From Lysobacter sp. (lineage in GTDB: Bacteria > Pseudomonadota > Gammaproteobacteria > Xanthomonadales > Xanthomonadaceae): 64,000 nucleotides of DNA. Each line of letters opens with the position of its first letter. The first letter of the stretch is position 1. Both the position numbers and the translations under genes were made by a program. The notes under the pieces were generated by a model. That model made no database searches, was not told where the DNA came from, and was given only the letters and a program-made list of their open reading frames with translations. Shown piece after piece: positions 1-64,000 of this stretch. The stretch spans positions 94,509-158,508 of the forward strand of contig JBIQLI010000001.1 in NCBI GenBank assembly GCA_044464395.1, in the 5' to 3' direction.

Positions 1-1
1 C

Positions 2-184
2 AACGACCGCGAACGCCAGGTGTTGCGCCTGGCCGGCGACGGCCTGTCCGCCAGCGACATCGCCACGCTGCTCAATCTTTCCTCCGGCACCGTGCGCAAC
101 TACCTCAGCGAAGCCATCGGCAAGCTCGGCGCCGGCAACCGCATCGAGGCCTTCCGCCTCGCCCGCCAGAAGGGCTGGCTGTGA
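2..184 (+). CDS. C-terminal LuxR/FixJ-type HTH domain of a response regulator (5' end cut by window edge)
   Basis: Frame 2 reads NDRERQVLRLAGDGLSASDIATLLNLSSGTVRNYLSEAIGKLGAGNRIEAFRLARQKGWL then TGA at 182-184. This is a typical LuxR-type HTH. Confidence 0.8.
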   Translation, partial: NDRERQVLRLAGDGLSASDIATLLNLSSGTVRNYLSEAIGKLGAGNRIEAFRLARQKGWL

Positions 185-194
185 TCAACGATCC

Positions 195-258
195 GTAGAG
201 CCGACCCATGGTCGGCTGCTCCTGCGGCAAACAGCAGCCGACCATGGGTCGGCTCTAC
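195..258. repeat. Inverted pair of REP-like elements between convergent genes
   Basis: Arm 1 is GTAGAGCCGACCCATGGTCGGCTGCT (195-220). Arm 2 is AGCAGCCGACCATGGGTCGGCTCTAC (233-258). Each arm contains its own palindrome GCCGACCCATGGTCGGC. The TAG stop of the M17 peptidase gene (255-257) lies inside arm 2. Confidence 0.85.
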
Positions 259-1634
259 AGGAACCGGTGCTTCAGCATCGCCCAGGCGGCGCGCAGGCCC
301 TGCGCCTCGCCGCCGCAAGGGCGGCCGGGGCGGTCGTTGTCGTTCCAGGCGTAGACGTCCAGGTGCGCCCACGGCTGGCCCTCGGCGACGAAGCGTTCCA
401 GGTACAGCGCGGCGGCGATGCTGCCGGCCATCTTCGACGGCCCGGAGTTGGCGATGTCGGCGACGTGGCTGGTCAGGTAGCGCAGGTACGGGCGCCACAG
501 CGGCATCCGCCACACCGGGTCGCGCACCTGCTGCCCGGCTTCGAGCCATTGCGTGGCGACCGCGTCGTCGTTGGCGAACAGCGCCGGCAGGTCCGGGCCC
601 AGCGCCACCCTCGCGGCGCCGGTCAGGGTGGCGAAGTCGAGCAGCAGCGCCGGCGCCGATTCGCAGGCGTAGGTCAATGCGTCGCACAGCACCATGCGGC
701 CTTCGGCGTCGGTGTTGTCGATTTCCACCGACACGCCCTTGCGGGTCGCGACCACCTCGCCGGGGCGGTAGGACGCCGGGCCGATCGCGTTCTCGACCGC
801 GGGCACCAGCAGGGTCAGCCGCACCGGCAATCGGCGCGCCATCACCAGTTCGGCCAGGGCGATCGCGTGCGCGCTCCCGCCCATGTCCTTCTTCATGTTG
901 CGCATCCCTTCGCCGGTCTTGATGTTCAAGCCGCCGGTGTCGAAGCACACGCCCTTGCCGACCAGGGTGAGCTTCGGGTGCGATTCGTCGCCCCACTGCA
1001 GTTGCAGCAGGCGCGGTGCGCGATGCGAGGCGCGGCCGACCGCGTGGATCGCCGGGAAATTGCGCGCCAGCAGCTCGTCGCCGACCACCGCCTCGAAGCG
1101 GGCGCCGTGCGCCGTGGCGATGGCCTCGACCACGTCGTGCAGCTGCTCCGGGCCCATATGCTCGGTCGGCGTGTTCACCAGTTCGCGCACGCGCAGGCAG
1201 GCCGCCAGCACGTCGGCGACTTCCGCATCCAGCGCGTCGCCTTCGACCACCAGCCGCGCGGGCTCGCGCACCGGCGTGCGGAAGCGGGCGTAGCGGTAGC
1301 TGCCCAGGCCCCAGCCGAGTTGCAGGGCGCGGCGGGTCTCGTCGTCCAGCATGCCTTCCGCGACCCAGTCGCCCCCAGGCAGGGCGAACGGCGCATGCGC
1401 GTAGCTGTAGGGATCGCGCGGGTCGCCAATGCCGACCACCGCGCCGGCGATGCCCTCCGCGCCGGGCAACACCAGCACGCTGCCCGCCGAGGCCTCGAAG
1501 CGGTGCGCATCCATCCACTGGCCGAGGTCGCGCGGCTGCCGTCCGCGCCATTCGGCGAGCTGCTCGCGGCCGAGGAAGTACAAGGGGCGCGCGGCTTCAC
1601 CGGGGGCCGCCGCGAATCCGTTCGGAAGGCTCAT
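255..1634 (-). CDS. M17 family leucyl aminopeptidase
   Basis: Track ORF 255..1733 carries the NTDAEGRMVLCDAL signature (NTDAEGR) and the VGKGVCFDTGG motif. Start chosen at internal ATG 1634 (MSLPNGF), which forms an ATGA overlap with the upstream HAD gene stop. Confidence 0.85.
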   Translation of the reverse strand: MSLPNGFAAAPGEAARPLYFLGREQLAEWRGRQPRDLGQWMDAHRFEASAGSVLVLPGAEGIAGAVVGIGDPRDPYSYAHAPFALPGGDWVAEGMLDDETRRALQLGWGLGSYRYARFRTPVREPARLVVEGDALDAEVADVLAACLRVRELVNTPTEHMGPEQLHDVVEAIATAHGARFEAVVGDELLARNFPAIHAVGRASHRAPRLLQLQWGDESHPKLTLVGKGVCFDTGGLNIKTGEGMRNMKKDMGGSAHAIALAELVMARRLPVRLTLLVPAVENAIGPASYRPGEVVATRKGVSVEIDNTDAEGRMVLCDALTYACESAPALLLDFATLTGAARVALGPDLPALFANDDAVATQWLEAGQQVRDPVWRMPLWRPYLRYLTSHVADIANSGPSKMAGSIAAALYLERFVAEGQPWAHLDVYAWNDNDRPGRPCGGEAQGLRAAWAMLKHRFL

Positions 1635-2362
1635 CTGCTGTCCTGCGTGGGGTGGGTGGCCGCGTCCAGCCAGTCGGCCAATGCGGCAAGGGTATCGACT
1701 TCCAGGTCGGGCCGGGGTTCCCCTTCGGGCCATTGGCGGCGGATTCCGCCGGCATCCGGCCGATTGACCCAGCAGGTGCGCAGCCCGGCGCGACGGGCGC
1801 CGAGCACGTCCATCTCGATGTCGTCGCCCACGTGCAGGACCTCGCCCGGAGCGCAGCCCAGGCGCGCGCAGGCTGCGTGGAAGATGCTGGCGGCCGGCTT
1901 CGCCGCGCCGTGCTCGCGCGCGCCGAGCTGGAAGGTGAACACGTGCATCAGCCCGATGCGCCCGAGGTCGGCGTTGCCGTTGCTCAGCGCGGCCAGCGGC
2001 ACCTTCGCCGCGAGGCGATCGAGCGCGTCGAGGCTGTCGTCGTAATGTTCCACCTGGCAGCGCGCCGCGAAGAACGCATCGAACGCAGGTTGCACCAGGG
2101 CGACGTCGTCGCCGGCGGCTTCCAGCATGCGCTCCAGCGCGATCATCCGCTGCCGGGTGAAATCATGCGCCAGGTGCGGATGCTCGGCGGCCACCTCGTC
2201 GCGCAGGGCGCGCATCGCCTCCAGCGGGAAGCGTTCCGCGGTCCGCGGCGCATGCGCGCGCAGCCATTCGCCCAGGGCATTCTCGGCACGCAGGATCACC
2301 GGCCCGATCGGCCAGATCGTGTCGTCGAGGTCGAGGGTGATCGCGCGAACGTGGAAATGCAT
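1631..2362 (-). CDS. HAD-superfamily hydrolase (subfamily IA-like)
   Basis: DxDxT motif [10 protein letters not shown] near the N-terminus and a [11 protein letters not shown] motif IV. The alternative ATG at 2404 cannot be excluded. Confidence 0.75.
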
Positions 2363-2528
2363 CCGGACAGCCCAGGCCACGCAGGCCGAGATCAACGCAG
2401 GCATTCCTTCGAGTATAGCGCCGCGACTGAGCGGCGGCCGCGGTTGCGCCGCAAGAAAAGGCGCGAGCAGAATTTCCCGCGCATCGAACCGGCCCCGTCT
2501 GGTGGCCGCGACTCTGGGGGAAAATCAA

Positions 2529-4568
2529 ATGGGCATTCCACAACACGAAGCGGCCTCTGGCCGCTCGCTCTTCAACTGTCGTCGCGCAGCGCTGGGTCTG
2601 GCACTGGCTGCGGCCTGGATGGCAGCGCCTGTTTGCGCGGGCGAGGTCTGCGATACCGCTGCCGCCGGGGAAAATGGCAATGGTTCTGACGCCACCGGCT
2701 CGGACGCGACGGCCTGCGGCAAGGACAACGTGGCGTCCGGCGATGCCAGCAATGCGTTCGGCTCAGACAATGCGGCGTCCGGCGATGCCAGCAATGCGTT
2801 CGGCGCAGACAATGTGGCGTCCGGCGATGCCAGCACAGCGTTCGGCGCAGACAATGTGGCGTCCGGCGATGCCAGCAATGCGTTCGGCTCAGACAATGCG
2901 GCGTCCGGCGATGCCAGCACAGCGTTCGGCGCAGACAATGTGGCGTCCGGCGATGCCAGCACAGCGTTCGGCTTCAACAATGTGGCGTCCGGCGATGCCA
3001 GCGTAGCGTTCGGCTCCAACAATGTGGCGTCCGACATTGCCAGCAGTGCGTTCGGCGTCTTCAATGTAGCGTCCGGCGCTGCCAGCAATGCGTTTGGCAT
3101 TCAAAACACCGCCATGGGCATCTCCTCGACCGCAATAGGTGCATTTGGCCAGGTGCTCGACAACACCGCCGACGGCAGCGGTTCGCAGTACTCGATCGCG
3201 ATCGGTGCCGGCGATAGTGCCGCGACCGGCGCCCGGGTGGGCACCACCGCGGGCAATGGTTCCGAGGCGGCGATCGCCATCGGCCGGATGGCAACGGTGG
3301 AGGACGATGCCGACAACTCGATCGCCATGGGGACCGGGGCGACGGTGAACGCCGGGGTGGCCGATGCCGTCGCGATCGGGTCGGGGTCGGTGGCCTCGGA
3401 AAGCAGCACGTTCTCGATCGGCAGCGTGGGCGGCGAGCGGCGGCTGGTGAACCTGGCCGACGGCGTCGCGCTCACCGACGCGGTGAACCTGGGCCAACTG
3501 CAGTCCAACGTGGCCTCGGTGATGGACTTTTTTGGCGCCGGCGCGGGATTTGCCGGCGGGATCTTCACCGCCCCGAGCTTCATGATCCTGGGGACGCCGT
3601 ACACCGACGTGGGAAGCGCCTTCGCCGCGGTGGACACTGCATTGGTCGATCTTCAGGCGCAGATCGACAACATCCCGGCCGGGCCGCAGGGTCCGGCGGG
3701 CCCGGCAGGACCGCAGGGCCCGCAAGGTCCCGCCGGCGAGGATGGGGATGACGGTGCGCCGGGGCCGCAGGGACCAGCGGGGCCGCAGGGGCCCGCCGGT
3801 GAAGACGGCGAGGATGGCGCGACGGGTCCGCAGGGCCCGGCTGGCCCGCAAGGTCCCGCCGGCCAGGACGGCAAGGACGGCCAGGACGGCAAGGATGGAA
3901 AGGACGGCAAGGACGGAAAGGACGCGGGCACCTGGGTGGACAACGATGGCGACGGCGATCCTGACCAGATCATCCTCGGCGGCACCGACGACGCAGCCTC
4001 CGACGGAACCGCCGGTGCGCCGGTGTCGGGTGCCGATGCCGGCAGCGGCGGCGGCATCCGCGTGTCCAACGTCGCCGACGGCGTGAACGACGACGACGCC
4101 GCCAATGTCGGGCAGATGAATGCAGGCGATGCGCGCACCCTGACCGAGGCGCAGGACTACGCAGATGCGGGCGACGCGCAAACCCTGGCAGAGGCACAGG
4201 ACTACGCCGATGCCGGCGATGCGCAGACACTCGCCTCCGCGCGCAGCTACACCGACACCCGCTTCGAGGCGCTGAACCAGAAATGGGATGCCTTCCAGCA
4301 GGATGTCTGGGAGCGCCTGGACCGCACCGACGAACGGATCAACAAGTCCGGGGCGATGAACTCGGCGATGGTGCAGATGGGGATCAACGCCGCCGGCGCG
4401 CGGACCTCGCGCGGGCGCGTCGCGGTCGGCCTGGGCTGGCAGGAAGGCGAGCAGGCGATGGCGGTGGGCTGGTCGCGGCCGATCGGCGATCGTGGCTCGA
4501 TCAGCCTGGGCGCCGCGTTCGCCGACGGCGAAAGCTCCGCCGGCATCGGCTTCGGCCTGGACCTGTAG
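2529..4568 (+). CDS. YadA-like trimeric autotransporter adhesin with internal collagen-like tract
   Basis: ATG 2529 is in frame with track ORF 2127..4568. The N-terminus is signal-like (…[17 protein letters not shown]). There are about 10 head repeats (DNxASGDASxAFG), 27 GXY triplets and [11 protein letters not shown] neck repeats. The C-terminal YadA-type anchor reads …[18 protein letters not shown]…GIGFGLDL. Confidence 0.85.
2724..3143 (+). repeat. In-frame 42-bp tandem repeats (about 10 units, first 6-7 near-identical) encoding adhesin head motifs
   Basis: The unit GACAAYGYGGCGTCCGGCGATGCCAGCAMWGCGTTCGGCKCA repeats head-to-tail from 2724. Later units degenerate. Confidence 0.85.
3681..3923 (+). 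repeat. Collagen-like (GXY)27 coding tract inside the adhesin
   Basis: [81 protein letters not shown]; 27 uninterrupted triplets counted by hand. Confidence 0.9.
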
Positions 4569-4589
4569 CGCAATGGCGGGCGCGGCTGG

Positions 4590-5642
4590 CTATTCCAGCA
4601 GCCGCGCCCAGCCTTCCAGGCCTTCGATCTTGGTCAGCACGATCTTGACGCAGACCAGCAGCGGCACCGCCAGCAGCAGGCCGATGATGCCCCACAGCCA
4701 GCCGAACACCATCAGCGCCAGGATCAGGATCAGCGGCGACAGCGCCATCCGCGCACCGAGCACGATCGGCGTGATGAGCTGCCCTTCCAGCGTGTGCAGG
4801 CCGAGGTAGATCGCCGCCGGCGCCAGCGATTGCCACAGGTCGTCGAAGTTGACGAAGCCCATCAGCAGCATGACCAGGATGCCGATCAACGGGCCGACGT
4901 AGGGCGCGTAGTTGAGCAGCGCCGCCATGGTTCCCCACAGCATCGCCTCGTCGGGGTCAAAGCCCATCCAGTACAGCGCGCCGGCCAGCGCCAGCCCGAC
5001 CAGCGCGTTGATCACGCTGATGGTCAGCACGTAGCGCGACATCTCGTGCTCGATGGACTGGAGGATGTCCACCGTCACCCGTTTCTGCTGGCGGTCGGGG
5101 AGCAGGTCGATCGCGTTGCGCTGCAGGCTTTGCCCGTAGACCATGAAGAAGAACGTCAGCAGCACCACCGCCAGCACCGCCGCCAGCATCCGCGGTGTGG
5201 CGATCAGGGTCTTGTAAGGGCTGCTCTCCGCGGTCTTCACCACCTGCACGGGCTTCTGGCTGGTGTCGCCGCCGGCGGCGCGGGCGATGTTCTCGGCAGC
5301 CTCGTTGGCCTGCTGTACGGGGCGGGTCAGGTCGCGCAGTTTCGGCGCCAGGTCGCGCAGCTCGCGCGGCACCTGCGCGATCCACTCGCCCGCCGGCGCG
5401 ACCAGCTTCGAGCCCAGGTACACGGTGCCCGCCAGCCCGATCACCAGCACCAGCAGCGCGCTGATGAAGCGCGGCACGTACATGCGCTGCAAGACGCGGA
5501 TGATCGGGTTGCCGATCAGGGCGAAGAACATCGCCAGCAACACCGGCAGCAACAGGCCCTGCGCCGCCCACAGGGTGAAGCCGATCGCGAGCGTGGCGAG
5601 CACCAGCAGCGCGGTCGGTGCGCGCGGCCGGGCCAGGGTCAC
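4590..5642 (-). CDS. AI-2E family (PerM/UPF0118) transporter
   Basis: Multi-TM protein with a conserved C-terminal region …WLWGIIGLLLAVPLLVCVKIV. The start is proposed at GTG 5642 (VTLARPRAPTALLVL…), forming a GTGA overlap with the upstream gene stop. The exact start is uncertain. Confidence 0.75.
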   Translation of the reverse strand: MTLARPRAPTALLVLATLAIGFTLWAAQGLLLPVLLAMFFALIGNPIIRVLQRMYVPRFISALLVLVIGLAGTVYLGSKLVAPAGEWIAQVPRELRDLAPKLRDLTRPVQQANEAAENIARAAGGDTSQKPVQVVKTAESSPYKTLIATPRMLAAVLAVVLLTFFFMVYGQSLQRNAIDLLPDRQQKRVTVDILQSIEHEMSRYVLTISVINALVGLALAGALYWMGFDPDEAMLWGTMAALLNYAPYVGPLIGILVMLLMGFVNFDDLWQSLAPAAIYLGLHTLEGQLITPIVLGARMALSPLILILALMVFGWLWGIIGLLLAVPLLVCVKIVLTKIEGLEGWARLLE

Positions 5643-6043
5643 GGCAGCCCCGCTTCCCGGTACAGTCGCTGGGCATCCAGCGCGGCGGCGGCGATCGTCG
5701 CCTCGTCGGGCGCTGCGAACGCGTCCGCGTTCGCAGCGGTTGCGCCGGCATCCGCCGCGTCTTCCGCTTCCTGTGCCGCGGCGTGCGCGCTGCCGCTGGC
5801 AAGCAAACCGGAAATCGTGGTCGCAAGCTGCAGCAGCCCGCGTCCGGCGCCAAGCTGTTTCAGTGGCCGCGCCTCGCCCACGATGAAGCCGGCGGCCACG
5901 CCGGCGATCAGGATCCGCCCCGGCGTCCACAGCGCGCGCCAGGTCGCCTTCGTCTGGCGCCAGTCGGCCGCGGCCTGGCGCTCGCGCGCCTCGAGGGCCG
6001 CTTCGGCCTGCTGCACCTTGTCGATCAGTTCGTGGAATCCCAT
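5639..6043 (-). CDS. YqjK-like small membrane protein (hypothetical)
   Basis: ATG 6043 (MGFHELIDKVQQAEAALEARERQ…), one TM segment (ILIAGVAAGFIVG). It is third in a DUF883 / 2-TM protein / YqjK-type gene order. Confidence 0.5.
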   Translation of the reverse strand: MGFHELIDKVQQAEAALEARERQAAADWRQTKATWRALWTPGRILIAGVAAGFIVGEARPLKQLGAGRGLLQLATTISGLLASGSAHAAAQEAEDAADAGATAANADAFAAPDEATIAAAALDAQRLYREAGLP

Positions 6044-6051
6044 GGCCCGTC

Positions 6052-6615
6052 CTAAGGCGGCGTCACATCGACGCCGAGTCCCTTTTTCACTGGCTCGCCG
6101 CCTGTCGCTTCGTCCACCTGCTCGGCGCCTTCCTCCGCGGAGGTGGCGGAGCCCGCGTCCGGAAGCAGCCCGGCCAACTCGCCGAAGCCCAGGCGCGCGA
6201 GTTGCCGGCGGGTGGCCTTCATCCGGGTGTGCTCGAAGTAGCGCATGGCCGCCCAGGTCGCGGCACCGGCCGCGGCAAGGCTGAGCAAGGCCGGCAACAG
6301 CAGCGCCAGCGACCAGGACCAGCCCAGGCCGGTCGCCAGCCACGCCACCAGCGTGCCCATGAGCAACAGCCACGCCGAGGCACCCAGCGCGATGGCGACG
6401 CCGGAAAACGCCAGCGTGCGCCCGAACGCGCTGCGCGCCAGGGAAACATCCGCGGTGACCAGGATGCGCAGCGCCTTGCCGGCATCGCGCCCGGCCTGGA
6501 AGGTCGCGCTGCCGGCGGCGCCGAGCTCGCGCAGGAGCGCCTCGACGCCCGGATCGGGCGCGCGCGCCCCGTCGTCGTGTGGGGCGTCGCGCGATTCTGC
6601 GGCGGTGTCGCCCAC
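6052..6615 (-). CDS. YqjE-like (DUF1469-type) two-TM membrane protein
   Basis: Two long hydrophobic segments (AFSGVAIALGASAWLLLMGTLVAWLATGL / SWSLALLLPALLSLAAAGAATWAAM). Its position is directly after the DUF883 gene. The start is uncertain: GTG 6615, or the 6648 start of the track ORF, which overlaps the upstream gene. Confidence 0.5.
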   Translation of the reverse strand: MGDTAAESRDAPHDDGARAPDPGVEALLRELGAAGSATFQAGRDAGKALRILVTADVSLARSAFGRTLAFSGVAIALGASAWLLLMGTLVAWLATGLGWSWSLALLLPALLSLAAAGAATWAAMRYFEHTRMKATRRQLARLGFGELAGLLPDAGSATSAEEGAEQVDEATGGEPVKKGLGVDVTPP

Positions 6616-6619
6616 GCGC

Positions 6620-6979
6620 TTACTTGCCGCTGCGGGCGAGCTTGGCAATGATCCAGCCGGTGGCGAAGGCCACGCCGAACGAGGCCAGCGGGCGCTCGCG
6701 GATCAGCTCGGCGGCGCTGTCGACCAGATCGCGGCCCTTGTCCATCAGCGCGTCCATCTGCTCGCGGCTGGCGGCGCCGGCCTGCTCCAGCGCGGCGATG
6801 CCGGCCAGGGCGCCGTCGGCCAGTTCCGCCTTCACCTGCGCCTTGCCCAGGCGCGCTTCTTCGCCCGCGGCGCTGGCCGCGGCCTTGGCGGCGCTGCCGG
6901 CCTGGCTGGCGGCCTGCTTGATGTGGCTGCCGGCCTCGCCGAGGTTGCTCTTGATGCTGTCGGTTGCGGTGGGTGACAT
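6620..6979 (-). CDS. DUF883 family (YqjD/ElaB-like) membrane-anchored protein
   Basis: 119 aa with an Ala/Gln-rich helical N-terminal part and a C-terminal anchor PLASFGVAFATGWIIAKLA. Strong SD (AAGGAG) lies 8 nt upstream of ATG 6979. Confidence 0.75.
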   Translation of the reverse strand: MSPTATDSIKSNLGEAGSHIKQAASQAGSAAKAAASAAGEEARLGKAQVKAELADGALAGIAALEQAGAASREQMDALMDKGRDLVDSAAELIRERPLASFGVAFATGWIIAKLARSGK

Positions 6980-7026
6980 TGCAGTGGCTCCTTGTGTGGG
7001 TCGTCGCGTTCAGGGAAGTGTGCGGG

Positions 7027-8529
7027 TCATTGCATGAGCACGTTGTAGAGGCGGCCGCCGCGGACGATCCGCAGCATCAACCGCGACGGGGCGTCGAAGC
7101 CCAGGCGGAACCCGGCCAGGTCGTCGAAGCGGCCGCTGTTGGCGGCGACCACCACGTCGCCGGCGCGCAGGCCGCTGTTCGCGGCGCGGCTGCCGGCGGC
7201 GACGGATTCCACCAGCACGCCGCTCAGCCCGGCCTGGCGGGCGCTGGCCGGCAGCTCCGCGAAGGTGGCGCCGGACAGGCGCGGATCCAGGCGCGCGCCG
7301 GCCAGCGAACGCGGCTGCTCGCGCAGGGTGGCGGCGAGCTGCAGCGGCTCGCCATCGCGGCGCACGTCGAGCACCACGCGCGCGCCCACCGCCTGCAGGC
7401 CCTCGAAGTTGCGCAGCCCGGCTTCGTTGTCGATGCGCTGGCCGTTGGCGGCGAGGATCACGTCGCCGACCTCCACCCCGGCCGCGGCGGCGGCCGAGTC
7501 CGGATACACCCGGGTGACCAGCGCGCCGCGCGCGCTGTCCAGGCCCAGGCCGTCGGCGATGCGTGCGTCCACGTCCTGCGCCTGCAGCCCGAGGCTGCCG
7601 CGATGGACCACGCCATCGTTGGTCAGCAGCTGGGTCATGATGCTGGCGGCGAGGTTGCTCGGGATCGCGAAGCCGAGGCCGATGTTGCCCGCCATCGAGC
7701 CGCGCGGATTGAAGCTGGCGGTGTTGATGCCGACCAGCCCGCCCTCCAGGTTCAGCAGCGCGCCGCCGGAGTTGCCGGGATTGATCGAGGCGTCGGTCTG
7801 GATGAAGTTCTGGTAGCCCAGTCCGGGCAGGCCGGAGCGCGCCACCGCCGAGACGATGCCCGAGGTCACCGTCTGCCCGATCCCGAACGGGTTGCCGACC
7901 GCGACCACGAAGTCGCCGACCTGCAGCTTCGAGCTGTCCGCCAGCGGGATCTCGGTGAGCGGCTCGTCCCTGGGCACCTGGATCCGCATCAGCGCGATGT
8001 CGGTGTCCGGGTCCGAGCCGACGAACTCGGCCGGCATGGTGCGGCCGTCGGCGAGCGTGACCGAGACCTCGTCGGCGCCTTCGATCACGTGGTGGTTGGT
8101 GAGGATCAGGCCGCGGTCGGCATCCACGATCACGCCGGAGCCCAGCGACTGGTTGATCCGCTCCTGGGTGAGCTCGGGGAACATGCGGCGGAAGAACGGA
8201 TCGTTGCCGAACGGGCTCACGCGCACGCGCTGGCGGCTGTGCACGCTGACCACTGCCGGCATCACCCGCTTGAGCATCGGCGCGAGCGAGGGCAACGGCT
8301 GCCCGGCGACGGCGGTCGGCATCGCGCCGCCGGTGGGCGCCGGCGCCGGGGCGGGCGCCCGTGGCGGCGCGGCGCTGGCGTGCGCCGGTTGCCACGGCAA
8401 TTGCAGGGCGGTCGCGGCGAATCCGCCGAACGCGGCGGCGGCGACCAGGGCGAACACGAGCGCCAGCGTCCGCTGCTTGCGGGCGGGCGCGCGCGGGTCG
8501 GAAGGTTCACGGAACATCGTCGGCATCAT
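7027..8529 (-). CDS. Periplasmic HtrA/DegQ/MucD-family serine protease (trypsin domain plus 2 PDZ)
   Basis: Catalytic motifs ILTNHHVI, DTDIALM and GNSGGALLN, followed by two PDZ-like regions. Signal-like N-terminus. The start among ATG 8529/8526/8517 is uncertain. Confidence 0.85.
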   Translation of the reverse strand: MMPTMFREPSDPRAPARKQRTLALVFALVAAAAFGGFAATALQLPWQPAHASAAPPRAPAPAPAPTGGAMPTAVAGQPLPSLAPMLKRVMPAVVSVHSRQRVRVSPFGNDPFFRRMFPELTQERINQSLGSGVIVDADRGLILTNHHVIEGADEVSVTLADGRTMPAEFVGSDPDTDIALMRIQVPRDEPLTEIPLADSSKLQVGDFVVAVGNPFGIGQTVTSGIVSAVARSGLPGLGYQNFIQTDASINPGNSGGALLNLEGGLVGINTASFNPRGSMAGNIGLGFAIPSNLAASIMTQLLTNDGVVHRGSLGLQAQDVDARIADGLGLDSARGALVTRVYPDSAAAAAGVEVGDVILAANGQRIDNEAGLRNFEGLQAVGARVVLDVRRDGEPLQLAATLREQPRSLAGARLDPRLSGATFAELPASARQAGLSGVLVESVAAGSRAANSGLRAGDVVVAANSGRFDDLAGFRLGFDAPSRLMLRIVRGGRLYNVLMQ

Positions 8530-8701
8530 CGGTCCAGTGGGGGTGGCTGCCGCGTGAGCGCGGCGTCGAGCGGGCCGCCCCGGCGGGCGCTCCAGCCCCA
8601 TTCAGGAAGCCATGAAGCCACGCCTGCGCGGTCCCGGCAACATTCAGTTTCGTGTGCGACCGCCGAATCCCCGCTGAAGTTTCGGATCGTCGCGGGACCG
8701 G

Positions 8702-8729
8702 TTGACACGGGGGGCGTCCGTGATAGTTT
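8702..8729 (+). promoter_or_regulatory. Putative sigma70 promoter of nrdJ (TTGACA-N16-TAGTTT)
   Basis: TTGACA at 8702-8707 and TAGTTT at 8724-8729, about 140 nt upstream of the nrdJ start. Confidence 0.4.
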
Positions 8730-8745
8730 GAAGGCTCCGCTTCGC

Positions 8746-8792
8746 CACAACATCTTGGGGTGTTCCTGGCGAGCCTGGCCCAAGTGCTGGGG
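8746..8792 (+). promoter_or_regulatory. Two putative NrdR boxes in tandem
   Basis: CACAACATCTTGGGGTG (8746-8762, core CAA-N4-TTG) and CCCAAGTGCTGGGG (8779-8792, core CAA-N4-TGG). Their centres are about 33 bp apart, just downstream of the putative promoter of a ribonucleotide reductase gene. Confidence 0.4.
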
Positions 8793-8866
8793 TTTTTGCG
8801 TATCGGGTCCACGGGGACAACAACAACGACGCGGGCCACCCGCGCACACCTTAGGGAGTCGAAGGG

Positions 8867-11044
8867 ATGAGTACAGTGCGCCTCGAGGCGGTGGGCCGGA
8901 GGAACGTCGACATGGAGCAGCAGGGCGCCGCGGAACGCGAGATCCCGATGCAGCCCGCCTCGCTGGACATCTGGGACAAGAAGTACCGGCTCAAGACCAA
9001 GGCCGGCGAAGCCGTGGACGCCGACATCGACGGCACCTACCAGCGCGTGGCCCGCGCCCTGGCCGAAGCCGAGCCCGGCAGCGAGAAGCAGCAGTACTGG
9101 TACGAGCGCTTCCTGTGGGCGCTGCGCCGCGGGGCGATTCCCGCCGGCCGCATCACCTCCAATGCCGGCGCGCTGGAGCACAAGCCGGCCACCTCGACCA
9201 TCAACTGCACCGTGTCCGGGACCATCTCCGACTCGATGGACGGGATCCTGCAGAAGGTCCACGAGGCCGGCCTGACCCTCAAGGCGGGCTGCGGCATCGG
9301 CTACGAGTTCAGCACCCTGCGCCCGCGCGGCGCGTTCGTCGCCGGCGCCGGCGCGTACACCTCCGGGCCGATGTCCTTCATGGACATCTTCGACAAGATG
9401 TGCTTCACCGTCTCGTCCGCCGGCGGCCGCCGCGGCGCGCAGATGGGCACCTTCGACGTGTCCCACCCGGACGTGCGCGACTTCATCCGCGCCAAGCGCG
9501 AGGACGGGCGCCTGCGCCAGTTCAACCTGTCGCTGCTGATCACCGACGGCTTCATGGAAGCGGTGGAGCAGGACGCCGAGTGGCCGCTGGTGTTCCCGAT
9601 CAGCAGCAAGGAAGCCGGCGACGTCGACCTCCAGGACGCCGGCAAGGTGGTCTGGCGCGAATGGCCGACCCACGAGGGCTACATCACCCGCGACGACGGC
9701 CTCGTCGCCTGCAAGGTCTACGGCAAGGTCAAGGCCCAGCACCTGTGGGACATGATCATGGTCTCGACCTACGACTACGCCGAGCCGGGCTTCATCCTGA
9801 TCGACCGGGTCAACGAGATGAACAACAACTGGTGGTGCGAGAACATCCGCGCCACCAACCCCTGCGGCGAGCAGCCGCTGCCGGCCTACGGCGCCTGCCT
9901 GCTGGGCTCGGTCAACCTGACCAAGTTCGTGCGCCACCCGTTCACCGACCAGGCCGAGTTCGACTGGGACGAATACCGGGAAGTGGTGCGCGTGTTCACC
10001 CGCATGCTCGACAACGTGGTCGAGGTCAACGGCCTGCCGCTGCAGCAGCAGCGCGACGAGATCATGCGCAAGCGCCGCCACGGCATGGGCTTCCTCGGCC
10101 TGGGCTCGACGGTGACCATGCTGAAGATGAAGTACGGCTCGCCGGAGTCGTGCGCGTTCACCGAGCAGGTCGCCCGCGAGATGGCGGTGGCCGGCTGGGA
10201 GACCGGCCTGGCGCTGGCCGAGGAGAAGGGCCCGGCGCCGATCATGGACGAGCAGTTCGAGGTCACCGCCGAGATGCTGCGCAAGCGCCCGGAGATGAAG
10301 CGCGACGGCTGGAAGCCTGGGCAGAAGGTCCCGGGCAAGGTCCTGCACGCCCGCTACAGCCGCTACATGCAGAAGGTGGCCGAGGTGGCGCCGGAGCTGG
10401 TGGCGAAGCTCGCCGAGACCGGCGCCCGCTTCACCCACCACAGCTCGATCGCCCCGACCGGGACGATCTCCCTGTCGCTGGCCAACAACGCCTCCAACGG
10501 CATCGAGCCCTCGTTCGCCCACCACTACAGCCGCAACGTGATCCGCGAGGGCAAGAAGACCAAGGAGAAGGTGGACGTCTACAGCTACGAGCTGCTGGCC
10601 TACCGCGAGCTGGTCAACCCGAAGGCGATGCCCTTCGCCGAGGACGCGGCCGCCCGGCTGCCGGACTACTTCGTCTCGGCCGACGACATCTCCCCGAAGG
10701 AGCACGTGGACGTCCAGGCGGCGGCCCAGAAGTGGGTCGATTCCTCGATCTCCAAGACCGCCAACGTCCCCACCGACTACCCCTACGAGGACTTCAAGGA
10801 CATCTACCGCTACGCCTACCAGCAGGGCCTGAAGGGCTGCACCACCTTCCGCTTCAACCCGGCCGCCTTCCAGGGGGTCCTGGTCAAGGAGCAGGACCTG
10901 GAGAACACCCTGTACCGGTTCGAGCTGGAGGACGGCAGCGTGGTCGAGGTCAAGGGCAACGAGCAGATCGAGTACGACGGGGAGATGCACACCGCCGCCA
11001 ACCTGTTCGACGCCCTCAAGGAGGGGTATTACGGGAAGTTCTGA
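8867..11044 (+). CDS. nrdJ: Class II (adenosylcobalamin-dependent) ribonucleotide reductase, large N-terminal part (NrdJa-type)
   Basis: 725 aa. Active-site motif ATNPCGEQPLPAYGACLLGS, plus SSIAPTGTISL and ISKTANVP. Confidence 0.9.
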   Translation: MSTVRLEAVGRRNVDMEQQGAAEREIPMQPASLDIWDKKYRLKTKAGEAVDADIDGTYQRVARALAEAEPGSEKQQYWYERFLWALRRGAIPAGRITSNAGALEHKPATSTINCTVSGTISDSMDGILQKVHEAGLTLKAGCGIGYEFSTLRPRGAFVAGAGAYTSGPMSFMDIFDKMCFTVSSAGGRRGAQMGTFDVSHPDVRDFIRAKREDGRLRQFNLSLLITDGFMEAVEQDAEWPLVFPISSKEAGDVDLQDAGKVVWREWPTHEGYITRDDGLVACKVYGKVKAQHLWDMIMVSTYDYAEPGFILIDRVNEMNNNWWCENIRATNPCGEQPLPAYGACLLGSVNLTKFVRHPFTDQAEFDWDEYREVVRVFTRMLDNVVEVNGLPLQQQRDEIMRKRRHGMGFLGLGSTVTMLKMKYGSPESCAFTEQVAREMAVAGWETGLALAEEKGPAPIMDEQFEVTAEMLRKRPEMKRDGWKPGQKVPGKVLHARYSRYMQKVAEVAPELVAKLAETGARFTHHSSIAPTGTISLSLANNASNGIEPSFAHHYSRNVIREGKKTKEKVDVYSYELLAYRELVNPKAMPFAEDAAARLPDYFVSADDISPKEHVDVQAAAQKWVDSSISKTANVPTDYPYEDFKDIYRYAYQQGLKGCTTFRFNPAAFQGVLVKEQDLENTLYRFELEDGSVVEVKGNEQIEYDGEMHTAANLFDALKEGYYGKF

Positions 11045-11104
11045 ACCGCGCTAAATTCGCCTCGCGGGCGCCCCGCCCGCGGAGACACTGACGAGGATCC
11101 ACCC

Positions 11105-11599
11105 ATGAGCAACGGCAACGGGGTCGCGACGACCCTGACCAGCGCCGCCGAGACGGTCGCCGAAACGGCGAAGTCGATCGGCAGCACGGTCGCGAAGAAG
11201 GCCGGCAACGCGGTGAAGTCGGCGAAGAAGTCGGTCAAGAAGGCGAAGAAGACGCTGGCCCGCGCCAGCGCCAACGCGAAGAAGGAAGCGGCGGCGCTGA
11301 AGGGCCGCAAGGCCGGCAAGAAGGCCGCCCCGAAAAAGGCCGCGAAGAAGGCTGCAAAGAAGGGTGCGGCAAAGAAGGCCGCGAAGAAGTCGTCGACCCG
11401 CAAGGCCACCGCGAAGAAGGCGACGGCGCGCAAGTCGACGGCGAAGAAGGCGACGGCGCGCAAGGCCGGCGCCCGCAAGACAACCGCGAAGAAGGCGACC
11501 GCCCGCAAGGCCGCCCCGAAGAAGGCCGCGCGCAAGACCGCCCGCAAGGCGGCGCCGCGCAAGGCCGCGAAGAAGGCCTCGCCGAGGGCCCGCGCGTAA
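11105..11599 (+). CDS. Lys/Ala-rich histone H1-like / AlgP-like basic protein
   Basis: 164 aa with repeated KKAAKKAA and ARK(A/S)TAKKAT units. Codon usage fits the genome (AAG, GCC/GCG). Low-complexity sequence, so coding status is moderately supported. Confidence 0.55.
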   Translation: MSNGNGVATTLTSAAETVAETAKSIGSTVAKKAGNAVKSAKKSVKKAKKTLARASANAKKEAAALKGRKAGKKAAPKKAAKKAAKKGAAKKAAKKSSTRKATAKKATARKSTAKKATARKAGARKTTAKKATARKAAPKKAARKTARKAAPRKAAKKASPRARA

Positions 11600-11673
11600 C
11601 CGCGGCGCAAGCCGCAAAGCTGCCCCTCCCGCGAGGGAGGGGCTTTTCGACACAGCGACAGGAACCACCCCCA

Positions 11674-12471
11674 ATGGCCGTCAGGATCGACAAGAAAATC
11701 AAGGGCTACGCCGTCGTCACCCCCGAGGACAAGGCGAAGCCGGCCGCGACCCAGGCCGATTCCGTGCCGCGCGCCGACGCCGGGGCCGAGCTGCCCAGCG
11801 CCGACGTCATCCAGATGCACGAGCGCATCGAGCGCCCGGAGGTGCTGGTCGGCAGCACCTACAAGATCAAGTCGCCGCTGGTGGAGCACGCCATGTACGT
11901 GACCATCAACGACATCGTGCTCAACCAGGGCAGCGAGCACGAGCAGCGCCGCCCGTTCGAGATCTTCATCAACTCCAAGTCGATGGAGCATTTCCAGTGG
12001 ATCGTCGCGCTCACCCGGATCATGTCCGCGGTGTTCCGCAAGGGCGGAGACGTGACCTTCCTGGTGGAAGAGATGAAGGCCGTGTTCGACCCCAAGGGCG
12101 GCTACTTCAAGGCCGGCGGCGTGTACATGCCGTCGCTGGTGGCCGAACTGGGCAGCATCGTCGAGGACCACCTGAAGTCCATCGGCATGATCCACGACCC
12201 GGAAATGAGCCCCGAGCGCCGCGCGCTGATCGCCGAAAAGCGCGCCGCCTTCGAGTCCCGCTCAAAAAAAAAGCGTGAGCCCGCCAGCCCCGTAGAGCCG
12301 ACCCATGGTCGGCTCGGCCAGGATCGCGACACCGAATCGGTCGCCGTCACCGGCGAAGGCGCCAGCTTCCCGCCCTCCGCCACCATGTGCCACAAGTGCA
12401 GCACCAAGGCCGTCGTGATCATGGACGGCTGCGCGACCTGCCTGAATTGCGGCTATTCCAAGTGCGGGTGA
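11674..12471 (+). CDS. nrdJ: Class II ribonucleotide reductase C-terminal part (NrdJb-type, Cys-rich tail)
   Basis: 265 aa. Core region YKIKSPLVEHAMYVTINDIV…PFEIFINSKSMEHFQWIVALTRIMSAVFR, and terminal motif CHKCSTKAVVIMDGCATCLNCGYSKCG. The split organisation is as described for Pseudomonas aeruginosa nrdJab. Confidence 0.8.
   Translation: MAVRIDKKIKGYAVVTPEDKAKPAATQADSVPRADAGAELPSADVIQMHERIERPEVLVGSTYKIKSPLVEHAMYVTINDIVLNQGSEHEQRRPFEIFINSKSMEHFQWIVALTRIMSAVFRKGGDVTFLVEEMKAVFDPKGGYFKAGGVYMPSLVAELGSIVEDHLKSIGMIHDPEMSPERRALIAEKRAAFESRSKKKREPASPVEPTHGRLGQDRDTESVAVTGEGASFPPSATMCHKCSTKAVVIMDGCATCLNCGYSKCG
12292..12315 (+). repeat. REP-like element embedded in frame inside the nrdJb CDS
   Basis: GTAGAGCCGACCCATGGTCGGCTC translates as VEPTHGRL (residues 207-214) in the linker before the Cys-rich tail. 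Confidence 0.85.
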
Positions 12472-12537
12472 CGCGGCGGGATTGACGCGGCGCGGCCCCC
12501 GCGCGACGCTGGCCTGCCCCAGGCCAAGGAGCGCCCG

Positions 12538-12744
12538 ATGACCAACCATGTCTACAAGTCCCTGGAACTGACCGGCTCGTCCACGACCGGCAGCGACGAC
12601 GCGATCCGCGTCGCGATCGCCAAGGCGTCCGAGAGCGTCCGCGACATCCGCTGGTTCGAGGTGCTGGATACCCGCGGTCACGTCGAGGGCGGCCAGGTGA
12701 AGTACTGGCAGGTGACGGTGAAGGTCGGGTTTACCGTCGACTGA
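12538..12744 (+). CDS. Dodecin family flavin-binding protein
   Basis: 68 aa: [68 protein letters not shown]. This is the typical bacterial dodecin pattern. Confidence 0.85.
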
Positions 12745-12751
12745 TCCTCGA

Positions 12752-12774
12752 AGCCGACCATGGGTCGGCTCTGC
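12752..12774. repeat. REP-like element (inverted orientation) between convergent dodecin and gtrA-like genes
   Basis: AGCCGACCATGGGTCGGCTCTGC. Confidence 0.8.
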
Positions 12775-12783
12775 GGTGCGGCG

Positions 12784-13167
12784 CTATTTTCGGTAGACCC
12801 AGTGCCGGGAGAGGAAGAAGCCGACCACGCCGAGCGCGAGCTCGACGCCGGGCTTGGCCAGCCACGCCCACTTGAGCCCCGCGTAGTCGTCGATCACGCC
12901 CATCGACCAGGTGCTGACCGCGGTGGTGCCCAGCCACATCAGGATGAAGCGGGTGAGCTGGGTCGGGCCGATCGCGGTATCGTCGCCGGCGAAGGTCAGC
13001 TTGCCGTTGAGCCAGTAGCCCAGCAGGGCGCCGGCGACGCGGCCGGCGACGTTGGCCAGTTCGATCAGCACGCCGAAGTGGCTGAGCGCGACCATCACGC
13101 CCCAGTCCACCAACCATTGCACGCCGCCGATCAGCAGGTAATGGCGGGCATGGCGGCCAAGGCTCAT
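12784..13167 (-). CDS. GtrA family membrane protein
   Basis: 127 aa with 4 TM segments. N-terminus …[20 protein letters not shown] and motif [10 protein letters not shown] are typical of GtrA-like proteins. Confidence 0.75.
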
Positions 13168-13250
13168 CGGGTCCGGCGGGCGTGGGGCATCGGCGCATCC
13201 TAGCAGCGCGGCCCGCTAGAATCGCGACATCCCTTGCACCTGGACGCCCC

Positions 13251-14615
13251 ATGCCCGCAGCCCTGCACGTCGTGATCCTTGCCGCCGGAGAAGGCAAGCG
13301 GATGAAATCCGCCCTGCCCAAGGTCCTGCTGCCGGTGGCGGCGCGGCCGATGCTGGCGCACGTCATCGACACCGCGCGCGCGCTGCAACCAGCGGGCATC
13401 CACGTGGTCTACGGCAACCGCGGCGACCAGGTGCGCGCCGCCTTCGCCGGCCAGCCGGACCTGGCCTGGGCCGAGCAGGCGCAACAGCTCGGCACCGGCC
13501 ACGCGGTGCAGCAGGCGCTGCCCGCGATTCCCGACGACGCGCGGGTACTGGTGCTGTACGGCGACGTCCCGCTGATCACGGCCGGCACATTGCGCCGCCT
13601 GCTTGCCGAGCAGGGCGCGCTGGCCGTACTGGCGGCGGACCTGGCCGACCCGACCGGCTACGGCCGCATCGTCCGCGACGCCAGCGGACACGTCGCGCGC
13701 ATCGTCGAGCACAAGGATGCCGACGCCGAACAGCGCCGCATCGGCCTGGTCAACACCGGGGTGATCGCCTGCGACGCCGGCAGGTTGCGCACCTGGCTGT
13801 CCGCGCTGCGCAACGACAACGCCCAGGGCGAGTACTACCTCACCGATGTCTTCGAACAGGCCGCGGCCGAATACTGCGCGGCCGAAGTGGTGGTCGTGGA
13901 CGATCCGGTCGAGACCGAGGGCGCCAACGATCCCTGGCAGCTCGCCCAACTGGAGCGCGCGTTCCAGCAGCGCCAGGTGCGCGCGCTGTGCGCGCAGGGC
14001 GTGCGCGTGGCCGATCCGGCGCGGCTGGACATCCGCGGCCGCGTCACCGCCGGCAGCGACGTGGAAATCGACGTGGATGTCGTGCTGGAAGGCGACGTCG
14101 TGCTCGGCGACGGCGTGAGCGTGGGCCCGTTCTGCCGCCTGCGCGACGTGCACCTTGCGGCGGGCACGATCGTCCGCGCGCATTGCGACCTGGAGGGCGC
14201 CCGCAGCGACGGGGCCGCCACCATCGGCCCGTTCGCGCGCCTGCGCCCGGGCACGGTGCTGGCCGACGGCGTGCACGTGGGCAACTTCGTCGAGACCAAG
14301 AACACCGCGATGGGCCCGGGCAGCAAGGCCAACCACCTGACCTACCTGGGCGACGCGAACATCGGTGGCAAGGTCAACATCGGCGCCGGCACCATCACCT
14401 GCAACTACGACGGCGTGCACAAGTCCACCACCACGATCGGCGACGGCGCGTTCATCGGCTCGAACAGCTCGTTGGTGGCGCCGGTGACCATCGGTCGCGA
14501 CGCGACCATCGGCGCAGGCTCCGTGATCACCCGCGACGCGCCCGATGCCAAGCTTACGGTCGGTCGCGCCAGGCAGGAAACCATCGACGGCTGGAAGCGT
14601 CCGCGCAAGGACTGA
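13251..14615 (+). CDS. glmU: Bifunctional UDP-N-acetylglucosamine diphosphorylase / glucosamine-1-phosphate N-acetyltransferase
   Basis: ATG 13251 ([26 protein letters not shown]…), with C-terminal left-handed beta-helix hexapeptide repeats. Confidence 0.92.
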
Positions 14616-14825
14616 AGCGCGCAACGGCACCGCACCCGGCCAGTGACCGGTATTCACCAAATCGTGTCAATGCTGCAGCCGCCGGCGGGCGCTGAATAGA
14701 CTTGCGCCCCTGCCGGGGCTGCGCGCTCCCGGGACCCGACATGCGATTTCGCGCCGGCATCGGAGCTGTCGCGGCGCATGTGTGGCGTCGGTATCGGCGC
14801 TGCAAACAAGAGCATGGAGAATGAC

Positions 14826-14993
14826 ATGAAGTCGAAGCTCATCGCCCTTGCTGCCCTGGGCTTGCTCGCCACGAGCAGTGTCGTGGCCGCGCGCATGGTC
14901 TGCGTCTCGGAGAACTGCACGTTCTACCCGGACGGCCATTACAGCTGCGGCAAGACCCATTGCACCTACTATCCGTCCACGGAGGCCAATTGA
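14826..14993 (+). CDS. Small secreted 4-Cys peptide, family 1, copy 1 (precursor 55 aa)
   Basis: GGAGA lies 5 nt upstream of the ATG. Sequence: MKSKLIALAALGLLATSSVVAA/RMVCVSENCTFYPDGHYSCGKTHCTYYPSTEAN. It has a Sec-type signal peptide and is paralogous to the next two ORFs. Confidence 0.6.
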   Translation: MKSKLIALAALGLLATSSVVAARMVCVSENCTFYPDGHYSCGKTHCTYYPSTEAN

Positions 14994-15160
14994 TGAAGAA
15001 GGCAATCCTGTCCCTGTTCGCCGCCAGCATCCTCGCCTCCGGCGCCGCGATGGCGATCAAGTGGGAGTGCACCGACTGCACCCTGTACCCCGACGGCCGC
15101 ATCGTCTGCAAGCACTGCGTCGGCACCGACGGTGCGACGACCTCCCGGGCGCCGAACTGA
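14993..15160 (+). CDS. Small secreted 4-Cys peptide, family 1, copy 2 (precursor 55 aa)
   Basis: GGAGG lies 7 nt upstream. The ATG overlaps the previous stop (TGATG). Sequence: MKKAILSLFAASILASGAAMA/IKWECTDCTLYPDGRIVCKHCVGTDGATTSRAPN. Confidence 0.65.
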   Translation: MKKAILSLFAASILASGAAMAIKWECTDCTLYPDGRIVCKHCVGTDGATTSRAPN

Positions 15161-15170
15161 GGAACACACG

Positions 15171-15332
15171 ATGAAGCACAAGATCGCAATCTGCATGATC
15201 GCGCTGGGCATGTTCGCCACCGGGTCCGCAATGGCCATGAAGTGGAACTGCAAGAACTGCACGCTCAATCCGGATGGCACCATCCACTGCGAAACCTGCA
15301 CGGGCAAGACCGGCGAGGTCGAGCGCAACTGA
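15171..15332 (+). CDS. Small secreted 4-Cys peptide, family 1, copy 3 (precursor 53 aa)
   Basis: GAGGA lies 7 nt upstream. Sequence: MKHKIAICMIALGMFATGSAMA/MKWNCKNCTLNPDGTIHCETCTGKTGEVERN. Confidence 0.65.
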   Translation: MKHKIAICMIALGMFATGSAMAMKWNCKNCTLNPDGTIHCETCTGKTGEVERN

Positions 15333-15345
15333 GCATCGCCCACCC

Positions 15346-15363
15346 GGGCCGGCGCGCCGGCCC
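15346..15363 (+). terminator. Perfect 18-nt GC palindrome (putative attenuating or stabilising hairpin) after the peptide genes
   Basis: GGGCCGGCGCGCCGGCCC, 14 nt after the copy-3 stop. There is no T-tract, so it is probably not a full terminator. Confidence 0.4.
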
Positions 15364-15407
15364 GCGTGGACCGGGAAACACCGCACCACTGGAAAGGAGA
15401 CCAGACG

Positions 15408-15881
15408 ATGCATCCGATGAAGGCCGTGCTGGGCGCGGCGCTGTTGTTGATCCCGTTGCTCGCACGCGCGGAAGTCGTCGAGGAGCAGGTCCACCTGCTT
15501 GCCCGCCAGTCGGCCGTCCTGTCCGACCACGGCATCCAGGTGCCCAAGGTGTACGTGCTGAGCGCCTCGGGCGAGGTCATCTTCGAAGGCAAGGCGTCGA
15601 AGTTCCAGGCCTATGAACCGATCCTGGAGGCGCTGCGTTCGGGCAAGACCAGCGGCCGCAAGGACGCGCACCTGCTGTCGCTGCTGGAGGACGCCGGATT
15701 CGAGCCGAGCGCCACGGGCGTGCCGGTGATGGTCTCGATCGAGATCGGGAAGAGCATCGGCGTGTGCCCGTCGTGCGATCCGTACTACCCGGACCTGGCC
15801 AGGTTCATCCGCGAACACGATCCGGACGCGCGCTGGCTGCGATTGGTGTTCGAAAAGAACGACTACAAACCCGAGGGCTGA
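15408..15881 (+). CDS. Secreted CPxC-motif protein of unrecognised family (paralog of 34969..35466)
   Basis: AAGGAGA lies 7 nt upstream. Signal peptide MHPMKAVLGAALLLIPLLARA/EVV. It shares PKVYVL and …VSIEIGKSIGVCPSCDPYYPDLARFIRE blocks with the lipoprotein at 34969..35466. Confidence 0.7.
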   Translation: MHPMKAVLGAALLLIPLLARAEVVEEQVHLLARQSAVLSDHGIQVPKVYVLSASGEVIFEGKASKFQAYEPILEALRSGKTSGRKDAHLLSLLEDAGFEPSATGVPVMVSIEIGKSIGVCPSCDPYYPDLARFIREHDPDARWLRLVFEKNDYKPEG

Positions 15882-15891
15882 CCGCCGGCGC

Positions 15892-17151
15892 ATGGCGATC
15901 CCCAAGCCGAACCGGAGTTTCGACCTCGACCCGCCCGCGGCGGGGCGCCGGCGTGCGCCGGCCTGGCGCCGCTGGTGGCCCGCATTGGCGGCGGCACCGC
16001 TGGCGCTGGTCCTGCTCGGCTGGGCGCTGCTGGGTGGCGCACGCGAGCCCGGCCCCGGCACGCGGCTGGCGGAAGTCATGCAGGGGGACCTGGTGCTGGG
16101 CATCGACGGCTACGGAAAGCTCGTCCCGGCCGACCTGGTGTCGATCGGCTCGCGCAGTGGCGGACGGATCGCGCGCATCGAGCGGCGCACAGGCAGCAGG
16201 GTCGGCAAGGGCGAGGTGATCGTCGCGCTGGAGAACGCCGAGCTGTTGCAGAAGCTTCGCGAGGCGGAAAAGTCGCTCGCCCAGGCCAAGGTCGACCTGA
16301 TGCGCAACCGCGCGGACATGACCGGGTCGCAACATCGCGCGCGTTCCCGCCTGGCCGACCTGCAGGGCGAACTGCGGGTCTCGCGGCTGGAGATCGAAGG
16401 CCTGCGCAAGTTGGCGGAAGCGCGCATCGTCACGCCCATCGAGCTCGAGAAGAGCATCGTCCACGGGCAGAGCCTGGAGCGGCAGATTGCAGATGCCGGC
16501 GACGAGTTGCGACGCCTGGAGGCCCTTGGGCTGGCGGCGACGGACGCGGACCGCGCGGTCATGGACGCCCTGTCCAAGGACGTGCAGCGCCTGCGCGAGG
16601 AAGTCGCCGACCTGGAAGTGCGGGCACCGCGCGACGCGACCATCTTCGACATGCCGGCCACCCTGACGGTCGGTAGCCAGGTCGAGCCCGGCGCCGTGGT
16701 GGCCACACTGGCAACAGGCGACGGGCTCGCGGTTGAGCTGTGGATCCCGGCCAGCCGTTCCGGCGAGGTCGCCCCGGGGCAGCCCGCGACCGTGGAGCTT
16801 GCCGGCAAGCAGTACGAGGCCACGGTCGCGCGGGTCGATCCGCAGGTCGTGCGCGGCGAGCTGAAGGTGCTGCTACCGGTCGAAGGGCTTGCGGCCGGCA
16901 GCGTCTTCGCAGGGCAACCGGTGACCGGCCGCATCATCACAGGCCGGCTGCACGACGCGATCTATGTCGCGCGCCCGGCCAATGCCACGCCGCATCACGC
17001 CGGCAGCGTGCTCGTCGCCACCGGTGACCCAGATGCGCCCGCGCGCCGCGAAGTCCTTTTCGGCGCCGCCGACGCCGAGCATGTCCAGCTCCTCGCCGGT
17101 GCGATTGCCGGCGAACGCATCTTCCTCGACGCCGCGGCGGCGGCGGACTAG
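15892..17151 (+). CDS. HlyD/MacA-family periplasmic adaptor (membrane fusion protein)
   Basis: N-terminal TM segment, lipoyl-like RIERRTGSRVGKGEVIVALEN, a long coiled coil, and a beta-barrel C-terminal part. Confidence 0.85.
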   Translation: MAIPKPNRSFDLDPPAAGRRRAPAWRRWWPALAAAPLALVLLGWALLGGAREPGPGTRLAEVMQGDLVLGIDGYGKLVPADLVSIGSRSGGRIARIERRTGSRVGKGEVIVALENAELLQKLREAEKSLAQAKVDLMRNRADMTGSQHRARSRLADLQGELRVSRLEIEGLRKLAEARIVTPIELEKSIVHGQSLERQIADAGDELRRLEALGLAATDADRAVMDALSKDVQRLREEVADLEVRAPRDATIFDMPATLTVGSQVEPGAVVATLATGDGLAVELWIPASRSGEVAPGQPATVELAGKQYEATVARVDPQVVRGELKVLLPVEGLAAGSVFAGQPVTGRIITGRLHDAIYVARPANATPHHAGSVLVATGDPDAPARREVLFGAADAEHVQLLAGAIAGERIFLDAAAAAD

Positions 17152-17162
17152 ACGTCCATTCC

Positions 17163-17858
<696 letters not shown>

Positions 17859-17867
17859 GGCACCGCC

Positions 17868-20234
17868 ATGCCGCACGCCCTGCACGACGCGATCCGCTTC
17901 TGGAAGGCGAGTCCCGGGCGCGGGCTGTTGTTGCTGGCCAGCTGCGCGCTGATCGTGGCGCTGGCGGCGGTCAACACCGTGGTGCTGCGCTCCTCGCTCT
18001 GGTTCACGCCGCCGGGCGTGGATCCGGGGATGCACTTCCTCACCTTGGGCCAGCACACCCCGGAAGGGCGCTTCGAACCGGTCGCGCTGCAAGACCTGGA
18101 CAGGTTGCGGTCGCTGGTCGCGCCCGGTGGATTTGCCGCATACGGCCGTTCCGATGGCGAGGTGCGCCTGGGCGACGCCTCCTGGCCGGCGCAACCGGTG
18201 GCCCTGGTCAGCGACCGATTTTTCGAAGTGCTCGGCGTGGATGCCATGATCGGCGAGACGCCCGGCGCCGACGCGCATGGAGCGATGCTCAGCCACGCAT
18301 TCTGGTCCGGTCCGCTTCACTCGGATCCTTCCATTGTCGGCAAGAGCATCAACATCGCCGGCGCGGACATTCGCGTGGTCGGCATCGCGCCGCCCGCGTT
18401 CAAGGGGCTGGGAGACCTGGCGCCGGTCGCCTGGATTCCGGACAAGTACACGCCGGCGTTCTTCGACCTGCTGTTGCCGCTGCCGCAGGAGATCGTGGAT
18501 TCGGCGAAGGCCGAGTTCGCGACCCTGGCGCCGTTCTTCTTCGGCATCGTCGACGCCGGCAAGGTGGATCCGGACGATCCGCGGCTGACCCGCTGGAAGG
18601 TCCGCGACACCCGCGAGATCTCGCTGTCCACGCCGACGGGGCCATTGAAGCTTGGCTTCGATGCCACCGGCCATGCCAGCGCGGTGTATCCGCGCATCGA
18701 CATCACGCCGCAGCGCACCGCCACCGTCGCCCGATACCTCGCGATCCTCGGCCTGCTCAACGCCGCGCTCGCGTTCCTTGCGCTGCTGAACCTTGCTTCG
18801 TTCTGGTCGGCGCGCACCAGCGAGCGTGCGCAGGAACTGCAGTGCATGGTGGCGGTGGGCGCGCGGCGCCGCGACCTGGCCGGCATGTTCCTGTCCGAGG
18901 CCCTTCCGTTCCTGGCCCTGGTGTTGCTGCTGTCGGTGCCGCTTGCCTACGGCCAATTCCACCTGGTGCGCCAGCTGCAACCGATGCAGGACTACCTGCA
19001 AGGCAGGGGCGTCGCCTTGTCCGCGCGCGATTTCCTTCCGGGACTGGGCCTCATTGTCGCGGTCGGCGTGGTGGCCGTGGCCTGGCCTTGGCGCTACCTG
19101 CGCGAAAGCGTCCTGCGCAGCCGTTCGATCGGTGCGACCGCCGCCACCGAGCGGGGCCGCAAGCTGGCGCATGCCCTGCAATGGGCACTGTCCGCCTTCG
19201 TGGCGGGCGCCGTGGGGCTGAGCCTGCTCGTCGCGCTGCGCCTGAACGCGGCGCCCTGGGGCGGCAGCGCCGATCCGGTGCTGGTGACGGCGCCGGAACA
19301 CGGCCTCGAAGCCGCATCGGATCTTGCGCGCAGGCTCGGGCTGGACGAGGACGCCATGGCCGTCATCCGGACCCCGCCGCTCACCCGTTTGCAGGTCCGC
19401 GCCGAGCTCCATGCGAACGAAGCCGGCGATAGCGTCCGCCATACGATCTACTTCAACGCGGCTTCGCCGCAGGCTTTCGACCTGCTCGGCGTCCCGCTCC
19501 TGGCCGGGCGCACCTATGCGCCGCACAGCGAGAACGAGGTCGTGTTGAGCGCCAGCGCCGCGGCCTTGTTCGGCGGTACCGCGGTGGTCGTCGGCAGACA
19601 CCTCACCCGCGCGGATCCGTTCGACGCCAGCCAGGACACCAGCGTGCTGGTCACCGGGGTGGTCGGGGACATCCACTACGACAGCGTGCGCACGCCTGCC
19701 GAAGCGGTGGCGTACGTGCCGCCGGAATCGTCCCTGTCCGGGATGACCGTGCTGCTGCCGCACCGGTTCCTCGCTTCCGGCGCGCTGGACCACGCGCACA
19801 GCATGTCGGACAAGCGCGCGGACCAGGTGCGCACCGAACTGCTGCTGGCCGGGTTCACGTTCTGCTATGCGGTGCTCGCGCTGGGCCTGATGGGACTGGG
19901 CCTGTTGTCCCTCGCCAGGACCCGACTGCAGCAACACGGCCGCGAACTGGGCCTGCGCGCGGCGCTGGGGGCGAGCCTGGGCCAGGCCGCGCGCGAGTTC
20001 ATGCGCGCGCCCGCGCTCGTTGCGGTCGCGGCGGCCTTGCCGGTCGTCCTGCTGTTCGTGCTGGCCCTGGCTGCCAATGCCGTGCCGATGCCATTGGCGC
20101 AGCCGCTCGATGCGGCCTGGGTCGGCCTCGGGATGGCCGCGGTGCTGCTGCTGTTCGGGGTGACGCTGTTCGGGTTCGCGCGGCGCAAGCTGGCACGGTT
20201 CAACCTGTCCGAACTGTTGCGCGCGGAGCGCTGA
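17868..20234 (+). CDS. Fused double FtsX/MacB-type ABC permease (788 aa)
   Basis: Two successive units, each with a TM segment, a large periplasmic domain and a 3-TM FtsX domain. The gap to the ATPase gene is 9 nt. Confidence 0.85.
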   Translation: MPHALHDAIRFWKASPGRGLLLLASCALIVALAAVNTVVLRSSLWFTPPGVDPGMHFLTLGQHTPEGRFEPVALQDLDRLRSLVAPGGFAAYGRSDGEVRLGDASWPAQPVALVSDRFFEVLGVDAMIGETPGADAHGAMLSHAFWSGPLHSDPSIVGKSINIAGADIRVVGIAPPAFKGLGDLAPVAWIPDKYTPAFFDLLLPLPQEIVDSAKAEFATLAPFFFGIVDAGKVDPDDPRLTRWKVRDTREISLSTPTGPLKLGFDATGHASAVYPRIDITPQRTATVARYLAILGLLNAALAFLALLNLASFWSARTSERAQELQCMVAVGARRRDLAGMFLSEALPFLALVLLLSVPLAYGQFHLVRQLQPMQDYLQGRGVALSARDFLPGLGLIVAVGVVAVAWPWRYLRESVLRSRSIGATAATERGRKLAHALQWALSAFVAGAVGLSLLVALRLNAAPWGGSADPVLVTAPEHGLEAASDLARRLGLDEDAMAVIRTPPLTRLQVRAELHANEAGDSVRHTIYFNAASPQAFDLLGVPLLAGRTYAPHSENEVVLSASAAALFGGTAVVVGRHLTRADPFDASQDTSVLVTGVVGDIHYDSVRTPAEAVAYVPPESSLSGMTVLLPHRFLASGALDHAHSMSDKRADQVRTELLLAGFTFCYAVLALGLMGLGLLSLARTRLQQHGRELGLRAALGASLGQAAREFMRAPALVAVAAALPVVLLFVLALAANAVPMPLAQPLDAAWVGLGMAAVLLLFGVTLFGFARRKLARFNLSELLRAER

Positions 20235-20243
20235 TCCGCGCCG

Positions 20244-21791
20244 TCAGGCGGTGTTCCGGCGCCCCAGCCCGGCCATGCCCTCGGCCAGCTTGGCGGGATC
20301 CACCGGCTTGACGATGTGCCCGTCGAAGCCTGCCTTGGCGGCGTCGGCGACATCGCGCGCCTGGCCCCAGCCGGTGACCGCCAGGATCCGTAGGCCACGG
20401 CCATGCGCCTCGCGGATCCGCCGGCAGGTACTGAAGCCGTCGAGCCCGGGCATGCCCAGGTCCAGCAGCACCAGGTCCGGCATCCGCTCGGCGACCGCCT
20501 CCAGGCAACTCTCGCCGTCGTAGGTGATCCGCACCTGGTGGCCGGCCAGGCGCAGCATCTGCGCGAGGGAATCGGCGTTCTCCTGGTTGTCGTCGGTGAC
20601 GACGATGTCCAGCGGATCGCCGTCGAAGGTGGCGAGTACGGGTTCCATGTGTGGCCTCTCCCCTGATGCCAGCAATGGCAGTTGGACGATGAATTCGGTG
20701 CCGCGGCCGACCCCTTCGCTGAGCGCGGCGACCGTGCCGCCATGCATGGCGACCAGGCTGCGCGCCAGAGTCAGGCCGATGCCCAGCCCGCCCTGCGCCA
20801 GGCGCCGGCCATGCTCGTCCTGCGCGAACAGGTCGAAGACCCGGTCCAGCATCTCGCTTGGCAGGCCGATGCCGTTGTCGCGCACCGAGACCCGCGCGTG
20901 GCGGTCCTCGCGCGCCACCTCGACGATGATCCGCCCGCCCTTGGGGGTGTACTTGGCGGCGTTGTTGAGCAGGTTGGCGAACACCTGCGACAGGCGCACG
21001 CCGTCGGCCAGAACCGGCAACGCCTCCAGCGGATCCATGCGCAGGTCGAACGCGTGGTGGGCGTGCACGATCAGCGGCCGGCTGGTCTCGATGGCGGCGT
21101 GGACGATGTCGCGCAGGTCGGTGGGCACCTTGCGCAGCTCGATCTTGCCCCGGGTGATGCGCGAGACTTCCAGCAGGTCGTCGGTCATCCGCACCAGGGT
21201 CATGACCTGGCGTTCCATGATCGCGCGCAGGCGCTTGCCTTCGACGTCGTCGGAGTCGCGCAAGCGTAGGATGTGCAGGCAGTTGCTCAGCGGCGCCAGC
21301 GGGTTGCGCAGCTCGTGCGCCAGGGTCGCGAGGAATTCGTCCTTGCGTGCATCGGCCAGCTTCAGCGCGTCGCGGCTGTCCTCGACCGACTTGCGCGCCT
21401 CCACCCCGGCGGAAATGTCGCGGAAGTAGCAGACCACGCCGGGCGTGCCGTCGGGCAGGCCGATCCGGAATACCCGCCACTCGTAGTACTCGGTATTGCC
21501 GGTGTCCAGGCGCTGGCCGATGAATTCGTCGCTGACGAAGGGCTCGCCGGTCTCGAGCGTGTGGCGGAACACCTCCAGCGACATCGCCGCGGCGTCCGGC
21601 CCCCACAGCTCGGCGAGCATCGGCCCTAGCCCGCGTCCGACCATGTCCTGCGCGAAGCGGCCGAAGGCGCGGGTGGCTTCGGCATTGGCGTGCATGACGC
21701 ACATGTCGGCGTCGAGCACATAGATGCCGATCGGGGCAGCGTCGATGAGGCTGCCCACCAGCGCGGCATGGTCGCGCAAGCCGTGGTTCAT
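20244..21791 (-). CDS. Hybrid sensor histidine kinase (PAS - HisKA - HATPase - REC)
   Basis: H-box LAHELRNPLAP, N/G boxes NLLNNAAKYTP and GGLGIGLTLA, and a C-terminal receiver (…DLVLLDLGMPGLDG…KP). Confidence 0.9.
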   Translation of the reverse strand: MNHGLRDHAALVGSLIDAAPIGIYVLDADMCVMHANAEATRAFGRFAQDMVGRGLGPMLAELWGPDAAAMSLEVFRHTLETGEPFVSDEFIGQRLDTGNTEYYEWRVFRIGLPDGTPGVVCYFRDISAGVEARKSVEDSRDALKLADARKDEFLATLAHELRNPLAPLSNCLHILRLRDSDDVEGKRLRAIMERQVMTLVRMTDDLLEVSRITRGKIELRKVPTDLRDIVHAAIETSRPLIVHAHHAFDLRMDPLEALPVLADGVRLSQVFANLLNNAAKYTPKGGRIIVEVAREDRHARVSVRDNGIGLPSEMLDRVFDLFAQDEHGRRLAQGGLGIGLTLARSLVAMHGGTVAALSEGVGRGTEFIVQLPLLASGERPHMEPVLATFDGDPLDIVVTDDNQENADSLAQMLRLAGHQVRITYDGESCLEAVAERMPDLVLLDLGMPGLDGFSTCRRIREAHGRGLRILAVTGWGQARDVADAAKAGFDGHIVKPVDPAKLAEGMAGLGRRNTA

Positions 21792-21895
21792 GGTCCCCCC
21801 GGGGCGACCCCGCGCCCTCGGGATCGTTATAGACCCGCCCCGGGGGGGCGAATGTCAAAACTACGTCAAGACGGGCCGGGAGCAGCCGGCCGGCC

Positions 21896-24066
<2,171 letters not shown>

Positions 24067-24070
<4 letters not shown>

Positions 24071-24465
24071 GCGTCTGCTCCGGCCAGCGCCCCCATGATC
24101 GGGCAGTGCACCAGGGCGCCGTGGCCCGGGCAGGACTCGACCAGCTCGGTCAGGCCCTGGCGGATGCGCTGCAGCTCGGCGAGCTTGGCGTCCACATCGG
24201 CCAGCTTCTGGATCGCGGCGGCCTTCATCCCGGCCATGTCCTCCTCGCGCCGCGAGGAAAGCTGCAGCAGTTCCTGGATCTCGCCGAGGGTGAAGCCCAG
24301 CGCCTTGGCCCGGCGGATGAAGCGCAGGCGTTCGACCGCGTCGTCGTCGTAATCGCGATAGCCGGAGGCGAGGCGGGCGGGGGCCGGGAGCAGGCCTTCG
24401 CGTTCGTAGTAGCGCACCGTGTCGATGGCGACGCCGGCGCGCCTGGCAAGGGTTCCGATCTTCAT
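24067..24465 (-). CDS. MerR-family heavy-metal-responsive regulator (CueR-like)
   Basis: [30 protein letters not shown] and C-terminal [11 protein letters not shown] metal loop. ATGA overlap with copA. Confidence 0.88.
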
Positions 24466-24471
24466 GGGCCC

Positions 24472-24503
24472 ATTCTGGACCCCGGACCCTGGTCCGGAGT
24501 CAA
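24472..24503 (-). promoter_or_regulatory. MerR-type promoter with 20-bp spacer and internal dyad
   Basis: On the minus strand: TTGACT (24503-24498), a 20-nt spacer containing CCGGACC-AG-GGTCCGG (24482-24497), then CAGAAT (24477-24472). The -10 element ends only 6 nt before the regulator ATG. Confidence 0.5.
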
Positions 24504-24515
24504 GGCCCGCGGGAC

Positions 24516-24971
24516 TCAGTGTTCCGCGTACGCGCTTGTGCTGCCGTCCTTCGCGACGAGCTCCACCGTGTACGGCTGGGTACGGCCGTCGGGCGCCTCC
24601 ATGCCGGGCGACCCGACCGGCATGCCGGGGACGGCCAGGCCCTTCGCGTCGGGCTTTTCGGCGAGCAGGCGCTTCACGTCCACCGCCGGCACGTGGCCCT
24701 CGATGAAATAGCCGCCGACCTCGGCGGTGTGGCAGGAGCCCTTGCCGGGCGGCACGCCGACGCGCTCCTTGACCGGGCTCATGTTGGCCACGTTGCGCAC
24801 TTCGACCTCGAAGCCGGCCTTGCGCATGTGCTCGACCCAGCCGTTGCAGCAGCCGCAGTACTCGTTCTTGTGCACGACCACCAGCGGGCCGGCGGCGACG
24901 GCGGTGAAGGCAATCCCCAGCAGGGGCAGGAGGGCGAGGCGGGCGAGGGCGGAGGCGTTCATGGGTGGCAT
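24516..24971 (-). CDS. DUF411 (CopG-like) periplasmic metal-binding protein
   Basis: Signal peptide, then VVVHKNEYCGCCNGWVEHMRKAGFEV… and …CHTAEVGGYFIEGHVP. Start at ATG 24971 or 24962. Confidence 0.8.
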   Translation of the reverse strand: MPPMNASALARLALLPLLGIAFTAVAAGPLVVVHKNEYCGCCNGWVEHMRKAGFEVEVRNVANMSPVKERVGVPPGKGSCHTAEVGGYFIEGHVPAVDVKRLLAEKPDAKGLAVPGMPVGSPGMEAPDGRTQPYTVELVAKDGSTSAYAEH

Positions 24972-25116
24972 TGTGGACCATGGAGCGTGGTCGAGGGTCA
25001 AGTCGCATCGCATTTGAAACAGTGAATACCAGGAATCGGCCCTTGGACGGTGGCCCGCGCTCCCAATCTCCTTCCCGCGACATTCCATCGCGACAGCCAC
25101 AAGAAGGAGCTCCACA

Positions 25117-25650
25117 ATGCGCATCTCCCCCATCCTTGCCGCCTCGGTCCTCGCCCTCGCCCTCGGCGCGGTGTCGTTCGGCGCCCACGCCGCGGACCCC
25201 GACGGCTTCTACGTCGGTGCCGGCGCCGGCCAGTCGATGATCGACGAGGACTTCGCCGATGACGAAGACACCGCCTTCCAGGTGTTCGCCGGCTACCAGT
25301 TCAATCGCTACTTCGGCGCCGAGGCGGCCTATACCGACTTCGGCAAGGTCGACGTGACCGGCAACGTCGGCGAGCTCGAGGCCGATTCCTGGTCGCTGGT
25401 GGCGGTGGGCACCGTGCCGTTCACCGACCGGTTCTCCGGCTACGCGAAGGCGGGCTTCCACGACTGGGACGCCGAACTGGATGTTCCGGCCGTCGGTCCC
25501 GCCGACGACAACGGCACCGACCCGACCTATGGCCTGGGCCTGCAGTACCGCTTCACCGACAACCTCTCGCTGCGCGGCGAGTACAGCCGCTTCGAGATGG
25601 ACGACGTGGACGTGGACCTGGCGCAGCTGCAGCTGCGCGTCGACTTCTGA
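25117..25650 (+). CDS. Small outer-membrane beta-barrel protein (OmpA-like N-terminal barrel / OMP_b-brl family)
   Basis: Signal peptide …GAVSFGAHA/AD, alternating beta-strand pattern, and a terminal …LQLRVDF with C-terminal Phe. Confidence 0.8.
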   Translation: MRISPILAASVLALALGAVSFGAHAADPDGFYVGAGAGQSMIDEDFADDEDTAFQVFAGYQFNRYFGAEAAYTDFGKVDVTGNVGELEADSWSLVAVGTVPFTDRFSGYAKAGFHDWDAELDVPAVGPADDNGTDPTYGLGLQYRFTDNLSLRGEYSRFEMDDVDVDLAQLQLRVDF

Positions 25651-25674
25651 GCCGCGTCCCGGCGCGATGATCGG

Positions 25675-25704
25675 AAAGGCCGGTCCGGCAGCGGACCGGC
25701 CTTT
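25675..25704. terminator. Bidirectional rho-independent terminator between the OMP gene and glmS
   Basis: AAAGGCCGGTCCG-GCAG-CGGACCGGCCTTT: a 13-bp stem flanked by A-run and T-run. Confidence 0.8.
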
Positions 25705-25707
25705 TCC

Positions 25708-27540
<1,833 letters not shown>

Positions 27541-27597
27541 GGGGACGGGGACTCCTGCAGGGGAAACGCCAGTGTAGCGGCTGGCGGCCGCGGCGGC

Positions 27598-27631
27598 TGT
27601 CCGCGCGGACACCCCGGCGTGTCCGCGGACA
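27598..27631 (+). promoter_or_regulatory. Two palindromic sites (putative enhancer/UAS for the sigma54 activator)
   Basis: TGTCCGCGCGGACA (27598-27611) and TGTCCGCGGACA (27620-27631), 45-80 bp upstream of the -24 element. Confidence 0.45.
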
Positions 27632-27675
27632 GCCTGGCCCGGGCGGGAATCCGCGCCGATGCAACGTTCCAGGCT

Positions 27676-27691
27676 TGGCACGCATCCTGCA
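27676..27691 (+). promoter_or_regulatory. Sigma54 (-24/-12) promoter
   Basis: TGGCACGCATCCTGCA compared with consensus TGGCACG-N4-TTGCA. GG is at 27677-78 and GC at 27689-90, with exact 12-nt register. The first ATG downstream is the adaptor gene start at 27731. Confidence 0.8.
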
Positions 27692-27730
27692 TGTACGGGA
27701 GGCAAGCCCCCCGCAGGACACCCCCGCCGC

Positions 27731-29011
27731 ATGAGCATCCGCGACACCTCCGCCCAGGACATCCCGGTCGGCAACGCCGCCGCCCGCCGCGCCCGCCAGC
27801 GCCGGCACTGGCTGCTGTATGCCGGTGGCGGCGCGGCGTTGCTGCTGGTGGGCGCCTGGCTGGTGTCGGGCTGGGCCGCCGGCAGCCGCTCGGTGAGCGG
27901 CGAGCGGGTGCGCATCGCCACCGTCACCCGTGGCGACCTGGTCCGCGACATTTCCGCCGAGGGCCGGGTGATCGCCGCCAACAGCCCCACCCTGTACGCG
28001 GTCGCCGGCGGCACCGTCACCCTGCACGTGGTGGCCGGCGACAAGGTGGAGAAGGGCACCGCGCTGGCCGAGATCGACAGCCCCGAGCTGCGCAGCCGCC
28101 TCGCCCAGGAGCAGGCGACGCTGGCCAGCGTCGAGGCCGAGGCCAGCCGCGCCGCGCTGGATGCCCAGGTCACCCGATCCAGCGCGCGCCAGCTCCTGGA
28201 AGAAGCCGAACTCGCCCGCCAGGCCGCCGCCCGCGACCTGGAGCGCTACCGCCGAGCGTTCGAGGGCGGCGCGGTCGCGCAGATCGACGTGGCCCGCGCC
28301 GAGGACACCCTCAAGGCCGCCGAGATCGCACTGGCCAACGCCCGCGTCGCCAGCGGCCTGCAGGGCAAGGGGGCAGGGCTGGACCTGCGCAACAAGCGCC
28401 TGCAGGCCGATCGCCAGCGCGCGGTCGTGGCCGAACTGCAACGCCAGGTGGACGCGCTCACCCTGCGCGCGCCGTTCGACGGCCAGGTCGGCCAGGTGCA
28501 GGTGCAGCAGCGCGCCAACGTCGCCGAGAACGCGCCGGTGCTGAGCGTGGTCGACCTGTCGCGCTTCGAGGTCGAGATCCGGGTCCCGGAAAGCTTCGCC
28601 CGCGACCTGGCCATCGGGATGCCGGCGCAACTGCGCAGCGGCAGCGGCGAGCCGTTCCCCGCCGAGGTCTCGGCGGTGTCGCCGGAAGTGGTGAACGGCG
28701 AGGTCACCGCGCGCCTGCGCTTCACCGACAGGCAACCGCCCGGCCTGCGCCAGAACCAGCGGTTGTCGGCGCGGATCCTGCTCGACACGCGCAAGGACGT
28801 GCTGATGGTCGACCGCGGCCCGTTCCTGGAACAGGGCGGCGGCCGCAGCGCGTACGTGATGGACGGCGATGTCGCGGTGCGGCGCCCGGTCGAGACCGGC
28901 GCCAGCAGCCTGGGCTACGTCGAGATCGTCTCCGGCGCGCAGGAAGGCGACCGCATCGTGGTGTCCGGCAGCGACCAGTTCGGCGACGCGGAACGCGTCG
29001 TCGTCAACTAA
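27731..29011 (+). CDS. HlyD/MacA-family periplasmic adaptor
   Basis: ATG 27731 ([10 protein letters not shown]…), a TM segment ([19 protein letters not shown]), lipoyl motif [18 protein letters not shown], and a coiled coil. Confidence 0.88.
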
Positions 29012-29021
29012 CCAAAAAGAC

Positions 29022-29044
29022 AGCCGACCACGGGTCGGCTCTAC
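29022..29044. repeat. REP-like element inside the operon (adaptor-ATPase intergenic)
   Basis: AGCCGACCACGGGTCGGCTCTAC. Confidence 0.75.
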
Positions 29045-29056
29045 GGGAGAAGCAAC

Positions 29057-29773
29057 ATGCTCGAGATGCGCCAGGTCAGCAAGGTCTACCGCACCGAACT
29101 CGTCGAAACCCATGCGCTGCGCGCGCTCGACCTGCACGTGCGCGAAGGCGAGTTCGTCGCGGTCACCGGCCCCTCGGGCTCGGGCAAGACCACCTTCCTC
29201 AACATCGCCGGGCTGCTGGAGACCTTCACCGGCGGCGAGTACCTGCTCGACGGCCAGGACGTGCAAGGGCTGTCGGACGATGCGCGCTCGAAGCTGCGCA
29301 ACCAGAAGATCGGCTTCATCTTCCAGAGCTTCAACCTGATCCCGGACCTCAACCTGTTCGACAACTGCGACGTGCCGCTGCGCTACCGCGGCATGGCCGC
29401 GGCCGAGCGCAAGCGCCGGATCGAGGAAGCGCTGGGCCAGGTCGGCCTGGGCTCGCGCATGAAGCACTACCCGGCCGAGCTCTCGGGCGGCCAGCAACAG
29501 CGCGCCGCGATCGCACGCGCCCTGGCCGGCAGCCCGCGCCTGCTGCTCGCCGACGAGCCCACCGGCAACCTCGACTCGCAGATGGCGCGCGGGGTGATGG
29601 AGCTGCTGGAGGACATCAACGCCAAGGGCACCACCATCGTGATGGTCACCCACGACCCGGAGCTGGCCGCGCGCGCCCAGCGCAACGTGCACATCGTCGA
29701 CGGCATGGCCACCGACCTGAGCGTCGAGCCGAGCCTGCGCCGCGTCGCCAGCGAAGCCCTCGCCAACGGCTGA
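29057..29773 (+). CDS. ABC transporter ATP-binding protein (MacB/LolD type)
   Basis: GPSGSGKTT, LSGGQQQR and [12 protein letters not shown]. It is a close paralog of 41941..42669 (the YRTELVETHALR…GEFVAVTGPSGSGKTTFL block is shared). Confidence 0.92.
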   Translation: MLEMRQVSKVYRTELVETHALRALDLHVREGEFVAVTGPSGSGKTTFLNIAGLLETFTGGEYLLDGQDVQGLSDDARSKLRNQKIGFIFQSFNLIPDLNLFDNCDVPLRYRGMAAAERKRRIEEALGQVGLGSRMKHYPAELSGGQQQRAAIARALAGSPRLLLADEPTGNLDSQMARGVMELLEDINAKGTTIVMVTHDPELAARAQRNVHIVDGMATDLSVEPSLRRVASEALANG

Positions 29774-29785
29774 GGAGCCCACGCC

Positions 29786-31102
29786 ATGTTCGCCTACTAC
29801 TTCGACCTGGCCTTGCGCAGCTTCCGCCGCAACAAGGCCCTGACCACGCTGATGGTGCTGGCGATCGCGCTGGGCATCGGCGCCAGCATGACCACGCTCA
29901 CCGTGTTCCACGTGCTGTCCGGCGATCCGCTGCCGGGCAGGAGCGGCCAGCTCTATTACGTGCAGTTGGACGCCGGCTCGATGGACGGCTACCAGCCCGG
30001 CGAGGAGCCGGACACCCAGCTCACCCGCTATGACGCGGAGGAATTGCTGCGGCAGGCGAAGGGCGACCGCCAGGCGCTGATGACCGGTGGCAGCGTCGCG
30101 GTGACCCCGGCCAAGCAGGGCCTGGATCCGTTCTACAGCGACGTGCGCTACACCAGCGCGGATTTCTTCGCGATGTTCGGCACCCCGTTCCTTTACGGAC
30201 AGGGCTGGACCGGCGCGGAGGACGTGCGCCGCGAACGCGTCGTGGTGTTGTCCAGGGCCCTGAACGACAAGCTTTTCGGCGGCGCCGACAGCACTGGCCG
30301 GACCGTGCGCCTGGACCAGTCGGATTTCCGCGTCGTCGGCGTGCTCGACGACTGGCGCCCGACCCCGCGCTTCTACGACCTCAACTCCAACCGCTACGGC
30401 GCCGCCGAGCAGGCGTTCCTGCCGTTCTCCACCTCGCGCGACCTGAAGATGTCGCGCAACGGCAGCATGAACTGCTGGCGCAACGCCAGCCAGAGCGACG
30501 ACCCCGAGGGCGAGACCGGCGTCAACGCGCCCTGCACCTGGCTGCAATACTGGGTGGAACTGGGCACCCCGGCCAAGGCCGACGCCTACCGGCAGTACCT
30601 GCGCAACTACTCCGACCAGCAGCGCGCCGGCGGGCGCTTCGAGCGGCCCACCAACGTGCGCCTGCGTTCGGTGATGGAGTGGCTGGACTTCAACGAAGTG
30701 GTGCCGGGCGACGTGCGCCTGCAGGTATGGCTGGCGTTCGGCTTCCTGGGCGTGTGCCTGCTCAATACGGTCGGCCTGCTGCTGGCGAAGTTCCTGCGCC
30801 GCTCGAGCGAAATCGGCGTGCGTCGCGCGCTGGGCGCCTCGCGCCGGGCGATCTTCGCCCAGTGCCTGGTCGAAGCCGGCACCGTCGGCCTGGCCGGCGG
30901 CCTGCTCGGCCTCGGGCTGGCCCAGCTCGGCCTGTGGGCCGTGCGCCAGCAGCCGGTGAGCTACGCGGACCTGGTCCACCTGGATCCGCTGATGCTCACG
31001 ACCACCTTCGTGCTCGCGATCTTCGCCAGCGTGCTGGCCGGCCTGGTGCCGGCGTGGCAGGCCTGCCAGGTCACCCCCGCCATGCAGCTCAAGTCGCAGT
31101 AA
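29786..31102 (+). CDS. MacB/FtsX-type ABC permease, type A (438 aa)
   Basis: TM1, a periplasmic domain and a 3-TM FtsX domain. It shares the N-terminal block …GDPLPGRSGQLYY with 33647..34963 and 40634..41944. Confidence 0.88.
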   Translation: MFAYYFDLALRSFRRNKALTTLMVLAIALGIGASMTTLTVFHVLSGDPLPGRSGQLYYVQLDAGSMDGYQPGEEPDTQLTRYDAEELLRQAKGDRQALMTGGSVAVTPAKQGLDPFYSDVRYTSADFFAMFGTPFLYGQGWTGAEDVRRERVVVLSRALNDKLFGGADSTGRTVRLDQSDFRVVGVLDDWRPTPRFYDLNSNRYGAAEQAFLPFSTSRDLKMSRNGSMNCWRNASQSDDPEGETGVNAPCTWLQYWVELGTPAKADAYRQYLRNYSDQQRAGGRFERPTNVRLRSVMEWLDFNEVVPGDVRLQVWLAFGFLGVCLLNTVGLLLAKFLRRSSEIGVRRALGASRRAIFAQCLVEAGTVGLAGGLLGLGLAQLGLWAVRQQPVSYADLVHLDPLMLTTTFVLAIFASVLAGLVPAWQACQVTPAMQLKSQ

Positions 31103-31123
31103 CGACTTCCCCGGAGACCCCAC

Positions 31124-32350
31124 ATGGAACTGCGCCCCATCCTTTCCACGCTGCGCCGGCACAAGACCGCGGCCGCGTTGATCGTGCTCGAGATCGCGGT
31201 CAGCTGCGCCATCATCTGCAACGCCCTGTTCCTGATCGGCGGGCGGCTCGAGCGCATGGACCGGCCGACCGGAATGGCCGAGGACGAGATCGTCCGCATC
31301 CAGCTCACCGGCATCGGCCAGGACGAGAACGCCGCCGCCCTCACGGCAACCGACCTGGCCGCGCTGCGCGCGTTGCCAGGGGTCAAGTCGGCCAGCGCCA
31401 CCAACATGGTCCAGTTCGGCGGCAGTTCCTGGAACACAGGCGTCAACCTGAGCCCGGACCAGACCCAGATCAGCCTCAGCGCGGCGATGTACCTGGGCGA
31501 CGAGAAGCTGCCTGAAACCATGGGCCTGACCCTGGTGAAGGGCCGCACCTTCAACCCGGACGAGATGATCGATTTCGAGACGGCCAACGCACCCGGCAGC
31601 GACGTGCAGATCCCGTCCGTGATCGTCACCAGCGCCATGGCCGAAAAGCTGTGGCCCGGCGAGGATCCGCTGGGCAAGGTGATCTACGGCGGCGACGAGA
31701 ACGGCATCAAGGTCGTCGGCGTGGTCGACAAGCTCGCCCGGCCGAACGACATCGGCGGGCCGGACGCCTACTACTACTCGATGATCTACCCGATCAAGGT
31801 CCCCTACACGGTCGGCGGCAACTACCTGATCCGGGTCGATCCGGCGCGCCGCGCCGAGACCCTGAAGGCCGCCGTGGAGGTGCTCGAGCGCAACGGCCCG
31901 AACCGGATCATCCTCGACCAGCAGACGCTCGAGGAAATGCGCGCCGCCAATTACCAGTCCGACAAGGCGATGGCCTGGATGCTGGCGACCGTGTGCGTGC
32001 TGCTGCTCGTGATTACCGCGCTGGGCATCGTCGGGCTGGCCAGCTTCTGGGTCGCGCAGCGGACCAAGCAGATCGGCGTGCGCCGCGCGCTGGGCGCGAC
32101 CCGCGGCCAGATCCTGCGCTACTTCCAGACCGAGAACTTCCTGCTGGCGACGCTCGGCATCGTGATCGGCATGATGCTCGCGTTCGGCCTCAACCAGCTG
32201 ATGATGGAACGCGCCTCGCTGCCGCGCCTGCCGGCGCTGTACCTGCCGATCGGCGCGATCGTGCTATGGCTGCTCGGCCAGCTCTCGGTCCTCGGCCCCG
32301 CCCGCCGCGCCGCCGCCGTCCCCCCCGCCGTCGCCACCCGCAGCGTCTGA
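31124..32350 (+). CDS. MacB/FtsX-type ABC permease, type B (408 aa)
   Basis: Same architecture as type A. The N-terminus resembles 32443..33642 and 39426..40631 (…LRRHK…IVLEIAVSCAI…). Confidence 0.88.
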   Translation: MELRPILSTLRRHKTAAALIVLEIAVSCAIICNALFLIGGRLERMDRPTGMAEDEIVRIQLTGIGQDENAAALTATDLAALRALPGVKSASATNMVQFGGSSWNTGVNLSPDQTQISLSAAMYLGDEKLPETMGLTLVKGRTFNPDEMIDFETANAPGSDVQIPSVIVTSAMAEKLWPGEDPLGKVIYGGDENGIKVVGVVDKLARPNDIGGPDAYYYSMIYPIKVPYTVGGNYLIRVDPARRAETLKAAVEVLERNGPNRIILDQQTLEEMRAANYQSDKAMAWMLATVCVLLLVITALGIVGLASFWVAQRTKQIGVRRALGATRGQILRYFQTENFLLATLGIVIGMMLAFGLNQLMMERASLPRLPALYLPIGAIVLWLLGQLSVLGPARRAAAVPPAVATRSV

Positions 32351-32375
32351 CCAACTCCCGAAGAGAGGCCTTTCC

Positions 32376-32400
32376 CTTCTCCCCGCCCCGCGGGGAGAAG
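32376..32400. terminator. Hairpin between convergent permease genes
   Basis: CTTCTCCCC-GCCCCGC-GGGGAGAAG, followed by a second small hairpin GCCCCGAAGGGGC. Confidence 0.5.
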
Positions 32401-32442
32401 GTGCCCCGAAGGGGCGGATGAGGGGCGCTTCGGGACTTGCCC

Positions 32443-33642
32443 TCAGCCCCCTCCGACCCCCACCGCCACCACCCCCATCGCCCGCCGGATCGGCGCCAGG
32501 ATCGCAACCTGCCCCAACGCCATCATCCCCAGGGCGCCCGCCAGTGCGGGCGCCAACGGCATCGACGGCGTCCCCAGCCACCCGGTGAGCACCACGCTCA
32601 GACCGATCGCGCAGCCAAGGCCGATGGCTGCGCCCAGGCCCGTGACCAGCATGTTCTCCAGGCGGAAATACCACGCGATATCGCGACGCCGCGCCCCCAG
32701 CGCACGCCGGATCGCGATCGTCTTGCGTCGCTTTTCGATCCAGTAGCTCGACAGGCCGCCGACGCCACCCGCGACGACCAGCGCCAGGATCACGCCCACG
32801 CTGGCGAGAAGCCGGACCACGGCCTGGTCGAACGCAAAGTAGTCGGCGCGCAACTGCGCCAGGCGCGTGCCCGACCACGCGAGGCCGTGCGGCGTGGACC
32901 GGGTCACCGAGGCGATGGCTTCCTCTAGCAGGTTCGGCGACGCATCGTTGTCCGCGCGCAGGACCAGATGTGAGGCAAGCGGACCGCCCGGAGGTGCGGG
33001 AATGAACGCCACGAGCCCCGCTTGGCCGGGTTCGGAAATCGAAGGCGGCAGTACGTCCGCCGCGATGCCGACCACGGTGAACGCGCGACCGGAAATCCGG
33101 ACCTGCTGCCCTGGCACCGCCCCCAATCGCGTCGCCAGCCGCTCGGCGAGCACCACCGTATCGGCCTGTTGCAGTGGCCTGACCGAAGGCGCTGCAAAGT
33201 CCGCGGGCGCGAATCCGCGCCCGGCCAGGATGCGCGCGCCGAGCATTTCCATGAAGCCCGGGCTGCCGTTGTAGACGGCGGCGTCTTCGCTGCGCGGCAA
33301 CACGCCATCGACGCTCGATACCCGGAAATTCCCGGGGCGGCCGTCGAAGGGCAGGGCATTCACGTAGCCGGCCGCGTCAACGCCCGGCAAGGCCAGGGCG
33401 GCTTGCATTGCACGTTGGCGATCCGCGTCATCGACCTTGCCCTGCAATGCCTGTACATCGAGTACGAGCAGGCGCGCGTCGTCGATGCCGGACGGTAGTG
33501 CCTGGAGCGCGAATCGGTGGCGCACCAGGTTGATGCCATTGCCGGCAACGGCGCAGGCGATCGCGACCTGCAGCGCCAGCAGGATCACGATCGGCCAATG
33601 CCGTCGCAGCGCACGCAGGATCAGCGGCAGGTCGGTCGGCAT
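32443..33642 (-). CDS. MacB/FtsX-type ABC permease, type B (399 aa)
   Basis: MPTDLPLILRALRRHWPIVILLALQVAIACAV…, with a C-terminal FtsX 3-TM domain. Confidence 0.88.
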   Translation of the reverse strand: MPTDLPLILRALRRHWPIVILLALQVAIACAVAGNGINLVRHRFALQALPSGIDDARLLVLDVQALQGKVDDADRQRAMQAALALPGVDAAGYVNALPFDGRPGNFRVSSVDGVLPRSEDAAVYNGSPGFMEMLGARILAGRGFAPADFAAPSVRPLQQADTVVLAERLATRLGAVPGQQVRISGRAFTVVGIAADVLPPSISEPGQAGLVAFIPAPPGGPLASHLVLRADNDASPNLLEEAIASVTRSTPHGLAWSGTRLAQLRADYFAFDQAVVRLLASVGVILALVVAGGVGGLSSYWIEKRRKTIAIRRALGARRRDIAWYFRLENMLVTGLGAAIGLGCAIGLSVVLTGWLGTPSMPLAPALAGALGMMALGQVAILAPIRRAMGVVAVGVGGG

Positions 33643-33646
33643 GCGC

Positions 33647-34963
33647 TCAGTCCACCTTGACCTGGATGGCAGGCTCCACTGCGCTGGCCCGCCATGCCGG
33701 ATACATGGCCGCGGCCACGGTCGCCACTACCGATACACCCGTCGCCGCCAGGAATACGTGGGTGTCGACACTGGCGAGCTGCAGGAATCCCTTCGGCAAC
33801 CAGCCGGATACGCGGACGCCGCCGAAGGTGATCGCAAGCCCTGCCATGCTGCCCAGCAGTCCCAGCACCACGGCTTCGACCCCGAACTGGCGCAGGATGT
33901 CCTTGCGCGATGCTCCCAGTGCGCGCCGAATCCCGATTTCATGGGTCCGGCGCAGGAACATCGCCAACAGCAGCCCGGTGGCGTTCACCAGGCACAGGAG
34001 GAGGAATCCGCCGGCCAGCAACAATCCCAGGCGCACCCCACCTGGCACGTTGGCCTTGCGGCGAAGGAGTTCCCGGACGTTCTCGACCCGGAGTTCCTGG
34101 TCGGCGGCAAGCCAGCCTTCCGTGCGGCCGCGGGGCACCAGCGCAGCCAGGTCCTGTTCCAATGCCTTGCGGTCGCGGGTGCTGTCGAGCAAGGCCCACG
34201 CCTGCAGCGAGGCGCAGCGCGAGCGCGGCAAGTCCGCCGCGGAAACGTCGGGGGACACGCCGGGAGGGCAACTACGCGCCATGAACAGGTCGGTGCCCAG
34301 CGCACCGACGCTGGCCAGGGGCAGGTACAGGTTGTCCGCGGGCGCGTAGGCGCCCACGCTGAGATCGTAGAAGTGCGGTACTGGATGCCAATCGCCGGCG
34401 ACGCCGATCACGCGGAAGGTCTTGCCGGCCACCTCCAGGGTACGCCCGATCGGATCCGCACCGCCGAACAGCTGCGTGGCCAAAGGTGTGCTGACCACCG
34501 CCAACGGTTGCCCGGAAGCCTCCTCGTCCGCGGTCCAGGCGCGGCCGCGACGGAGCGGCACCTCGAATGCAGGAAAGAACGACGCGTTGGTGAACCGCAC
34601 GAGATCAGCCGTCCGCCGGCTTCCGTCCCCGGCCGCGATCCCGCCGAATCCGTAAGTCAGACCGACCCATTGGGCGCCCCTGCCTGCCTCGCGGAAGCGC
34701 GCAAATGCCGGGAAGGAAACGAAGCCGGGATCGCTGTCCGACCGAACACCAGACGCGGAGATGTGCAGCAACCGCTGGCTGCGATCGGGGATGGGGTCTC
34801 CCGCAAGTGCATGCATCAACGAATAGGCCGTCATGAAAACGCCGACGCCCGCGCCGACGATCAGCGCGGTCAGCGCGACGTACCAGGGATGCTTCCGGCA
34901 ATTGCGCCACGCCAACCCCAGGTAGTACCGGTACAGCGGCAGGCTGGATTGCACGGATGGCAT
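33647..34963 (-). CDS. MacB/FtsX-type ABC permease, type A (438 aa)
   Basis: …ALIVGAGVGVFMTAYSLMHALAGDPIPDRSQRLLHI…, with a C-terminal FtsX domain. The gap to the next permease gene is 4 nt. Confidence 0.88.
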   Translation of the reverse strand: MPSVQSSLPLYRYYLGLAWRNCRKHPWYVALTALIVGAGVGVFMTAYSLMHALAGDPIPDRSQRLLHISASGVRSDSDPGFVSFPAFARFREAGRGAQWVGLTYGFGGIAAGDGSRRTADLVRFTNASFFPAFEVPLRRGRAWTADEEASGQPLAVVSTPLATQLFGGADPIGRTLEVAGKTFRVIGVAGDWHPVPHFYDLSVGAYAPADNLYLPLASVGALGTDLFMARSCPPGVSPDVSAADLPRSRCASLQAWALLDSTRDRKALEQDLAALVPRGRTEGWLAADQELRVENVRELLRRKANVPGGVRLGLLLAGGFLLLCLVNATGLLLAMFLRRTHEIGIRRALGASRKDILRQFGVEAVVLGLLGSMAGLAITFGGVRVSGWLPKGFLQLASVDTHVFLAATGVSVVATVAAAMYPAWRASAVEPAIQVKVD

Positions 34964-34968
34964 CGCGA

Positions 34969-35466
34969 TTACTCCGCGGCGGGAGTCGACCGCATCTCGC
35001 GCGTGCCGAGGAAAACGTCACGGTATGCGACGCTTGCCTTCAGCGAGTTGAAATATCGGTCCAGTTCCTGCTGGGTCGAATCGCAGTACGGGCAGGTACC
35101 GATGCGCGCGGGGGTCACGCGGACGACGCAATAGTCGGCGCCGCAATCACGCCAGCGCGCGAAATCCACGCCTTCGTCGAAGACGCATTCGCCCAGCACC
35201 GCAACCTTGTCGGCCAGGCGGCCCTTGCTGCCAGTCTCGATCGCGAGCGCCGCGCCCGGTGAATAGCCCAGCTCGCTGCTTGCGAATTCGCCGTGTTCGA
35301 ACACGTACACCTGCGGCGTTTGCGGCTCGAGACCACACTCGCGGAACGCGTCGGGATGGATGAAGACTTCGGTGGCCTCGGCAGCGGAGGTCGTGGCGGG
35401 CTGCGGCGGCGGCGAACAGGCGGAAAGCCCGACGATGAGCAGGGCCAGGCAACGGATCGAGTGCAT
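34969..35466 (-). CDS. CPxC-motif lipoprotein of unrecognised family (paralog of 15408..15881)
   Basis: An AGGA-type SD precedes ATG 35466. Lipobox: MHSIRCLALLIVGLSA/C. It shares PQVYVF and …VVRVTPARIGTCPYCDSTQQELDRYFNS blocks with the paralog. The gap to the permease gene is 5 nt. Confidence 0.7.
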   Translation of the reverse strand: MHSIRCLALLIVGLSACSPPPQPATTSAAEATEVFIHPDAFRECGLEPQTPQVYVFEHGEFASSELGYSPGAALAIETGSKGRLADKVAVLGECVFDEGVDFARWRDCGADYCVVRVTPARIGTCPYCDSTQQELDRYFNSLKASVAYRDVFLGTREMRSTPAAE

Positions 35467-35560
35467 TTCCGATTTCCTTTCCATGGAAAGTGGAGGGGCC
35501 GGGACCAAGCGAGGTCGCCTCGGACAGGCCCCGGCGTTCCTTCGGAGGGGCGCGGAGCAA

Positions 35561-35590
35561 AATCTAGTGATAATGGGAGGGAGCGGTCAA
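35561..35590 (-). promoter_or_regulatory. Putative sigma70 promoter for the lipoprotein-permease operon
   Basis: On the minus strand: TTGACC (35590-35585), N18, TAGATT (35566-35561). Confidence 0.35.
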
Positions 35591-35605
35591 CCTGAAAGCG
35601 GTTCC

Positions 35606-36955
<1,350 letters not shown>

Positions 36956-36957
36956 CG

Positions 36958-38283
36958 ATGCGCCTGCGCCAGCGCATCCCGCTGAGCCTCCAATTCGGCG
37001 CGTTGGCGCTGCTCTACCTGCTCGCGGGCGCCACCCTGGCGGTGGTGCTGGCGCGCTGGCTTGCCCCGGTGTACGCAGCGCTGCTCGCGACCGCGTTGCT
37101 CGCCCCGCTGCTGCTGTACCACGCGCGGCAACTGTTCGCGCCGATGAACGCCCTGTTCCGCGCGCTCGCCGGCAGCGTCGCCAGCTTCCGCGACGGCGAC
37201 TTCTCCTTCAACCTCACCTGGGCCGGGCACGACGAACTGGGCGAGCTGGTCGCCAGCCACAACGCGCTGGGCGACGTGCTGCGCGAGCAGCGCCAGGGCC
37301 TGGTGCAGCGCGAACTGCTGCTGGACACCATGGTCCAGAACACGCCGGTGGCGATGGTGCTGGTGGATCCGTCGCGACGCGTGGTGCTGGCCAACCTGTC
37401 CGCGCGCAAGCTGCTCGGCGACGGGCACAAGCTGGAAGGCCTGTCGTTCGACGCAATTCTCGAAGCCACGCCGCCGGCCGTGCAGGAGGCGTTCGAACGC
37501 GGCGGCGACGGCATGTTCACCCTCGGCGAATCCGGCGAGGACGACAACGGCAACGAGGACATCTACCACCTCGCGCGGCGCCACTTCCGCCTCAACGGCC
37601 GCCGCCACGAGCTGGTGCTGCTGCGTCAGCTCACCGCCGAGCTGCGCCGGCAGGAAGTGCAGACCTGGAAGAAGGTGATCCGGGTGATCAGCCACGAACT
37701 GAACAACTCGCTGGCGCCGATCGCCTCGCTGGCCCACTCCGGCGCGGAGCTGCTGCGCCGCGGCCAGACCGAGCGCCTGCCGACCGCGCTGGCCACCATC
37801 GAGGAACGCGCCCGGCACCTGGAAGGCTTCATCCGCGACTACGCGCGCTTCGCCAAGCTGCCCGCGCCGCGGCTGCAGCCGGTGGCCTGGAACCGCTTCA
37901 TCGCCCAGCTGCGCAGCCAGGTGGAGTTCGCCGCGCAGGGCGCCATCGACGACCGCATCGGCCGCTTCGACCCGGCCCAGCTCGAGCAGGCGCTGCTCAA
38001 CCTGCTGAAGAACGCGCACGAAGCCGGCGGCGACCCGGCCGCCGTGGCCCTGCACCTGCGCCGCGCCGGCAACGGCTGGCGGATCGACGTGCTGGACCGC
38101 GGCACCGGCATGAACGAGGCCGTCCTGGCCAACGCGCTGCTGCCGTTCTATTCCACCAAGCGCCATGGCACCGGCCTGGGCCTGGCGCTGGCCCGCGAGA
38201 TCGCCGAGGCGCACGGGGGGCGGATCTCGCTGGTGAACCGGGAGGGTGGGGGGTTGAGTGTTTCGATCTTTTTGCCGGATTGA
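36958..38283 (+). CDS. Sensor histidine kinase (2 TM - HAMP - PAS - HisKA - HATPase)
   Basis: ATG lies 2 nt after the regulator stop. H-box VISHELNNSLAPI, N box LLNLLKNAHEA, G boxes DRGTGM and GTGLGLAL. Confidence 0.9.
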   Translation: MRLRQRIPLSLQFGALALLYLLAGATLAVVLARWLAPVYAALLATALLAPLLLYHARQLFAPMNALFRALAGSVASFRDGDFSFNLTWAGHDELGELVASHNALGDVLREQRQGLVQRELLLDTMVQNTPVAMVLVDPSRRVVLANLSARKLLGDGHKLEGLSFDAILEATPPAVQEAFERGGDGMFTLGESGEDDNGNEDIYHLARRHFRLNGRRHELVLLRQLTAELRRQEVQTWKKVIRVISHELNNSLAPIASLAHSGAELLRRGQTERLPTALATIEERARHLEGFIRDYARFAKLPAPRLQPVAWNRFIAQLRSQVEFAAQGAIDDRIGRFDPAQLEQALLNLLKNAHEAGGDPAAVALHLRRAGNGWRIDVLDRGTGMNEAVLANALLPFYSTKRHGTGLGLALAREIAEAHGGRISLVNREGGGLSVSIFLPD

Positions 38284-38931
38284 TCAGAGAACCGGTTCGA
38301 CCAAGTGTTCCAGCGCCTGCAGCTCGCGCGTCCCCTGATACAGCTGTCCATCCACGATGAATGCCGGGACGCTCTCGATGCCCAGGCGCTTTGCCTCCGC
38401 AATGTCGGCATCGACGGCCGCACGGCTTCCGGTGTCTTCCATGCAGGACGAAAAGGCCGCGACGTCGGGCACGCCGGACGACCGTGCCATGGGGCTGAAG
38501 TCGCCTTCCAACTCCGGCAGGTCGGCGGAAAACAGCTTGGCCTGGAAGGCCTGGCGAACGCCCTGTTGCCCGGCACATTTGGCCGCGATCGCTGCGGCGT
38601 AGGCGGCTGCATGGATTTGCGTCAGGGGGTACTCGTAACGGATCACGGACAGCCGGCCCGGGTGCCGGGCCACCAGCGTCGACAGCTTCTCGTCCAGGTC
38701 CTTGCAAAAGGGACACTGGTAGTCGGAAAAAAGGACGATCCTGGCGCCCGCCCCGTCGGGCCCCATCGCCGGAATCCGGTTGTCGGCAAGCCTTGTCCAT
38801 CCGCTTACGGGCCGTGAGCCTGGAGCCGCGGTTGGCATCAATTCACGGCGTACCGCGACAACGGTCATCACGATTGCGCAGATCACAAGCACGCCAGTGG
38901 TGGCGTTCTGCGCCAAGCGGGAAGCATTCAT
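38284..38931 (-). CDS. Membrane-anchored DsbA-family thiol:disulfide oxidoreductase
   Basis: N-terminal TM segment (GVLVICAIVMTVVAV), active site FSDYQCPFCKD, and C-terminal …GIESVPAFIVDGQLYQG (cis-Pro region). Confidence 0.85.
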   Translation of the reverse strand: MNASRLAQNATTGVLVICAIVMTVVAVRRELMPTAAPGSRPVSGWTRLADNRIPAMGPDGAGARIVLFSDYQCPFCKDLDEKLSTLVARHPGRLSVIRYEYPLTQIHAAAYAAAIAAKCAGQQGVRQAFQAKLFSADLPELEGDFSPMARSSGVPDVAAFSSCMEDTGSRAAVDADIAEAKRLGIESVPAFIVDGQLYQGTRELQALEHLVEPVL

Positions 38932-38947
38932 GGTCTCTCCATCTGGC

Positions 38948-38970
38948 GCATCCCGGCGAGGCCGGGATGC
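38948..38970 (-). terminator. 10-bp-stem hairpin between the peptide genes and the dsbA-like gene (putative attenuator)
   Basis: On the minus strand: GCATCCCGGC-CTC-GCCGGGATGC, 10 nt after the peptide stop. No T-tract follows. Confidence 0.4.
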
Positions 38971-38979
38971 GTTTTGCGA

Positions 38980-39162
38980 TCAGCGTTCCTTGCAACTGCA
39001 CCCAGACGCGCTCGCAGTGCATCCGTGGGTGCAATAGCAGGTGGTGTTCCCACCTTCGCATCGGTTGTAGAGAATCGACTGCCTTGGCGCGGCGTGCGCG
39101 GAAATGAGGCCGCACGCCAGGATCAGGGAAACCGAAACTCCGTTGACGATTTTCCGTGTCAT
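38980..39162 (-). CDS. Small secreted 6-Cys peptide, family 2, copy 2 (precursor 60 aa)
   Basis: GGAGA lies 6 nt upstream of ATG 39162. Sequence: MTRKIVNGVSVSLILACGLISAHA/APRQSILYNRCEGGNTTCYCTHGCTASASGCSCKER. Confidence 0.6.
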   Translation of the reverse strand: MTRKIVNGVSVSLILACGLISAHAAPRQSILYNRCEGGNTTCYCTHGCTASASGCSCKER

Positions 39163-39184
39163 GGGCTGTCTCCGGGTTTCCTGG

Positions 39185-39370
39185 TTACGCACAAGTGCAG
39201 GAGGTTTCATCGGCCGAGCAGCCGCCTTTGCATTCGCACTTGCCCTTGCCATCGGTGCTTTCGCATTTCGCCTTGAGCAGGGAGGCGCCCATGTGGGGGG
39301 TCGCAAAGGCGGCGGTGGCGCCCAGGCAGATGATCGAAATCGCGATCAGGTTCACCATTTTCCTTGGCAT
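39185..39370 (-). CDS. Small secreted 6-Cys peptide, family 2, copy 1 (precursor 61 aa)
   Basis: AAGGAGA lies 6 nt upstream of ATG 39370. Sequence: MPRKMVNLIAISIICLGATAAFA/TPHMGASLLKAKCESTDGKGKCECKGGCSADETSCTCA. Confidence 0.6.
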   Translation of the reverse strand: MPRKMVNLIAISIICLGATAAFATPHMGASLLKAKCESTDGKGKCECKGGCSADETSCTCA

Positions 39371-39425
39371 GCAGGATCTCCTTTCAGGTTGTTGCGGGAC
39401 AATCGTCCGCTTGTCGGCGGACGGG

Positions 39426-40631
39426 CTAACGCCTCTTGACGGCTTGTGCAGGGTCGATCGCGGTCGCCTTGAGTGAAGGCCCCAGGCTTGAGAGCTGCAC
39501 GACAAAAACAATGAGAAGTGCACACATCGCGACGGAAGACGGCGCCAATGCTTGTACTTCCAGGACCTTCATCAGTACGCGATGCAAGGCCAGCGCCGCG
39601 GGTGCGCCGAGAAGGATGGAGATGATCGCGAGCGCGGCGCTTTCGGCCTGGAATCCCAGGATGATCCTGGATTTCGTGGCGCCCAGTGCCCTTCGTATCG
39701 CGATCGAGCGGCGCGACCGCCTGACGCGGAACGTGGCCAGTCCGCCGATCCCGATGGCAGTCACCAGCAGGAGGGATAGCGTGGCTCCAAGCAGCAAGGT
39801 GGACTTTTCGACATCCCGTTTGAAAAACGCAGAGCGGGATTCCGCGAAGGTCCTGGCTTTTGCGCCGCCGGCAAATGCGGAAAGCCGCTCCTCCATCGCC
39901 CGCATGGTCCGTCCCCGAAGTGGCCCCATCGTCCGGAATAGAAGCACTCCGCGGTCAACAGACGGCACTTCGGGCAGCAGCATCGAATAGTGATTGACGC
40001 TTCCGGCGCCTTGGACGGGGTGTGGGCGCAGCAGTCGCTTGACGACCCCGACCACTCGCAGCGATGCGCCGGAGTCGGTGAACACCAGGCGTCCGGTCGC
40101 ATCTGGTGTACCGAACAGTTGTCGAGCCAGGGATTCGGTGAGGATCGTTGCGGCTGGACCCGCTGCGCCCTCCGATCCCTGTTCGACGTACTCGTTGGGA
40201 AGGAAGTCCCGCCCTGCCACGAGCTCCAGGCCCATGGTTCCGATGGCGCCAGGTCCGCCCTCGAATTGGCTGACCGATATGCCGAGGGCCTGGTCATCGG
40301 TACCGGGTCCTGGAAAGATCGAGCCCACCAGATCGGAACCAAATGGCAGGGCGCGAACCCACGCCGCGGAGGCAACCCCGGGGACCGACCTGGCTTGCAG
40401 GATCGCTTCCCCGGAAGTAAAGCCTTGTCGTCCCGTGCCGAAGTCCTCGAGCTCCACGATGCCCACCACGCCCTCCCCGATGCCGCTGGGCTCGCTCATC
40501 AGCGAAAAGCTGCTGGCAACGACGCTCAGCACATTGGCCGCAACCGCGAAGGTCAGCGCGAGTTCCAGGACCAGCATGGCAGTCGTCAATTTGCCGGCGA
40601 GCAGTGCCTGGACGATGGGATGGCGGCGCAT
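39426..40631 (-). CDS. MacB/FtsX-type ABC permease, type B (401 aa)
   Basis: ATG 40631 lies 2 nt after the upstream permease stop. MRRHPIVQALLAGKLTTAMLVLELALTFAVA…, with a C-terminal FtsX domain. Confidence 0.85.
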   Translation of the reverse strand: MRRHPIVQALLAGKLTTAMLVLELALTFAVAANVLSVVASSFSLMSEPSGIGEGVVGIVELEDFGTGRQGFTSGEAILQARSVPGVASAAWVRALPFGSDLVGSIFPGPGTDDQALGISVSQFEGGPGAIGTMGLELVAGRDFLPNEYVEQGSEGAAGPAATILTESLARQLFGTPDATGRLVFTDSGASLRVVGVVKRLLRPHPVQGAGSVNHYSMLLPEVPSVDRGVLLFRTMGPLRGRTMRAMEERLSAFAGGAKARTFAESRSAFFKRDVEKSTLLLGATLSLLLVTAIGIGGLATFRVRRSRRSIAIRRALGATKSRIILGFQAESAALAIISILLGAPAALALHRVLMKVLEVQALAPSSVAMCALLIVFVVQLSSLGPSLKATAIDPAQAVKRR

Positions 40632-40633
40632 GC

Positions 40634-41944
40634 TCAAAGATCCTTCAACCGCACGGCCGGATCGACCCTGCACGAATTCCACGCAGGCACAGACGCCGCG
40701 CTGATCGAGGCAAGTACGGCGAGCACCAGCGTGGATGCGATCGTGACGCCATCCAGCCTCGCGAAGGGGGACAAATCGCCGTCGGCTTGTCGCACCAGCC
40801 AAAGACCCGCACTGGAGGCAGCGGCGGCTAGCAGCGCCGCTCCCGCCCCAATGGCAAGGCCCTCAAGGCAGTGTTCGACGAAGATCTGCTTCCGGCTGGC
40901 GCCCAACGCACGACGCAGCCCGACTTCGGCGCCTCGGGACTCGAACTTCGCCAGCATGAGGCCGCAGGCATTGAGGATGCAGACGGCCAGGAAGACAAAG
41001 GCGAGCATCAGCTTGACCCTGAGGCCGTCCGAAATGACATCCACCTGGGCAAGTCTTTGGCGGACATTCAACAGCGGTGCGTCGTCGGGTATCCGGACGC
41101 TGCGGCCGAGGTGCCGCTGCGCTTCGACGTAGCGTGCGAGAAAGTCGCTGTAGCGGGGCACCTCGCCCGGCGCCAGCTGGACCCAGAACTGGAGCCAGGT
41201 GCATTGGTCGCCGGTCTTCGATCCCGGCCCCCAGCAGGCCATGTTGCCGATGGTTCGCATGTCCAGGTCGAGTGCGGTCGTCAACGGAAGGAAGAACTGG
41301 TCCTCCACGCCGAACATCGCGTTTCCGGAAGAGGCATAGAAAAGCGGGCGCGGTGCCCAATCCGCAGCCACGCCGATCACGGTGAACTGCGTGTCATCGA
41401 GCGCCAGGGTATGCCCGACCACGTCGGTGGACCCGAACAGCCTCACTGAGAGGGCCCTCCCGAGCACGACCACGCGCCTGCGAGAAGCATCGTCCACGCG
41501 CGACCAGCCTGATCCGGACACAAATGGAACGCCAAACATGCTGAAGAATCCGGCGCTCGTGAATCGCCCGCTTGCGTGCACGCGCTTTCTCGCCTTTCCG
41601 TTGTCCAGGACGACAGTCGCCCTCCCCGCGGACATCGCAGCCTGGTGGGTTGCCTCGTCCGCCTGCAGCAGATTGCGGGCATCGATCCAGGTGAAGCCTT
41701 CCGTGGGATCGAGGCCGGTCTCGTTTGCGAATCCGGCGGGCGATGCATCCAGGTGGGGATAGAACAGCTGCTGGCTACGGCCCGGCAATGGATCTCCGGA
41801 GATCCCGTGAAGGATCGCCACCATCGCCATGCTTGCGGCCGTCCCCAGGCCGATGGTCAGAACGGCCAACGCGGTGACCCAGCCATCGCGCCTGAGGGCA
41901 CGCAACGTCATGCCGCCGATATGGAGAGGCAGGCCGCGGCTCAT
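40634..41944 (-). CDS. MacB/FtsX-type ABC permease, type A (436 aa)
   Basis: …ILHGISGDPLPGRSQQLFYPHLD…. ATGA overlap with the ATPase gene. Confidence 0.88.
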   Translation of the reverse strand: MSRGLPLHIGGMTLRALRRDGWVTALAVLTIGLGTAASMAMVAILHGISGDPLPGRSQQLFYPHLDASPAGFANETGLDPTEGFTWIDARNLLQADEATHQAAMSAGRATVVLDNGKARKRVHASGRFTSAGFFSMFGVPFVSGSGWSRVDDASRRRVVVLGRALSVRLFGSTDVVGHTLALDDTQFTVIGVAADWAPRPLFYASSGNAMFGVEDQFFLPLTTALDLDMRTIGNMACWGPGSKTGDQCTWLQFWVQLAPGEVPRYSDFLARYVEAQRHLGRSVRIPDDAPLLNVRQRLAQVDVISDGLRVKLMLAFVFLAVCILNACGLMLAKFESRGAEVGLRRALGASRKQIFVEHCLEGLAIGAGAALLAAAASSAGLWLVRQADGDLSPFARLDGVTIASTLVLAVLASISAASVPAWNSCRVDPAVRLKDL

Positions 41945-42669
41945 GTCAGGGGCAGCGCGTCACCATGCATCATCGCGGGATCGGATTCGCTGACGACGCA
42001 TCCGTCGAGCAACCGCACCCGCCGCCCCGCCCGCGCCGCCAACACCGGATCGTGCGTCACCATCACGATCGTCGTGCCGCGTTCGTTGAGCCGTTCCAGC
42101 AACTCCAGGATTTCCTGCGCCATGGCCGAGTCCAGGTTGCCGGTCGGCTCGTCGGCCAGCAGCAGGCTCGGCTCGGTCACGATCGCCCGTGCGATCGCGG
42201 CACGCTGCTGCTGGCCACCCGAGAGCTGGGACGGGAAATGCTCCATCCGCGTGCCCAGCCCCACCATGTGAAGTGCCGCATCCGTGCGGCGCCTGCGCTC
42301 GGCCGCCGGCATGCCGCCATAGCGCAGCGGCAGTTCGACGTTGTTGCGCAGATCCAGCTCCGGGATCAGGTTGAACGACTGGAAGACGAAGCCGATGCTG
42401 CGCGCGCGCAACTCGCTGCGCTGCCGGTCCGAGAGCGCCTCCACCGGCTGTCCGTCCAGCAGGTAGCTGCCGGCGCTGGCGGTCTCCAGCAGTCCGGCAA
42501 TGCTCAGGAAGGTGGTCTTGCCCGAACCCGAGGGCCCGGTCACGGCGACGAACTCGCCCGGCTTCACCACAAGGTCGAACCCGCGCAGCGCATGGGTTTC
42601 GACCAGGTCGGTGCGGTAGGCCATCGAGATGCCACGCATCTCGAGGATCGGCGTCGCTTCCTTGCGCAT
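41941..42669 (-). CDS. ABC transporter ATP-binding protein (MacB/LolD type)
   Basis: GGAGGA lies 3 nt upstream of ATG 42669. GPSGSGKTT, LSGGQQQR and [12 protein letters not shown]. Confidence 0.9.
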   Translation of the reverse strand: MRKEATPILEMRGISMAYRTDLVETHALRGFDLVVKPGEFVAVTGPSGSGKTTFLSIAGLLETASAGSYLLDGQPVEALSDRQRSELRARSIGFVFQSFNLIPELDLRNNVELPLRYGGMPAAERRRRTDAALHMVGLGTRMEHFPSQLSGGQQQRAAIARAIVTEPSLLLADEPTGNLDSAMAQEILELLERLNERGTTIVMVTHDPVLAARAGRRVRLLDGCVVSESDPAMMHGDALPLT

Positions 42670-42890
42670 GCGTCCTCCGCGGGATGCGTCCATGCATCCG
42701 GTGGGCAGACATTAACCCGCCGCGAAGCCCGCGCAAAGACTTTGAACAGGGGTCACGCCCACCTGCATGAACGGTTCGTCGCGCAACGCGCGAATTTAGT
42801 TTCGGCCTCACGGGAATTCGACCCGCGCTCGCTCAAAGTCGTAGCTGCCGGCACATCCCCCCACGCCGGTTTCCAAGAGGAGAGAACGCG

Positions 42891-43103
42891 ATGACCAACC
42901 AGAACCGTCACCAAGGCGGCGGCAATCGCCAGGAAGGCAACAACCGCCAGGACAGCGGCAATCGCCAGCAGCAGGCCAGCGGCCGCCAGGAAGGCATGGG
43001 TCGCGAAGGCAAGGGTAGCCAGCAGGCTTCCGGCCGCCAGGGCGGCGACCAGGAAAACCAGGGCCGCCAGGGCAACCAGAGCAGCAATACCCGCAATCGC
43101 TGA
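42891..43103 (+). CDS. Small Gln/Gly/Arg/Asn-rich hydrophilic protein (stress-hydrophilin-like, unassigned)
   Basis: Strong SD (AAGAGGAGAG) and a rho-independent terminator directly downstream. 70 aa with no hydrophobic core: MTNQNRHQGGGNRQEGNNRQDSGNRQQQASGRQEG…. Confidence 0.6.
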   Translation: MTNQNRHQGGGNRQEGNNRQDSGNRQQQASGRQEGMGREGKGSQQASGRQGGDQENQGRQGNQSSNTRNR

Positions 43104-43114
43104 CCTCGATGGCG

Positions 43115-43152
43115 AACGACCGGAGGGCGCTGCCCTCCGGTCGTTTTCTTTT
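43115..43152 (+). terminator. Rho-independent terminator
   Basis: AACGACCGGAGGG-CGCTG-CCCTCCGGTCGTT followed by TTCTTTT. Confidence 0.8.
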
Positions 43153-43181
43153 GCCTGGCGGGCATTGCCCGCCGACCGCAA

Positions 43182-43703
43182 CTACTGCACGAACTTGTTC
43201 GAAACCATGCTGGCACCGGTCTTGTTCGCGGCCTCGGCCAGCACCGCCATCGCCTCCGGCGAGCGCTTCCATTCCTCGTACTGCACGTCCATGTCCGCGC
43301 GTTCCTCGGCGCTGAACAGCTCGCGCGCCATCTTGAACATGGTCTTCTCTTCTTCCTTGGCGTGGTGGTCGATGAACTCGCCGAACACCTTGCTGCGGCC
43401 GGCGAACTCCGGCGTGGTGACCTCGGCGCCGTGCACGTCCGGCATCACCGTCTGCTCCACCGCGCGGTGTTCTTCCACCGCCTCGGCGTAGGTCTGCAGG
43501 CCTTCGCGGTCGGCGCGCTGCTTGAACGCCGGGTAGAACACTTCCTCTTCCCACTTGGCGTGCGGCAGCAGGTTCTCGTCGATCTTCTTCAGCAGTTCCG
43601 TGCGCGTCTTGCTGGCGCGGTCGGTCGTGGACTTCATCTCCTTGAAGAGGTCACGCAGCATGTCGTGTTCCTGCTTCAGGGTCTTGAGGATGTCGCGCGG
43701 CAT
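43182..43703 (-). CDS. Hemerythrin HHE cation-binding domain protein
   Basis: AAGGAAG SD precedes ATG 43703. His/Glu ligand pattern (…QEHDML…, LPHAKWEEEVFYP, EEHRAVE, IDHHAKEEE). Confidence 0.75.
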   Translation of the reverse strand: MPRDILKTLKQEHDMLRDLFKEMKSTTDRASKTRTELLKKIDENLLPHAKWEEEVFYPAFKQRADREGLQTYAEAVEEHRAVEQTVMPDVHGAEVTTPEFAGRSKVFGEFIDHHAKEEEKTMFKMARELFSAEERADMDVQYEEWKRSPEAMAVLAEAANKTGASMVSNKFVQ

Positions 43704-43784
43704 CGTGGGCTTCCTTGTGTGGTGGGGGAAGCCCACAGACTCGGCCGCGAACCGTCGAAAAGCCGTGAACCGGCGTGCGTGCGT

Positions 43785-45170
43785 TCAGGCCTGCGCGGCG
43801 ACCTGCCGCCGCGCTTCGGCGAGCAGCGCGACCAGCGCGTCGATGTCGGCATCGGTGGTCCGCCAGGAACTGACGCTCAGGCGCATCGCGGAGCGCCCCT
43901 GCCAGCGGGAGCTGCCGAACCAGGCCTTGCCCCCGGCGATCGCCGCCTCGCGGATCGCGTCGGTGGTGGCGTCGTCGGTGCCCCGCGCGAGGACCTGGTT
44001 GAGCACCACCCGGTTGGGGACCTCCAGGCCCGCGGCGCGCAGGCCATCGCGCAGGCGCGCAGCCTGCCGGCAGTGGCTTTCGACCATCCGCGCCACGCCG
44101 CCGCGGCCGAGCGAGCGCAAGGCCGCCCAGACCGGGATCCCGCGCGCGCGGCGCGAGAATTCCAGGCCCAGGTTCTTCTGGCTGTCCGCGGCGGCCGCGG
44201 AATAGGCGGCATCCGCGTTCATCGCCGCTGCCAGCGCCGCGGCGTCCCGGCAGATCGCCATGGCGCCGTCGTAAGGCGTGTTCAGCCACTTGTGCGCGTC
44301 GGTGGTCCAGCTGTCGGCGCCCTCCGCGCCCTCGGCGAGCGCGCGCAGGTCGCGGCTGGCCCGGGCCCACAGTCCGAACGCGCCGTCCACGTGCACCCAG
44401 GCGCCGGCATCGCGCGCGCGGGCGATGAGCGGGACGAAGGGATCGAATTCGCCGCTGTTCACTTCGCCCGCCTGCAGGCACAGCAGGGTTGCTTCGTCCA
44501 GCGGCGGCAGCCGCGCCGGAGCCACGCGCCCATGGGCGTCGACCTCGGCGTACTCCACGTTGGCCAGGCCGAAGCCGAGCACGCGCAGCGCCTTGAGCAC
44601 GGTGATGTGCACCAGCCGCGACACCACCACGCGCAGGCGCGGTGCGCCCGCCAGGCCATCGCGGTCGATGTCCCAGCCCTGCCGGGCGAGCAGTTCGCGC
44701 CGCGCCGCCGCCAGGCACGCAATGGTGCAAGCGGTGGCCGAGGTCCCGAAGCTCACCGCCGATTCGCGTGGCAGGTCCAGGATCTCCAGCACCCACCGGC
44801 CGGCGATCCGCTCCAGGGTGTCGGCCACCGGCGAGTTGTTGAAGCTCGAGGCGCACTGGTCCCAGGCCAGCATCAGCCGCTCGGCCGCCGCGGCCTGCGG
44901 CAGCGCGGCGCCGATCACGAAGCCGTAGTAGTGCGGGCCGTTCGAGGCCACGGTGGCGGGGCTGCCGGCGTCGTCCAGCAGGGCGAGGGTCTCCAGGCCA
45001 GGGTGGCTGGACTCCGGCAAGGGCTCGTCGAAGCGGCCCAACCCCCGCAGGGCTTCGGCGTCCGGGAATACCGGGCGCGCCCGCACGCCCGCCAGGTAGC
45101 GTGCGGCGCGCGCGTCGGCATCGCGCAGCAGGGCAAGTTCGTCCATGGCGTTGTCGGGACGCGGCTCCAT
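43785..45170 (-). CDS. Group II pyridoxal-phosphate-dependent decarboxylase
   Basis: The PLP-lysine motif TTDAHKWLNTPYD is present, and the size (461 aa) fits. The ATG overlaps the upstream stop (TGATG). Confidence 0.8.
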   Translation of the reverse strand: MEPRPDNAMDELALLRDADARAARYLAGVRARPVFPDAEALRGLGRFDEPLPESSHPGLETLALLDDAGSPATVASNGPHYYGFVIGAALPQAAAAERLMLAWDQCASSFNNSPVADTLERIAGRWVLEILDLPRESAVSFGTSATACTIACLAAARRELLARQGWDIDRDGLAGAPRLRVVVSRLVHITVLKALRVLGFGLANVEYAEVDAHGRVAPARLPPLDEATLLCLQAGEVNSGEFDPFVPLIARARDAGAWVHVDGAFGLWARASRDLRALAEGAEGADSWTTDAHKWLNTPYDGAMAICRDAAALAAAMNADAAYSAAAADSQKNLGLEFSRRARGIPVWAALRSLGRGGVARMVESHCRQAARLRDGLRAAGLEVPNRVVLNQVLARGTDDATTDAIREAAIAGGKAWFGSSRWQGRSAMRLSVSSWRTTDADIDALVALLAEARRQVAAQA

Positions 45171-45991
45171 CAGGCACTCCGAAGCAGTGGCACCGGCTCG
45201 ATGATGCGCTCGAGCACGGCGGCGGTGGCCAGCGGATCGGGCGACGCCTGCCGGCAGGCCGCCTCGAGCAGGCGCACGAGGCCCGCGGCATCGTCGGCCA
45301 CCGGCAGGTGCGCGCCCAGCACGGCGGTGGGATCCAGCCGCGCCAACGCCGACAGGCTGCGCGCCCGTACCGCCGGATCCAGGGACGCCAGCCACGGCGC
45401 ATCGATGGCCGACCATGCCGCCATGCCGGCGACGAGATCCTCCTCGCGCGCATCCGCAAGTGCATGCACCGGGGCCGGCAGCGGGGCGCCGAAGCTGTCG
45501 ACGGCATACAGCACGTCCGCCATCTCGTCATAGAAGCCGAGCGTCTCCGGGGCGTCGTAGTACGGCGGGCGCAGCGGATGCAGTGCGCGGTCGCCCAGGT
45601 CCACCACCTCGCCCGGCGCGAGCACGCGGAAGCGGCTGGTGTCGACGCCGCGCAGTTCCAGCTTGGCCTTCGCCAGGAACCCGGCGAGGACCTGCGCCTT
45701 CGGGGCCATCGCGAGCAGGCGCTCGAGGTTGCCGGTGTGGTCCGGGTCCGCGTGGCTGAGCCAGATCCAGCGCAGCTCGGTGGGGTCGACGACCCCGGAC
45801 AGTGCCGCGAGGAGCGGGTCGCCGAGCGCGGCGATGCCGGTGTCGACCAGCATCGGCTCGCGGCCGGCGAGGACGAAGGTGTTGACTGGCAGGGCGCCGA
45901 GGCCGGGCAGTGGCACCCAGGCGGGCAGGACGGACCAGCCACCGGCCACGGGCGCGGCTGCGAGCTGGCGGGGCGCTTCGAGGGAGTGCAT
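45170..45991 (-). CDS. MBL-fold metallo-hydrolase
   Basis: WLSHADPDHTGN (a variant of HxHxDH). Start is set at ATG 45991, because the alternative ATG 46042 falls inside the putative promoter spacer. Confidence 0.75.
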   Translation of the reverse strand: MHSLEAPRQLAAAPVAGGWSVLPAWVPLPGLGALPVNTFVLAGREPMLVDTGIAALGDPLLAALSGVVDPTELRWIWLSHADPDHTGNLERLLAMAPKAQVLAGFLAKAKLELRGVDTSRFRVLAPGEVVDLGDRALHPLRPPYYDAPETLGFYDEMADVLYAVDSFGAPLPAPVHALADAREEDLVAGMAAWSAIDAPWLASLDPAVRARSLSALARLDPTAVLGAHLPVADDAAGLVRLLEAACRQASPDPLATAAVLERIIEPVPLLRSA

Positions 45992-46064
45992 GGGGGAACC
46001 TTTTGGGTAAACAGCGGTGTGCTGCCAAATCAGGTTAGGCATGGCGCCCGGCGCTTGTCAATAG

Positions 46065-46090
46065 TTCAGTGAACAGATATGATCACTGAA
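46065..46090. promoter_or_regulatory. Putative TetR operator: 8-bp perfect inverted repeat
   Basis: TTCAGTGA-N10-TCACTGAA in the divergent intergenic region. It abuts the tetR ATG and lies next to a TTGACA (minus strand, 46061-46056). Confidence 0.5.
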
Positions 46091-46686
46091 TGACCGAGAA
46101 GCGCCCCTACCGCATGCGCCGCCGGGCCGAGGCCCAGGACCAGACCCGGCGCCGCATCCTCGAGGCCGTAATGCAGCTGCACGAGGAAGTCGGGCCCAAG
46201 GCCACCAGCATCAGCGCGATCGCCGAGCGCGCCGGGGTACAACGGCTGACCGTCTATCGCCATTTCCCGGACGATGACGCCCTGATCCTGGCGTGCAGCG
46301 GCGAGTGGATCCAGCGCAATCCGCCGCCGGATCCGGGCCGCTGGCAGGCACTCGCGGATCCTGCGAAGCAGGTGCGCACCGCGCTGGCCGAGTTCTACCG
46401 CTATTACCGGCGCACCGCCCGCATGTGGTCGGCGGTGCATCGCGACGCGGCGGATGTGCCGGCGCTTGGTGAGCCCATGGGCGGCTATGCGGCGGTGCTC
46501 GACGCGGTCGCCGGCGAGCTGGCGGGCCCGTTTTCAGGGCGGCGCGCGAAAGCGCAGGCCCGTGCCACGTTGCGCCATGCGCTGGAGTTCCCCACCTGGG
46601 ACGCACTCGAGCGCCAGGGCCTGGGCGACGCCGCCAAGGTGGCGCTGGTGGATCGTTGGTTGCAAGGCATCGAAGCGGGCGCGTGA
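46090..46686 (+). CDS. TetR/AcrR-family transcriptional regulator
   Basis: N-terminal HTH: RRRILEAVMQLHEEVGPKATSISAIAERAGVQRLTVYRHF. Confidence 0.88.
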   Translation: MTEKRPYRMRRRAEAQDQTRRRILEAVMQLHEEVGPKATSISAIAERAGVQRLTVYRHFPDDDALILACSGEWIQRNPPPDPGRWQALADPAKQVRTALAEFYRYYRRTARMWSAVHRDAADVPALGEPMGGYAAVLDAVAGELAGPFSGRRAKAQARATLRHALEFPTWDALERQGLGDAAKVALVDRWLQGIEAGA

Positions 46687-46712
46687 GGCGTCGCAAACGC
46701 AGGGGCAGGACC

Positions 46713-47285
46713 ATGCAGATCGAACAGGCACAACGTGAAATGCGCACCCGCTTTGCCGGCGGGTTGTACGGGCAGGCCGTGTCCGGCGTGCTCTGGCTGG
46801 GCTCGGCGTTTCTGGCGCAGGTGCAGGGGCCCAGGCCGGCGATCCTGTTGCTGGTGCTCGGCGGGTTCCTGATCTTCCCGCTGACCGAAGCGCTGGTGCG
46901 ATTGCGCGGAGGCGCGCCGCTGTCGCGCGACAATGCACTGAAGCAGCTCGGAATGCAGGTGGCCTTCGTGCTGCCGCTGTCGATGCCGCTCCTGCTGCCG
47001 GTGGCGCAGTTCAAATTGTCGCTGTTCTACCCGGCGATGATGATCCTGCTGGGCGCGCACTACGTGCCGTTCGTATTCCTGTACGGCATGCGCCTGTTCG
47101 CAGTGCTTGCGGCGTTGCTGGTCGGCGCCGGCGTGGCGATCGCCATGCTGCTGCCGCAGGCGGCGTTTGCCGCGGGCGCCTGGTATACCGGCGCGGTGTT
47201 GCTGGTGTGCGCAGCGGTGGGCGGCGCGCTGTCCCGTCGCGAACAGCGCGCCGCGGTGACGCCGGCCTACGGTGCCGGCGCGTAA
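46713..47285 (+). CDS. Hypothetical polytopic inner-membrane protein
   Basis: 190 aa with 5-6 hydrophobic segments. I recognise no family motif. Confidence 0.5.
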   Translation: MQIEQAQREMRTRFAGGLYGQAVSGVLWLGSAFLAQVQGPRPAILLLVLGGFLIFPLTEALVRLRGGAPLSRDNALKQLGMQVAFVLPLSMPLLLPVAQFKLSLFYPAMMILLGAHYVPFVFLYGMRLFAVLAALLVGAGVAIAMLLPQAAFAAGAWYTGAVLLVCAAVGGALSRREQRAAVTPAYGAGA

Positions 47286-49150
47286 CGCAGGGTCAGCGCG
47301 AACTCCCGCCCCGGCTGCGCGTAGTACGCCACCGTTTCGTACTCGCGGTCGAACGCGTTGCGCAGCGACGCCTGCAGGCGCCAGCCGGCCGCCAGCCTGG
47401 TTTCGGCGCGCAGGTCCACGGTGGCGTGCCCGGCCAGGCGCAGGGTGTTGCCGGCGTCGTCCCAGGCCTCGCCGCGGGCGATCAGCGTCGCGCCCACGCG
47501 CCAGCGGCCGAGGTCGCGGTCGGCGTCCACCCGCGCGCTGCGGCGGGCGCGGCGCGGCAGCAGCTTGCCGTCCAGCGCCGCGCTTTCGTTGCGCGGGTCC
47601 ATCCAGGTGGCCTGCGCGGCCAGCGTCCACCCTGCCAGTTCCGCGCCCGCGCCCAGTTCCAGCCCGCGGATCCGGCCCTGTTCGATGTTGTTGGCCACGA
47701 ACAGGTGCGGGTCGTAGACGATCAGGTCCTCGATCCGGGTGCGGTAGGCGTTGAGCTGCCAGTGGCGGTCGCCGTCGTGCCAGGCCAGGCCGACTTCGCT
47801 GCTGCGCGAGGTTTCCGGGCGCAGGTCGGGGTTGCCGTAGAACGGGTAGTACAGCTCGTTGAAGGTCGGCGCCTTGAACGCGGTGCCGTGGCTGGCGGTC
47901 AGGCGGAAGCCGGTGCCGATGTCCACGCCCCAGGCCACGCTGCCGGTGTCGTGGCCGCCGAACTGGTCGTTGTCGTCGTGACGCAGCGCGAGCTGCAGGT
48001 CGTGGCGGCCGAACGCGCCCTGGTACTGGGCGAAGCCGGCGCGGTTGCCGCGCGCCACCTGGAAGCTGGCGAACGGGCCGGACACGTCCGCGCGGTCGCG
48101 CGACCAGTCCAGGCCCGCGGTCAGGAGCTGCCCCGGGGCAAAGGTCCAGTCGGCCTGCAGGGCGGCGCTGTCGCGGGTGGTGGCGAAGCGGTCGCTGAAT
48201 TGGCCGGCCAGGAAGTTGTCCGAGCGGTCGGTGTTGCGCCCGCCGCTGAGTTGCAGCGCCAGCGCGCCGCCGTCGTCATGGCGCAGCTTGCCGCCGACCA
48301 CCTGCTGCACCGTGCTGGAGCTGTCGGGCAGGCCCCAGGCGGGATCGGCGTCGAACTGGTTGTGGCCTTCGCTGCGCAGCACCCGTGCGTCCGCGCTCCA
48401 GCCGGCGACCGGGCGCAAGCCGGCGCGCAGCGCCACCGCGTTCTGCTCGTAGCCGTCGCGGTCCGGGTCGGGCGTGTCCATGCCGCATCCGGCGAACACC
48501 GGCGCGCCGATGCCGCGGCACGCGTTGATGCCGTCGGTGCGCTGGTGGCTGGCGTCCACGCCGAACCAGGCGCGCGTGCCGCCCCAGTCCAGGCCGGCGC
48601 CGGCTTCGCGGAAGTGGTGGCTGCCCGCACCCAGGTGCGCACGGGGCTGCAGGCCTTCGCGCGCGCCGCGGGTGAACACCTGGATGACGCCGCCGATGGC
48701 TTCGCTGCCGTACAGGCTCGAGCGCGGGCCACGCACGATCTCGATGCGTTCGATCAGCTCCAGCGGCAGGTCCTGCAGCGCGGTGAGGCCCGACGTGGCC
48801 GAGCCCACGCGCACGCCGTCGATCAGGAACAGGGTGTGGTCGGATTCGGTGCCGCGCATGAACAGGGTGGAGACCTTGCCCGCGCCGCCCTGGTTGGCGA
48901 GGTCGATGCCGGCGCGGCCGCGCAGCAACGCCTGCAGCGAGGGCGCCTGGCTGCGCTCGATCTCCCCGCGGGTGATCACCTCCACGGCGGCCAGCGACTG
49001 GTCCACGGTGAGCGCGGTGCGGGTGCCGGTGACGACGACACGGTCGAGATCGGCGGTTTCGGAGGCGGTTTGTGCGGCCGCGGCCGCGGGAAGGGCCAGG
49101 CCGGCGGCCAGGGCAAGGAACAGGGGACGACGCGTATGCAGCAAGGTCAT
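47267..49150 (-). CDS. btuB: TonB-dependent vitamin B12 receptor
   Basis: Signal peptide, TonB box DLDRVVVTGTR, and plug motif …LFMRGTESDHTLFLIDGVRVGSATSG. A cobalamin riboswitch lies directly upstream. Confidence 0.88.
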   Translation of the reverse strand: MTLLHTRRPLFLALAAGLALPAAAAAQTASETADLDRVVVTGTRTALTVDQSLAAVEVITRGEIERSQAPSLQALLRGRAGIDLANQGGAGKVSTLFMRGTESDHTLFLIDGVRVGSATSGLTALQDLPLELIERIEIVRGPRSSLYGSEAIGGVIQVFTRGAREGLQPRAHLGAGSHHFREAGAGLDWGGTRAWFGVDASHQRTDGINACRGIGAPVFAGCGMDTPDPDRDGYEQNAVALRAGLRPVAGWSADARVLRSEGHNQFDADPAWGLPDSSSTVQQVVGGKLRHDDGGALALQLSGGRNTDRSDNFLAGQFSDRFATTRDSAALQADWTFAPGQLLTAGLDWSRDRADVSGPFASFQVARGNRAGFAQYQGAFGRHDLQLALRHDDNDQFGGHDTGSVAWGVDIGTGFRLTASHGTAFKAPTFNELYYPFYGNPDLRPETSRSSEVGLAWHDGDRHWQLNAYRTRIEDLIVYDPHLFVANNIEQGRIRGLELGAGAELAGWTLAAQATWMDPRNESAALDGKLLPRRARRSARVDADRDLGRWRVGATLIARGEAWDDAGNTLRLAGHATVDLRAETRLAAGWRLQASLRNAFDREYETVAYYAQPGREFALTLRYAPAP

Positions 49151-49284
49151 GTGGATGCGCTCCGGCGTGCACGCCCGCACGCCAAGGGGTTGGCGGGAGT
49201 CGCGTGCACGGGAGGCTTGCTGCGAGGGCGGACGCGGAGGGAGACCGACGAACGCCACCGCCACGGCGCCCTCCGCACCGCAAC

Positions 49285-49495
49285 CAGTCTGCTTCGTGGC
49301 CGGTCTCCGGACTTGCGAGCGGCAAGAACATTGTTCCTGCCTGGCGTGGCGCCTTCCCGTGCCTGGGCACAGTGGCCGATGCCACGCCTGTCTCTCGCCT
49401 ACCGTTGCGGGGGCAGTGCCGGAATGGCCGCGCGGGCGGCGTCACCGGCTTCCCGTTTCAACCCTGCGGCGCATGCCGCCGGGTCACCTCGAAGC
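49285..49495 (-). promoter_or_regulatory. Cobalamin riboswitch (5' leader of btuB)
   Basis: On the minus strand: B12 box AGTCCGGAGACCGGCC (49313-49298), upstream GGGAAGCCGGTGA and GCCACTG…GGGAAGG core elements, and a TACAAT -10-like box at 49508-49503. Confidence 0.85.
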
Positions 49496-49620
49496 GGGGG
49501 CGATTGTAGCGCAGGCCCGGAACCGCAAGCGGTTACGGTGTTCCCCCGTGTCTTTCGGCCCTTTGACGCTGGCTTCACGCCCCTGTAGGTTGCGGACCTT
49601 TGGACCTGGGGGACAAGGGA

Positions 49621-50304
49621 ATGGCACATCTGGTCGACATCTATCTGCAGCCCGGCAAGGTCTTCTCCGACCTGCGCGAGAAGCCCACCTTCCTGCTGCC
49701 GATGGCGCTGCTCATCATCGCGTCGGCGGTCATGCCGCTGTGGTACTTCCTGACGGTGGACCCGGACTGGTACCTGCAGCACATGATGCTGGCCTCGGGA
49801 CGGGACATGACCCCCGAGCAGATCCAGCAGGCGAGCGCGGTGTTGCCGGGGGCCCGGCTGATGGGCTGGATCGGCGCCGGCAGCGCGGCCGTGATGATCG
49901 CGCTGGTGTATTGCCTGTACGCGCTGTACCTGATGCTGGCCGGCAAGGTGACCGGCGGCAGCGTCTCGTTCAAGAAGGGCCTGAGCCTGATCAGCTGGTC
50001 GAGCATGCCCGGGCTGCTGGCCGTCGTCGTGGCGCTGGTGGGCATCGCCACCATGAAGCCGCAGACGTCGTTGGAATCGCTGATGCTCACCAACGTCGAC
50101 CCGCTGCTGGTGCAGCTTCCGCCGGACAGCCCGTGGCGGGCGTTGGCGCAGGGCTTCAGCCTGCTCAACTTCTGGTCGTGGTTCCTGCTGGCGCTGGGCT
50201 GGCGCGTGTTCAACCGCGCCGGGTGGCTGCAGTCGGCCATCGTCGCGTTGCTGCCCAGCGTGGTGATCTACGGCGGCATGGCGCTGTTCGCGCTCGCCAA
50301 ATAA
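49621..50304 (+). CDS. Yip1-domain membrane protein
   Basis: ATG 49621 follows AAGGGA. MAHLVDIYLQPGKVFSDLREKPTFLLPMAL…, with 5 TM segments. Confidence 0.75.
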   Translation: MAHLVDIYLQPGKVFSDLREKPTFLLPMALLIIASAVMPLWYFLTVDPDWYLQHMMLASGRDMTPEQIQQASAVLPGARLMGWIGAGSAAVMIALVYCLYALYLMLAGKVTGGSVSFKKGLSLISWSSMPGLLAVVVALVGIATMKPQTSLESLMLTNVDPLLVQLPPDSPWRALAQGFSLLNFWSWFLLALGWRVFNRAGWLQSAIVALLPSVVIYGGMALFALAK

Positions 50305-50314
50305 CGGAAGGCCG

Positions 50315-51543
50315 ATGAAGTTCGAACGCAAGTGGGTGGCGGCGGCGCTGGTCGTCGCCGTCGTGGCGGTGCCGTTGCTGGTCCATTCGTGCCGGGGCGA
50401 CGCCGGCAAGCAGGTGGACCTGGTGCAGGTGGAGGCGCGCAGCATCCACCCGACCATCCTCGCGCCGGGCACGCTCGCCTATCGCACCGAGGTGAACCTC
50501 ACCTCGGAAATCACCGGCCGCGTCGCCAGCATCGAGATCGAGGACGGCGATTCGGTGCGCGAGGGCCAGGTGCTGCTGACACTCGATCCGGAGCTCTACC
50601 GCAACGCGGTGGACCGGGCCGAGGCCGGCGTGCGCCAGGGCCGGATCGTGATCGACCGGGCCAGGGCCACGCTCGCGCTGCGCGAGAAGCAGTTCAAGCG
50701 GGCCGAGGCGCTGCTGCAGGAGAAGATGATCGACCAGGGCAGCTTCGACGAGACCCGCAACCAGTTGCAGGTCGCGCGGCTGGAGCTGGAGACCAGCCAG
50801 GAAGACTACCGGCGCGCGCTGTCGGCGCTGGAGGACGCGCGCGAGCAGCTCGGCAAGACCGTGATCCGCTCGCCGATCACCGGCCGCATCGTCTCGCTGC
50901 CGATCAAGGTCGGCGAGACCGCGGTGCCGTCGACCTCGTCCTTCGTCGGCGCGCAGCTGGCGAAGATCGCCGACGTCTCGCGGATCCAGGCCGAACTCAA
51001 GGTGGACGAGGCGGACATTGCCCGGGTCTCGGTGGGCCAGGCGGCCGACGTTTACGCCGCGGCCTATTCGGACACGGCGCTGAAGGGCAGGGTCGAGAAG
51101 ATCGCGCTGGCGCCGACGGTCGAGGGCCAGGGCCGCGCGTACCAGGTCACCGTGGCGCTCGAGGTGCCGGAGTCGGTGGACCTGCGCTCGGGCATGAGCG
51201 TGCGCGCGGAGATCGTGCTGGGCGACGACGCCGAGCTGCCGGCGGTGCCGGTCGAGGCCATCGTCACCCGCATGGGCGAGGACAAGAAGGCCGTGTACTC
51301 GGTGTGGAAGGTCGAAGACGGCATCGCGCGCAAGGTCGAAGTCGAGACCGGCGTGTCCGACGACGCCTGGCAGGCGGTCGGCAAGCCCTTGCAGGTCGGC
51401 GACACCGTCGTGCGCGGGCCGGCGCGGCAGCTGCGCCAGCTCCAGGATGGCGACCGAGTCGAGCAGCGCAAGGACGCGTCCGACAAGGACGACGAAGACG
51501 CGACCGCCGCGGACGACGAGGAAGACGGGTCGGACGCCGGCGA

Positions 51544-51547
<4 letters not shown>
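50315..51547 (+). CDS. MacA/HlyD-family periplasmic adaptor
   Basis: TM segment, lipoyl motif [26 protein letters not shown], a coiled coil, and an acidic C-terminal tail. Confidence 0.88.
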
Positions 51548-52235
<688 letters not shown>

Positions 52236-52239
<4 letters not shown>

Positions 52240-53459
52240 ACGGGATCTTCGGCGAAGCGTTGCGGGCGGCGTTCGCCAGCCTGATGGCGCACCGGATGCG
52301 CAGCTTCCTCACCACGCTGGGCATCCTCATCGGCACTGCCTCGGTGATCGCGGTGGTGTCGCTGGTGCAGGGCATGTCGGCCTCGATCACCGACCAGTTC
52401 TCCGACCTGGGCGGCAACACCATGAGCGTGCAGGCGGTGAACACCAACGAGAACTTCCGCACCGGCAGCCTCAACTACCTCACCTTCGACGACATCGACG
52501 TGCTGCGCTACAAGGTGCCGGGCGTGGACCAGGTGGCGCCGGTGATGGTGGTCCAGGCCGCCGGCGCCAGCTACAAGGGCCGCACCAGCCATCCGCAGGT
52601 GCAGGGCACCACCGCCGAATTCCAGCTCGTGCGCTCGGTGGATACCCGCTTCGGGCGCTTCCTGGTGGACGCGGACGACCGCAACCACTCGCGCGTGGCG
52701 GTGATCGGCGAGCAGTTGCGCGTCGACCTGGAAATGCCGGACAACCCGGTCGGCGAGTTCCTGAAGATCGGCGGCGAGTGGTTCAAGGTGGTCGGCCTGG
52801 TCGAGAAGCAGGGCGAGATCTTCGGCATGAGCCAGGACAACTTCGCGGTGATCCCGTTCGAGGTCGGGCGCGCGATGATGGGCCAGGGGAACAAGCCGAT
52901 GATCGCCGCCAACTTCACCGTGAAGCGCCTGGACCAGGCCGAGGTCGTGCGCGAACGGGTCAAGCGCGCGATCCGGATCTCGCGCAAGCTGAAGCCGGGC
53001 CAGTCCGACGACTTCGAGGTCCAGGCTTCGGACGAGTTCCTGAAGCAGTTCAAGCAGGTCACCGCCACGATCACCGCCGTGATCGGCGGCATCGTCGGCA
53101 TCTCGCTGCTGGTCGGCGGCATCGGGATCATGAACATCATGCTGGTGTCGGTGACCGAGCGCACCCGCGAGATCGGCATCGTCAAGGCGCTGGGCGCCAC
53201 CCGCCGCGACATCCTCACCCAGTTCCTGCTGGAGGCGGCCTTGCTGTCGTTGCTCGGTGGCCTGATCGGCATCGCCCTGGGCTACGGCCTTGGTGCGGGC
53301 GTGTCCGCGCTGATCCCGGGGTTCCCGCCGGCGCGGGTGCCGCTGCTGGCGATGGTCGGCGCGGCCGCGTTCTCGGCGCTGATCGGCGTGGTGTTCGGGA
53401 TCATGCCCGCCTCGAAGGCGGCCAGCATGGATCCGATCGAGGCGCTCAGGTACGAGTGA
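52236..53459 (+). CDS. MacB/FtsX-type ABC permease (407 aa)
   Basis: ATGA overlap with the ATPase gene. [21 protein letters not shown]… TM1, a periplasmic domain and an FtsX domain (…[16 protein letters not shown]…). Confidence 0.9.
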
Positions 53460-53462
53460 CGC

Positions 53463-53801
53463 TCAGGCGTCGTCCTCTTCGGCCGGCGCCATCACCACCG
53501 TTTTCACCGGCGCGGGCGCGGGCCGCCCGCGCGGGGCCGGCAACTGCGCGATCGCTTCCTCGGCCGCGGCCACCAGTTCGCCGCGGCGCGCTTCGGGCAC
53601 TTCCTGCCAGTGGCAGTCGTTGAGCGCGCCCTCGATGGCGTACAGCAGGTTCAGCCCCGGCCGGAACCCGGCGCGACGCACCCGCAGGTACGCTTCCACG
53701 GTGCCGGCGGCTTCCAGGTCCTCGCGCGTGCGCAGGCCGACCTGGCGCAGCCAGGCGGCGGACTTGGGTCCGATGTTGCGCAGTTTCGGTTGTGCGTTCA
53801 T
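53463..53801 (-). CDS. TfoX C-terminal domain protein
   Basis: MNAQPKLRNIGPKSAAWLRQVGLRTREDLEAAGTVEAYLRVRRAGF…, a helix-hairpin-helix-like TfoX_C pattern. Confidence 0.7.
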   Translation of the reverse strand: MNAQPKLRNIGPKSAAWLRQVGLRTREDLEAAGTVEAYLRVRRAGFRPGLNLLYAIEGALNDCHWQEVPEARRGELVAAAEEAIAQLPAPRGRPAPAPVKTVVMAPAEEDDA

Positions 53802-54286
53802 TGCACGGCCTCCACCCAGGCGCGGCCGATCGCTTCCAGGCCGCGGGCATCGTCTTCGTCGAACCGCGCCAGCCGGGGGCTGTCGAGGTCGAGCACGCCC
53901 AGCAGGGTACCGTCTCCGGCGACCAGGGGCACGACGCACTCGGATTGCGAGGCCGAATCGCAGGCGATATGGCCTTCGAAGGCGTTGACGTCGCGCACCA
54001 CCTGGGTCTGGCGGCTGCGGGCCGCGGCGCCGCACACGCCCTGGTCCAGCGGTATCCGGATGCAGGCGGGCAGGCCCTGGAACGGGCCGACCACCAGTTC
54101 CGTGCCGTCGTACAGGTAGAACCCGCACCAGTTGAGGTCCGGCAGCGCGTGCCAGAGCAGCGCCGACAGGTTGGCGGCGTTGGCGATCCGGTCGCGTTCG
54201 CCATGCATCAGCGCGCGCGCCTGCTCCAGCAGCTGCGCGTACTGCTCGGGCTTGGTCCCGGCCAGCGGGATGGCGTGGAAGCTCAT
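53798..54286 (-). CDS. msrC: GAF-domain free methionine-(R)-sulfoxide reductase (YebR/MsrC-like)
   Basis: …LNWCGFYLYDGTELVVGPFQGLPACIRIPLDQGVCGAAA…FEGHIACDSASQSECVVPL. Confidence 0.75.
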   Translation of the reverse strand: MSFHAIPLAGTKPEQYAQLLEQARALMHGERDRIANAANLSALLWHALPDLNWCGFYLYDGTELVVGPFQGLPACIRIPLDQGVCGAAARSRQTQVVRDVNAFEGHIACDSASQSECVVPLVAGDGTLLGVLDLDSPRLARFDEDDARGLEAIGRAWVEAVQ

Positions 54287-54347
54287 GCGGCCATTGTACG
54301 CGGCGGTACCATGCGCGCAGCGCAGCCGCCCTGGAGGGGAACCGGAC

Positions 54348-55067
54348 ATGCCGACGCAGGAGATGGCAGTACAGGAGCGGGGCCGGGAAGTGACCCGGAT
54401 CGAGGCGTTCGTGGATGCCGCGTTCGCCTTTGCGGTGACCCTGTTGGTGATTTCCTTCGATTCGATCCCCGACAGCGTGCCGGCCCTGGTCGAGGCCTTG
54501 AAGGGCGTGCCGGCCTTCGCCGCCAGCTTCGCCCTGCTCGCCTGGATCTGGTGGGCGCACGCCGCCTGGAGCCGCAGCTACGGCCTGGACGACGGCCGCA
54601 GCGTGCTGCTCAGCCTGCTGCTGGTGTTCCTGGTGCTGGTCTATGTCTACCCGCTGCGGCTGATCTTCGGCAGCTTCTTCGAATTCGTGTCGGGCGGGTG
54701 GCTGGACTCGCCGCTGCGGGTGCGCGACCCGGCCGAGCTGCGCGGCATGTTCGTGGCCTACGCGGTGGCTTGGACCACGCTGGGCTGCGTGGTGGTGGCA
54801 CTTTACCGGCACGCCTGGCGCCGGCGCGATGCGCTGGCGCTCAGCCGCCAGGAGCGGATCGAACTGCGCGGGCGGATCGCGATGTACGCGATGATCCCGG
54901 CGACCGGACTGGTGTCGCTGGCATGGATCGGCGCGGTCTCGCTGGCGGGGGTGCCGGGGCTGTCGTCGTTCTCCGGATTCGCCTACGGCCTGATGGGCCT
55001 CACCGGCGTGGCGGCCACGCGCGCTCAGCGCCGGGCTGCGCGCGAATTGCAGGCCGCGCCGGCATGA
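54348..55067 (+). CDS. TMEM175/DUF1211 family membrane protein (putative K+ channel)
   Basis: GGAGGGGA SD. Signature RIEAFVDAAFAFAVTLLV near the N-terminus, with 6 TM segments. Confidence 0.75.
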   Translation: MPTQEMAVQERGREVTRIEAFVDAAFAFAVTLLVISFDSIPDSVPALVEALKGVPAFAASFALLAWIWWAHAAWSRSYGLDDGRSVLLSLLLVFLVLVYVYPLRLIFGSFFEFVSGGWLDSPLRVRDPAELRGMFVAYAVAWTTLGCVVVALYRHAWRRRDALALSRQERIELRGRIAMYAMIPATGLVSLAWIGAVSLAGVPGLSSFSGFAYGLMGLTGVAATRAQRRAARELQAAPA

Positions 55068-55747
55068 GCGACTGGCTGCAGACCGGCGTGTACGTCACCG
55101 GCACCGATACCGGGGTCGGCAAGACCGTGGCCAGTTGCACGCTGCTGCATGCGCTGCGCGCGCGCGGGTTGCGCGCGGTGGGGATGAAACCGTTGGCCAG
55201 CGGCTGCGAGCGCACCCCCGACGGCCTGCGCAACGAGGACGCGCTGGCGCTGCTGGCGGCGAGCGATCCGCAGCCTGCGTATGCCGACCTCAATCCTTAC
55301 GCATTGCCGGAGCCGCTGGCCCCGGAAATCGCCGCGCGCGAGGCCGGCATCGAGGTGGCGCTGGGGCCGATGCTCGAGGCCCATGCGCGCCTGCAGGCGC
55401 TGGCCGACGTGGTGGTGGTGGAAGGCGTCGGCGGCTGGATGGCGCCGCTGGCCGGCGAGCTGATGCAGGCCGACCTGGTGCGCGCGCTGCGCCTGCCGGT
55501 GGTACTGGTGGTCGGCCTGCGCCTGGGCTGCCTCAACCACGCCTATCTCAGCGCACGGGCGCTGGCCGCGGACGGCTGCGAGCTGGTCGGCTGGATCGGC
55601 ACCAACATCGATCCGGCGATGGCGCGGATCGACGAGAACCGCGCGCTGCTGGCCGACCGGCTGCCGGCTCCGTGCCTGGGCTGGCTGCCGTGGCAGGCGC
55701 GGCCGGAGCCCGCGGCGCTGTCGCAGCATTTGCGACTGCCGGCCTGA
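55064..55747 (+). CDS. bioD: Dethiobiotin synthase
   Basis: ATGA overlap with the upstream gene. VYVTGTDTGVGKTVASCTLLHAL P-loop and …VVVEGVGGWMAPL. Confidence 0.88.
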   Translation: MSDWLQTGVYVTGTDTGVGKTVASCTLLHALRARGLRAVGMKPLASGCERTPDGLRNEDALALLAASDPQPAYADLNPYALPEPLAPEIAAREAGIEVALGPMLEAHARLQALADVVVVEGVGGWMAPLAGELMQADLVRALRLPVVLVVGLRLGCLNHAYLSARALAADGCELVGWIGTNIDPAMARIDENRALLADRLPAPCLGWLPWQARPEPAALSQHLRLPA

Positions 55748-55845
55748 GGATGGAGGTCCCCGCGTTCACGACTTCTGGCACGGTCGTGACCGCCGGTCAA
55801 TGTTAGACTCACGGGTACAGGAACCCCCTCCCCCAGAGGTACTTC

Positions 55846-57015
55846 ATGCGCCACTCCTTCGTAGTGCTCGCGCTCGCGGCCGCGTTCTCGCTGACGGCCT
55901 GCGGCAAGGACGACCCCGCGGCCGCCCAGGGCGGCCAGATGCCGCCGCCGGAACTCGGCGTGGTCACCCTGCGCCCGGTGGACGCGCCGCTGACCAAGGA
56001 GCTGGTCGGCCGGCTCACCGCGTTCCGCAGCGCCGACGTGCGCGCCCGCGTGCCGGGCGTGCTGCAGCGCCGCCTGTACGTGGAAGGCAGCGACGTGCGC
56101 AAGGGCCAGCCGCTGTTCCAGATCGACCCCGCGCCGCTGCAGGCGACCCTGGCCCAGGCCGAGGGCGCGCTTGCGCAGGCCCGCGCCGAAGCGGCCAACG
56201 CGCATTCGGCGGCCGAGCGCGCGCGCAACCTGATCGAGGGCAAGTTCATCTCGCGCTCCGACTACGACAACGCCATTGCCGCCGAGCGCACCAGCGCCGC
56301 GGCGGTGCAGGCCGCCCAGGCCGCGGTGCAGGCGGCGCGGATCAACCTGGGCTATGCCACCGTGCGCGCGCCGATCAGCGGCCGCGCCGGCAAGCAGCAG
56401 GTGACCGAGGGTGCGCTGGTCGGGCAGGGCGAGGCGACGCTGCTGACCACGGTCGAGCAGACCGACCCGATGTACGTGAACTTCTCGATCAGCGTGTCCG
56501 AGCTGGCCCAGGTGCGGCAGGCCGCGGAAGGCGCGGTGGGCGACCGCTCAGTGCGGATCCTGCTGCCCGACGGCAGCGCCTACGACCGCCCGGGCGTGCT
56601 CGACTTCTCCGGCGACATCGTCGATCCGGCCACCGGCGCGGTGTCGCTGCGCGCGCGCATCGACAATCCCGACGGCGTGCTGCTGCCGGGCACCTACGTG
56701 ACCGTGCAGGCGATGCTCGGCCAGCTCCAGGACGTGTTCCTGGTGCCGCAGGCCGCGGTGCAGCGCGACGGCCAGGGCGCCTATGTGCTGGTGGTCGGCA
56801 AGGACGGCGTGGTCGTGCGCAAGGACATCGTCACCGGCGCCGCCCAAGGCAACGCCTGGGTGGTGCGCGAAGGACTGGCGGCCGGCGACCAGGTGGTCGT
56901 GTCCGGCATCCAGCGCGCGATCCCGGGACAGCCGGCGAAGGCGGTGCCCGCGCAGCCCGAAGGCGGGGCCGGCAAGCCGCCGCAGGCCGCCGCGCCCGCT
57001 CCCGCGCAGGACTGA
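55846..57015 (+). CDS. RND efflux periplasmic adaptor lipoprotein (AcrA/MexA family)
   Basis: Lipobox LALAAAFSLTA/C, and INLGYATVRAPISGRAGK typical of the AcrA family. Confidence 0.9.
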   Translation: MRHSFVVLALAAAFSLTACGKDDPAAAQGGQMPPPELGVVTLRPVDAPLTKELVGRLTAFRSADVRARVPGVLQRRLYVEGSDVRKGQPLFQIDPAPLQATLAQAEGALAQARAEAANAHSAAERARNLIEGKFISRSDYDNAIAAERTSAAAVQAAQAAVQAARINLGYATVRAPISGRAGKQQVTEGALVGQGEATLLTTVEQTDPMYVNFSISVSELAQVRQAAEGAVGDRSVRILLPDGSAYDRPGVLDFSGDIVDPATGAVSLRARIDNPDGVLLPGTYVTVQAMLGQLQDVFLVPQAAVQRDGQGAYVLVVGKDGVVVRKDIVTGAAQGNAWVVREGLAAGDQVVVSGIQRAIPGQPAKAVPAQPEGGAGKPPQAAAPAPAQD

Positions 57016-57021
57016 CCCGCC

Positions 57022-60000
57022 ATGTCCCGTTTCTTCATCAACCACCCGGTGTTCGCATGGGTGATCGCGATCCTGATCGCGCTGGGCGGCATCCTCGCGA
57101 TCGGCGACATGGGCGTGGAGTCGTACCCGAACATCGCCCCGCCGCAGGTGATCGTCAACGCCGCGTATCCCGGCGCCAGCGCCGAGACCACCGAGAAGGC
57201 GGTCACCCAGATCATCGAGCAGCAGCTCACCGGCATCGACAACCTGGTGTACTTCAGCTCGTCCTCGAGCGCGTCGGGCGGCAGCGGCATCACCCTGACC
57301 TTCGCGCCGGGCACGGATCCGGACATCGCCCAGGTGCAGGTGCAGAACAAGGTCGCGCTGGCGACCCCGCGCCTGCCGTCTGAAGTGGTCCAGCAGGGCG
57401 TGGTGGTGGCCAAGGCCAACTCCGGCTTCCTGATGGTGGTGGCGCTGCGCTCGAGCAACCCGGCGTTCGACAAGAACGCGCTCTCGGACCTGATCGCCTC
57501 CAGCGTGCTCGACCAGATCGCGCGCGTGCCCGGCGTCGGCAGCACCCAGCTGTTCGGCGGCGAGTACGCGATGAACATCTGGCTCAACCCGGAGAAGCTG
57601 CGCGGCTACGGGCTGTCGGCGACCCAGGTGCTGCAGGCGGTGCGCGCGCAGAACGTGCAGTTCGCGGCCGGCAGCATCGGCTCGGAGCCGTCCTCGCCGG
57701 GCACCGCGTTCACCGCCACGGTGACCGCGGAAGGCCGCTTCAGCACCGCCGAGGAATTCGCCAACATCATCCTGCGGGCGGATCCCGATGGCGCGACGGT
57801 GCGCCTGGGCGACGTCGCCAGGGTGGAGAAAGGCGCCTCGGCCTACGGCTTCGACCTGCGCTGGAACGGGCAGCCGGCCTCCGGCTTCGCGGTGCAGCTC
57901 GCTCCCGGCGCGAACGCGCTGGGCGTGGCCGACGCGGTGCGCGAGCGCATGGACCAGCTCGCCCAGACCTTCCCCGAGGGCGTGGAGTGGTTCTCGCCGT
58001 ACGACAGCTCCGACTTCGTCGAGATCTCGATCACCGAGGTGCTGAAGACGCTGGGCGAGGCCTTCGTGCTGGTGTTCCTGGTGATCCTGCTGTTCCTGCA
58101 GAACTTCCGCGCCACGCTGATCCCGACGCTGGTGATCCCGGTGGCACTGCTGGGCACGTTCCTGGGCCTGTACCTGCTCGACTTCACCGTCAACCAGCTC
58201 ACCCTGTTCGGCGTGGTGCTGGCGATCGGCATCGTCGTGGACGACGCGATCGTGGTGATCGAGAACGTCGAGCGGATCATGACCGAGGAAGGCCTGTCGC
58301 CGAAGGACGCGACGGTCAAGGCGATGGGCCAGATCAGCGGCGCGGTGGTCGCGATCACGGTGGTGCTGGCCGCGGTGTTCGTGCCCAGTGCGTTCCAGGG
58401 CGGCTCCGCCGGCGAGATCTACAAGCAGTTCGCGATCACCATCGCGCTGGCGATGGCGTTCTCCGCATTCCTGGCGCTGGGCTTCACCCCGGCGCTGTGC
58501 GCGACGCTGCTCAACCACACCCCGGACCACCACCGAGAGAACGTCATCTTCCGCGGTTTCAACCGGATCTACGCGCGGGTCAGCAACACCTATGTGCGCC
58601 ACATCGGCCAGGCGATCACCCACGCGCCGCGCTGGATGGCGGTGTTCGCGGCGCTGGCGCTGCTGTGCGGCTTCCTGCTCACCCGCCTGCCGGGCAGCTT
58701 CCTGCCGGAAGAGGACCAGGGTTACGCGCTGGTCATCGTCACCCTGCCCGCCGGCGCGTCGCTGGAGCGGACCAAGGACGTGTTCGAGGACGTGCAGGCG
58801 ACGCTCGAGCCGATGCCCGGCTTCGAGAGCATGATGGGCGTGGCCGGCTTCAGCTTCATCGGCCAGGGCGAGAACGTCGGCATGGCGTTCGTCAAGCTCA
58901 AGCCCTGGGACGAGCGCGACATCACCGCGCAGGAGTTCATCCAGAACGCCAACGGCGCGCTGTTCGGGATCCGCGACGCGCAGATCTTCGTGATGAACCT
59001 GCCCACGGTGAACGGCCTGGGTGCGTTCGGCGGTTTCGACATGTTCCTGCAGGACCGTGCCGGCCAGGGCCGCGACGTGCTCGGCCAGGCGATGGGGCAG
59101 TTGCTCGGCGCGGCCGCGCAGACCCCGGCGGTGACCGCGGTGCGCCCGAACACGCTGCCGCCCGCGCCGCAGCTCCGGCTCACCGTGGACCGGGTGCAGG
59201 CGCAGGCGATGGGCCTGTCGGTCGGCGACATCTACAGCGCGATCCAGCTCATGCTGGCGCCGGTGTACGTCAACGACTTCGTCGACGGCGGCCGGGTGAA
59301 GCGCGTCACCATGCGCGCCGACGCCGGCTTCCGCGACGACGCCGGTGCGCTGGCGAAGTTCTACACCCCGAGCCCGCGCGCGGGCGGCGAGGACGGCACG
59401 CCGCGGATGGTGCCGCTGTCCAACGTGGTCGACTACAAGTGGGAAGTCGCTTCGCCGTCGCTGACTCGCTACAACGGCTACGCCGCGGTGGAGATCGTCG
59501 GCCAGCAGGCGCCCGGGCACAGCTCGGGCGAGGCGATGGAGGCGATGGAAGGCATCGTCGAGCAGCAGTTGCCGGAAGGCATCGGCTACGACTGGACCGG
59601 CCAGTCCTACCAGGAAATCCTGTCCGGCAGCCAGGCGCCGATGCTGATGGCGCTGTCCATCCTGGTCGTGTTCCTGTGCCTGGCCGCGCTGTACGAAAGC
59701 TGGTCGGTGCCGGTGTCGGTGCTGCTGGTGGTGCCGCTGGGCGTGCTCGGCGCGGTGGTGTTCACCATGCTGCGCGGGTTGCCGAACGACATTTTCTTCA
59801 AGATCGGCCTGATCACCGTGATCGGCCTGGCGGCGAAGAACGCGATCCTGATCATCGAGTTCGCGATCCAGGAACGCGCCGCCGGCAAGCCGCTGAGGCA
59901 GGGCGTGGTGGAGGCGGCGAAGCTGCGTTTCCGCCCGATCCTGATGACCTCGTTCGCGTTCATCATGGGCGTCACCCCGCTGGCGATCTCCAGCGGTGCC

Positions 60001-60147
60001 GGCGCCAATGCCCGCCACGCCATCGGCACCGGCGTGATCGGCGGCATGCTGTTCGCCACCTTCCTCGGCCTGCTGCTGATCCCGGTGTTCTACGTCGTGG
60101 TCCGCCGGCTGCTGGGCGACAAGATGGACGAAGTCCCCCGCACCTGA
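57022..60147 (+). CDS. RND multidrug efflux transporter (AcrB/MexB family)
   Basis: 1041 aa. Begins MSRFFINHPVFAWVIAILI. The 12-TM / two-loop architecture is inferred from length and family, not checked segment by segment. Confidence 0.93.
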   Translation: MSRFFINHPVFAWVIAILIALGGILAIGDMGVESYPNIAPPQVIVNAAYPGASAETTEKAVTQIIEQQLTGIDNLVYFSSSSSASGGSGITLTFAPGTDPDIAQVQVQNKVALATPRLPSEVVQQGVVVAKANSGFLMVVALRSSNPAFDKNALSDLIASSVLDQIARVPGVGSTQLFGGEYAMNIWLNPEKLRGYGLSATQVLQAVRAQNVQFAAGSIGSEPSSPGTAFTATVTAEGRFSTAEEFANIILRADPDGATVRLGDVARVEKGASAYGFDLRWNGQPASGFAVQLAPGANALGVADAVRERMDQLAQTFPEGVEWFSPYDSSDFVEISITEVLKTLGEAFVLVFLVILLFLQNFRATLIPTLVIPVALLGTFLGLYLLDFTVNQLTLFGVVLAIGIVVDDAIVVIENVERIMTEEGLSPKDATVKAMGQISGAVVAITVVLAAVFVPSAFQGGSAGEIYKQFAITIALAMAFSAFLALGFTPALCATLLNHTPDHHRENVIFRGFNRIYARVSNTYVRHIGQAITHAPRWMAVFAALALLCGFLLTRLPGSFLPEEDQGYALVIVTLPAGASLERTKDVFEDVQATLEPMPGFESMMGVAGFSFIGQGENVGMAFVKLKPWDERDITAQEFIQNANGALFGIRDAQIFVMNLPTVNGLGAFGGFDMFLQDRAGQGRDVLGQAMGQLLGAAAQTPAVTAVRPNTLPPAPQLRLTVDRVQAQAMGLSVGDIYSAIQLMLAPVYVNDFVDGGRVKRVTMRADAGFRDDAGALAKFYTPSPRAGGEDGTPRMVPLSNVVDYKWEVASPSLTRYNGYAAVEIVGQQAPGHSSGEAMEAMEGIVEQQLPEGIGYDWTGQSYQEILSGSQAPMLMALSILVVFLCLAALYESWSVPVSVLLVVPLGVLGAVVFTMLRGLPNDIFFKIGLITVIGLAAKNAILIIEFAIQERAAGKPLRQGVVEAAKLRFRPILMTSFAFIMGVTPLAISSGAGANARHAIGTGVIGGMLFATFLGLLLIPVFYVVVRRLLGDKMDEVPRT

Positions 60148-60170
60148 GACGGGGCCCGAAGCGGAAACGT

Positions 60171-60194
60171 GTAGAGCCGACCCATGGTCGGCTC
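60171..60194. repeat. REP-like element downstream of the RND transporter
   Basis: GTAGAGCCGACCCATGGTCGGCTC. Confidence 0.8.
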
Positions 60195-60249
60195 TCATTT
60201 TTCCGGACCCCCGCTGGACGCCCTGCCCCCCACCGGGCATAAAGCCGGC

Positions 60250-61497
60250 ATGGACTGGGATACCGCATTGCGCGGCTGGGTCGCCGCACTGGCGATCGGC
60301 CTGCTGGTGGGCGTGGTGCGCGAGCGCCGCGCCGCGGACGATGCCACCGGCGCCCCGATCCGGGCCGGGCTGCGCACGCATGCCATGGTCGCGCTGGCGG
60401 GGGCGGTCGCGGCGCACCTGGGCACGGGCGCGCTGGTGGTGGCGCTGGCCGCGATCGCCGGGCTGGCGATCACCAGCTACCTGGCCAGCCAGCACGAAGA
60501 CCCGGGCATGACCGGCGAGATCACCCTGCTGCTCACCGCATTGCTGGGCGCCATGGCCCCGAGCCGGCCGGCGTTGGCCGCGGCACTCGCGGTGGTCGCG
60601 TCGATCCTGCTGCAGGCCAAGCAGCCGTTGCACCGGCTGGTGCGCGAATCGATCCGCGAAGGCGAACTGCGCGATGCGCTGCTGCTCGCGGCCGCCGCGC
60701 TGGTGGTGCTGCCCTTGCTGCCCGATCACCCGATCGACCCCTGGGGCGCGCTGCGCCCGGCACTGCTGTGGAAGTTCGTGGTGCTGGTGATGGGCGTCGG
60801 GATGCTCGGCCACGTCGCCTTGCGCGCGGTGGGCGCGCGCTGGGGCCTGGCCATCGCCGGCTTCTTCGCCGGCTTCGCATCGTCCACCGCCGCGGTGGCC
60901 GGCTTCGGCGGGCGCGTGCGCGAGCAGCCGGCGTTGCGCACGTCCGCGGTGGCGGCGGCGCTGCTGTCGAACGTGGCCTCGCTGCTGCTGTTCGCGACGA
61001 TCCTCGGCATCGGCGCACCACACCTGCTGCGGTCGATGGCACTGCCGCTGGCCGCGGCGGGGCTGGTGCTGCTGGCCGGAGGCGCGCTCGGCCTGCGTGC
61101 GCCGGGTGGCGACCGCAGCCTGCCGCGCGAACCGCCCGCCCGCGCCTTCCACCTCAGCCATGCGTTGCTGCTTGCCGTGGTGGTCGCCACGGTGATGCTG
61201 GTCTCCGCCTGGATGCGCGCCTGGTTCGGGGAAGGCGCGGCATTGCTGGCGGCGGCGCTGGCGGCACTCGCGGAGCTGCACGCGGCCGGCGCCACGCTGG
61301 CCCAGCTCGCCAGCTCCCATGCGCTGGAATTCGAACACGCGCGCTGGGGCGTGCTTGCGCTGCTGTCGGCGGCGGCGCTGTCGAAGTCGGTGCTGGCGTT
61401 CGCCAGCGGCGGCGCCGGTTACGGCTGGCGTGTGGGGTTGGGGTTGGCGGCGTCGGTGGTGGCGGCCGCGGCGGTGTTGTTGCTGCCCGTCACCTGA
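60250..61497 (+). CDS. MgtC/SapB-family plus DUF4010 membrane protein
   Basis: ATG 60250 (MDWDTALRGWVAALAIGLLVGVVRERR…). The remainder is polytopic. Confidence 0.7.
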   Translation: MDWDTALRGWVAALAIGLLVGVVRERRAADDATGAPIRAGLRTHAMVALAGAVAAHLGTGALVVALAAIAGLAITSYLASQHEDPGMTGEITLLLTALLGAMAPSRPALAAALAVVASILLQAKQPLHRLVRESIREGELRDALLLAAAALVVLPLLPDHPIDPWGALRPALLWKFVVLVMGVGMLGHVALRAVGARWGLAIAGFFAGFASSTAAVAGFGGRVREQPALRTSAVAAALLSNVASLLLFATILGIGAPHLLRSMALPLAAAGLVLLAGGALGLRAPGGDRSLPREPPARAFHLSHALLLAVVVATVMLVSAWMRAWFGEGAALLAAALAALAELHAAGATLAQLASSHALEFEHARWGVLALLSAAALSKSVLAFASGGAGYGWRVGLGLAASVVAAAAVLLLPVT

Positions 61498-61605
61498 ATT
61501 CCCGCCTGAATGCACAGTTTCGCGATCCCGTCGCGGGATTGCGTTGTTTCCCTTCGCGTTTGACGCCTAGAGTCGGGCAAGCGTTCGGAAAGTGGGGAAG
61601 TCGCT

Positions 61606-63957
61606 GTGCGGGGGTTGAAGTGTTTTGCGTGGGTGTTGGGCGGTGTGCTGCTGGCGACGACCAGCATGGTGTCTGCTTCGGATGAGGAGCCGCCGAACAA
61701 GCAGCCGCCCACCAACCCGGAAACCCAGGGCTCCACCGACGGCATCCACCCGTACCTGGAATACGAGAAGCGCATCCAGACGGCGCAGACGATCGCGCCA
61801 TTGCAGCATGGCCTGTTCGGCGAGCAGGTCAGCCTTTACGACGGCGGCACCTCGTTCGTGGTCGACGACATCGACGTGCCGGGCAACAACGCGCTGCCGG
61901 TCCGCCTGTCGCGGCGCCTGGACGCGCAGCTGCAACCGCAATCGTTCGTGGCGCCCTACGACACCCGCCTGCTGGGGATCGGCAACTGGGACATCGAGGT
62001 GCCGTACCTGGCCGCGACCGTGCCGCAGTCGACCGGCTGGCCGACCCCGCGCTGCACCTCGCGTGGCCAGCCCACCACCGGATTCCCCCATTTCGACCTC
62101 GCCGAAGTCTGGCAGGGCGTGAACGTCCACATCCCGGGGCGCGGGAACACGCTGGCGCTGTCGCTGCCGAGCGCGGCGCCGCGGCCCTCCGACGGCGCGA
62201 CCTGCTGGCGACCAAGGTGGAAGACCGCTTCGGCAACACCGTGCAGTACCAGTACAACGCCGCGGGTCACCCGACCCGCATCTGGTCGAACGATGGCCGC
62301 GAGATCACCCTGACCTATTCGGGCTTCCCTACACCAGCGAGAGCGACACCGTGCCGCCGCTGGCCTATTGCATGGGCTTCGGGCCGATGTTGGAGGCCAG
62401 CTACACGCTCAACGCCACGCACCCGTCGGGGGCCACCGGCCAGTTCGAGTTCAGCAACCACCGCCACTCGCGCAGCGGCGTGAGCATCAACGAGTGCGTG
62501 CAGACGGGCGATGCCTCCAACCCGACGTACGAGCTGAAGGTGCCGCACTATTTCGACGTGCTGGGCCTGGACCGCAAGGTCATTGCCGGCCCCGGCATTG
62601 CCGCGCCGATGACCTGGGACTACGCCTACACGACGAGCCTGGAGCCGCTGTGGGGCACCTTGGGCACCCAGACGACGTATCCGTGCACGACCTGCAACCA
62701 GGAAAAGGCCACCACGGTGACCGCGCCCGATGGCACGGCGACCCGCCACTGGTTCGGGATGCAGTACTACTTCAATGACGGGCGGTTGCTGCGGGTGGAG
62801 ACGCTCGACGAGGCCGGCGCCGTCCTGCGCACCCAGACCACGACCTACATGACCGACGCGCAGGCGGCGGGCCAGCCGTTCCACGGGGTGTACGGGTCGG
62901 TGCCGTACTACGTGTCCGACCCGGTGAAGCAGCAGGTGCGGCCGGTCGTGGAGCGCAGCACCCTCCAGCAGGGCGTCACTTTCAAGTGGCACGCCAACGC
63001 GTTCGACAGCTTCGCGATGCCGGTCGATGTGACCCGGAGCAGCACGCTGTCGGGCAGCCCCCTGGTGCGCGAAACGATCCAGTACTACCACCATGAGCCC
63101 AAATGGATCCTGGGGCAGGTCGCCAGGCTCGTGGGGAGTACGAGCCCTACGGCAAGCTGCTGAATGCGCCACTCGAATCCGGCCCGGGCTACACCGGCCA
63201 CGACACCGACCCGGACACCCAGTACGTCTCCATGCAGCAGCGCTATTACGATCCGCGCGTGGGGCGGTTCTGGAGTGTGGATCCGGTCACCGTCGACAGC
63301 GCCGGCGGCAACTTCAACCGGTACTGGTATGCGAACAACAATCCTTACCGGTTCAAGGATCCCGATGGCAGGTTCGGTTGTACCGGGACATTGATCAAGA
63401 GCAATTGTGGAGGTTCACGCGCATTGCTCGAGGGCGTACGAAGCGTCGGGCCAATTGGAACATTAGAATCTGCCTCGGGAACTACGCAACAACGTGGATC
63501 AAGGGAATTTACAATCGAAAATGCAAACTCTCGATTGGCTGAGGCATCAAAGCGGCTCGATCAAATTCGACGAGCAGTAGAAGGCAAGTCACATAAAGAC
63601 TTTGACGAGGCGGCCGCCTACTTTGGAAGGATATTGCAGCCTCTGGCTGAGGAATATGGACTAGAAGTTTTCGCGGACATCAATTCCATGGCCCAATACC
63701 GATTGGAAGGGGTATTCGTAAGCGACGTTGTGGACGACAAAGGGATCGGTTCGGGTGGTGTTGCTGCATATGCTGGCTTCCCCACCATCCATGCCCATCC
63801 GTATATTAGCGAGAGTCCACCCGGGCTAGCCCCCTTCAGCACCCCCGACGTATTGTGGATAAGTGCGACGGGCAAAATGCGCCATTACGTTTCAGATTCA
63901 ACGGGGGTTTGGCGATTTAACGGTCCCGCCATCCCGCCAACGAGGGTTGGGCCATGA
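61606..63957 (+). pseudogene. Rhs/YD-repeat family toxin gene, disrupted and shortened (at least 3 frame changes), with a low-GC C-terminal toxin tip
   Basis: The reading frame hops 61606 (frame 1), then about 62200 (frame 3, DRFGNTVQYQYNAAGHPTRIWSNDGREITLTY), then about 62330 (frame 2), then about 63135 (frame 1). The RHS core end is …YYDPRVGRFWSVDPV…NNNPYRFKDPDGRF. After about 63400 the sequence is visibly AT-richer. Confidence 0.7.
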
Positions 63958-64000
63958 GTACGAAGAAAGGTATGCTTCTTTTGGCGGTGGTTGTCATTGT
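63954..64000 (+). CDS. Start of putative immunity protein (3' end cut by window edge)
   Basis: ATGA overlap with the toxin stop. MSTKKGMLLLAVVVI… is a hydrophobic N-terminus in AT-rich sequence. Confidence 0.45.
   Translation, partial: MSTKKGMLLLAVVVI

Follow-up and report, generated by a model that had tools for sequence, protein, structure and literature searches.

What do three pairs of MacB-type permease genes, packed into 15 kb around an NtrC-type two-component system, amount to in this Lysobacter sp. genome (GCA_044464395.1)? The preliminary description saw in them a supercluster of LolC/LolE-like pairs, each of an A-type and a B-type permease, with components that might be shared between operons and a kinase that might sense exported peptides. 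We have analysed the whole 64,000-nucleotide stretch to which the locus belongs (the window; all positions are counted from its first letter), together with orthologous loci in relatives. The explanation that we favour, and consider probable, is that the region from 27.6 to 42.7 kb is composite and consists of three units that use a single A/B-heterodimer branch of the MacB permeases.

Gene content and conservation of the three units

Set 1 lies on the plus strand and begins with a gene for a periplasmic adaptor of the HlyD/RND_mfp type (27731-29011; 426 aa; Pfam HlyD_3 and HlyD_D23), which scores 146.6 bits with NCBIfam RND_mfp against a cut-off of 94.9 bits and has a single, N-terminal TM segment by hydropathy. 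It is followed by the ABC ATPase ATP1 (29057-29773; 238 aa; Pfam ABC_tran), in which Walker A, signature, Walker B and H-loop are all intact and whose top NCBIfam matches are the type VII-style ATPases DarD, LolD, FtsE and the MacB NBD. The permeases A1 (29786-31102; 438 aa) and B1 (31124-32350; 408 aa) come next, each with four TM segments and with MacB_PCD and FtsX domains. The regulatory genes, which the earlier account had correctly located at 35606-38283, are also on the plus strand and encode an NtrC-type response regulator (35606-36955; 449 aa) with receiver, sigma-54 AAA+ domain and Fis-type HTH (Pfam Response_reg, Sigma54_activat and HTH_8), and a histidine kinase (36958-38283; 441 aa; Pfam PAS_8, HisKA and HATPase_c). 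Among the 60 Lysobacteraceae loci with enough sequence to be testable, 58 show the order glmS, then adaptor-ATPase-A-B-NtrC-kinase, with the NtrC-type gene directly 3' of B; the position of the regulator is thus conserved, and it goes with set 1, whereas sets 2 and 3 are variable. Unit 1 (27598-32350 plus 35606-38283) is, as judged from this comparison, an ancestral, vertically inherited operon of the Lysobacteraceae. No gene for an outer-membrane channel was found within the 27.6-42.7 kb region.

Set 2 lies on the minus strand between B1 and the NtrC gene. Its first gene encodes LP2 (34969-35466), a predicted lipoprotein whose 165-aa translation contains an LSAC lipobox and a conserved CPYC/CxxC motif and has no Pfam or NCBIfam family match; the permeases A2 (33647-34963; 438 aa) and B2 (32443-33642; 399 aa) follow, both with MacB_PCD and FtsX domains. 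In the sister strain L004, 17 bp stand in place of the 3173-bp segment that holds set 2 (32431-35603), and blastn aligns L004 positions 1-12628 and 12646-21317 with window positions 19783-32430 and 35604-44304 at 98.1-98.5% identity. Set 2 is a strain-specific inserted cassette of about 3.2 kb. Its GC3 is 0.82-0.83, compared with 0.95 in set 1, and A2 is rare, its closest relatives outside the source genome being 46-54% identical. An LP2 homologue (48-49% identical) precedes A2/B2 homologues in a Luteimonas locus (L093), and a distant CPPC-motif lipoprotein (21% identity) occupies the equivalent position in L094.

Set 3, also on the minus strand, starts with the ATPase ATP3 (41941-42693; Pfam ABC_tran), which is 250 aa long as the longest ORF and 242 aa as called in the sister strain, and whose stop is overlapped by 4 nt by the start of A3 (40634-41944; 436 aa). 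B3 (39426-40631; 401 aa) is given the start called in L001 and L004; both permeases have MacB_PCD and FtsX domains. Next come the paralogous precursors Pep1 (39185-39370; 61 aa) and Pep2 (38980-39162; 60 aa), each comprising a Sec-type signal peptide and a mature peptide with six cysteines, which are invariant across 8 members of the family (C-x6/8-C-x-C-x3-C-x6-C-x-C). Pep2 is a called gene in public annotations and has no match among Pfam or NCBIfam families. The last gene encodes a DsbA-like thioredoxin-fold protein (38284-38931; 215 aa; Pfam Thioredoxin_4 and DSBA) with one N-terminal TM or signal anchor, and is conserved in that place in L004, L017, L091 and L092. The order ATPase-A-B-peptide-peptide-DsbA is shared by L004, L017 and L089-L092 at 31-81% identity, and the cassette stands directly 3' of the kinase gene in three Luteimonas genomes (the window, L004 and L017); in L011 nothing lies in the slot between the kinase and hemerythrin genes, and in L019 a DNA-methylase gene is found there. 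Set 3 (38284-42693) is an accessory cassette that is itself conserved but sits in a variable slot. No adaptor gene was present in unit 3 in any instance seen.

Possible sharing of ATPases and adaptors

ATP1 and ATP3 are close paralogues, as had been noticed, with 69% identity to each other compared with 48-50% to the two other type VII ATPases of the window. The earlier count of only two ATPases and one adaptor holds within the 27.6-42.7 kb region but not for the whole window, which encodes four type VII ATPases: another two MacB-type systems, both complete with adaptor and ATPase, lie at 15730-20234 (with a fused, duplicated permease) and 50267-53459 (with a single MacB-like permease). The idea that ATPase and adaptor are shared across sets was borne out as plausible, because one adaptor and one ATPase stand ahead of two to four A-B pairs in 8 of 80 loci, and because L093 combines the core adaptor, ATPase, NtrC and kinase genes with LP2-A2-B2 homologues and has no A1 or B1 (which, in this metagenome-assembled genome, could lie elsewhere). 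The orphan A-B pairs of L088 and L094/L095, which have no ATPase gene beside them, also fit with sharing.

It could be argued instead that the three sets are functionally independent, that set 2 uses an unlinked ATPase, that set 3 is an adaptor-free device for immunity or extraction, and that sets 2 and 3 adjoin set 1 merely through an insertion hot spot. Consistent with this, the kinase/hemerythrin junction is a variable slot, the window offers four type VII ATPases, and A-B pairs do occur with no adjoining ATPase, both as homologues of cassette 2 at an unrelated locus (L094/L095) and in Frateuria (L088), where the orphan pairs adjoin BlaI/BlaR-like regulators. We nevertheless consider it unlikely: the cassette-2-type pair provides the only permeases at the L093 locus, next to a core adaptor and ATPase; the multi-pair operons suggest that one ATPase and adaptor normally serve several A-B pairs; and the copies of cassette 2 in the window and L093 share both orientation and position, just 5' of the NtrC gene. 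In the composite that we favour, unit 2 would have to borrow an ATPase, since it has neither ATPase nor adaptor of its own, and the best candidate would be ATP1.

A/B pairing and relation to known transporters

All six permease genes are present where they had been placed, and their products have four predicted TM segments each, with a TM1-TM2 loop of approximately 240-280 residues. The GDP(L/I)P(G/D)RS motif described for the A-types after TM1 is found in A1 (SGDPLPGRS), A2 (AGDPIPDRS) and A3 (SGDPLPGRS); in an alignment of 112 A-type sequences P48 never varies, and conservation at P50 and S53 is 90% or higher. Over their full length the A-types are 30-42% identical among themselves and the B-types 28-31%, whereas the matches between A and B are no more than short and local, and fall mainly in the C-terminal FtsX region. 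The top-scoring family for all six is ADOP (NCBIfam TIGR03434, defined on Acidobacteria; 118-196 bits), although these scores, even when summed over a pair, are far below its 622-bit cut-off. The A-types align with the first half of the 803-position model (A1 7-401, A2 7-398, A3 8-401) and the B-types with the second (B1 410-801, B2 418-794, B3 412-801).

Each A/B pair therefore resembles a split version of a permease that other bacteria produce as a single fused chain. A profile search with A1-A3 returned 5995 proteins at E<1e-30, and the best 150 of these include ten natural A-B fusions of 831-871 aa, all in the order A-then-B, with about 8 TM segments and no linker helices; their N halves are 34-43% identical to A-types over the full length and their C halves 28-36% identical to B-types. 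In a neighbour-joining (NJ) tree, A-types group with N halves and B-types with C halves, both with 100/100 bootstrap support, and the two lineages branch broadly in parallel. Furthermore, of the 85 A genes among relatives with enough downstream sequence, 84 are directly followed by a B gene. Since the fusions are all A-then-B and nearly every A gene is succeeded by a B gene, heterodimers of A with B, as suggested earlier, are well supported.

MacB and FtsX provide the obvious precedent for a different assembly, in which A and B each homodimerise and every pair represents two pumps with one ATPase. Homodimers are the commonest arrangement in characterised MacB-family members (PMC5985334), and two Pseudoxanthomonas loci (L032 and L033) have an additional B-type gene that stands without an A-type one, so that A-B pairing is not absolute. 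Against such homodimers stand the single-chain fusions, the fixed A-B adjacency, the two fully supported clades and the tight spacing of the A and B genes, with gaps of 2 to 21 nt or a 4-nt overlap with the ATPase gene upstream, and we regard this reading as quite improbable.

The A/B permeases are an uncharacterised branch of the MacB (type VII ABC) superfamily. The AF2 model of A1 (pLDDT 86.7) has MacB (5gko_A, E=1.4e-18) as its best PDB neighbour; its MacB matches range from E=1e-18 to 1e-16, compared with about 1e-11 for LolC and LolE, which are some six orders of magnitude weaker. The predicted fold is thus MacB-like rather than LolC/E-like. MacB, with four TM segments and a large periplasmic domain between TM1 and TM2, is by sequence and fold the closest solved structure, yet identity in structural alignments is only 14-21% and the NCBIfam MacB model gives 19-44 bits against a 966-bit cut-off. 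MacAB-TolC of E. coli, A. baumannii and A. actinomycetemcomitans, a type VII ABC system, resembles set 1 in having a HlyD-type adaptor partner; in MacB, however, the ATPase is fused at the N-terminus and two identical chains form the dimer, whereas here the ATPase gene is separate and the permeases are of two different kinds. LolCDE is, to our knowledge, alone among well-studied type VII systems in combining two different permeases with a separate ATPase; its stoichiometry is D2-C-E and it has no adaptor. The comparison with LolC/LolE was therefore apt for the pairing only: the lolCE and LolC models give 18-23 bits where their cut-offs require 362 and 473, and sequence and fold are ADOP/MacB-like. 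Members of the ADOP family often have no adjoining ATPase gene, a feature that set 2 shares, but ADOP is a single duplicated permease whose halves here are separate genes, and sets 1 and 3 differ from it in their adjacent ATPases and set 1 in its adaptor. For both halves of a natural A-B fusion (AF2 model, pLDDT 79), the best structural match is the fused type VII permease YbbP of E. coli YbbAP (PDB 9ge6 and 9ge7), over about 946 alignment columns, although the alignment is moderate (TM 0.42-0.49, rmsd 12-13 Å). The fusions, with their approximately 8 TM segments, lack the two additional linking helices of YbbP (PMC5985334).

Regulation and possible function

A sigma-54-type -24/-12 promoter, TGGCACGCATCCTGCA (27676-27691, plus strand), lies about 40 nt 5' of the adaptor ATG. 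It scores 20 of 21 and is the top site of the window, in which only three sites on both strands reach at least 19. In 75 of 78 orthologous loci the element TGGCAC-N5-xTGC precedes the adaptor gene, mostly by 13-111 nt, with constant -24/-12 elements and a variable spacer. Upstream are two dyad-symmetric inverted repeats, TGTCCGCGCGGACA (27598-27611) and TGTCCGCGGACA (27620-27631), the sole perfect copies in the window; TGTCCG-N(0-4)-CGGACA occurs in 61 of 75 orthologous loci, at about -78 and/or -57 from the -24 element, and 25 loci have at least two such sites. These dyads (27598-27631) are candidate UAS for the NtrC-type activator. Our scan of the window found neither a sigma-54 promoter nor a dyad 5' of set 2 or set 3, which goes against the proposal that the activator controls them, although simple consensus scoring could miss weak or atypical sites there. 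A computational survey of predicted sigma-54 promoters in gamma-Proteobacteria reported an enrichment of COG0577 permeases, placing such promoters at ABC-type 'antimicrobial peptide' permeases (PLoS One 2025; PMC12316311), in agreement with the promoter at 27676; this is a COG-level statistic, separate from A/B pairing, the unit 1 operon, the dyads or the kinase.

A GC-rich hairpin, CCTTCTCCCCGCCCCGCGGGGAGAAGG (32375-32401, plus strand), was read from the sequence 3' of B1, and is kept in L004, where a T-run and then the NtrC ATG follow it. It is possibly a terminator or attenuator separating B1 from the regulator genes, which may therefore be transcribed separately, leaving an autoregulatory loop of unit 1 putative.

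The kinase has two adjacent TM segments (approximately residues 7-25 and 26-44) joined by an outer loop of some 2-4 residues, and hydropathy reveals no periplasmic domain; a HAMP-like region after the helices was read by eye, with no domain match. Because it has no periplasmic domain, the kinase is unlikely to sense peptides, and it is kept in genomes that have none; the source of its signal would have to be the membrane interior, the cytoplasmic PAS domain or, as in Bce systems, the transporter itself. BceAB-BceRS of Firmicutes is likewise a type VII transporter genetically coupled to a kinase with two TM helices and no extracellular sensor. Unlike that system, unit 1 has a sigma-54 activator of the NtrC type as regulator and HAMP(-like) and PAS regions in its kinase, and BceB, a fused permease, has 10 TM segments and a single extracellular domain.

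An integrated, combinatorial supercluster, in which the central two-component system controls all three sets and senses the exported peptides in an autoinduction-type circuit, accounts for the adjacency of all units, the paralogous ATPases and the peptide cassette beside the kinase gene, but is very improbable, given that nearly all loci with the two-component system lack sets 2, 3 and the peptides, that set 2 is missing from a strain 98% identical in DNA, that the set 3 slot is elsewhere empty or filled with unrelated genes, that our consensus scan shows no sigma-54 promoter or dyad upstream of sets 2 and 3, and that the kinase offers no periplasmic domain for peptide binding.

In the composite that we prefer, the three units would have different roles. 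The enterotoxin STII, a disulfide peptide, crosses the inner membrane through Sec, is oxidised by DsbA and leaves the cell through MacAB-TolC (PMC5985334); by analogy, the unit 3 peptides would be secreted to the periplasm, become oxidised there and be taken up by A3B3, either for export, for which an adaptor would have to be borrowed, or for self-protection. The lack of an adaptor throughout weakens the export reading relative to immunity or another periplasmic role. In unit 2, LP2 may be a lipoprotein partner comparable to TesA, the periplasmic or lipid-anchored partner of YbbAP (PMC12646458). Finally, unit 1 would be transcribed from the sigma-54 promoter with its two upstream dyads and is probably activated by its own two-component system. 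Its membrane part would be a heterodimer of A-type and B-type four-helix permeases, equivalent to the fused ADOP-type halves, most likely within an (ATPase)2-A-B complex that the adaptor couples to an outer-membrane channel whose gene lies elsewhere and that would use MacB-style mechanotransmission to expel some compound from the periplasm or outer leaflet.

Permease pairs and their relatives

All of the genes named in the preliminary description of the 27.6-42.7 kb region, which lies in a window of ~70% G+C, were recovered by ORF listing together with Pfam and NCBIfam scans. By exact protein match, the window belongs to a Luteimonas-like assembly of the Lysobacteraceae, GCA_044462545.1. On the forward strand, set 1 comprises an adaptor (27731-29011; RND_mfp, 146.6 bits against a cut-off of 94.9), the ATPase ATP1 (29057-29773) and the permeases A1 (29786-31102) and B1 (31124-32350). 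An NtrC-type activator (35606-36955; Sigma54_activat domain, E=1.9e-64) and a histidine kinase (36958-38283; PAS, HisKA and HATPase domains) are encoded further along the same strand. The reverse strand carries the permeases B2 (32443-33642) and A2 (33647-34963) of set 2, and B3 (39426-40631), A3 (40634-41944) and the ATPase ATP3 (41941-42693) of set 3. Set 2 alone lacks an ATPase, and neither set 2 nor set 3 contains an adaptor gene. ATP1 and ATP3 are close paralogues, as had been proposed, with 69% identity to each other versus 48-50% to the two other MacB-type ATPases of the window. Their top NCBIfam matches are DarD, LolD, FtsE, YbbA and the MacB nucleotide-binding domain, their catalytic motifs are intact, and they are ATPases of the MacB/LolD/FtsE type.

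The count of two ATPases and one adaptor holds within this region, but the window contains two more complete MacB-type systems outside it. One (15730-20234, +) consists of an adaptor, an ATPase and a fused, duplicated permease of 791 aa with two copies of MacB_PCD and FtsX, which scores 134 bits against the duplicated-permease (ADOP) model. We rejected the idea that this protein (17859-20234) joins the A and B lineages of sets 1-3, as it branches separately and has only weak similarity to either. The other (50267-53459, +) is a conventional MacAB-like system with an adaptor, a separate ATPase (~51544-52143) and a single MacB-like permease (199.5 bits with the MacB model), and is preceded by a Yip1-domain gene (49567-50304). 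No TolC-type outer-membrane factor was found among the annotated ORFs of 24-47 kb, and this component may be encoded elsewhere in the genome.

Several other features surround the region. A copper/heavy-metal cluster (21896-25133, -) encodes a DUF411 protein and a P-type ATPase that contains an HMBD domain; in the sister strain (L004), a MerR-type gene is annotated between the two. A small ORF of ~70 aa (42892-43104, +; MTNQNRHQGGGNRQEGNN...) is very hydrophilic and rich in Q, G, N and R; it is followed by a strong terminator-like hairpin (43114-43146), and a 65-aa ORF is called at the matching position in L004. Rfam models run over the whole window returned only a cobalamin riboswitch (RF00174, 49281-49506, -, 94.6 bits), outside the region, at the 5' end of or just upstream of a TonB-dependent receptor ORF (47267-49441, -).

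All six permeases match Pfam MacB_PCD and FtsX above the gathering scores, and in each, hydropathy gives four peaks, TM1 being followed by a loop of ~240-280 residues; they are members of the MacB / type VII ABC superfamily. The motif after TM1 that had been described for the A-types (SGDPLPGRS / AGDPIPDRS) is present in A1, A2 and A3 and is conserved across an alignment of 112 sequences. Identity is 30-42% among the A-types and 28-31% among the B-types, and the two kinds can be aligned with each other only locally, mostly in the FtsX region. The most telling result came from NCBIfam, with which the A-types map to positions ~7-401 and the B-types to ~410-801 of the 803-position ADOP model (TIGR03434), with scores of 118-196 bits, and the MacB, LolC/E and FtsX models give 44 bits or less.

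Assignment to MacB proper (NF007826) was rejected, as the ATPase gene is separate here and the scores are 19-44 bits against a cut-off of 966. Membership of ADOP itself was also rejected, as A and B are separate genes scoring far below the cut-off of 622 bits; their homology is instead to the two halves of the model. The earlier label of LolC/LolE-like is useful as an analogy for the pairing. However, it does not describe the proteins themselves, which by NCBIfam score and fold search are nearer MacB and ADOP: the lolCE and LolC models reach 18-23 bits, where the cut-offs are 362 and 473. The AF2 model of A1 (pLDDT 86.7) has MacB chains as its nearest PDB structures (E=1e-18 to 1e-16, versus ~1e-11 for LolE and LolC). 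Furthermore, LolCDE has no adaptor, whereas set 1 has an adaptor gene. PltIJKNO was considered as a known two-permease MacB-type pump and set aside, as PltN is described as CcdA/LysE-like and not FtsX-like.

Natural fusions gave further information on pairing. A profile built from A1-A3 and run against 1.84 billion representative proteins gave 5995 matches at E<1e-30, and among the best 150 of these were ten proteins of 831-871 aa in which the A profile fits the N-terminal half. When split, all ten have an N half with 34-43% identity to A1 over its full length and a C half with 28-36% identity to B1. They have about eight TM segments, arranged as 4+4 without linker helices. One was found in a Steroidobacteraceae genome, which shows that the Gammaproteobacteria have fused forms as well. 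In a neighbour-joining tree, the A-types with the N halves and the B-types with the C halves each form a clade (100/100 bootstraps), and the branching of the two clades is broadly parallel. Thus ADOP has separate N-half and C-half lineages, to which A and B can be assigned by model coordinates, by the ten fusions and by bootstrap support. When one natural fusion was modelled with AF2 (pLDDT 79), the fused permease YbbP was its closest structure, matched across both halves at a moderate TM-score (0.42-0.49).

For comparative genomics, a scan of GTDB genomes, of which the best 80 of at least 559 matches were kept, and the contigs of homologues together yielded 80 loci, which belong to Luteimonas, Lysobacter, Pseudoxanthomonas, Thermomonas and relatives and were annotated by BLAST against the window proteins. 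The scan covers set 1 orthologues among those best 80 of at least 559 matches and is not a broad sample of distant A-B pairs. Across the 80 related genomes, an A gene is directly followed by a B gene in 84 of the 85 cases with sufficient downstream sequence, and this gene order is the same as the domain order of the fusions. The natural fusions and the A-then-B order together provide 'Rosetta stone' evidence that A and B act together. The proposal that A and B form a pseudo-symmetric heterodimer is therefore well supported by sequence comparison, through the fusions, the gene adjacency and the bootstrapped clades. Two Pseudoxanthomonas loci (L033, 12681-13904; L032, 5792-7018) contain an exception to the pairing, a lone B-type gene without an A partner, with 28-30% identity to B1 and inserted between the B and NtrC genes.

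The set 1 operon and its sigma-54 module

The order adaptor, ATPase, A, B, NtrC and kinase, adjacent to glmS, is found in 58 of the 60 loci with sufficient sequence, and the remaining two are cut by contig ends. The two-component system, which had been described as the centre of a three-set supercluster, therefore belongs to set 1, behind its A-B pair. A sigma-54-type promoter (TGGCACGCATCCTGCA, 27676-27691) lies ~40 nt 5' of the adaptor ATG and is the top-scoring site in the window. Of 78 orthologous loci, 75 have the same TGGCAC-N5-xTGC element 5' of the adaptor, with both elements constant and the spacer variable. Two dyads, TGTCCGCGCGGACA and TGTCCGCGGACA, precede the -24 element, with starts 56 and 78 nt away from it; they are the sole perfect copies in the window, and among 75 loci, 61 keep dyads near -78 and/or -57. 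With a promoter, upstream sites and an AAA+ activator, the set 1 operon has the features predicted for sigma-54/NtrC enhancer-dependent control. The layout is the standard one for an enhancer-dependent promoter, and the adjacent NtrC-type protein would be its obvious activator. A 2025 computational survey independently reported that predicted sigma-54 promoters are enriched upstream of COG0577 permeases in gamma-Proteobacteria (PMC12316311).

The preliminary description implied this control for all three sets, and the promoter scans argue against that. No sigma-54 promoter (at least 15/21, in the relevant orientation) or dyad was found before set 2 (35467-35605, -), before set 3 (42694-42891, -) or before the peptide and DsbA genes of set 3. 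A plain sigma-54 consensus search of the whole window was uninformative (73 matches versus 86 expected), and a sigma-70 promoter scan of 38.2-43.2 kb gave no matches.

What might the kinase detect? By hydropathy, it has two TM segments (~residues 7-25 and 26-44) separated by ~2-4 residues (...LAVVLARWLAPVYAALL...), and no periplasmic domain. A HAMP-like region, recognized by reading, comes next, before the PAS, HisKA and HATPase domains. Two TM segments with a very short loop are characteristic of the intramembrane-sensing, BceS-like kinases. As there is no periplasmic domain, it is unlikely that the kinase senses exported peptides directly, as had been suggested. Its signal could come from the membrane or from the cytoplasmic PAS domain. 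By analogy with Bce modules, one may also speculate that it comes from the transporter itself, to which the kinase is linked by conserved co-location with the pump genes.

Insertions carrying sets 2 and 3

Alignment with the sister strain L004 gave 98.1-98.5% DNA identity except at 32431-35603, where the 3173 bp that contain set 2 (its lipoprotein gene LP2, A2 and B2) are replaced by 17 bp. Set 2 therefore forms a discrete indel, with the hairpin that follows B1 on one side and the NtrC start codon on the other. L004 carries set 3, and L017 has a much diverged version (31-62% identity) at the same site; most genomes lack it. In L011, nothing lies between the kinase and hemerythrin genes, and in a Lysobacteraceae MAG (L019, 15533-19206) this junction holds a MerR-HTH/N6-DNA-methylase gene and two unknown ORFs, with no peptide cassette. 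From these comparisons, the junction is a site of variable islands. The GC3 values are 0.95 for set 1, 0.82-0.83 for set 2 and 0.70-0.87 for set 3. With the regulator tied to set 1, set 2 an indel and set 3 in a variable slot, the view of the three sets as one co-regulated unit was not sustained. The density of pumps is the outcome of insertions into one locus, an accident and not a designed circuit.

LP2 (34969-35466, -), which heads set 2, encodes a predicted lipoprotein of 165 aa with an LSAC lipobox and a conserved glutaredoxin-like CPYC / CxxC motif, replaced by CLYC and CPPC in homologues. No family in Pfam or NCBIfam matches it. A homologue precedes the A2 and B2 homologues in L093, a Luteimonas MAG, and a distant CPPC lipoprotein occupies the LP2 position in L094. 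Type VII transporters often act on or through partners in the periplasm, among them EnvC, LolA, TesA and YbjP. By analogy, it is a reasonable guess that LP2 is a partner or client of the A2B2 transporter.

Set 3 is a conserved cassette of six genes, encoding an ATPase, A, B, two small ORFs and a DsbA-like protein, which also occurs in L004, L017 and L089-L092. The small ORFs, Pep1 and Pep2 (38980-39370, -), encode paralogous precursors of 61 and 60 aa with Sec-type signal peptides, and the DsbA-like gene (38284-38931, -) comes after them. The mature parts, of ~35 residues, have six invariant cysteines (C-x6/8-C-x-C-x3-C-x6-C-x-C). The two peptides match no Pfam or NCBIfam family. In L004, L017, L091 and L092, such six-cysteine peptides are always paired and lie downstream of an ATPase-A-B set. 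The nearest precedent for the peptides and the DsbA-like gene is the STII enterotoxin of E. coli, which is exported by Sec, oxidized by DsbA and expelled by MacAB-TolC (PMC5985334). An adaptor was never seen in any instance of the cassette, so export across the outer membrane would need a borrowed one, for example the product of the gene at 27731. Alternatively, A3B3 may serve another purpose, such as protection of the producer.

Sharing of components and significance

In LolCDE, the heterodimer is served by two copies of one ATPase; on that scheme, each A-B pair would be expected to have one ATPase gene. In eight of the 80 loci, two to four tandem A-B pairs stand behind a single adaptor and a single ATPase, with four pairs in L067 (5906-17930). 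These multi-pair operons (L067, L010, L017, L025, L056, L064, L068 and L085) belong to Pseudoxanthomonas and Luteimonas and have the same NtrC and kinase genes downstream. L093 has no A1 or B1 genes; it has the adaptor and ATPase, then on the opposite strand homologues of LP2, A2 and B2 (49-54% identity), and then NtrC and the kinase. Orphan A-B pairs with no ATPase nearby occur in L088 (Frateuria) and in L094/L095, and echo the 'orphan' habit behind the ADOP name. Together, the multi-pair operons, L093 and the orphan pairs make plausible the earlier suggestion that ATPases and adaptors are shared across operons. In L088 (4998-10528, Frateuria sp. Soil773), the genes immediately upstream of the orphan pair, which has neither ATPase nor adaptor nearby, are BlaI-like (Penicillinase_R) and BlaR-like (Peptidase_M56); these neighbours suggest that members of this permease family can also be regulated by another logic.

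Judged from its sequences, the system is a split, sometimes fused, A-B permease of the MacB superfamily, with multi-pair operons on one ATPase/adaptor chassis and a conserved sigma-54 module. A bolder reading, which we consider rather improbable, is a modular platform in which interchangeable, client-specific heterodimers use a common chassis and the sigma-54 system reads transporter activity. One ATPase dimer and one adaptor would form that chassis, on which A-B heterodimers, from one to four pairs per operon plus mobile 'orphan' cassettes, would dock. Each heterodimer would be specialized for a different periplasmic client, such as the CxxC lipoprotein or the DsbA-oxidized pair of six-cysteine peptides. 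The kinase, which has no sensor domain, would read transporter activity by flux sensing of the Bce type, in a Gram-negative organism and via an enhancer-binding protein.

Work on MacB-type transporters rests on homodimers (MacB and FtsX), one heterodimer (LolCDE) and fused forms (YbbP and BceB). In the literature on duplicated orphan permeases and on sigma-54 with MacB/FtsX, we found no experimental study of the A-B system. This locus and its relatives, with the 5995 representative proteins matched by the A-type profile, constitute a large uncharacterized branch. In this branch, the permease appears from sequence to be an obligate A-B heterodimer, at times as one fused chain; genes for one ATPase and one adaptor can be followed by those for several heterodimers; and the conserved operon includes a sigma-54 activator with a sensor-less kinase. 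If sharing is true, it would show that one energizing module can serve several substrate-specific membrane modules, and would explain the frequent 'orphan' ADOP-type permeases. The handling of disulfide-bonded peptides by MacB-type pumps has so far been approached mainly with STII of E. coli, and with set 3, the handling of a folded, disulfide-bonded periplasmic peptide could readily be studied by genetics in an environmental bacterium. Experimentally, the system is well suited to the study of heterodimeric and modular type VII transporters, and of how MacB-type pumps deal with peptides.

What the first reader, a model, noticed from the sequence alone, without database searches (positions are those of the whole stretch)
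38284..42669. Second peptide family (6 Cys, CxC-rich) embedded in an ATPase / paired-permease / DsbA-like operon
On the minus strand the gene order is ABC ATPase, type A permease, type B permease, two small genes, then a membrane-anchored DsbA-like oxidoreductase (CPFC). The upstream genes are joined by an ATGA overlap and a 2-nt gap.

Both small genes (39370-39185 and 39162-38980) have (A)AGGAGA-type SDs 6 nt upstream and Sec signal peptides (…AAFA/TP and …SAHA/AP). The mature peptides share C-x(6,8)-C-x-C-x3-C-x6-C-x-C:
- KCESTDGKGKCECKGGCSADETSCTCA
- RCEGGNTTCYCTHGCTASASGCSCKER

This motif is unrelated to the family-1 peptides at 14.8 kb. Six cysteines in about 27 residues, next to a dedicated DsbA, suggests a three-disulfide knot. 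Alternatively, the CxC spacing is metallothionein-like. Finding the same design (Sec peptide, private thiol-redox protein, MacB-type transporter) twice, with different peptides, argues that the association is functional rather than accidental.
Basis: partly seen in the sequence, partly recalled or inferred. Interest (0 to 1): 0.86.

Follow-up and report, generated by a model that had tools for sequence, protein, structure and literature searches.

The report
Six-cysteine secreted peptide pair cassette
A five-to-six gene cassette in a high-GC gammaproteobacterium encodes two small secreted six-cysteine peptides of an undescribed family, their own membrane-anchored disulfide-forming enzyme and a MacB-type ABC transporter, and the same gene set recurs in unrelated lineages and is swapped between strains as one block, which marks it as a dedicated peptide production and handling system rather than a chance neighbourhood.

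Summary
On the minus strand lie an ABC ATPase, two MacB_PCD+FtsX permeases, two 60-61 aa Sec-type pre-peptides and a membrane-anchored DsbA-like protein (CPFC).

The peptides are real genes: pN/pS is 0.12-0.5 against syntenic alleles. They belong to an unnamed family of about 20 clusters at 50% identity. In 25 aligned members all six Cys are invariant, with the pattern C-x6/8-C-x-C-x3-C-x6-C-x-C. Pfam, NCBIfam, PDB and Foldseek give no match.

Nine loci in about seven lineages carry peptides (1-4, usually a type-1 then type-2 pair) next to a MacB-type permease, split or fused. Eight of them also show the DsbA-like gene. Gene order differs between loci. 80 loci with generic DsbA relatives have neither peptides nor FtsX genes.

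Against a near-identical strain (flanks 98-100%), the block 38271-42126 is only 70-85% identical, so the cassette moved as a unit.

Best reading: Sec export, oxidation by the private DsbA, then handling in the periplasm by the MacB-type pump (expulsion and/or self-protection), as for E. coli enterotoxin STII. No adaptor gene lies in any of these operons, and the peptides' biological activity is unknown. I rate it a new variant of a known kind.

The parts
41941..42669 (-). ABC transporter ATP-binding subunit (242 aa from the ATG at 42669; the longest ORF starts at 42693)
   Evidence: PF00005 E 5e-30. The best NCBIfam matches are DarD, YbbA, FtsE, MacB and LolD-type ATPases, all below their cut-offs. 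The same 242-aa gene is called in public assemblies. Its 5' two-thirds lies outside the divergent block; its 3' end lies inside.
40634..41944 (-). MacB-type permease A (436 aa)
   Evidence: MacB_PCD E 1e-23 plus FtsX E 2e-11. It aligns to the N-terminal half of the ADOP duplicated permease TIGR03434. Its start overlaps the ATPase stop (ATGA).
39426..40631 (-). MacB-type permease B (401 aa)
   Evidence: FtsX E 6e-10 plus MacB_PCD E 1e-7. It aligns to the C-terminal half of ADOP. Homologues drop from 71% to about 32% identity. In the comparison with the L008 allele its periplasmic part has the highest pN/pS (0.40) of the permease segments computed.
39185..39370 (-). pep1, type-1 pre-peptide (61 aa; core CESTDGKGKCECKGGCSADETSCTCA)
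   Evidence: ORF and Shine-Dalgarno sequence. The exact sequence occurs on 43 contigs. pN/pS is 0.12 against L008 and 0.31 against L007. Family profile hits.
38980..39162 (-). pep2, type-2 pre-peptide (60 aa; core CEGGNTTCYCTHGCTASASGCSCKER)
   Evidence: ORF and Shine-Dalgarno sequence. pN/pS is 0.12 against L008 and 0.51 against L007. A type-2 gene follows a type-1 gene in 7 of 9 loci.
38947..38971 (-). GC-rich hairpin (11-bp stem, 3-nt loop) directly after the pep2 stop and before the dsbA-like gene. It may act as a partial terminator or a stabiliser of the transcript's 3' end.
   Evidence: Folding energy -26 kcal/mol, z -2.9. GC hairpins with unrelated sequence sit at the same place in L018, L176 and L178, and the same hairpin is in L008. 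L007 and L025 have none. The function is inferred.
38284..38931 (-). Membrane-anchored DsbA-like thiol:disulfide oxidoreductase (215 aa, CPFC)
   Evidence: Thioredoxin_4 E 8e-20 and DSBA E 2e-15. The CP[FY]C site, a second Cys pair and the proline of the presumed cis-Pro loop (P189) are invariant in 6 orthologues. The closest solved structure is C. diphtheriae DsbA 4pwo (E 2e-11); ScsC 4gxz scores 2e-7.
38271..42126 (.). Recombination block: 3' end of the ATPase gene, both permeases, both peptides and the dsbA-like gene. It is exchanged as one unit between near-identical genomes.
   Evidence: Window against L008: 70-85% nucleotide identity inside the block and 98-100% in most flanking windows on both sides. 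pS is 0.43-0.50 inside and 0.09 in the flanks. GC falls to 61-66% against 69.5% for the window.

Best explanation
This is a self-contained cassette that makes and handles a pair of small disulfide-rich extracytoplasmic peptides. The proposed steps are:

1. pep1 and pep2 are translated with Sec-type signal peptides and exported to the periplasm (inferred from the sequence).
2. The cassette's own inner-membrane-anchored DsbA-like oxidase (CPFC) oxidises the six invariant cysteines to three disulfides. The product is a compact all-beta mini-protein (inferred from homology, invariance and co-inheritance).
3. The ATPase with the heteromeric MacB-type permease pair does not carry substrates across the inner membrane. 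It acts on the folded peptides from the periplasmic side by mechanotransmission.
4. It either expels them through an adaptor and outer-membrane duct supplied in trans, as MacAB-TolC does for Sec/DsbA-dependent enterotoxin STII, or keeps them off the producer's envelope as self-protection, as YknXYZ does for SDP. It may do both.
5. The released peptides act outside the cell, most likely as a two-peptide antagonistic toxin (bacteriocin-like) or as a signal.

Steps 1-3 are the core claim. The direction of transport and the biological activity are the weakest parts.
For: Domain content and tight gene packing.

The peptides are coding and under purifying selection: pN/pS 0.12-0.5.

The family has six invariant Cys, a conserved leader Asn and a conserved Gly in 25 members.

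The same gene set recurs in different orders:
- Split permeases: L007, L008, L018, L025, L038, L176.
- Fused 807-809 aa permeases: L178 (ABC, peptide, DsbA, permease) and L180 (peptides, permease).
- Sources.

Negative control: 80 loci with DsbA-like relatives of 28-40% identity carry no motif peptides and no FtsX genes.

Permeases, peptides and DsbA are inherited as one divergent block between genomes whose flanks are 98-100% identical. The ATPase gene stays conserved apart from its 3' end. This fits specificity residing in the periplasm-exposed parts.

The DsbA-like protein is closest to a membrane-anchored CPFC oxidase.

AF2 on the mature peptide gives core pLDDT of about 85 and four short strands.

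Precedents in the literature:
- STII: Sec, then DsbA, then MacAB-TolC. Also YknXYZ/SDP, AS-48EFGH and Aat/dispersin (PMC5985334).
- Private thiol-disulfide oxidoreductases in bacteriocin operons: sublancin bdbA/B, PedC and EntV (listed, not opened; the roles are from my own knowledge).

Adaptor genes that could serve in trans lie within 10 kb on both sides: 27659-29011 and 50315-51547.
Against: No adaptor (HlyD/MacA-type) or outer-membrane duct gene lies in the operon in any locus examined. Adaptor-less MacB relatives such as LolCDE, FtsEX and BceAB do other jobs.

The peptides are near neutral and rich in small residues. They are not cationic or amphipathic like typical membrane-active antimicrobial peptides.

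No separate immunity gene is present.

No promoter was recognised.

Disulfide formation, secretion and activity are all untested.

In one MAG (L038) the type-2 gene is degraded while the type-1 gene is intact, so the two peptides are not strictly interdependent.

L180 shows no DsbA-like gene within its contig.
Confidence: 0.5

Rival explanations
1. The system provides immunity or sensing only. The adaptor-less ATPase and permease pair works like BceAB or YknYZ and removes the peptides from the producer's inner membrane or envelope. It may also report their flux. The peptides reach the outside by another route, or they stay in the periplasm.
For: None of the operons contains an adaptor gene. 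BceAB and LolCDE work without adaptors, and YknXYZ protects against a Sec-dependent peptide. In the Xanthomonadales-type loci the cassette sits beside a histidine kinase that has two transmembrane helices and almost no periplasmic loop (seen in the ORF translation). That is the Bce-type arrangement in which the pump does the sensing. The periplasmic domain of permease B diverges fastest.
Against: That kinase belongs to a generic MFP-ABC-FtsX-FtsX-RR-HK cassette found without peptides in other genera. It is absent from the other peptide loci on the contigs available. No sigma-54 promoter lies upstream of the operon. An outer-membrane route for a folded peptide would still be needed if the peptide acts outside the cell.
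Confidence: 0.2
2. The peptides bind metals. They would be metallothionein-like thiolate ligands for Cu, Zn or Cd in the periplasm. The DsbA-like protein would act like ScsC to manage their redox state, and the pump would expel the metal-peptide complexes.
For: The peptides have CxC motifs and a Gly/Ser/Thr/Ala/Lys-rich composition. The DsbA-like protein also matches ScsC-type copper-resistance proteins (4gxz E 2e-7; 6nen and 6mhh about 2e-5). In L176 an ArsR-family HTH gene follows the DsbA-like gene. A heavy-metal P-type ATPase lies at 21896-24070 in the window.
Against: No metallothionein family matches in Pfam or NCBIfam. Known metallothioneins are cytoplasmic (from my own knowledge), while these peptides carry export signals into an oxidising compartment. 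The best structural relative of the redox protein is a membrane-anchored oxidase, not ScsC. No ScsB/DsbD-type reductant supplier and no metal regulator is conserved in the cassette. The P-type ATPase is 15 kb away and is not linked in other loci. Many members carry Trp or Tyr next to Cys.
Confidence: 0.12
3. The peptides are periplasmic regulators or cofactors of the FtsX-type complex, or of another envelope enzyme. Examples would be protease or hydrolase inhibitors, by analogy with FtsEX controlling periplasmic hydrolases. They would not be exported products.
For: Compact six-Cys mini-proteins are a common protease-inhibitor scaffold (from my own knowledge). FtsEX-type complexes act on periplasmic partners rather than transporting anything. 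The cassette has no adaptor.
Against: Tandem multiplication of peptide genes (up to four in L018) and a hairpin after the peptide genes fit a product made in excess rather than a stoichiometric subunit. No hydrolase or protease gene is conserved in the cassette.
Confidence: 0.08
4. The neighbourhood is accidental. The small ORFs are unrelated passengers, or not genes at all, beside an ordinary transporter and a housekeeping DsbA.
For: The window is unusually rich in MacB-type cassettes, with at least four. That raises the chance of adjacency.
Against: The ORFs are under purifying selection. All six Cys are invariant across 25 members. The association recurs in about seven lineages with rearranged gene orders. 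80 control loci show none of it. The genes are inherited together as one recombination block.
Confidence: 0.03

Closest known systems
E. coli heat-stable enterotoxin STII (and STa) secretion: Sec, then DsbA, then MacAB-TolC
   Same: A small Cys-rich pre-peptide with a Sec signal is oxidised in the periplasm by a DsbA-family enzyme. A MacB-type ABC transporter then takes it up from the periplasmic side (PMC5985334).
   Different: In E. coli the Dsb enzyme and the pump are unlinked housekeeping genes, and the pump has a MacA adaptor and TolC. Here the peptides, oxidase and pump form one cassette. The permease is a heteromeric pair with a separate ATPase, and no adaptor is encoded in the operon. 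The peptides show no sequence similarity to ST toxins (no Pfam hit).
Bacteriocin operons with private thiol-disulfide oxidoreductases (sublancin sunA-sunT-bdbA-sunS-bdbB; pediocin PedC; EntV/DsbA)
   Same: A dedicated Dsb-type enzyme is encoded with, or needed for, a disulfide-containing secreted peptide (papers listed: PMC6391423, PMC4919988, PMC6606811; not opened, the roles are from my own knowledge).
   Different: Those systems are in Gram-positive bacteria and use double-glycine leaders with peptidase-containing ABC exporters (from my own knowledge), or in the case of EntV a general Sec route. Here the host is Gram-negative, the leader is Sec-type, and the ABC system is MacB-type and cannot move the peptide across the inner membrane.
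YknWXYZ/SDP and AS-48EFGH (MacB-type transporters in toxin or bacteriocin self-protection)
   Same: A MacB-type ATPase and permease is associated with an endogenously produced, Sec-dependent or secreted peptide toxin and acts from outside the membrane.
   Different: Those systems include an adaptor (YknX, AS-48E-type). They are Gram-positive and have no Dsb gene in the module.
LolCDE and ADOP/YbbP-type duplicated permeases
   Same: The architecture is a heteromeric pair of MacB-fold permeases with a separate ATPase and no adaptor. The two permeases align to the two halves of ADOP TIGR03434, and fused versions accompany peptides in L178 and L180.
   Different: LolCDE extracts lipoproteins. Only pep2 has a lipobox-like ILAC, and that Cys is not conserved in the family. 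The scores are far below the LolC/E and ADOP cut-offs.
Metallothioneins
   Same: High Cys content, CxC motifs and small-residue composition.
   Different: These peptides have an export signal and an adjacent oxidase-type Dsb enzyme. No family match was found, and many members contain aromatic residues.

Membership tests
MacB/FtsX-fold (type VII) ABC transporter | Cytoplasmic ABC ATPase subunit or domain | tested here: met
   PF00005 E 5e-30. The best NCBIfam neighbours are DarD, YbbA, FtsE, MacB and LolD ATPases.
MacB/FtsX-fold (type VII) ABC transporter | Permease with the FtsX four-helix module and a large periplasmic MacB core domain | tested here: met
   Both permeases hit MacB_PCD and FtsX above the Pfam cut-offs.
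MacAB-TolC-type tripartite efflux pump | Cognate periplasmic adaptor (MacA/HlyD family) encoded with the transporter | tested here: not met
   No HlyD-family gene lies in the operon in the window or in L001-L008, L018, L025, L038, L176, L178 or L180. Adaptor genes do exist elsewhere in the window: 15892-17151, 27659-29011 and 50315-51547.
MacAB-TolC-type tripartite efflux pump | Outer-membrane duct (TolC family) used for expulsion | not testable with these tools
   No TolC-like gene is in the cassette. Use of a duct supplied in trans can only be shown experimentally.
DsbA-family thiol:disulfide oxidoreductase | Thioredoxin fold with a DsbA-type helical insertion | tested here: met
   PF13462 at 72 bits (cut-off 23) and PF01323 at 57.5 bits (cut-off 25.6). 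Matches to solved structures: 4pwo, 7unn, 3gyk, 4gxz.
DsbA-family thiol:disulfide oxidoreductase | CxxC active site and cis-Pro loop | tested here: met
   CPFC/CPYC is invariant and P189 (VP/TP) is invariant in 6 orthologues.
DsbA-family thiol:disulfide oxidoreductase | Oxidase activity, with reoxidation by DsbB or VKOR | not testable with these tools
   No DsbB or VKOR gene is in the cassette. The redox direction is inferred from the closest solved relative.
Heat-stable enterotoxin (ST) family | Sequence membership of the ST peptide families | tested here: not met
   No Pfam or NCBIfam hit for pep1 or pep2 at E up to 0.01. No Pfam hit for ten relatives at E up to 1 beyond noise.
Metallothionein | Match to a metallothionein family; cytoplasmic, no export signal | tested here: not met
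   No family hit. All members have an N-terminal Sec-type leader.
Class II bacteriocin / class II microcin | Double-glycine leader cleaved by a C39-peptidase ABC exporter | tested here: not met
   The leader is Sec-type with an A-x-A site. The ABC system is MacB-type and has no peptidase domain.
RiPP (enzymatically modified peptide) | Modifying enzyme (radical SAM, YcaO, LanM and the like) encoded with the precursor | tested here: not met
   The only enzyme in the cassette is the DsbA-like protein. A related Cys module does occur beside PatG-like genes in a Nitrospira MAG.
Knottin / inhibitor cystine knot | I-IV, II-V, III-VI disulfide connectivity with a threaded knot | not testable with these tools
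   The AF2 model (core pLDDT about 85, four strands) gives no accessible coordinates. Foldseek found no PDB match.

The most novel reading that the evidence does not exclude
The motif C-x3-DG-x3-C-x-C-x3-C-x6-C-x-C may define a previously unrecognised, phylogenetically wide class of bacterial disulfide-knotted peptides. In this cassette form it would be a new type of Gram-negative two-peptide bacteriocin or signal. Maturation (a private DsbA), export and immunity (an adaptor-less heteromeric MacB-type pump) would be bundled together and exchanged between strains as a specificity unit.
Probability: 0.3. Interest if true: 0.8.

Novelty: new variant of a known kind. Interest (0 to 1): 0.6.

Why it matters
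Sec-dependent, Dsb-oxidised peptides handled by MacB-type pumps are known mainly from one medical example, the E. coli ST toxins, and there every component is a housekeeping gene.

A dedicated, portable cassette would add three things:
- A natural system for testing how MacB-fold transporters recognise folded peptide substrates from the periplasm. Specificity may lie in the permease periplasmic domains, because these co-vary with the peptides.
- A new family of very small, probably hyperstable three-disulfide scaffolds with their matching oxidase. This could be useful for producing peptides recombinantly.
- A candidate class of Gram-negative peptide toxins or signals that current bacteriocin and RiPP mining tools would miss, since it has no double-glycine leader and no modifying enzyme.

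Tried and rejected
- **Word-based homologue searches with each peptide.** They found only close relatives. The family appeared only with a profile search.
- **The search for related loci with the peptide alignment.** I replaced it with a degenerate DNA pattern scan of genome contigs. About three quarters of its 76 hits were Cys-rich repeats or out-of-frame matches.
- **Metagenome scan with the DsbA-like alignment.** It returned only generic relatives of 28-40% identity. I used these as a negative control instead.
- **Permease B homologues at about 30% identity.** They belong to a generic MFP-ABC-FtsX-FtsX-sigma54 RR-HK cassette without peptides, so they say nothing about the peptides.
- **Sigma-54 promoter search.** Nothing lies upstream of the operon. 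The matches are at chance level, and the upstream alignment shows no conserved -24/-12 element.
- **Sigma-70 scan.** Nothing found.
- **Structure of the full pre-peptide.** pLDDT 66 and no Foldseek hit.
- **Structure of the mature peptide.** pLDDT 76.6 and still no hit.
- **PDB sequence search with the family profile.** Noise only.
- **PADLOC.** Only generic ATPase similarity.
- **Plasmid collection.** No match for the peptide or for permease B.
- **Lipoprotein reading.** The lipobox-like ILAC in pep2 is rejected, because that Cys is not conserved in the family.
- **Family-1 171-aa protein as a thioredoxin-like partner.** Not supported.
- **Literature.** Five full-text searches found no description of the family or the cassette.

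Full report
**1. The observation**

The minus strand between 42693 and 38284 carries six tightly packed ORFs:
- an ATPase, 42669/42693-41941;
- permease A, 41944-40634, overlapping the ATPase stop by ATGA;
- permease B, 40631-39426, after a 2-nt gap;
- pep1, 39370-39185, 61 aa;
- pep2, 39162-38980, 60 aa;
- a 215-aa protein with CPFC, 38931-38284.

Pfam gives ABC_tran for the ATPase, MacB_PCD plus FtsX for both permeases, and Thioredoxin_4/DSBA for the last protein. Neither peptide has a hit.

NCBIfam places the ATPase among the DarD, YbbA, FtsE, MacB and LolD type. It aligns the two permeases to the N- and C-terminal halves of the duplicated ADOP permease. All of these scores are below the curated cut-offs.

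AGGAGA and GGAGA lie 6 nt before the two peptide start codons. Both peptides have a basic n-region, a hydrophobic core and an A-x-A site.

One correction: signal-peptidase cleavage would leave 36-38 residue peptides with a variable N-terminal stretch of about 10 residues, not about 27 residues.

**2. Are the small ORFs genes?**

The exact pep1 sequence is called as a gene in many public assemblies. The index lists it in 64 blocks of the collection, on 43 contigs. All copies are unnamed or labelled "hypothetical".

Two divergent syntenic loci keep both genes:
- L008, with permease B 71% identical;
- L007, a JGI metagenome contig with the order ABC, FtsX, FtsX, peptide, peptide, DsbA.

Nei-Gojobori counts give pN/pS of 0.12 for each peptide against L008, and 0.31 and 0.51 against L007, with pS of 0.43-0.64. 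These values indicate coding sequence under purifying selection.

A crude scan of the whole window on both strands looked for 35-120 aa ORFs with a Sec-like leader and at least four Cys. It returns only the three family-1 peptides and these two, and all five lie next to MacB-type operons.

**3. The peptide family**

Word-based searches found only close relatives. A profile of five sequences searched against 1.84 billion representative proteins found 23 hits at E of 1e-3 or better. About 20 of them are 57-68 aa proteins matching end to end.

In an alignment of 25 members:
- the six Cys are invariant;
- an Asn in the leader (M-x-R-K-x-x-N) is nearly invariant;
- a Gly three residues before Cys2 is nearly invariant.

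Two subtypes are evident:
- type 1: C-[STE]-S-x-D-G-x3-C, as in pep1;
- type 2: C-x-G-G-x3-C, as in pep2.

Nothing known matches the family:
- Pfam and NCBIfam give no hit.
- A PDB sequence search with the profile gives only noise.
- AlphaFold2 on the mature peptide with 22 aligned sequences gives pLDDT 76.6, about 85 over the Cys core, with four short strands.
- Foldseek finds nothing in the PDB. It has little power at this length.

**4. Is the link to the transporter and the DsbA-like gene real?**

Contexts were recovered for divergent members:

| Locus | Gene content |
|---|---|
| L018/L019 | FtsX, four peptides alternating type 1 and type 2, DsbA-like |
| L176 | FtsX, FtsX, type 1, type 2, DsbA-like, then an ArsR-type HTH gene |
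| L178 | ABC, type 2, DsbA-like, fused 807-aa double MacB_PCD/FtsX permease |
| L180 | two peptides, fused 809-aa permease; no DsbA-like gene within the contig |
| L025 (Luteimonas MAG) and L038 (gammaproteobacterial MAG) | ABC, permease A, permease B, type 1, type 2, DsbA-like, arranged as in the window |

L025 and L038 came from a degenerate DNA pattern for the type-1 core scanned over 185,579 species genomes.

All nine loci, in about seven lineages, carry peptides next to a MacB-type permease, and eight of them also show the DsbA-like gene. This holds whether the permease is split or fused and whatever the gene order. That pattern is the classical signature of functional coupling.

As a control, I fetched 80 metagenomic loci encoding DsbA-like relatives of 28-40% identity. 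None has a motif peptide or an FtsX gene.

Permease B homologues at about 30% identity belong to a generic cassette, MFP-ABC-FtsX-FtsX-sigma54 regulator-kinase. Lysobacter, Xanthomonas and others have it without peptides or DsbA.

**5. Inheritance as a unit**

L008 comes from a genome whose flanks are mostly 98-100% identical to the window, on the hemerythrin side and on the histidine-kinase side. Between 42126 and 38271 identity drops to 70-85%.

This block runs from the 3' end of the ATPase gene through both permeases and both peptides to the stop codon of the DsbA-like gene.

- pS is 0.43-0.50 throughout the block and 0.09 in the flanks.
- pN/pS is 0.12 for the peptides, 0.21 for permease A, 0.34 for permease B (0.40 in its periplasmic part) and 0.31 for DsbA.

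So two old alleles of the whole module circulate in one species and are exchanged by homologous recombination. The ATPase, apart from its 3' end, stays with the backbone. This fits specificity residing in the parts exposed to the periplasm.

It is not evidence of positive selection, since every gene in the block is under purifying selection.

The block is also lower in GC (61-66% against 69.5%) and in GC3.

**6. The redox protein**

It has an N-terminal hydrophobic anchor. CP[FY]C, a second conserved Cys pair and the proline of the presumed cis-Pro loop (P189) are invariant in six orthologues.

Its best solved relatives are:
- Corynebacterium diphtheriae DsbA 4pwo, a membrane-anchored oxidase with the same CPFC, E 2e-11;
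- ScsC-type copper-resistance proteins, which match more weakly (2e-7 to 2e-5).

An oxidase role is therefore favoured, but this rests on inference only.

**7. The transporter**

MacB-fold transporters do not carry substrates across the inner membrane. They act on periplasmic substrates by mechanotransmission. The paradigm peptide substrate is enterotoxin STII, which is exported by Sec, oxidised by DsbA and expelled by MacAB-TolC (PMC5985334). A Sec leader on the peptides is exactly what such a transporter requires.

The weak point is the missing adaptor. No HlyD/MacA-type gene lies in the operon in any locus. Adaptor-less relatives do other jobs:
- LolCDE extracts lipoproteins.
- FtsEX regulates hydrolases.
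- BceAB senses and detoxifies peptide antibiotics.

Adaptor genes do lie within 10 kb on both sides in the window (27659-29011 and 50315-51547). The neighbouring generic cassette also has more permease genes than ATPase or adaptor genes, so parts may be shared. That is conjecture.

I therefore hold "acts on the peptides in the periplasm" with moderate confidence. Whether the result is expulsion, self-protection or both is left open.

**8. Extra anatomy**

An 11-bp GC hairpin (38947-38971; -26 kcal/mol, z -2.9) follows the pep2 stop directly. Hairpins with unrelated sequence sit at the same place in L018, L176 and L178, and the same hairpin is in L008. L007 and L025 have none.

A stem-loop after the structural genes suggests a transcript end or a stabiliser that raises peptide output relative to the downstream gene. 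This is a familiar arrangement in peptide and pilin operons (from my own knowledge). Its function here is inferred.

No promoter was recognised.

**9. What the peptides do**

This is not shown. Several features fit a secreted effector pair (bacteriocin-like toxin or signal) better than a housekeeping role:
- the paired subtypes, with type 1 followed by type 2 in 7 of 9 loci;
- tandem multiplication of the peptide genes;
- the private maturation enzyme;
- the strain-level allelic exchange.

There are also points against:
- The peptides are near neutral and rich in small residues, unlike membrane-active antimicrobial peptides.
- No separate immunity gene exists.
- In L038 the type-2 gene is decayed (Cys3 codon changed to TGA, Cys4 changed to Gly) while the type-1 gene is intact.

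The metallothionein-like reading keeps some weight because of the CxC motifs, the similarity to ScsC, and an ArsR-type neighbour in one locus. The export signal, the oxidase-type partner, the lack of any metallothionein family match and the absence of conserved metal genes all argue against it.

**10. Comparison with what is known, and novelty**

The system works like the STII route (Sec, Dsb, MacB) and like bacteriocin operons that carry their own thiol-disulfide oxidoreductase: sublancin bdbA/B, PedC and EntV. Those three papers were only listed and not opened; the roles are from my own knowledge.

It is not a member of any of these families:
- There is no ST, metallothionein, class II bacteriocin or RiPP signature.
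- The defining adaptor of a tripartite MacB pump is absent from the operon.

Five full-text searches found no description of the peptide family or the cassette.

I classify it as a new variant of a known kind: a new peptide family in a new bundled architecture, with a mechanism that is plausible by analogy.

**11.

Family 1 (14778-20234) is indeed three tandem Sec-type four-Cys peptides next to an adaptor, an ATPase and a fused MacB-type permease.

Its 171-aa protein has a CPSC motif but no detectable thioredoxin similarity (no Pfam hit; hhalign probability 0.65%; no PDB match). Its CxxC lies too close to the C-terminus for a standard thioredoxin fold.

So the recurrence of Sec peptides with a MacB-type transporter stands. 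The recurrence of a private thiol-redox protein is not established.

Noticed in passing
Loci L020, L055, L060 (Shewanella), L075, L034, L045, L093, L061, L022, L032, L044, L070, L087, L090; L043:2823-3119: The same six-Cys core (for example CSSRDGxKDCFCxGGCWRxxTDCGC) ends other kinds of small precursors in distant phyla, without ABC or FtsX neighbours. Examples are 105-108 aa secreted proteins in Shewanella and Saccharospirillaceae, and tandem 105-aa proteins in Anderseniella. In a Nitrospira MAG the precursor lies next to thioredoxin, an S8 peptidase and a PatG-domain protein. A core-only profile scores these at 13-36 bits and does not score the Cys-rich decoys. The module may be much more widespread than the cassette.
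   Followed up: partly
window 14778-20234 (+): This is the family-1 locus. It holds three tandem Sec-type four-Cys peptides (C-x2-C-T-x-[YN]-P-D-G-x3-C-x2-C), a 171-aa secreted protein with CPSC but no thioredoxin similarity, a HlyD-type adaptor, an ABC ATPase and a fused 788-aa double MacB_PCD/FtsX permease.
   Followed up: partly
window 27659-38283: A generic cassette is conserved in Lysobacter and Xanthomonas without peptides. It comprises an adaptor, an ATPase, two FtsX permeases (+), then a 165-aa protein and two more FtsX permeases on the other strand, then a sigma-54 response regulator (35606-36955) and a kinase (36958-38283). The kinase has two transmembrane helices separated by about 5 residues, which is an intramembrane-sensing layout like BceS. 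A sigma-54-like site, TGGCACGCATCCTGC, lies at 27676-27690 near the adaptor gene's start.
   Followed up: partly
window 38283/38284: The kinase and the DsbA-like gene are convergent, and their stop codons abut with no intergenic base. One boundary of the recombination block lies exactly here.
   Followed up: partly
window 42891-43103 (+) and 43114-43146: A 70-aa ORF made almost entirely of Gln, Gly, Asn and Arg runs divergently from the ATPase gene. It has no Pfam hit and is followed by a 15-bp-stem terminator. It is called as a gene in public assemblies, with lengths from 65 to 70 aa.
   Followed up: no
L038:4710-4890 (-): In one gammaproteobacterial MAG the type-2 peptide gene is degraded (Cys3 TGC changed to TGA, Cys4 changed to Gly) while the type-1 gene, the DsbA-like gene and the permeases are intact. 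This could be real decay or a MAG consensus error.
   Followed up: partly
L176:3260-3454: An ArsR/SmtB-family HTH gene directly follows the DsbA-like gene in one locus. It is the only hint of a metal-type regulator near any cassette.
   Followed up: no
window 50315-53459 and 55846-60147: There is a further MacAB-like system (adaptor at 50315-51547, a stretch with nucleotide similarity to the cassette's ABC ATPase gene at about 51796-52064, FtsX permease at 52161-53459) and an RND pump (adaptor at 55846-57015, AcrB-type at 57022-60147). Together with the other systems this makes the window unusually dense in envelope efflux systems.
   Followed up: no
window 12784-14615 and 25708-27540: In Lysobacter helvus the generic cassette sits between glmS and glmU-gtrA-atpC. 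In the window, glmU/gtrA (12.8-14.6 kb) and glmS (25.7-27.5 kb) are separated by the family-1 locus, a hybrid kinase and a heavy-metal P-type ATPase. This suggests the interval is a hotspot for insertions.
   Followed up: no
Genome-contig scan: The type-1 DNA pattern matches pep1, yet the scan of species-representative genomes did not return the window's own species. Either the representative genome lacks the cassette or the species is not in that release. This could not be resolved.
   Followed up: no
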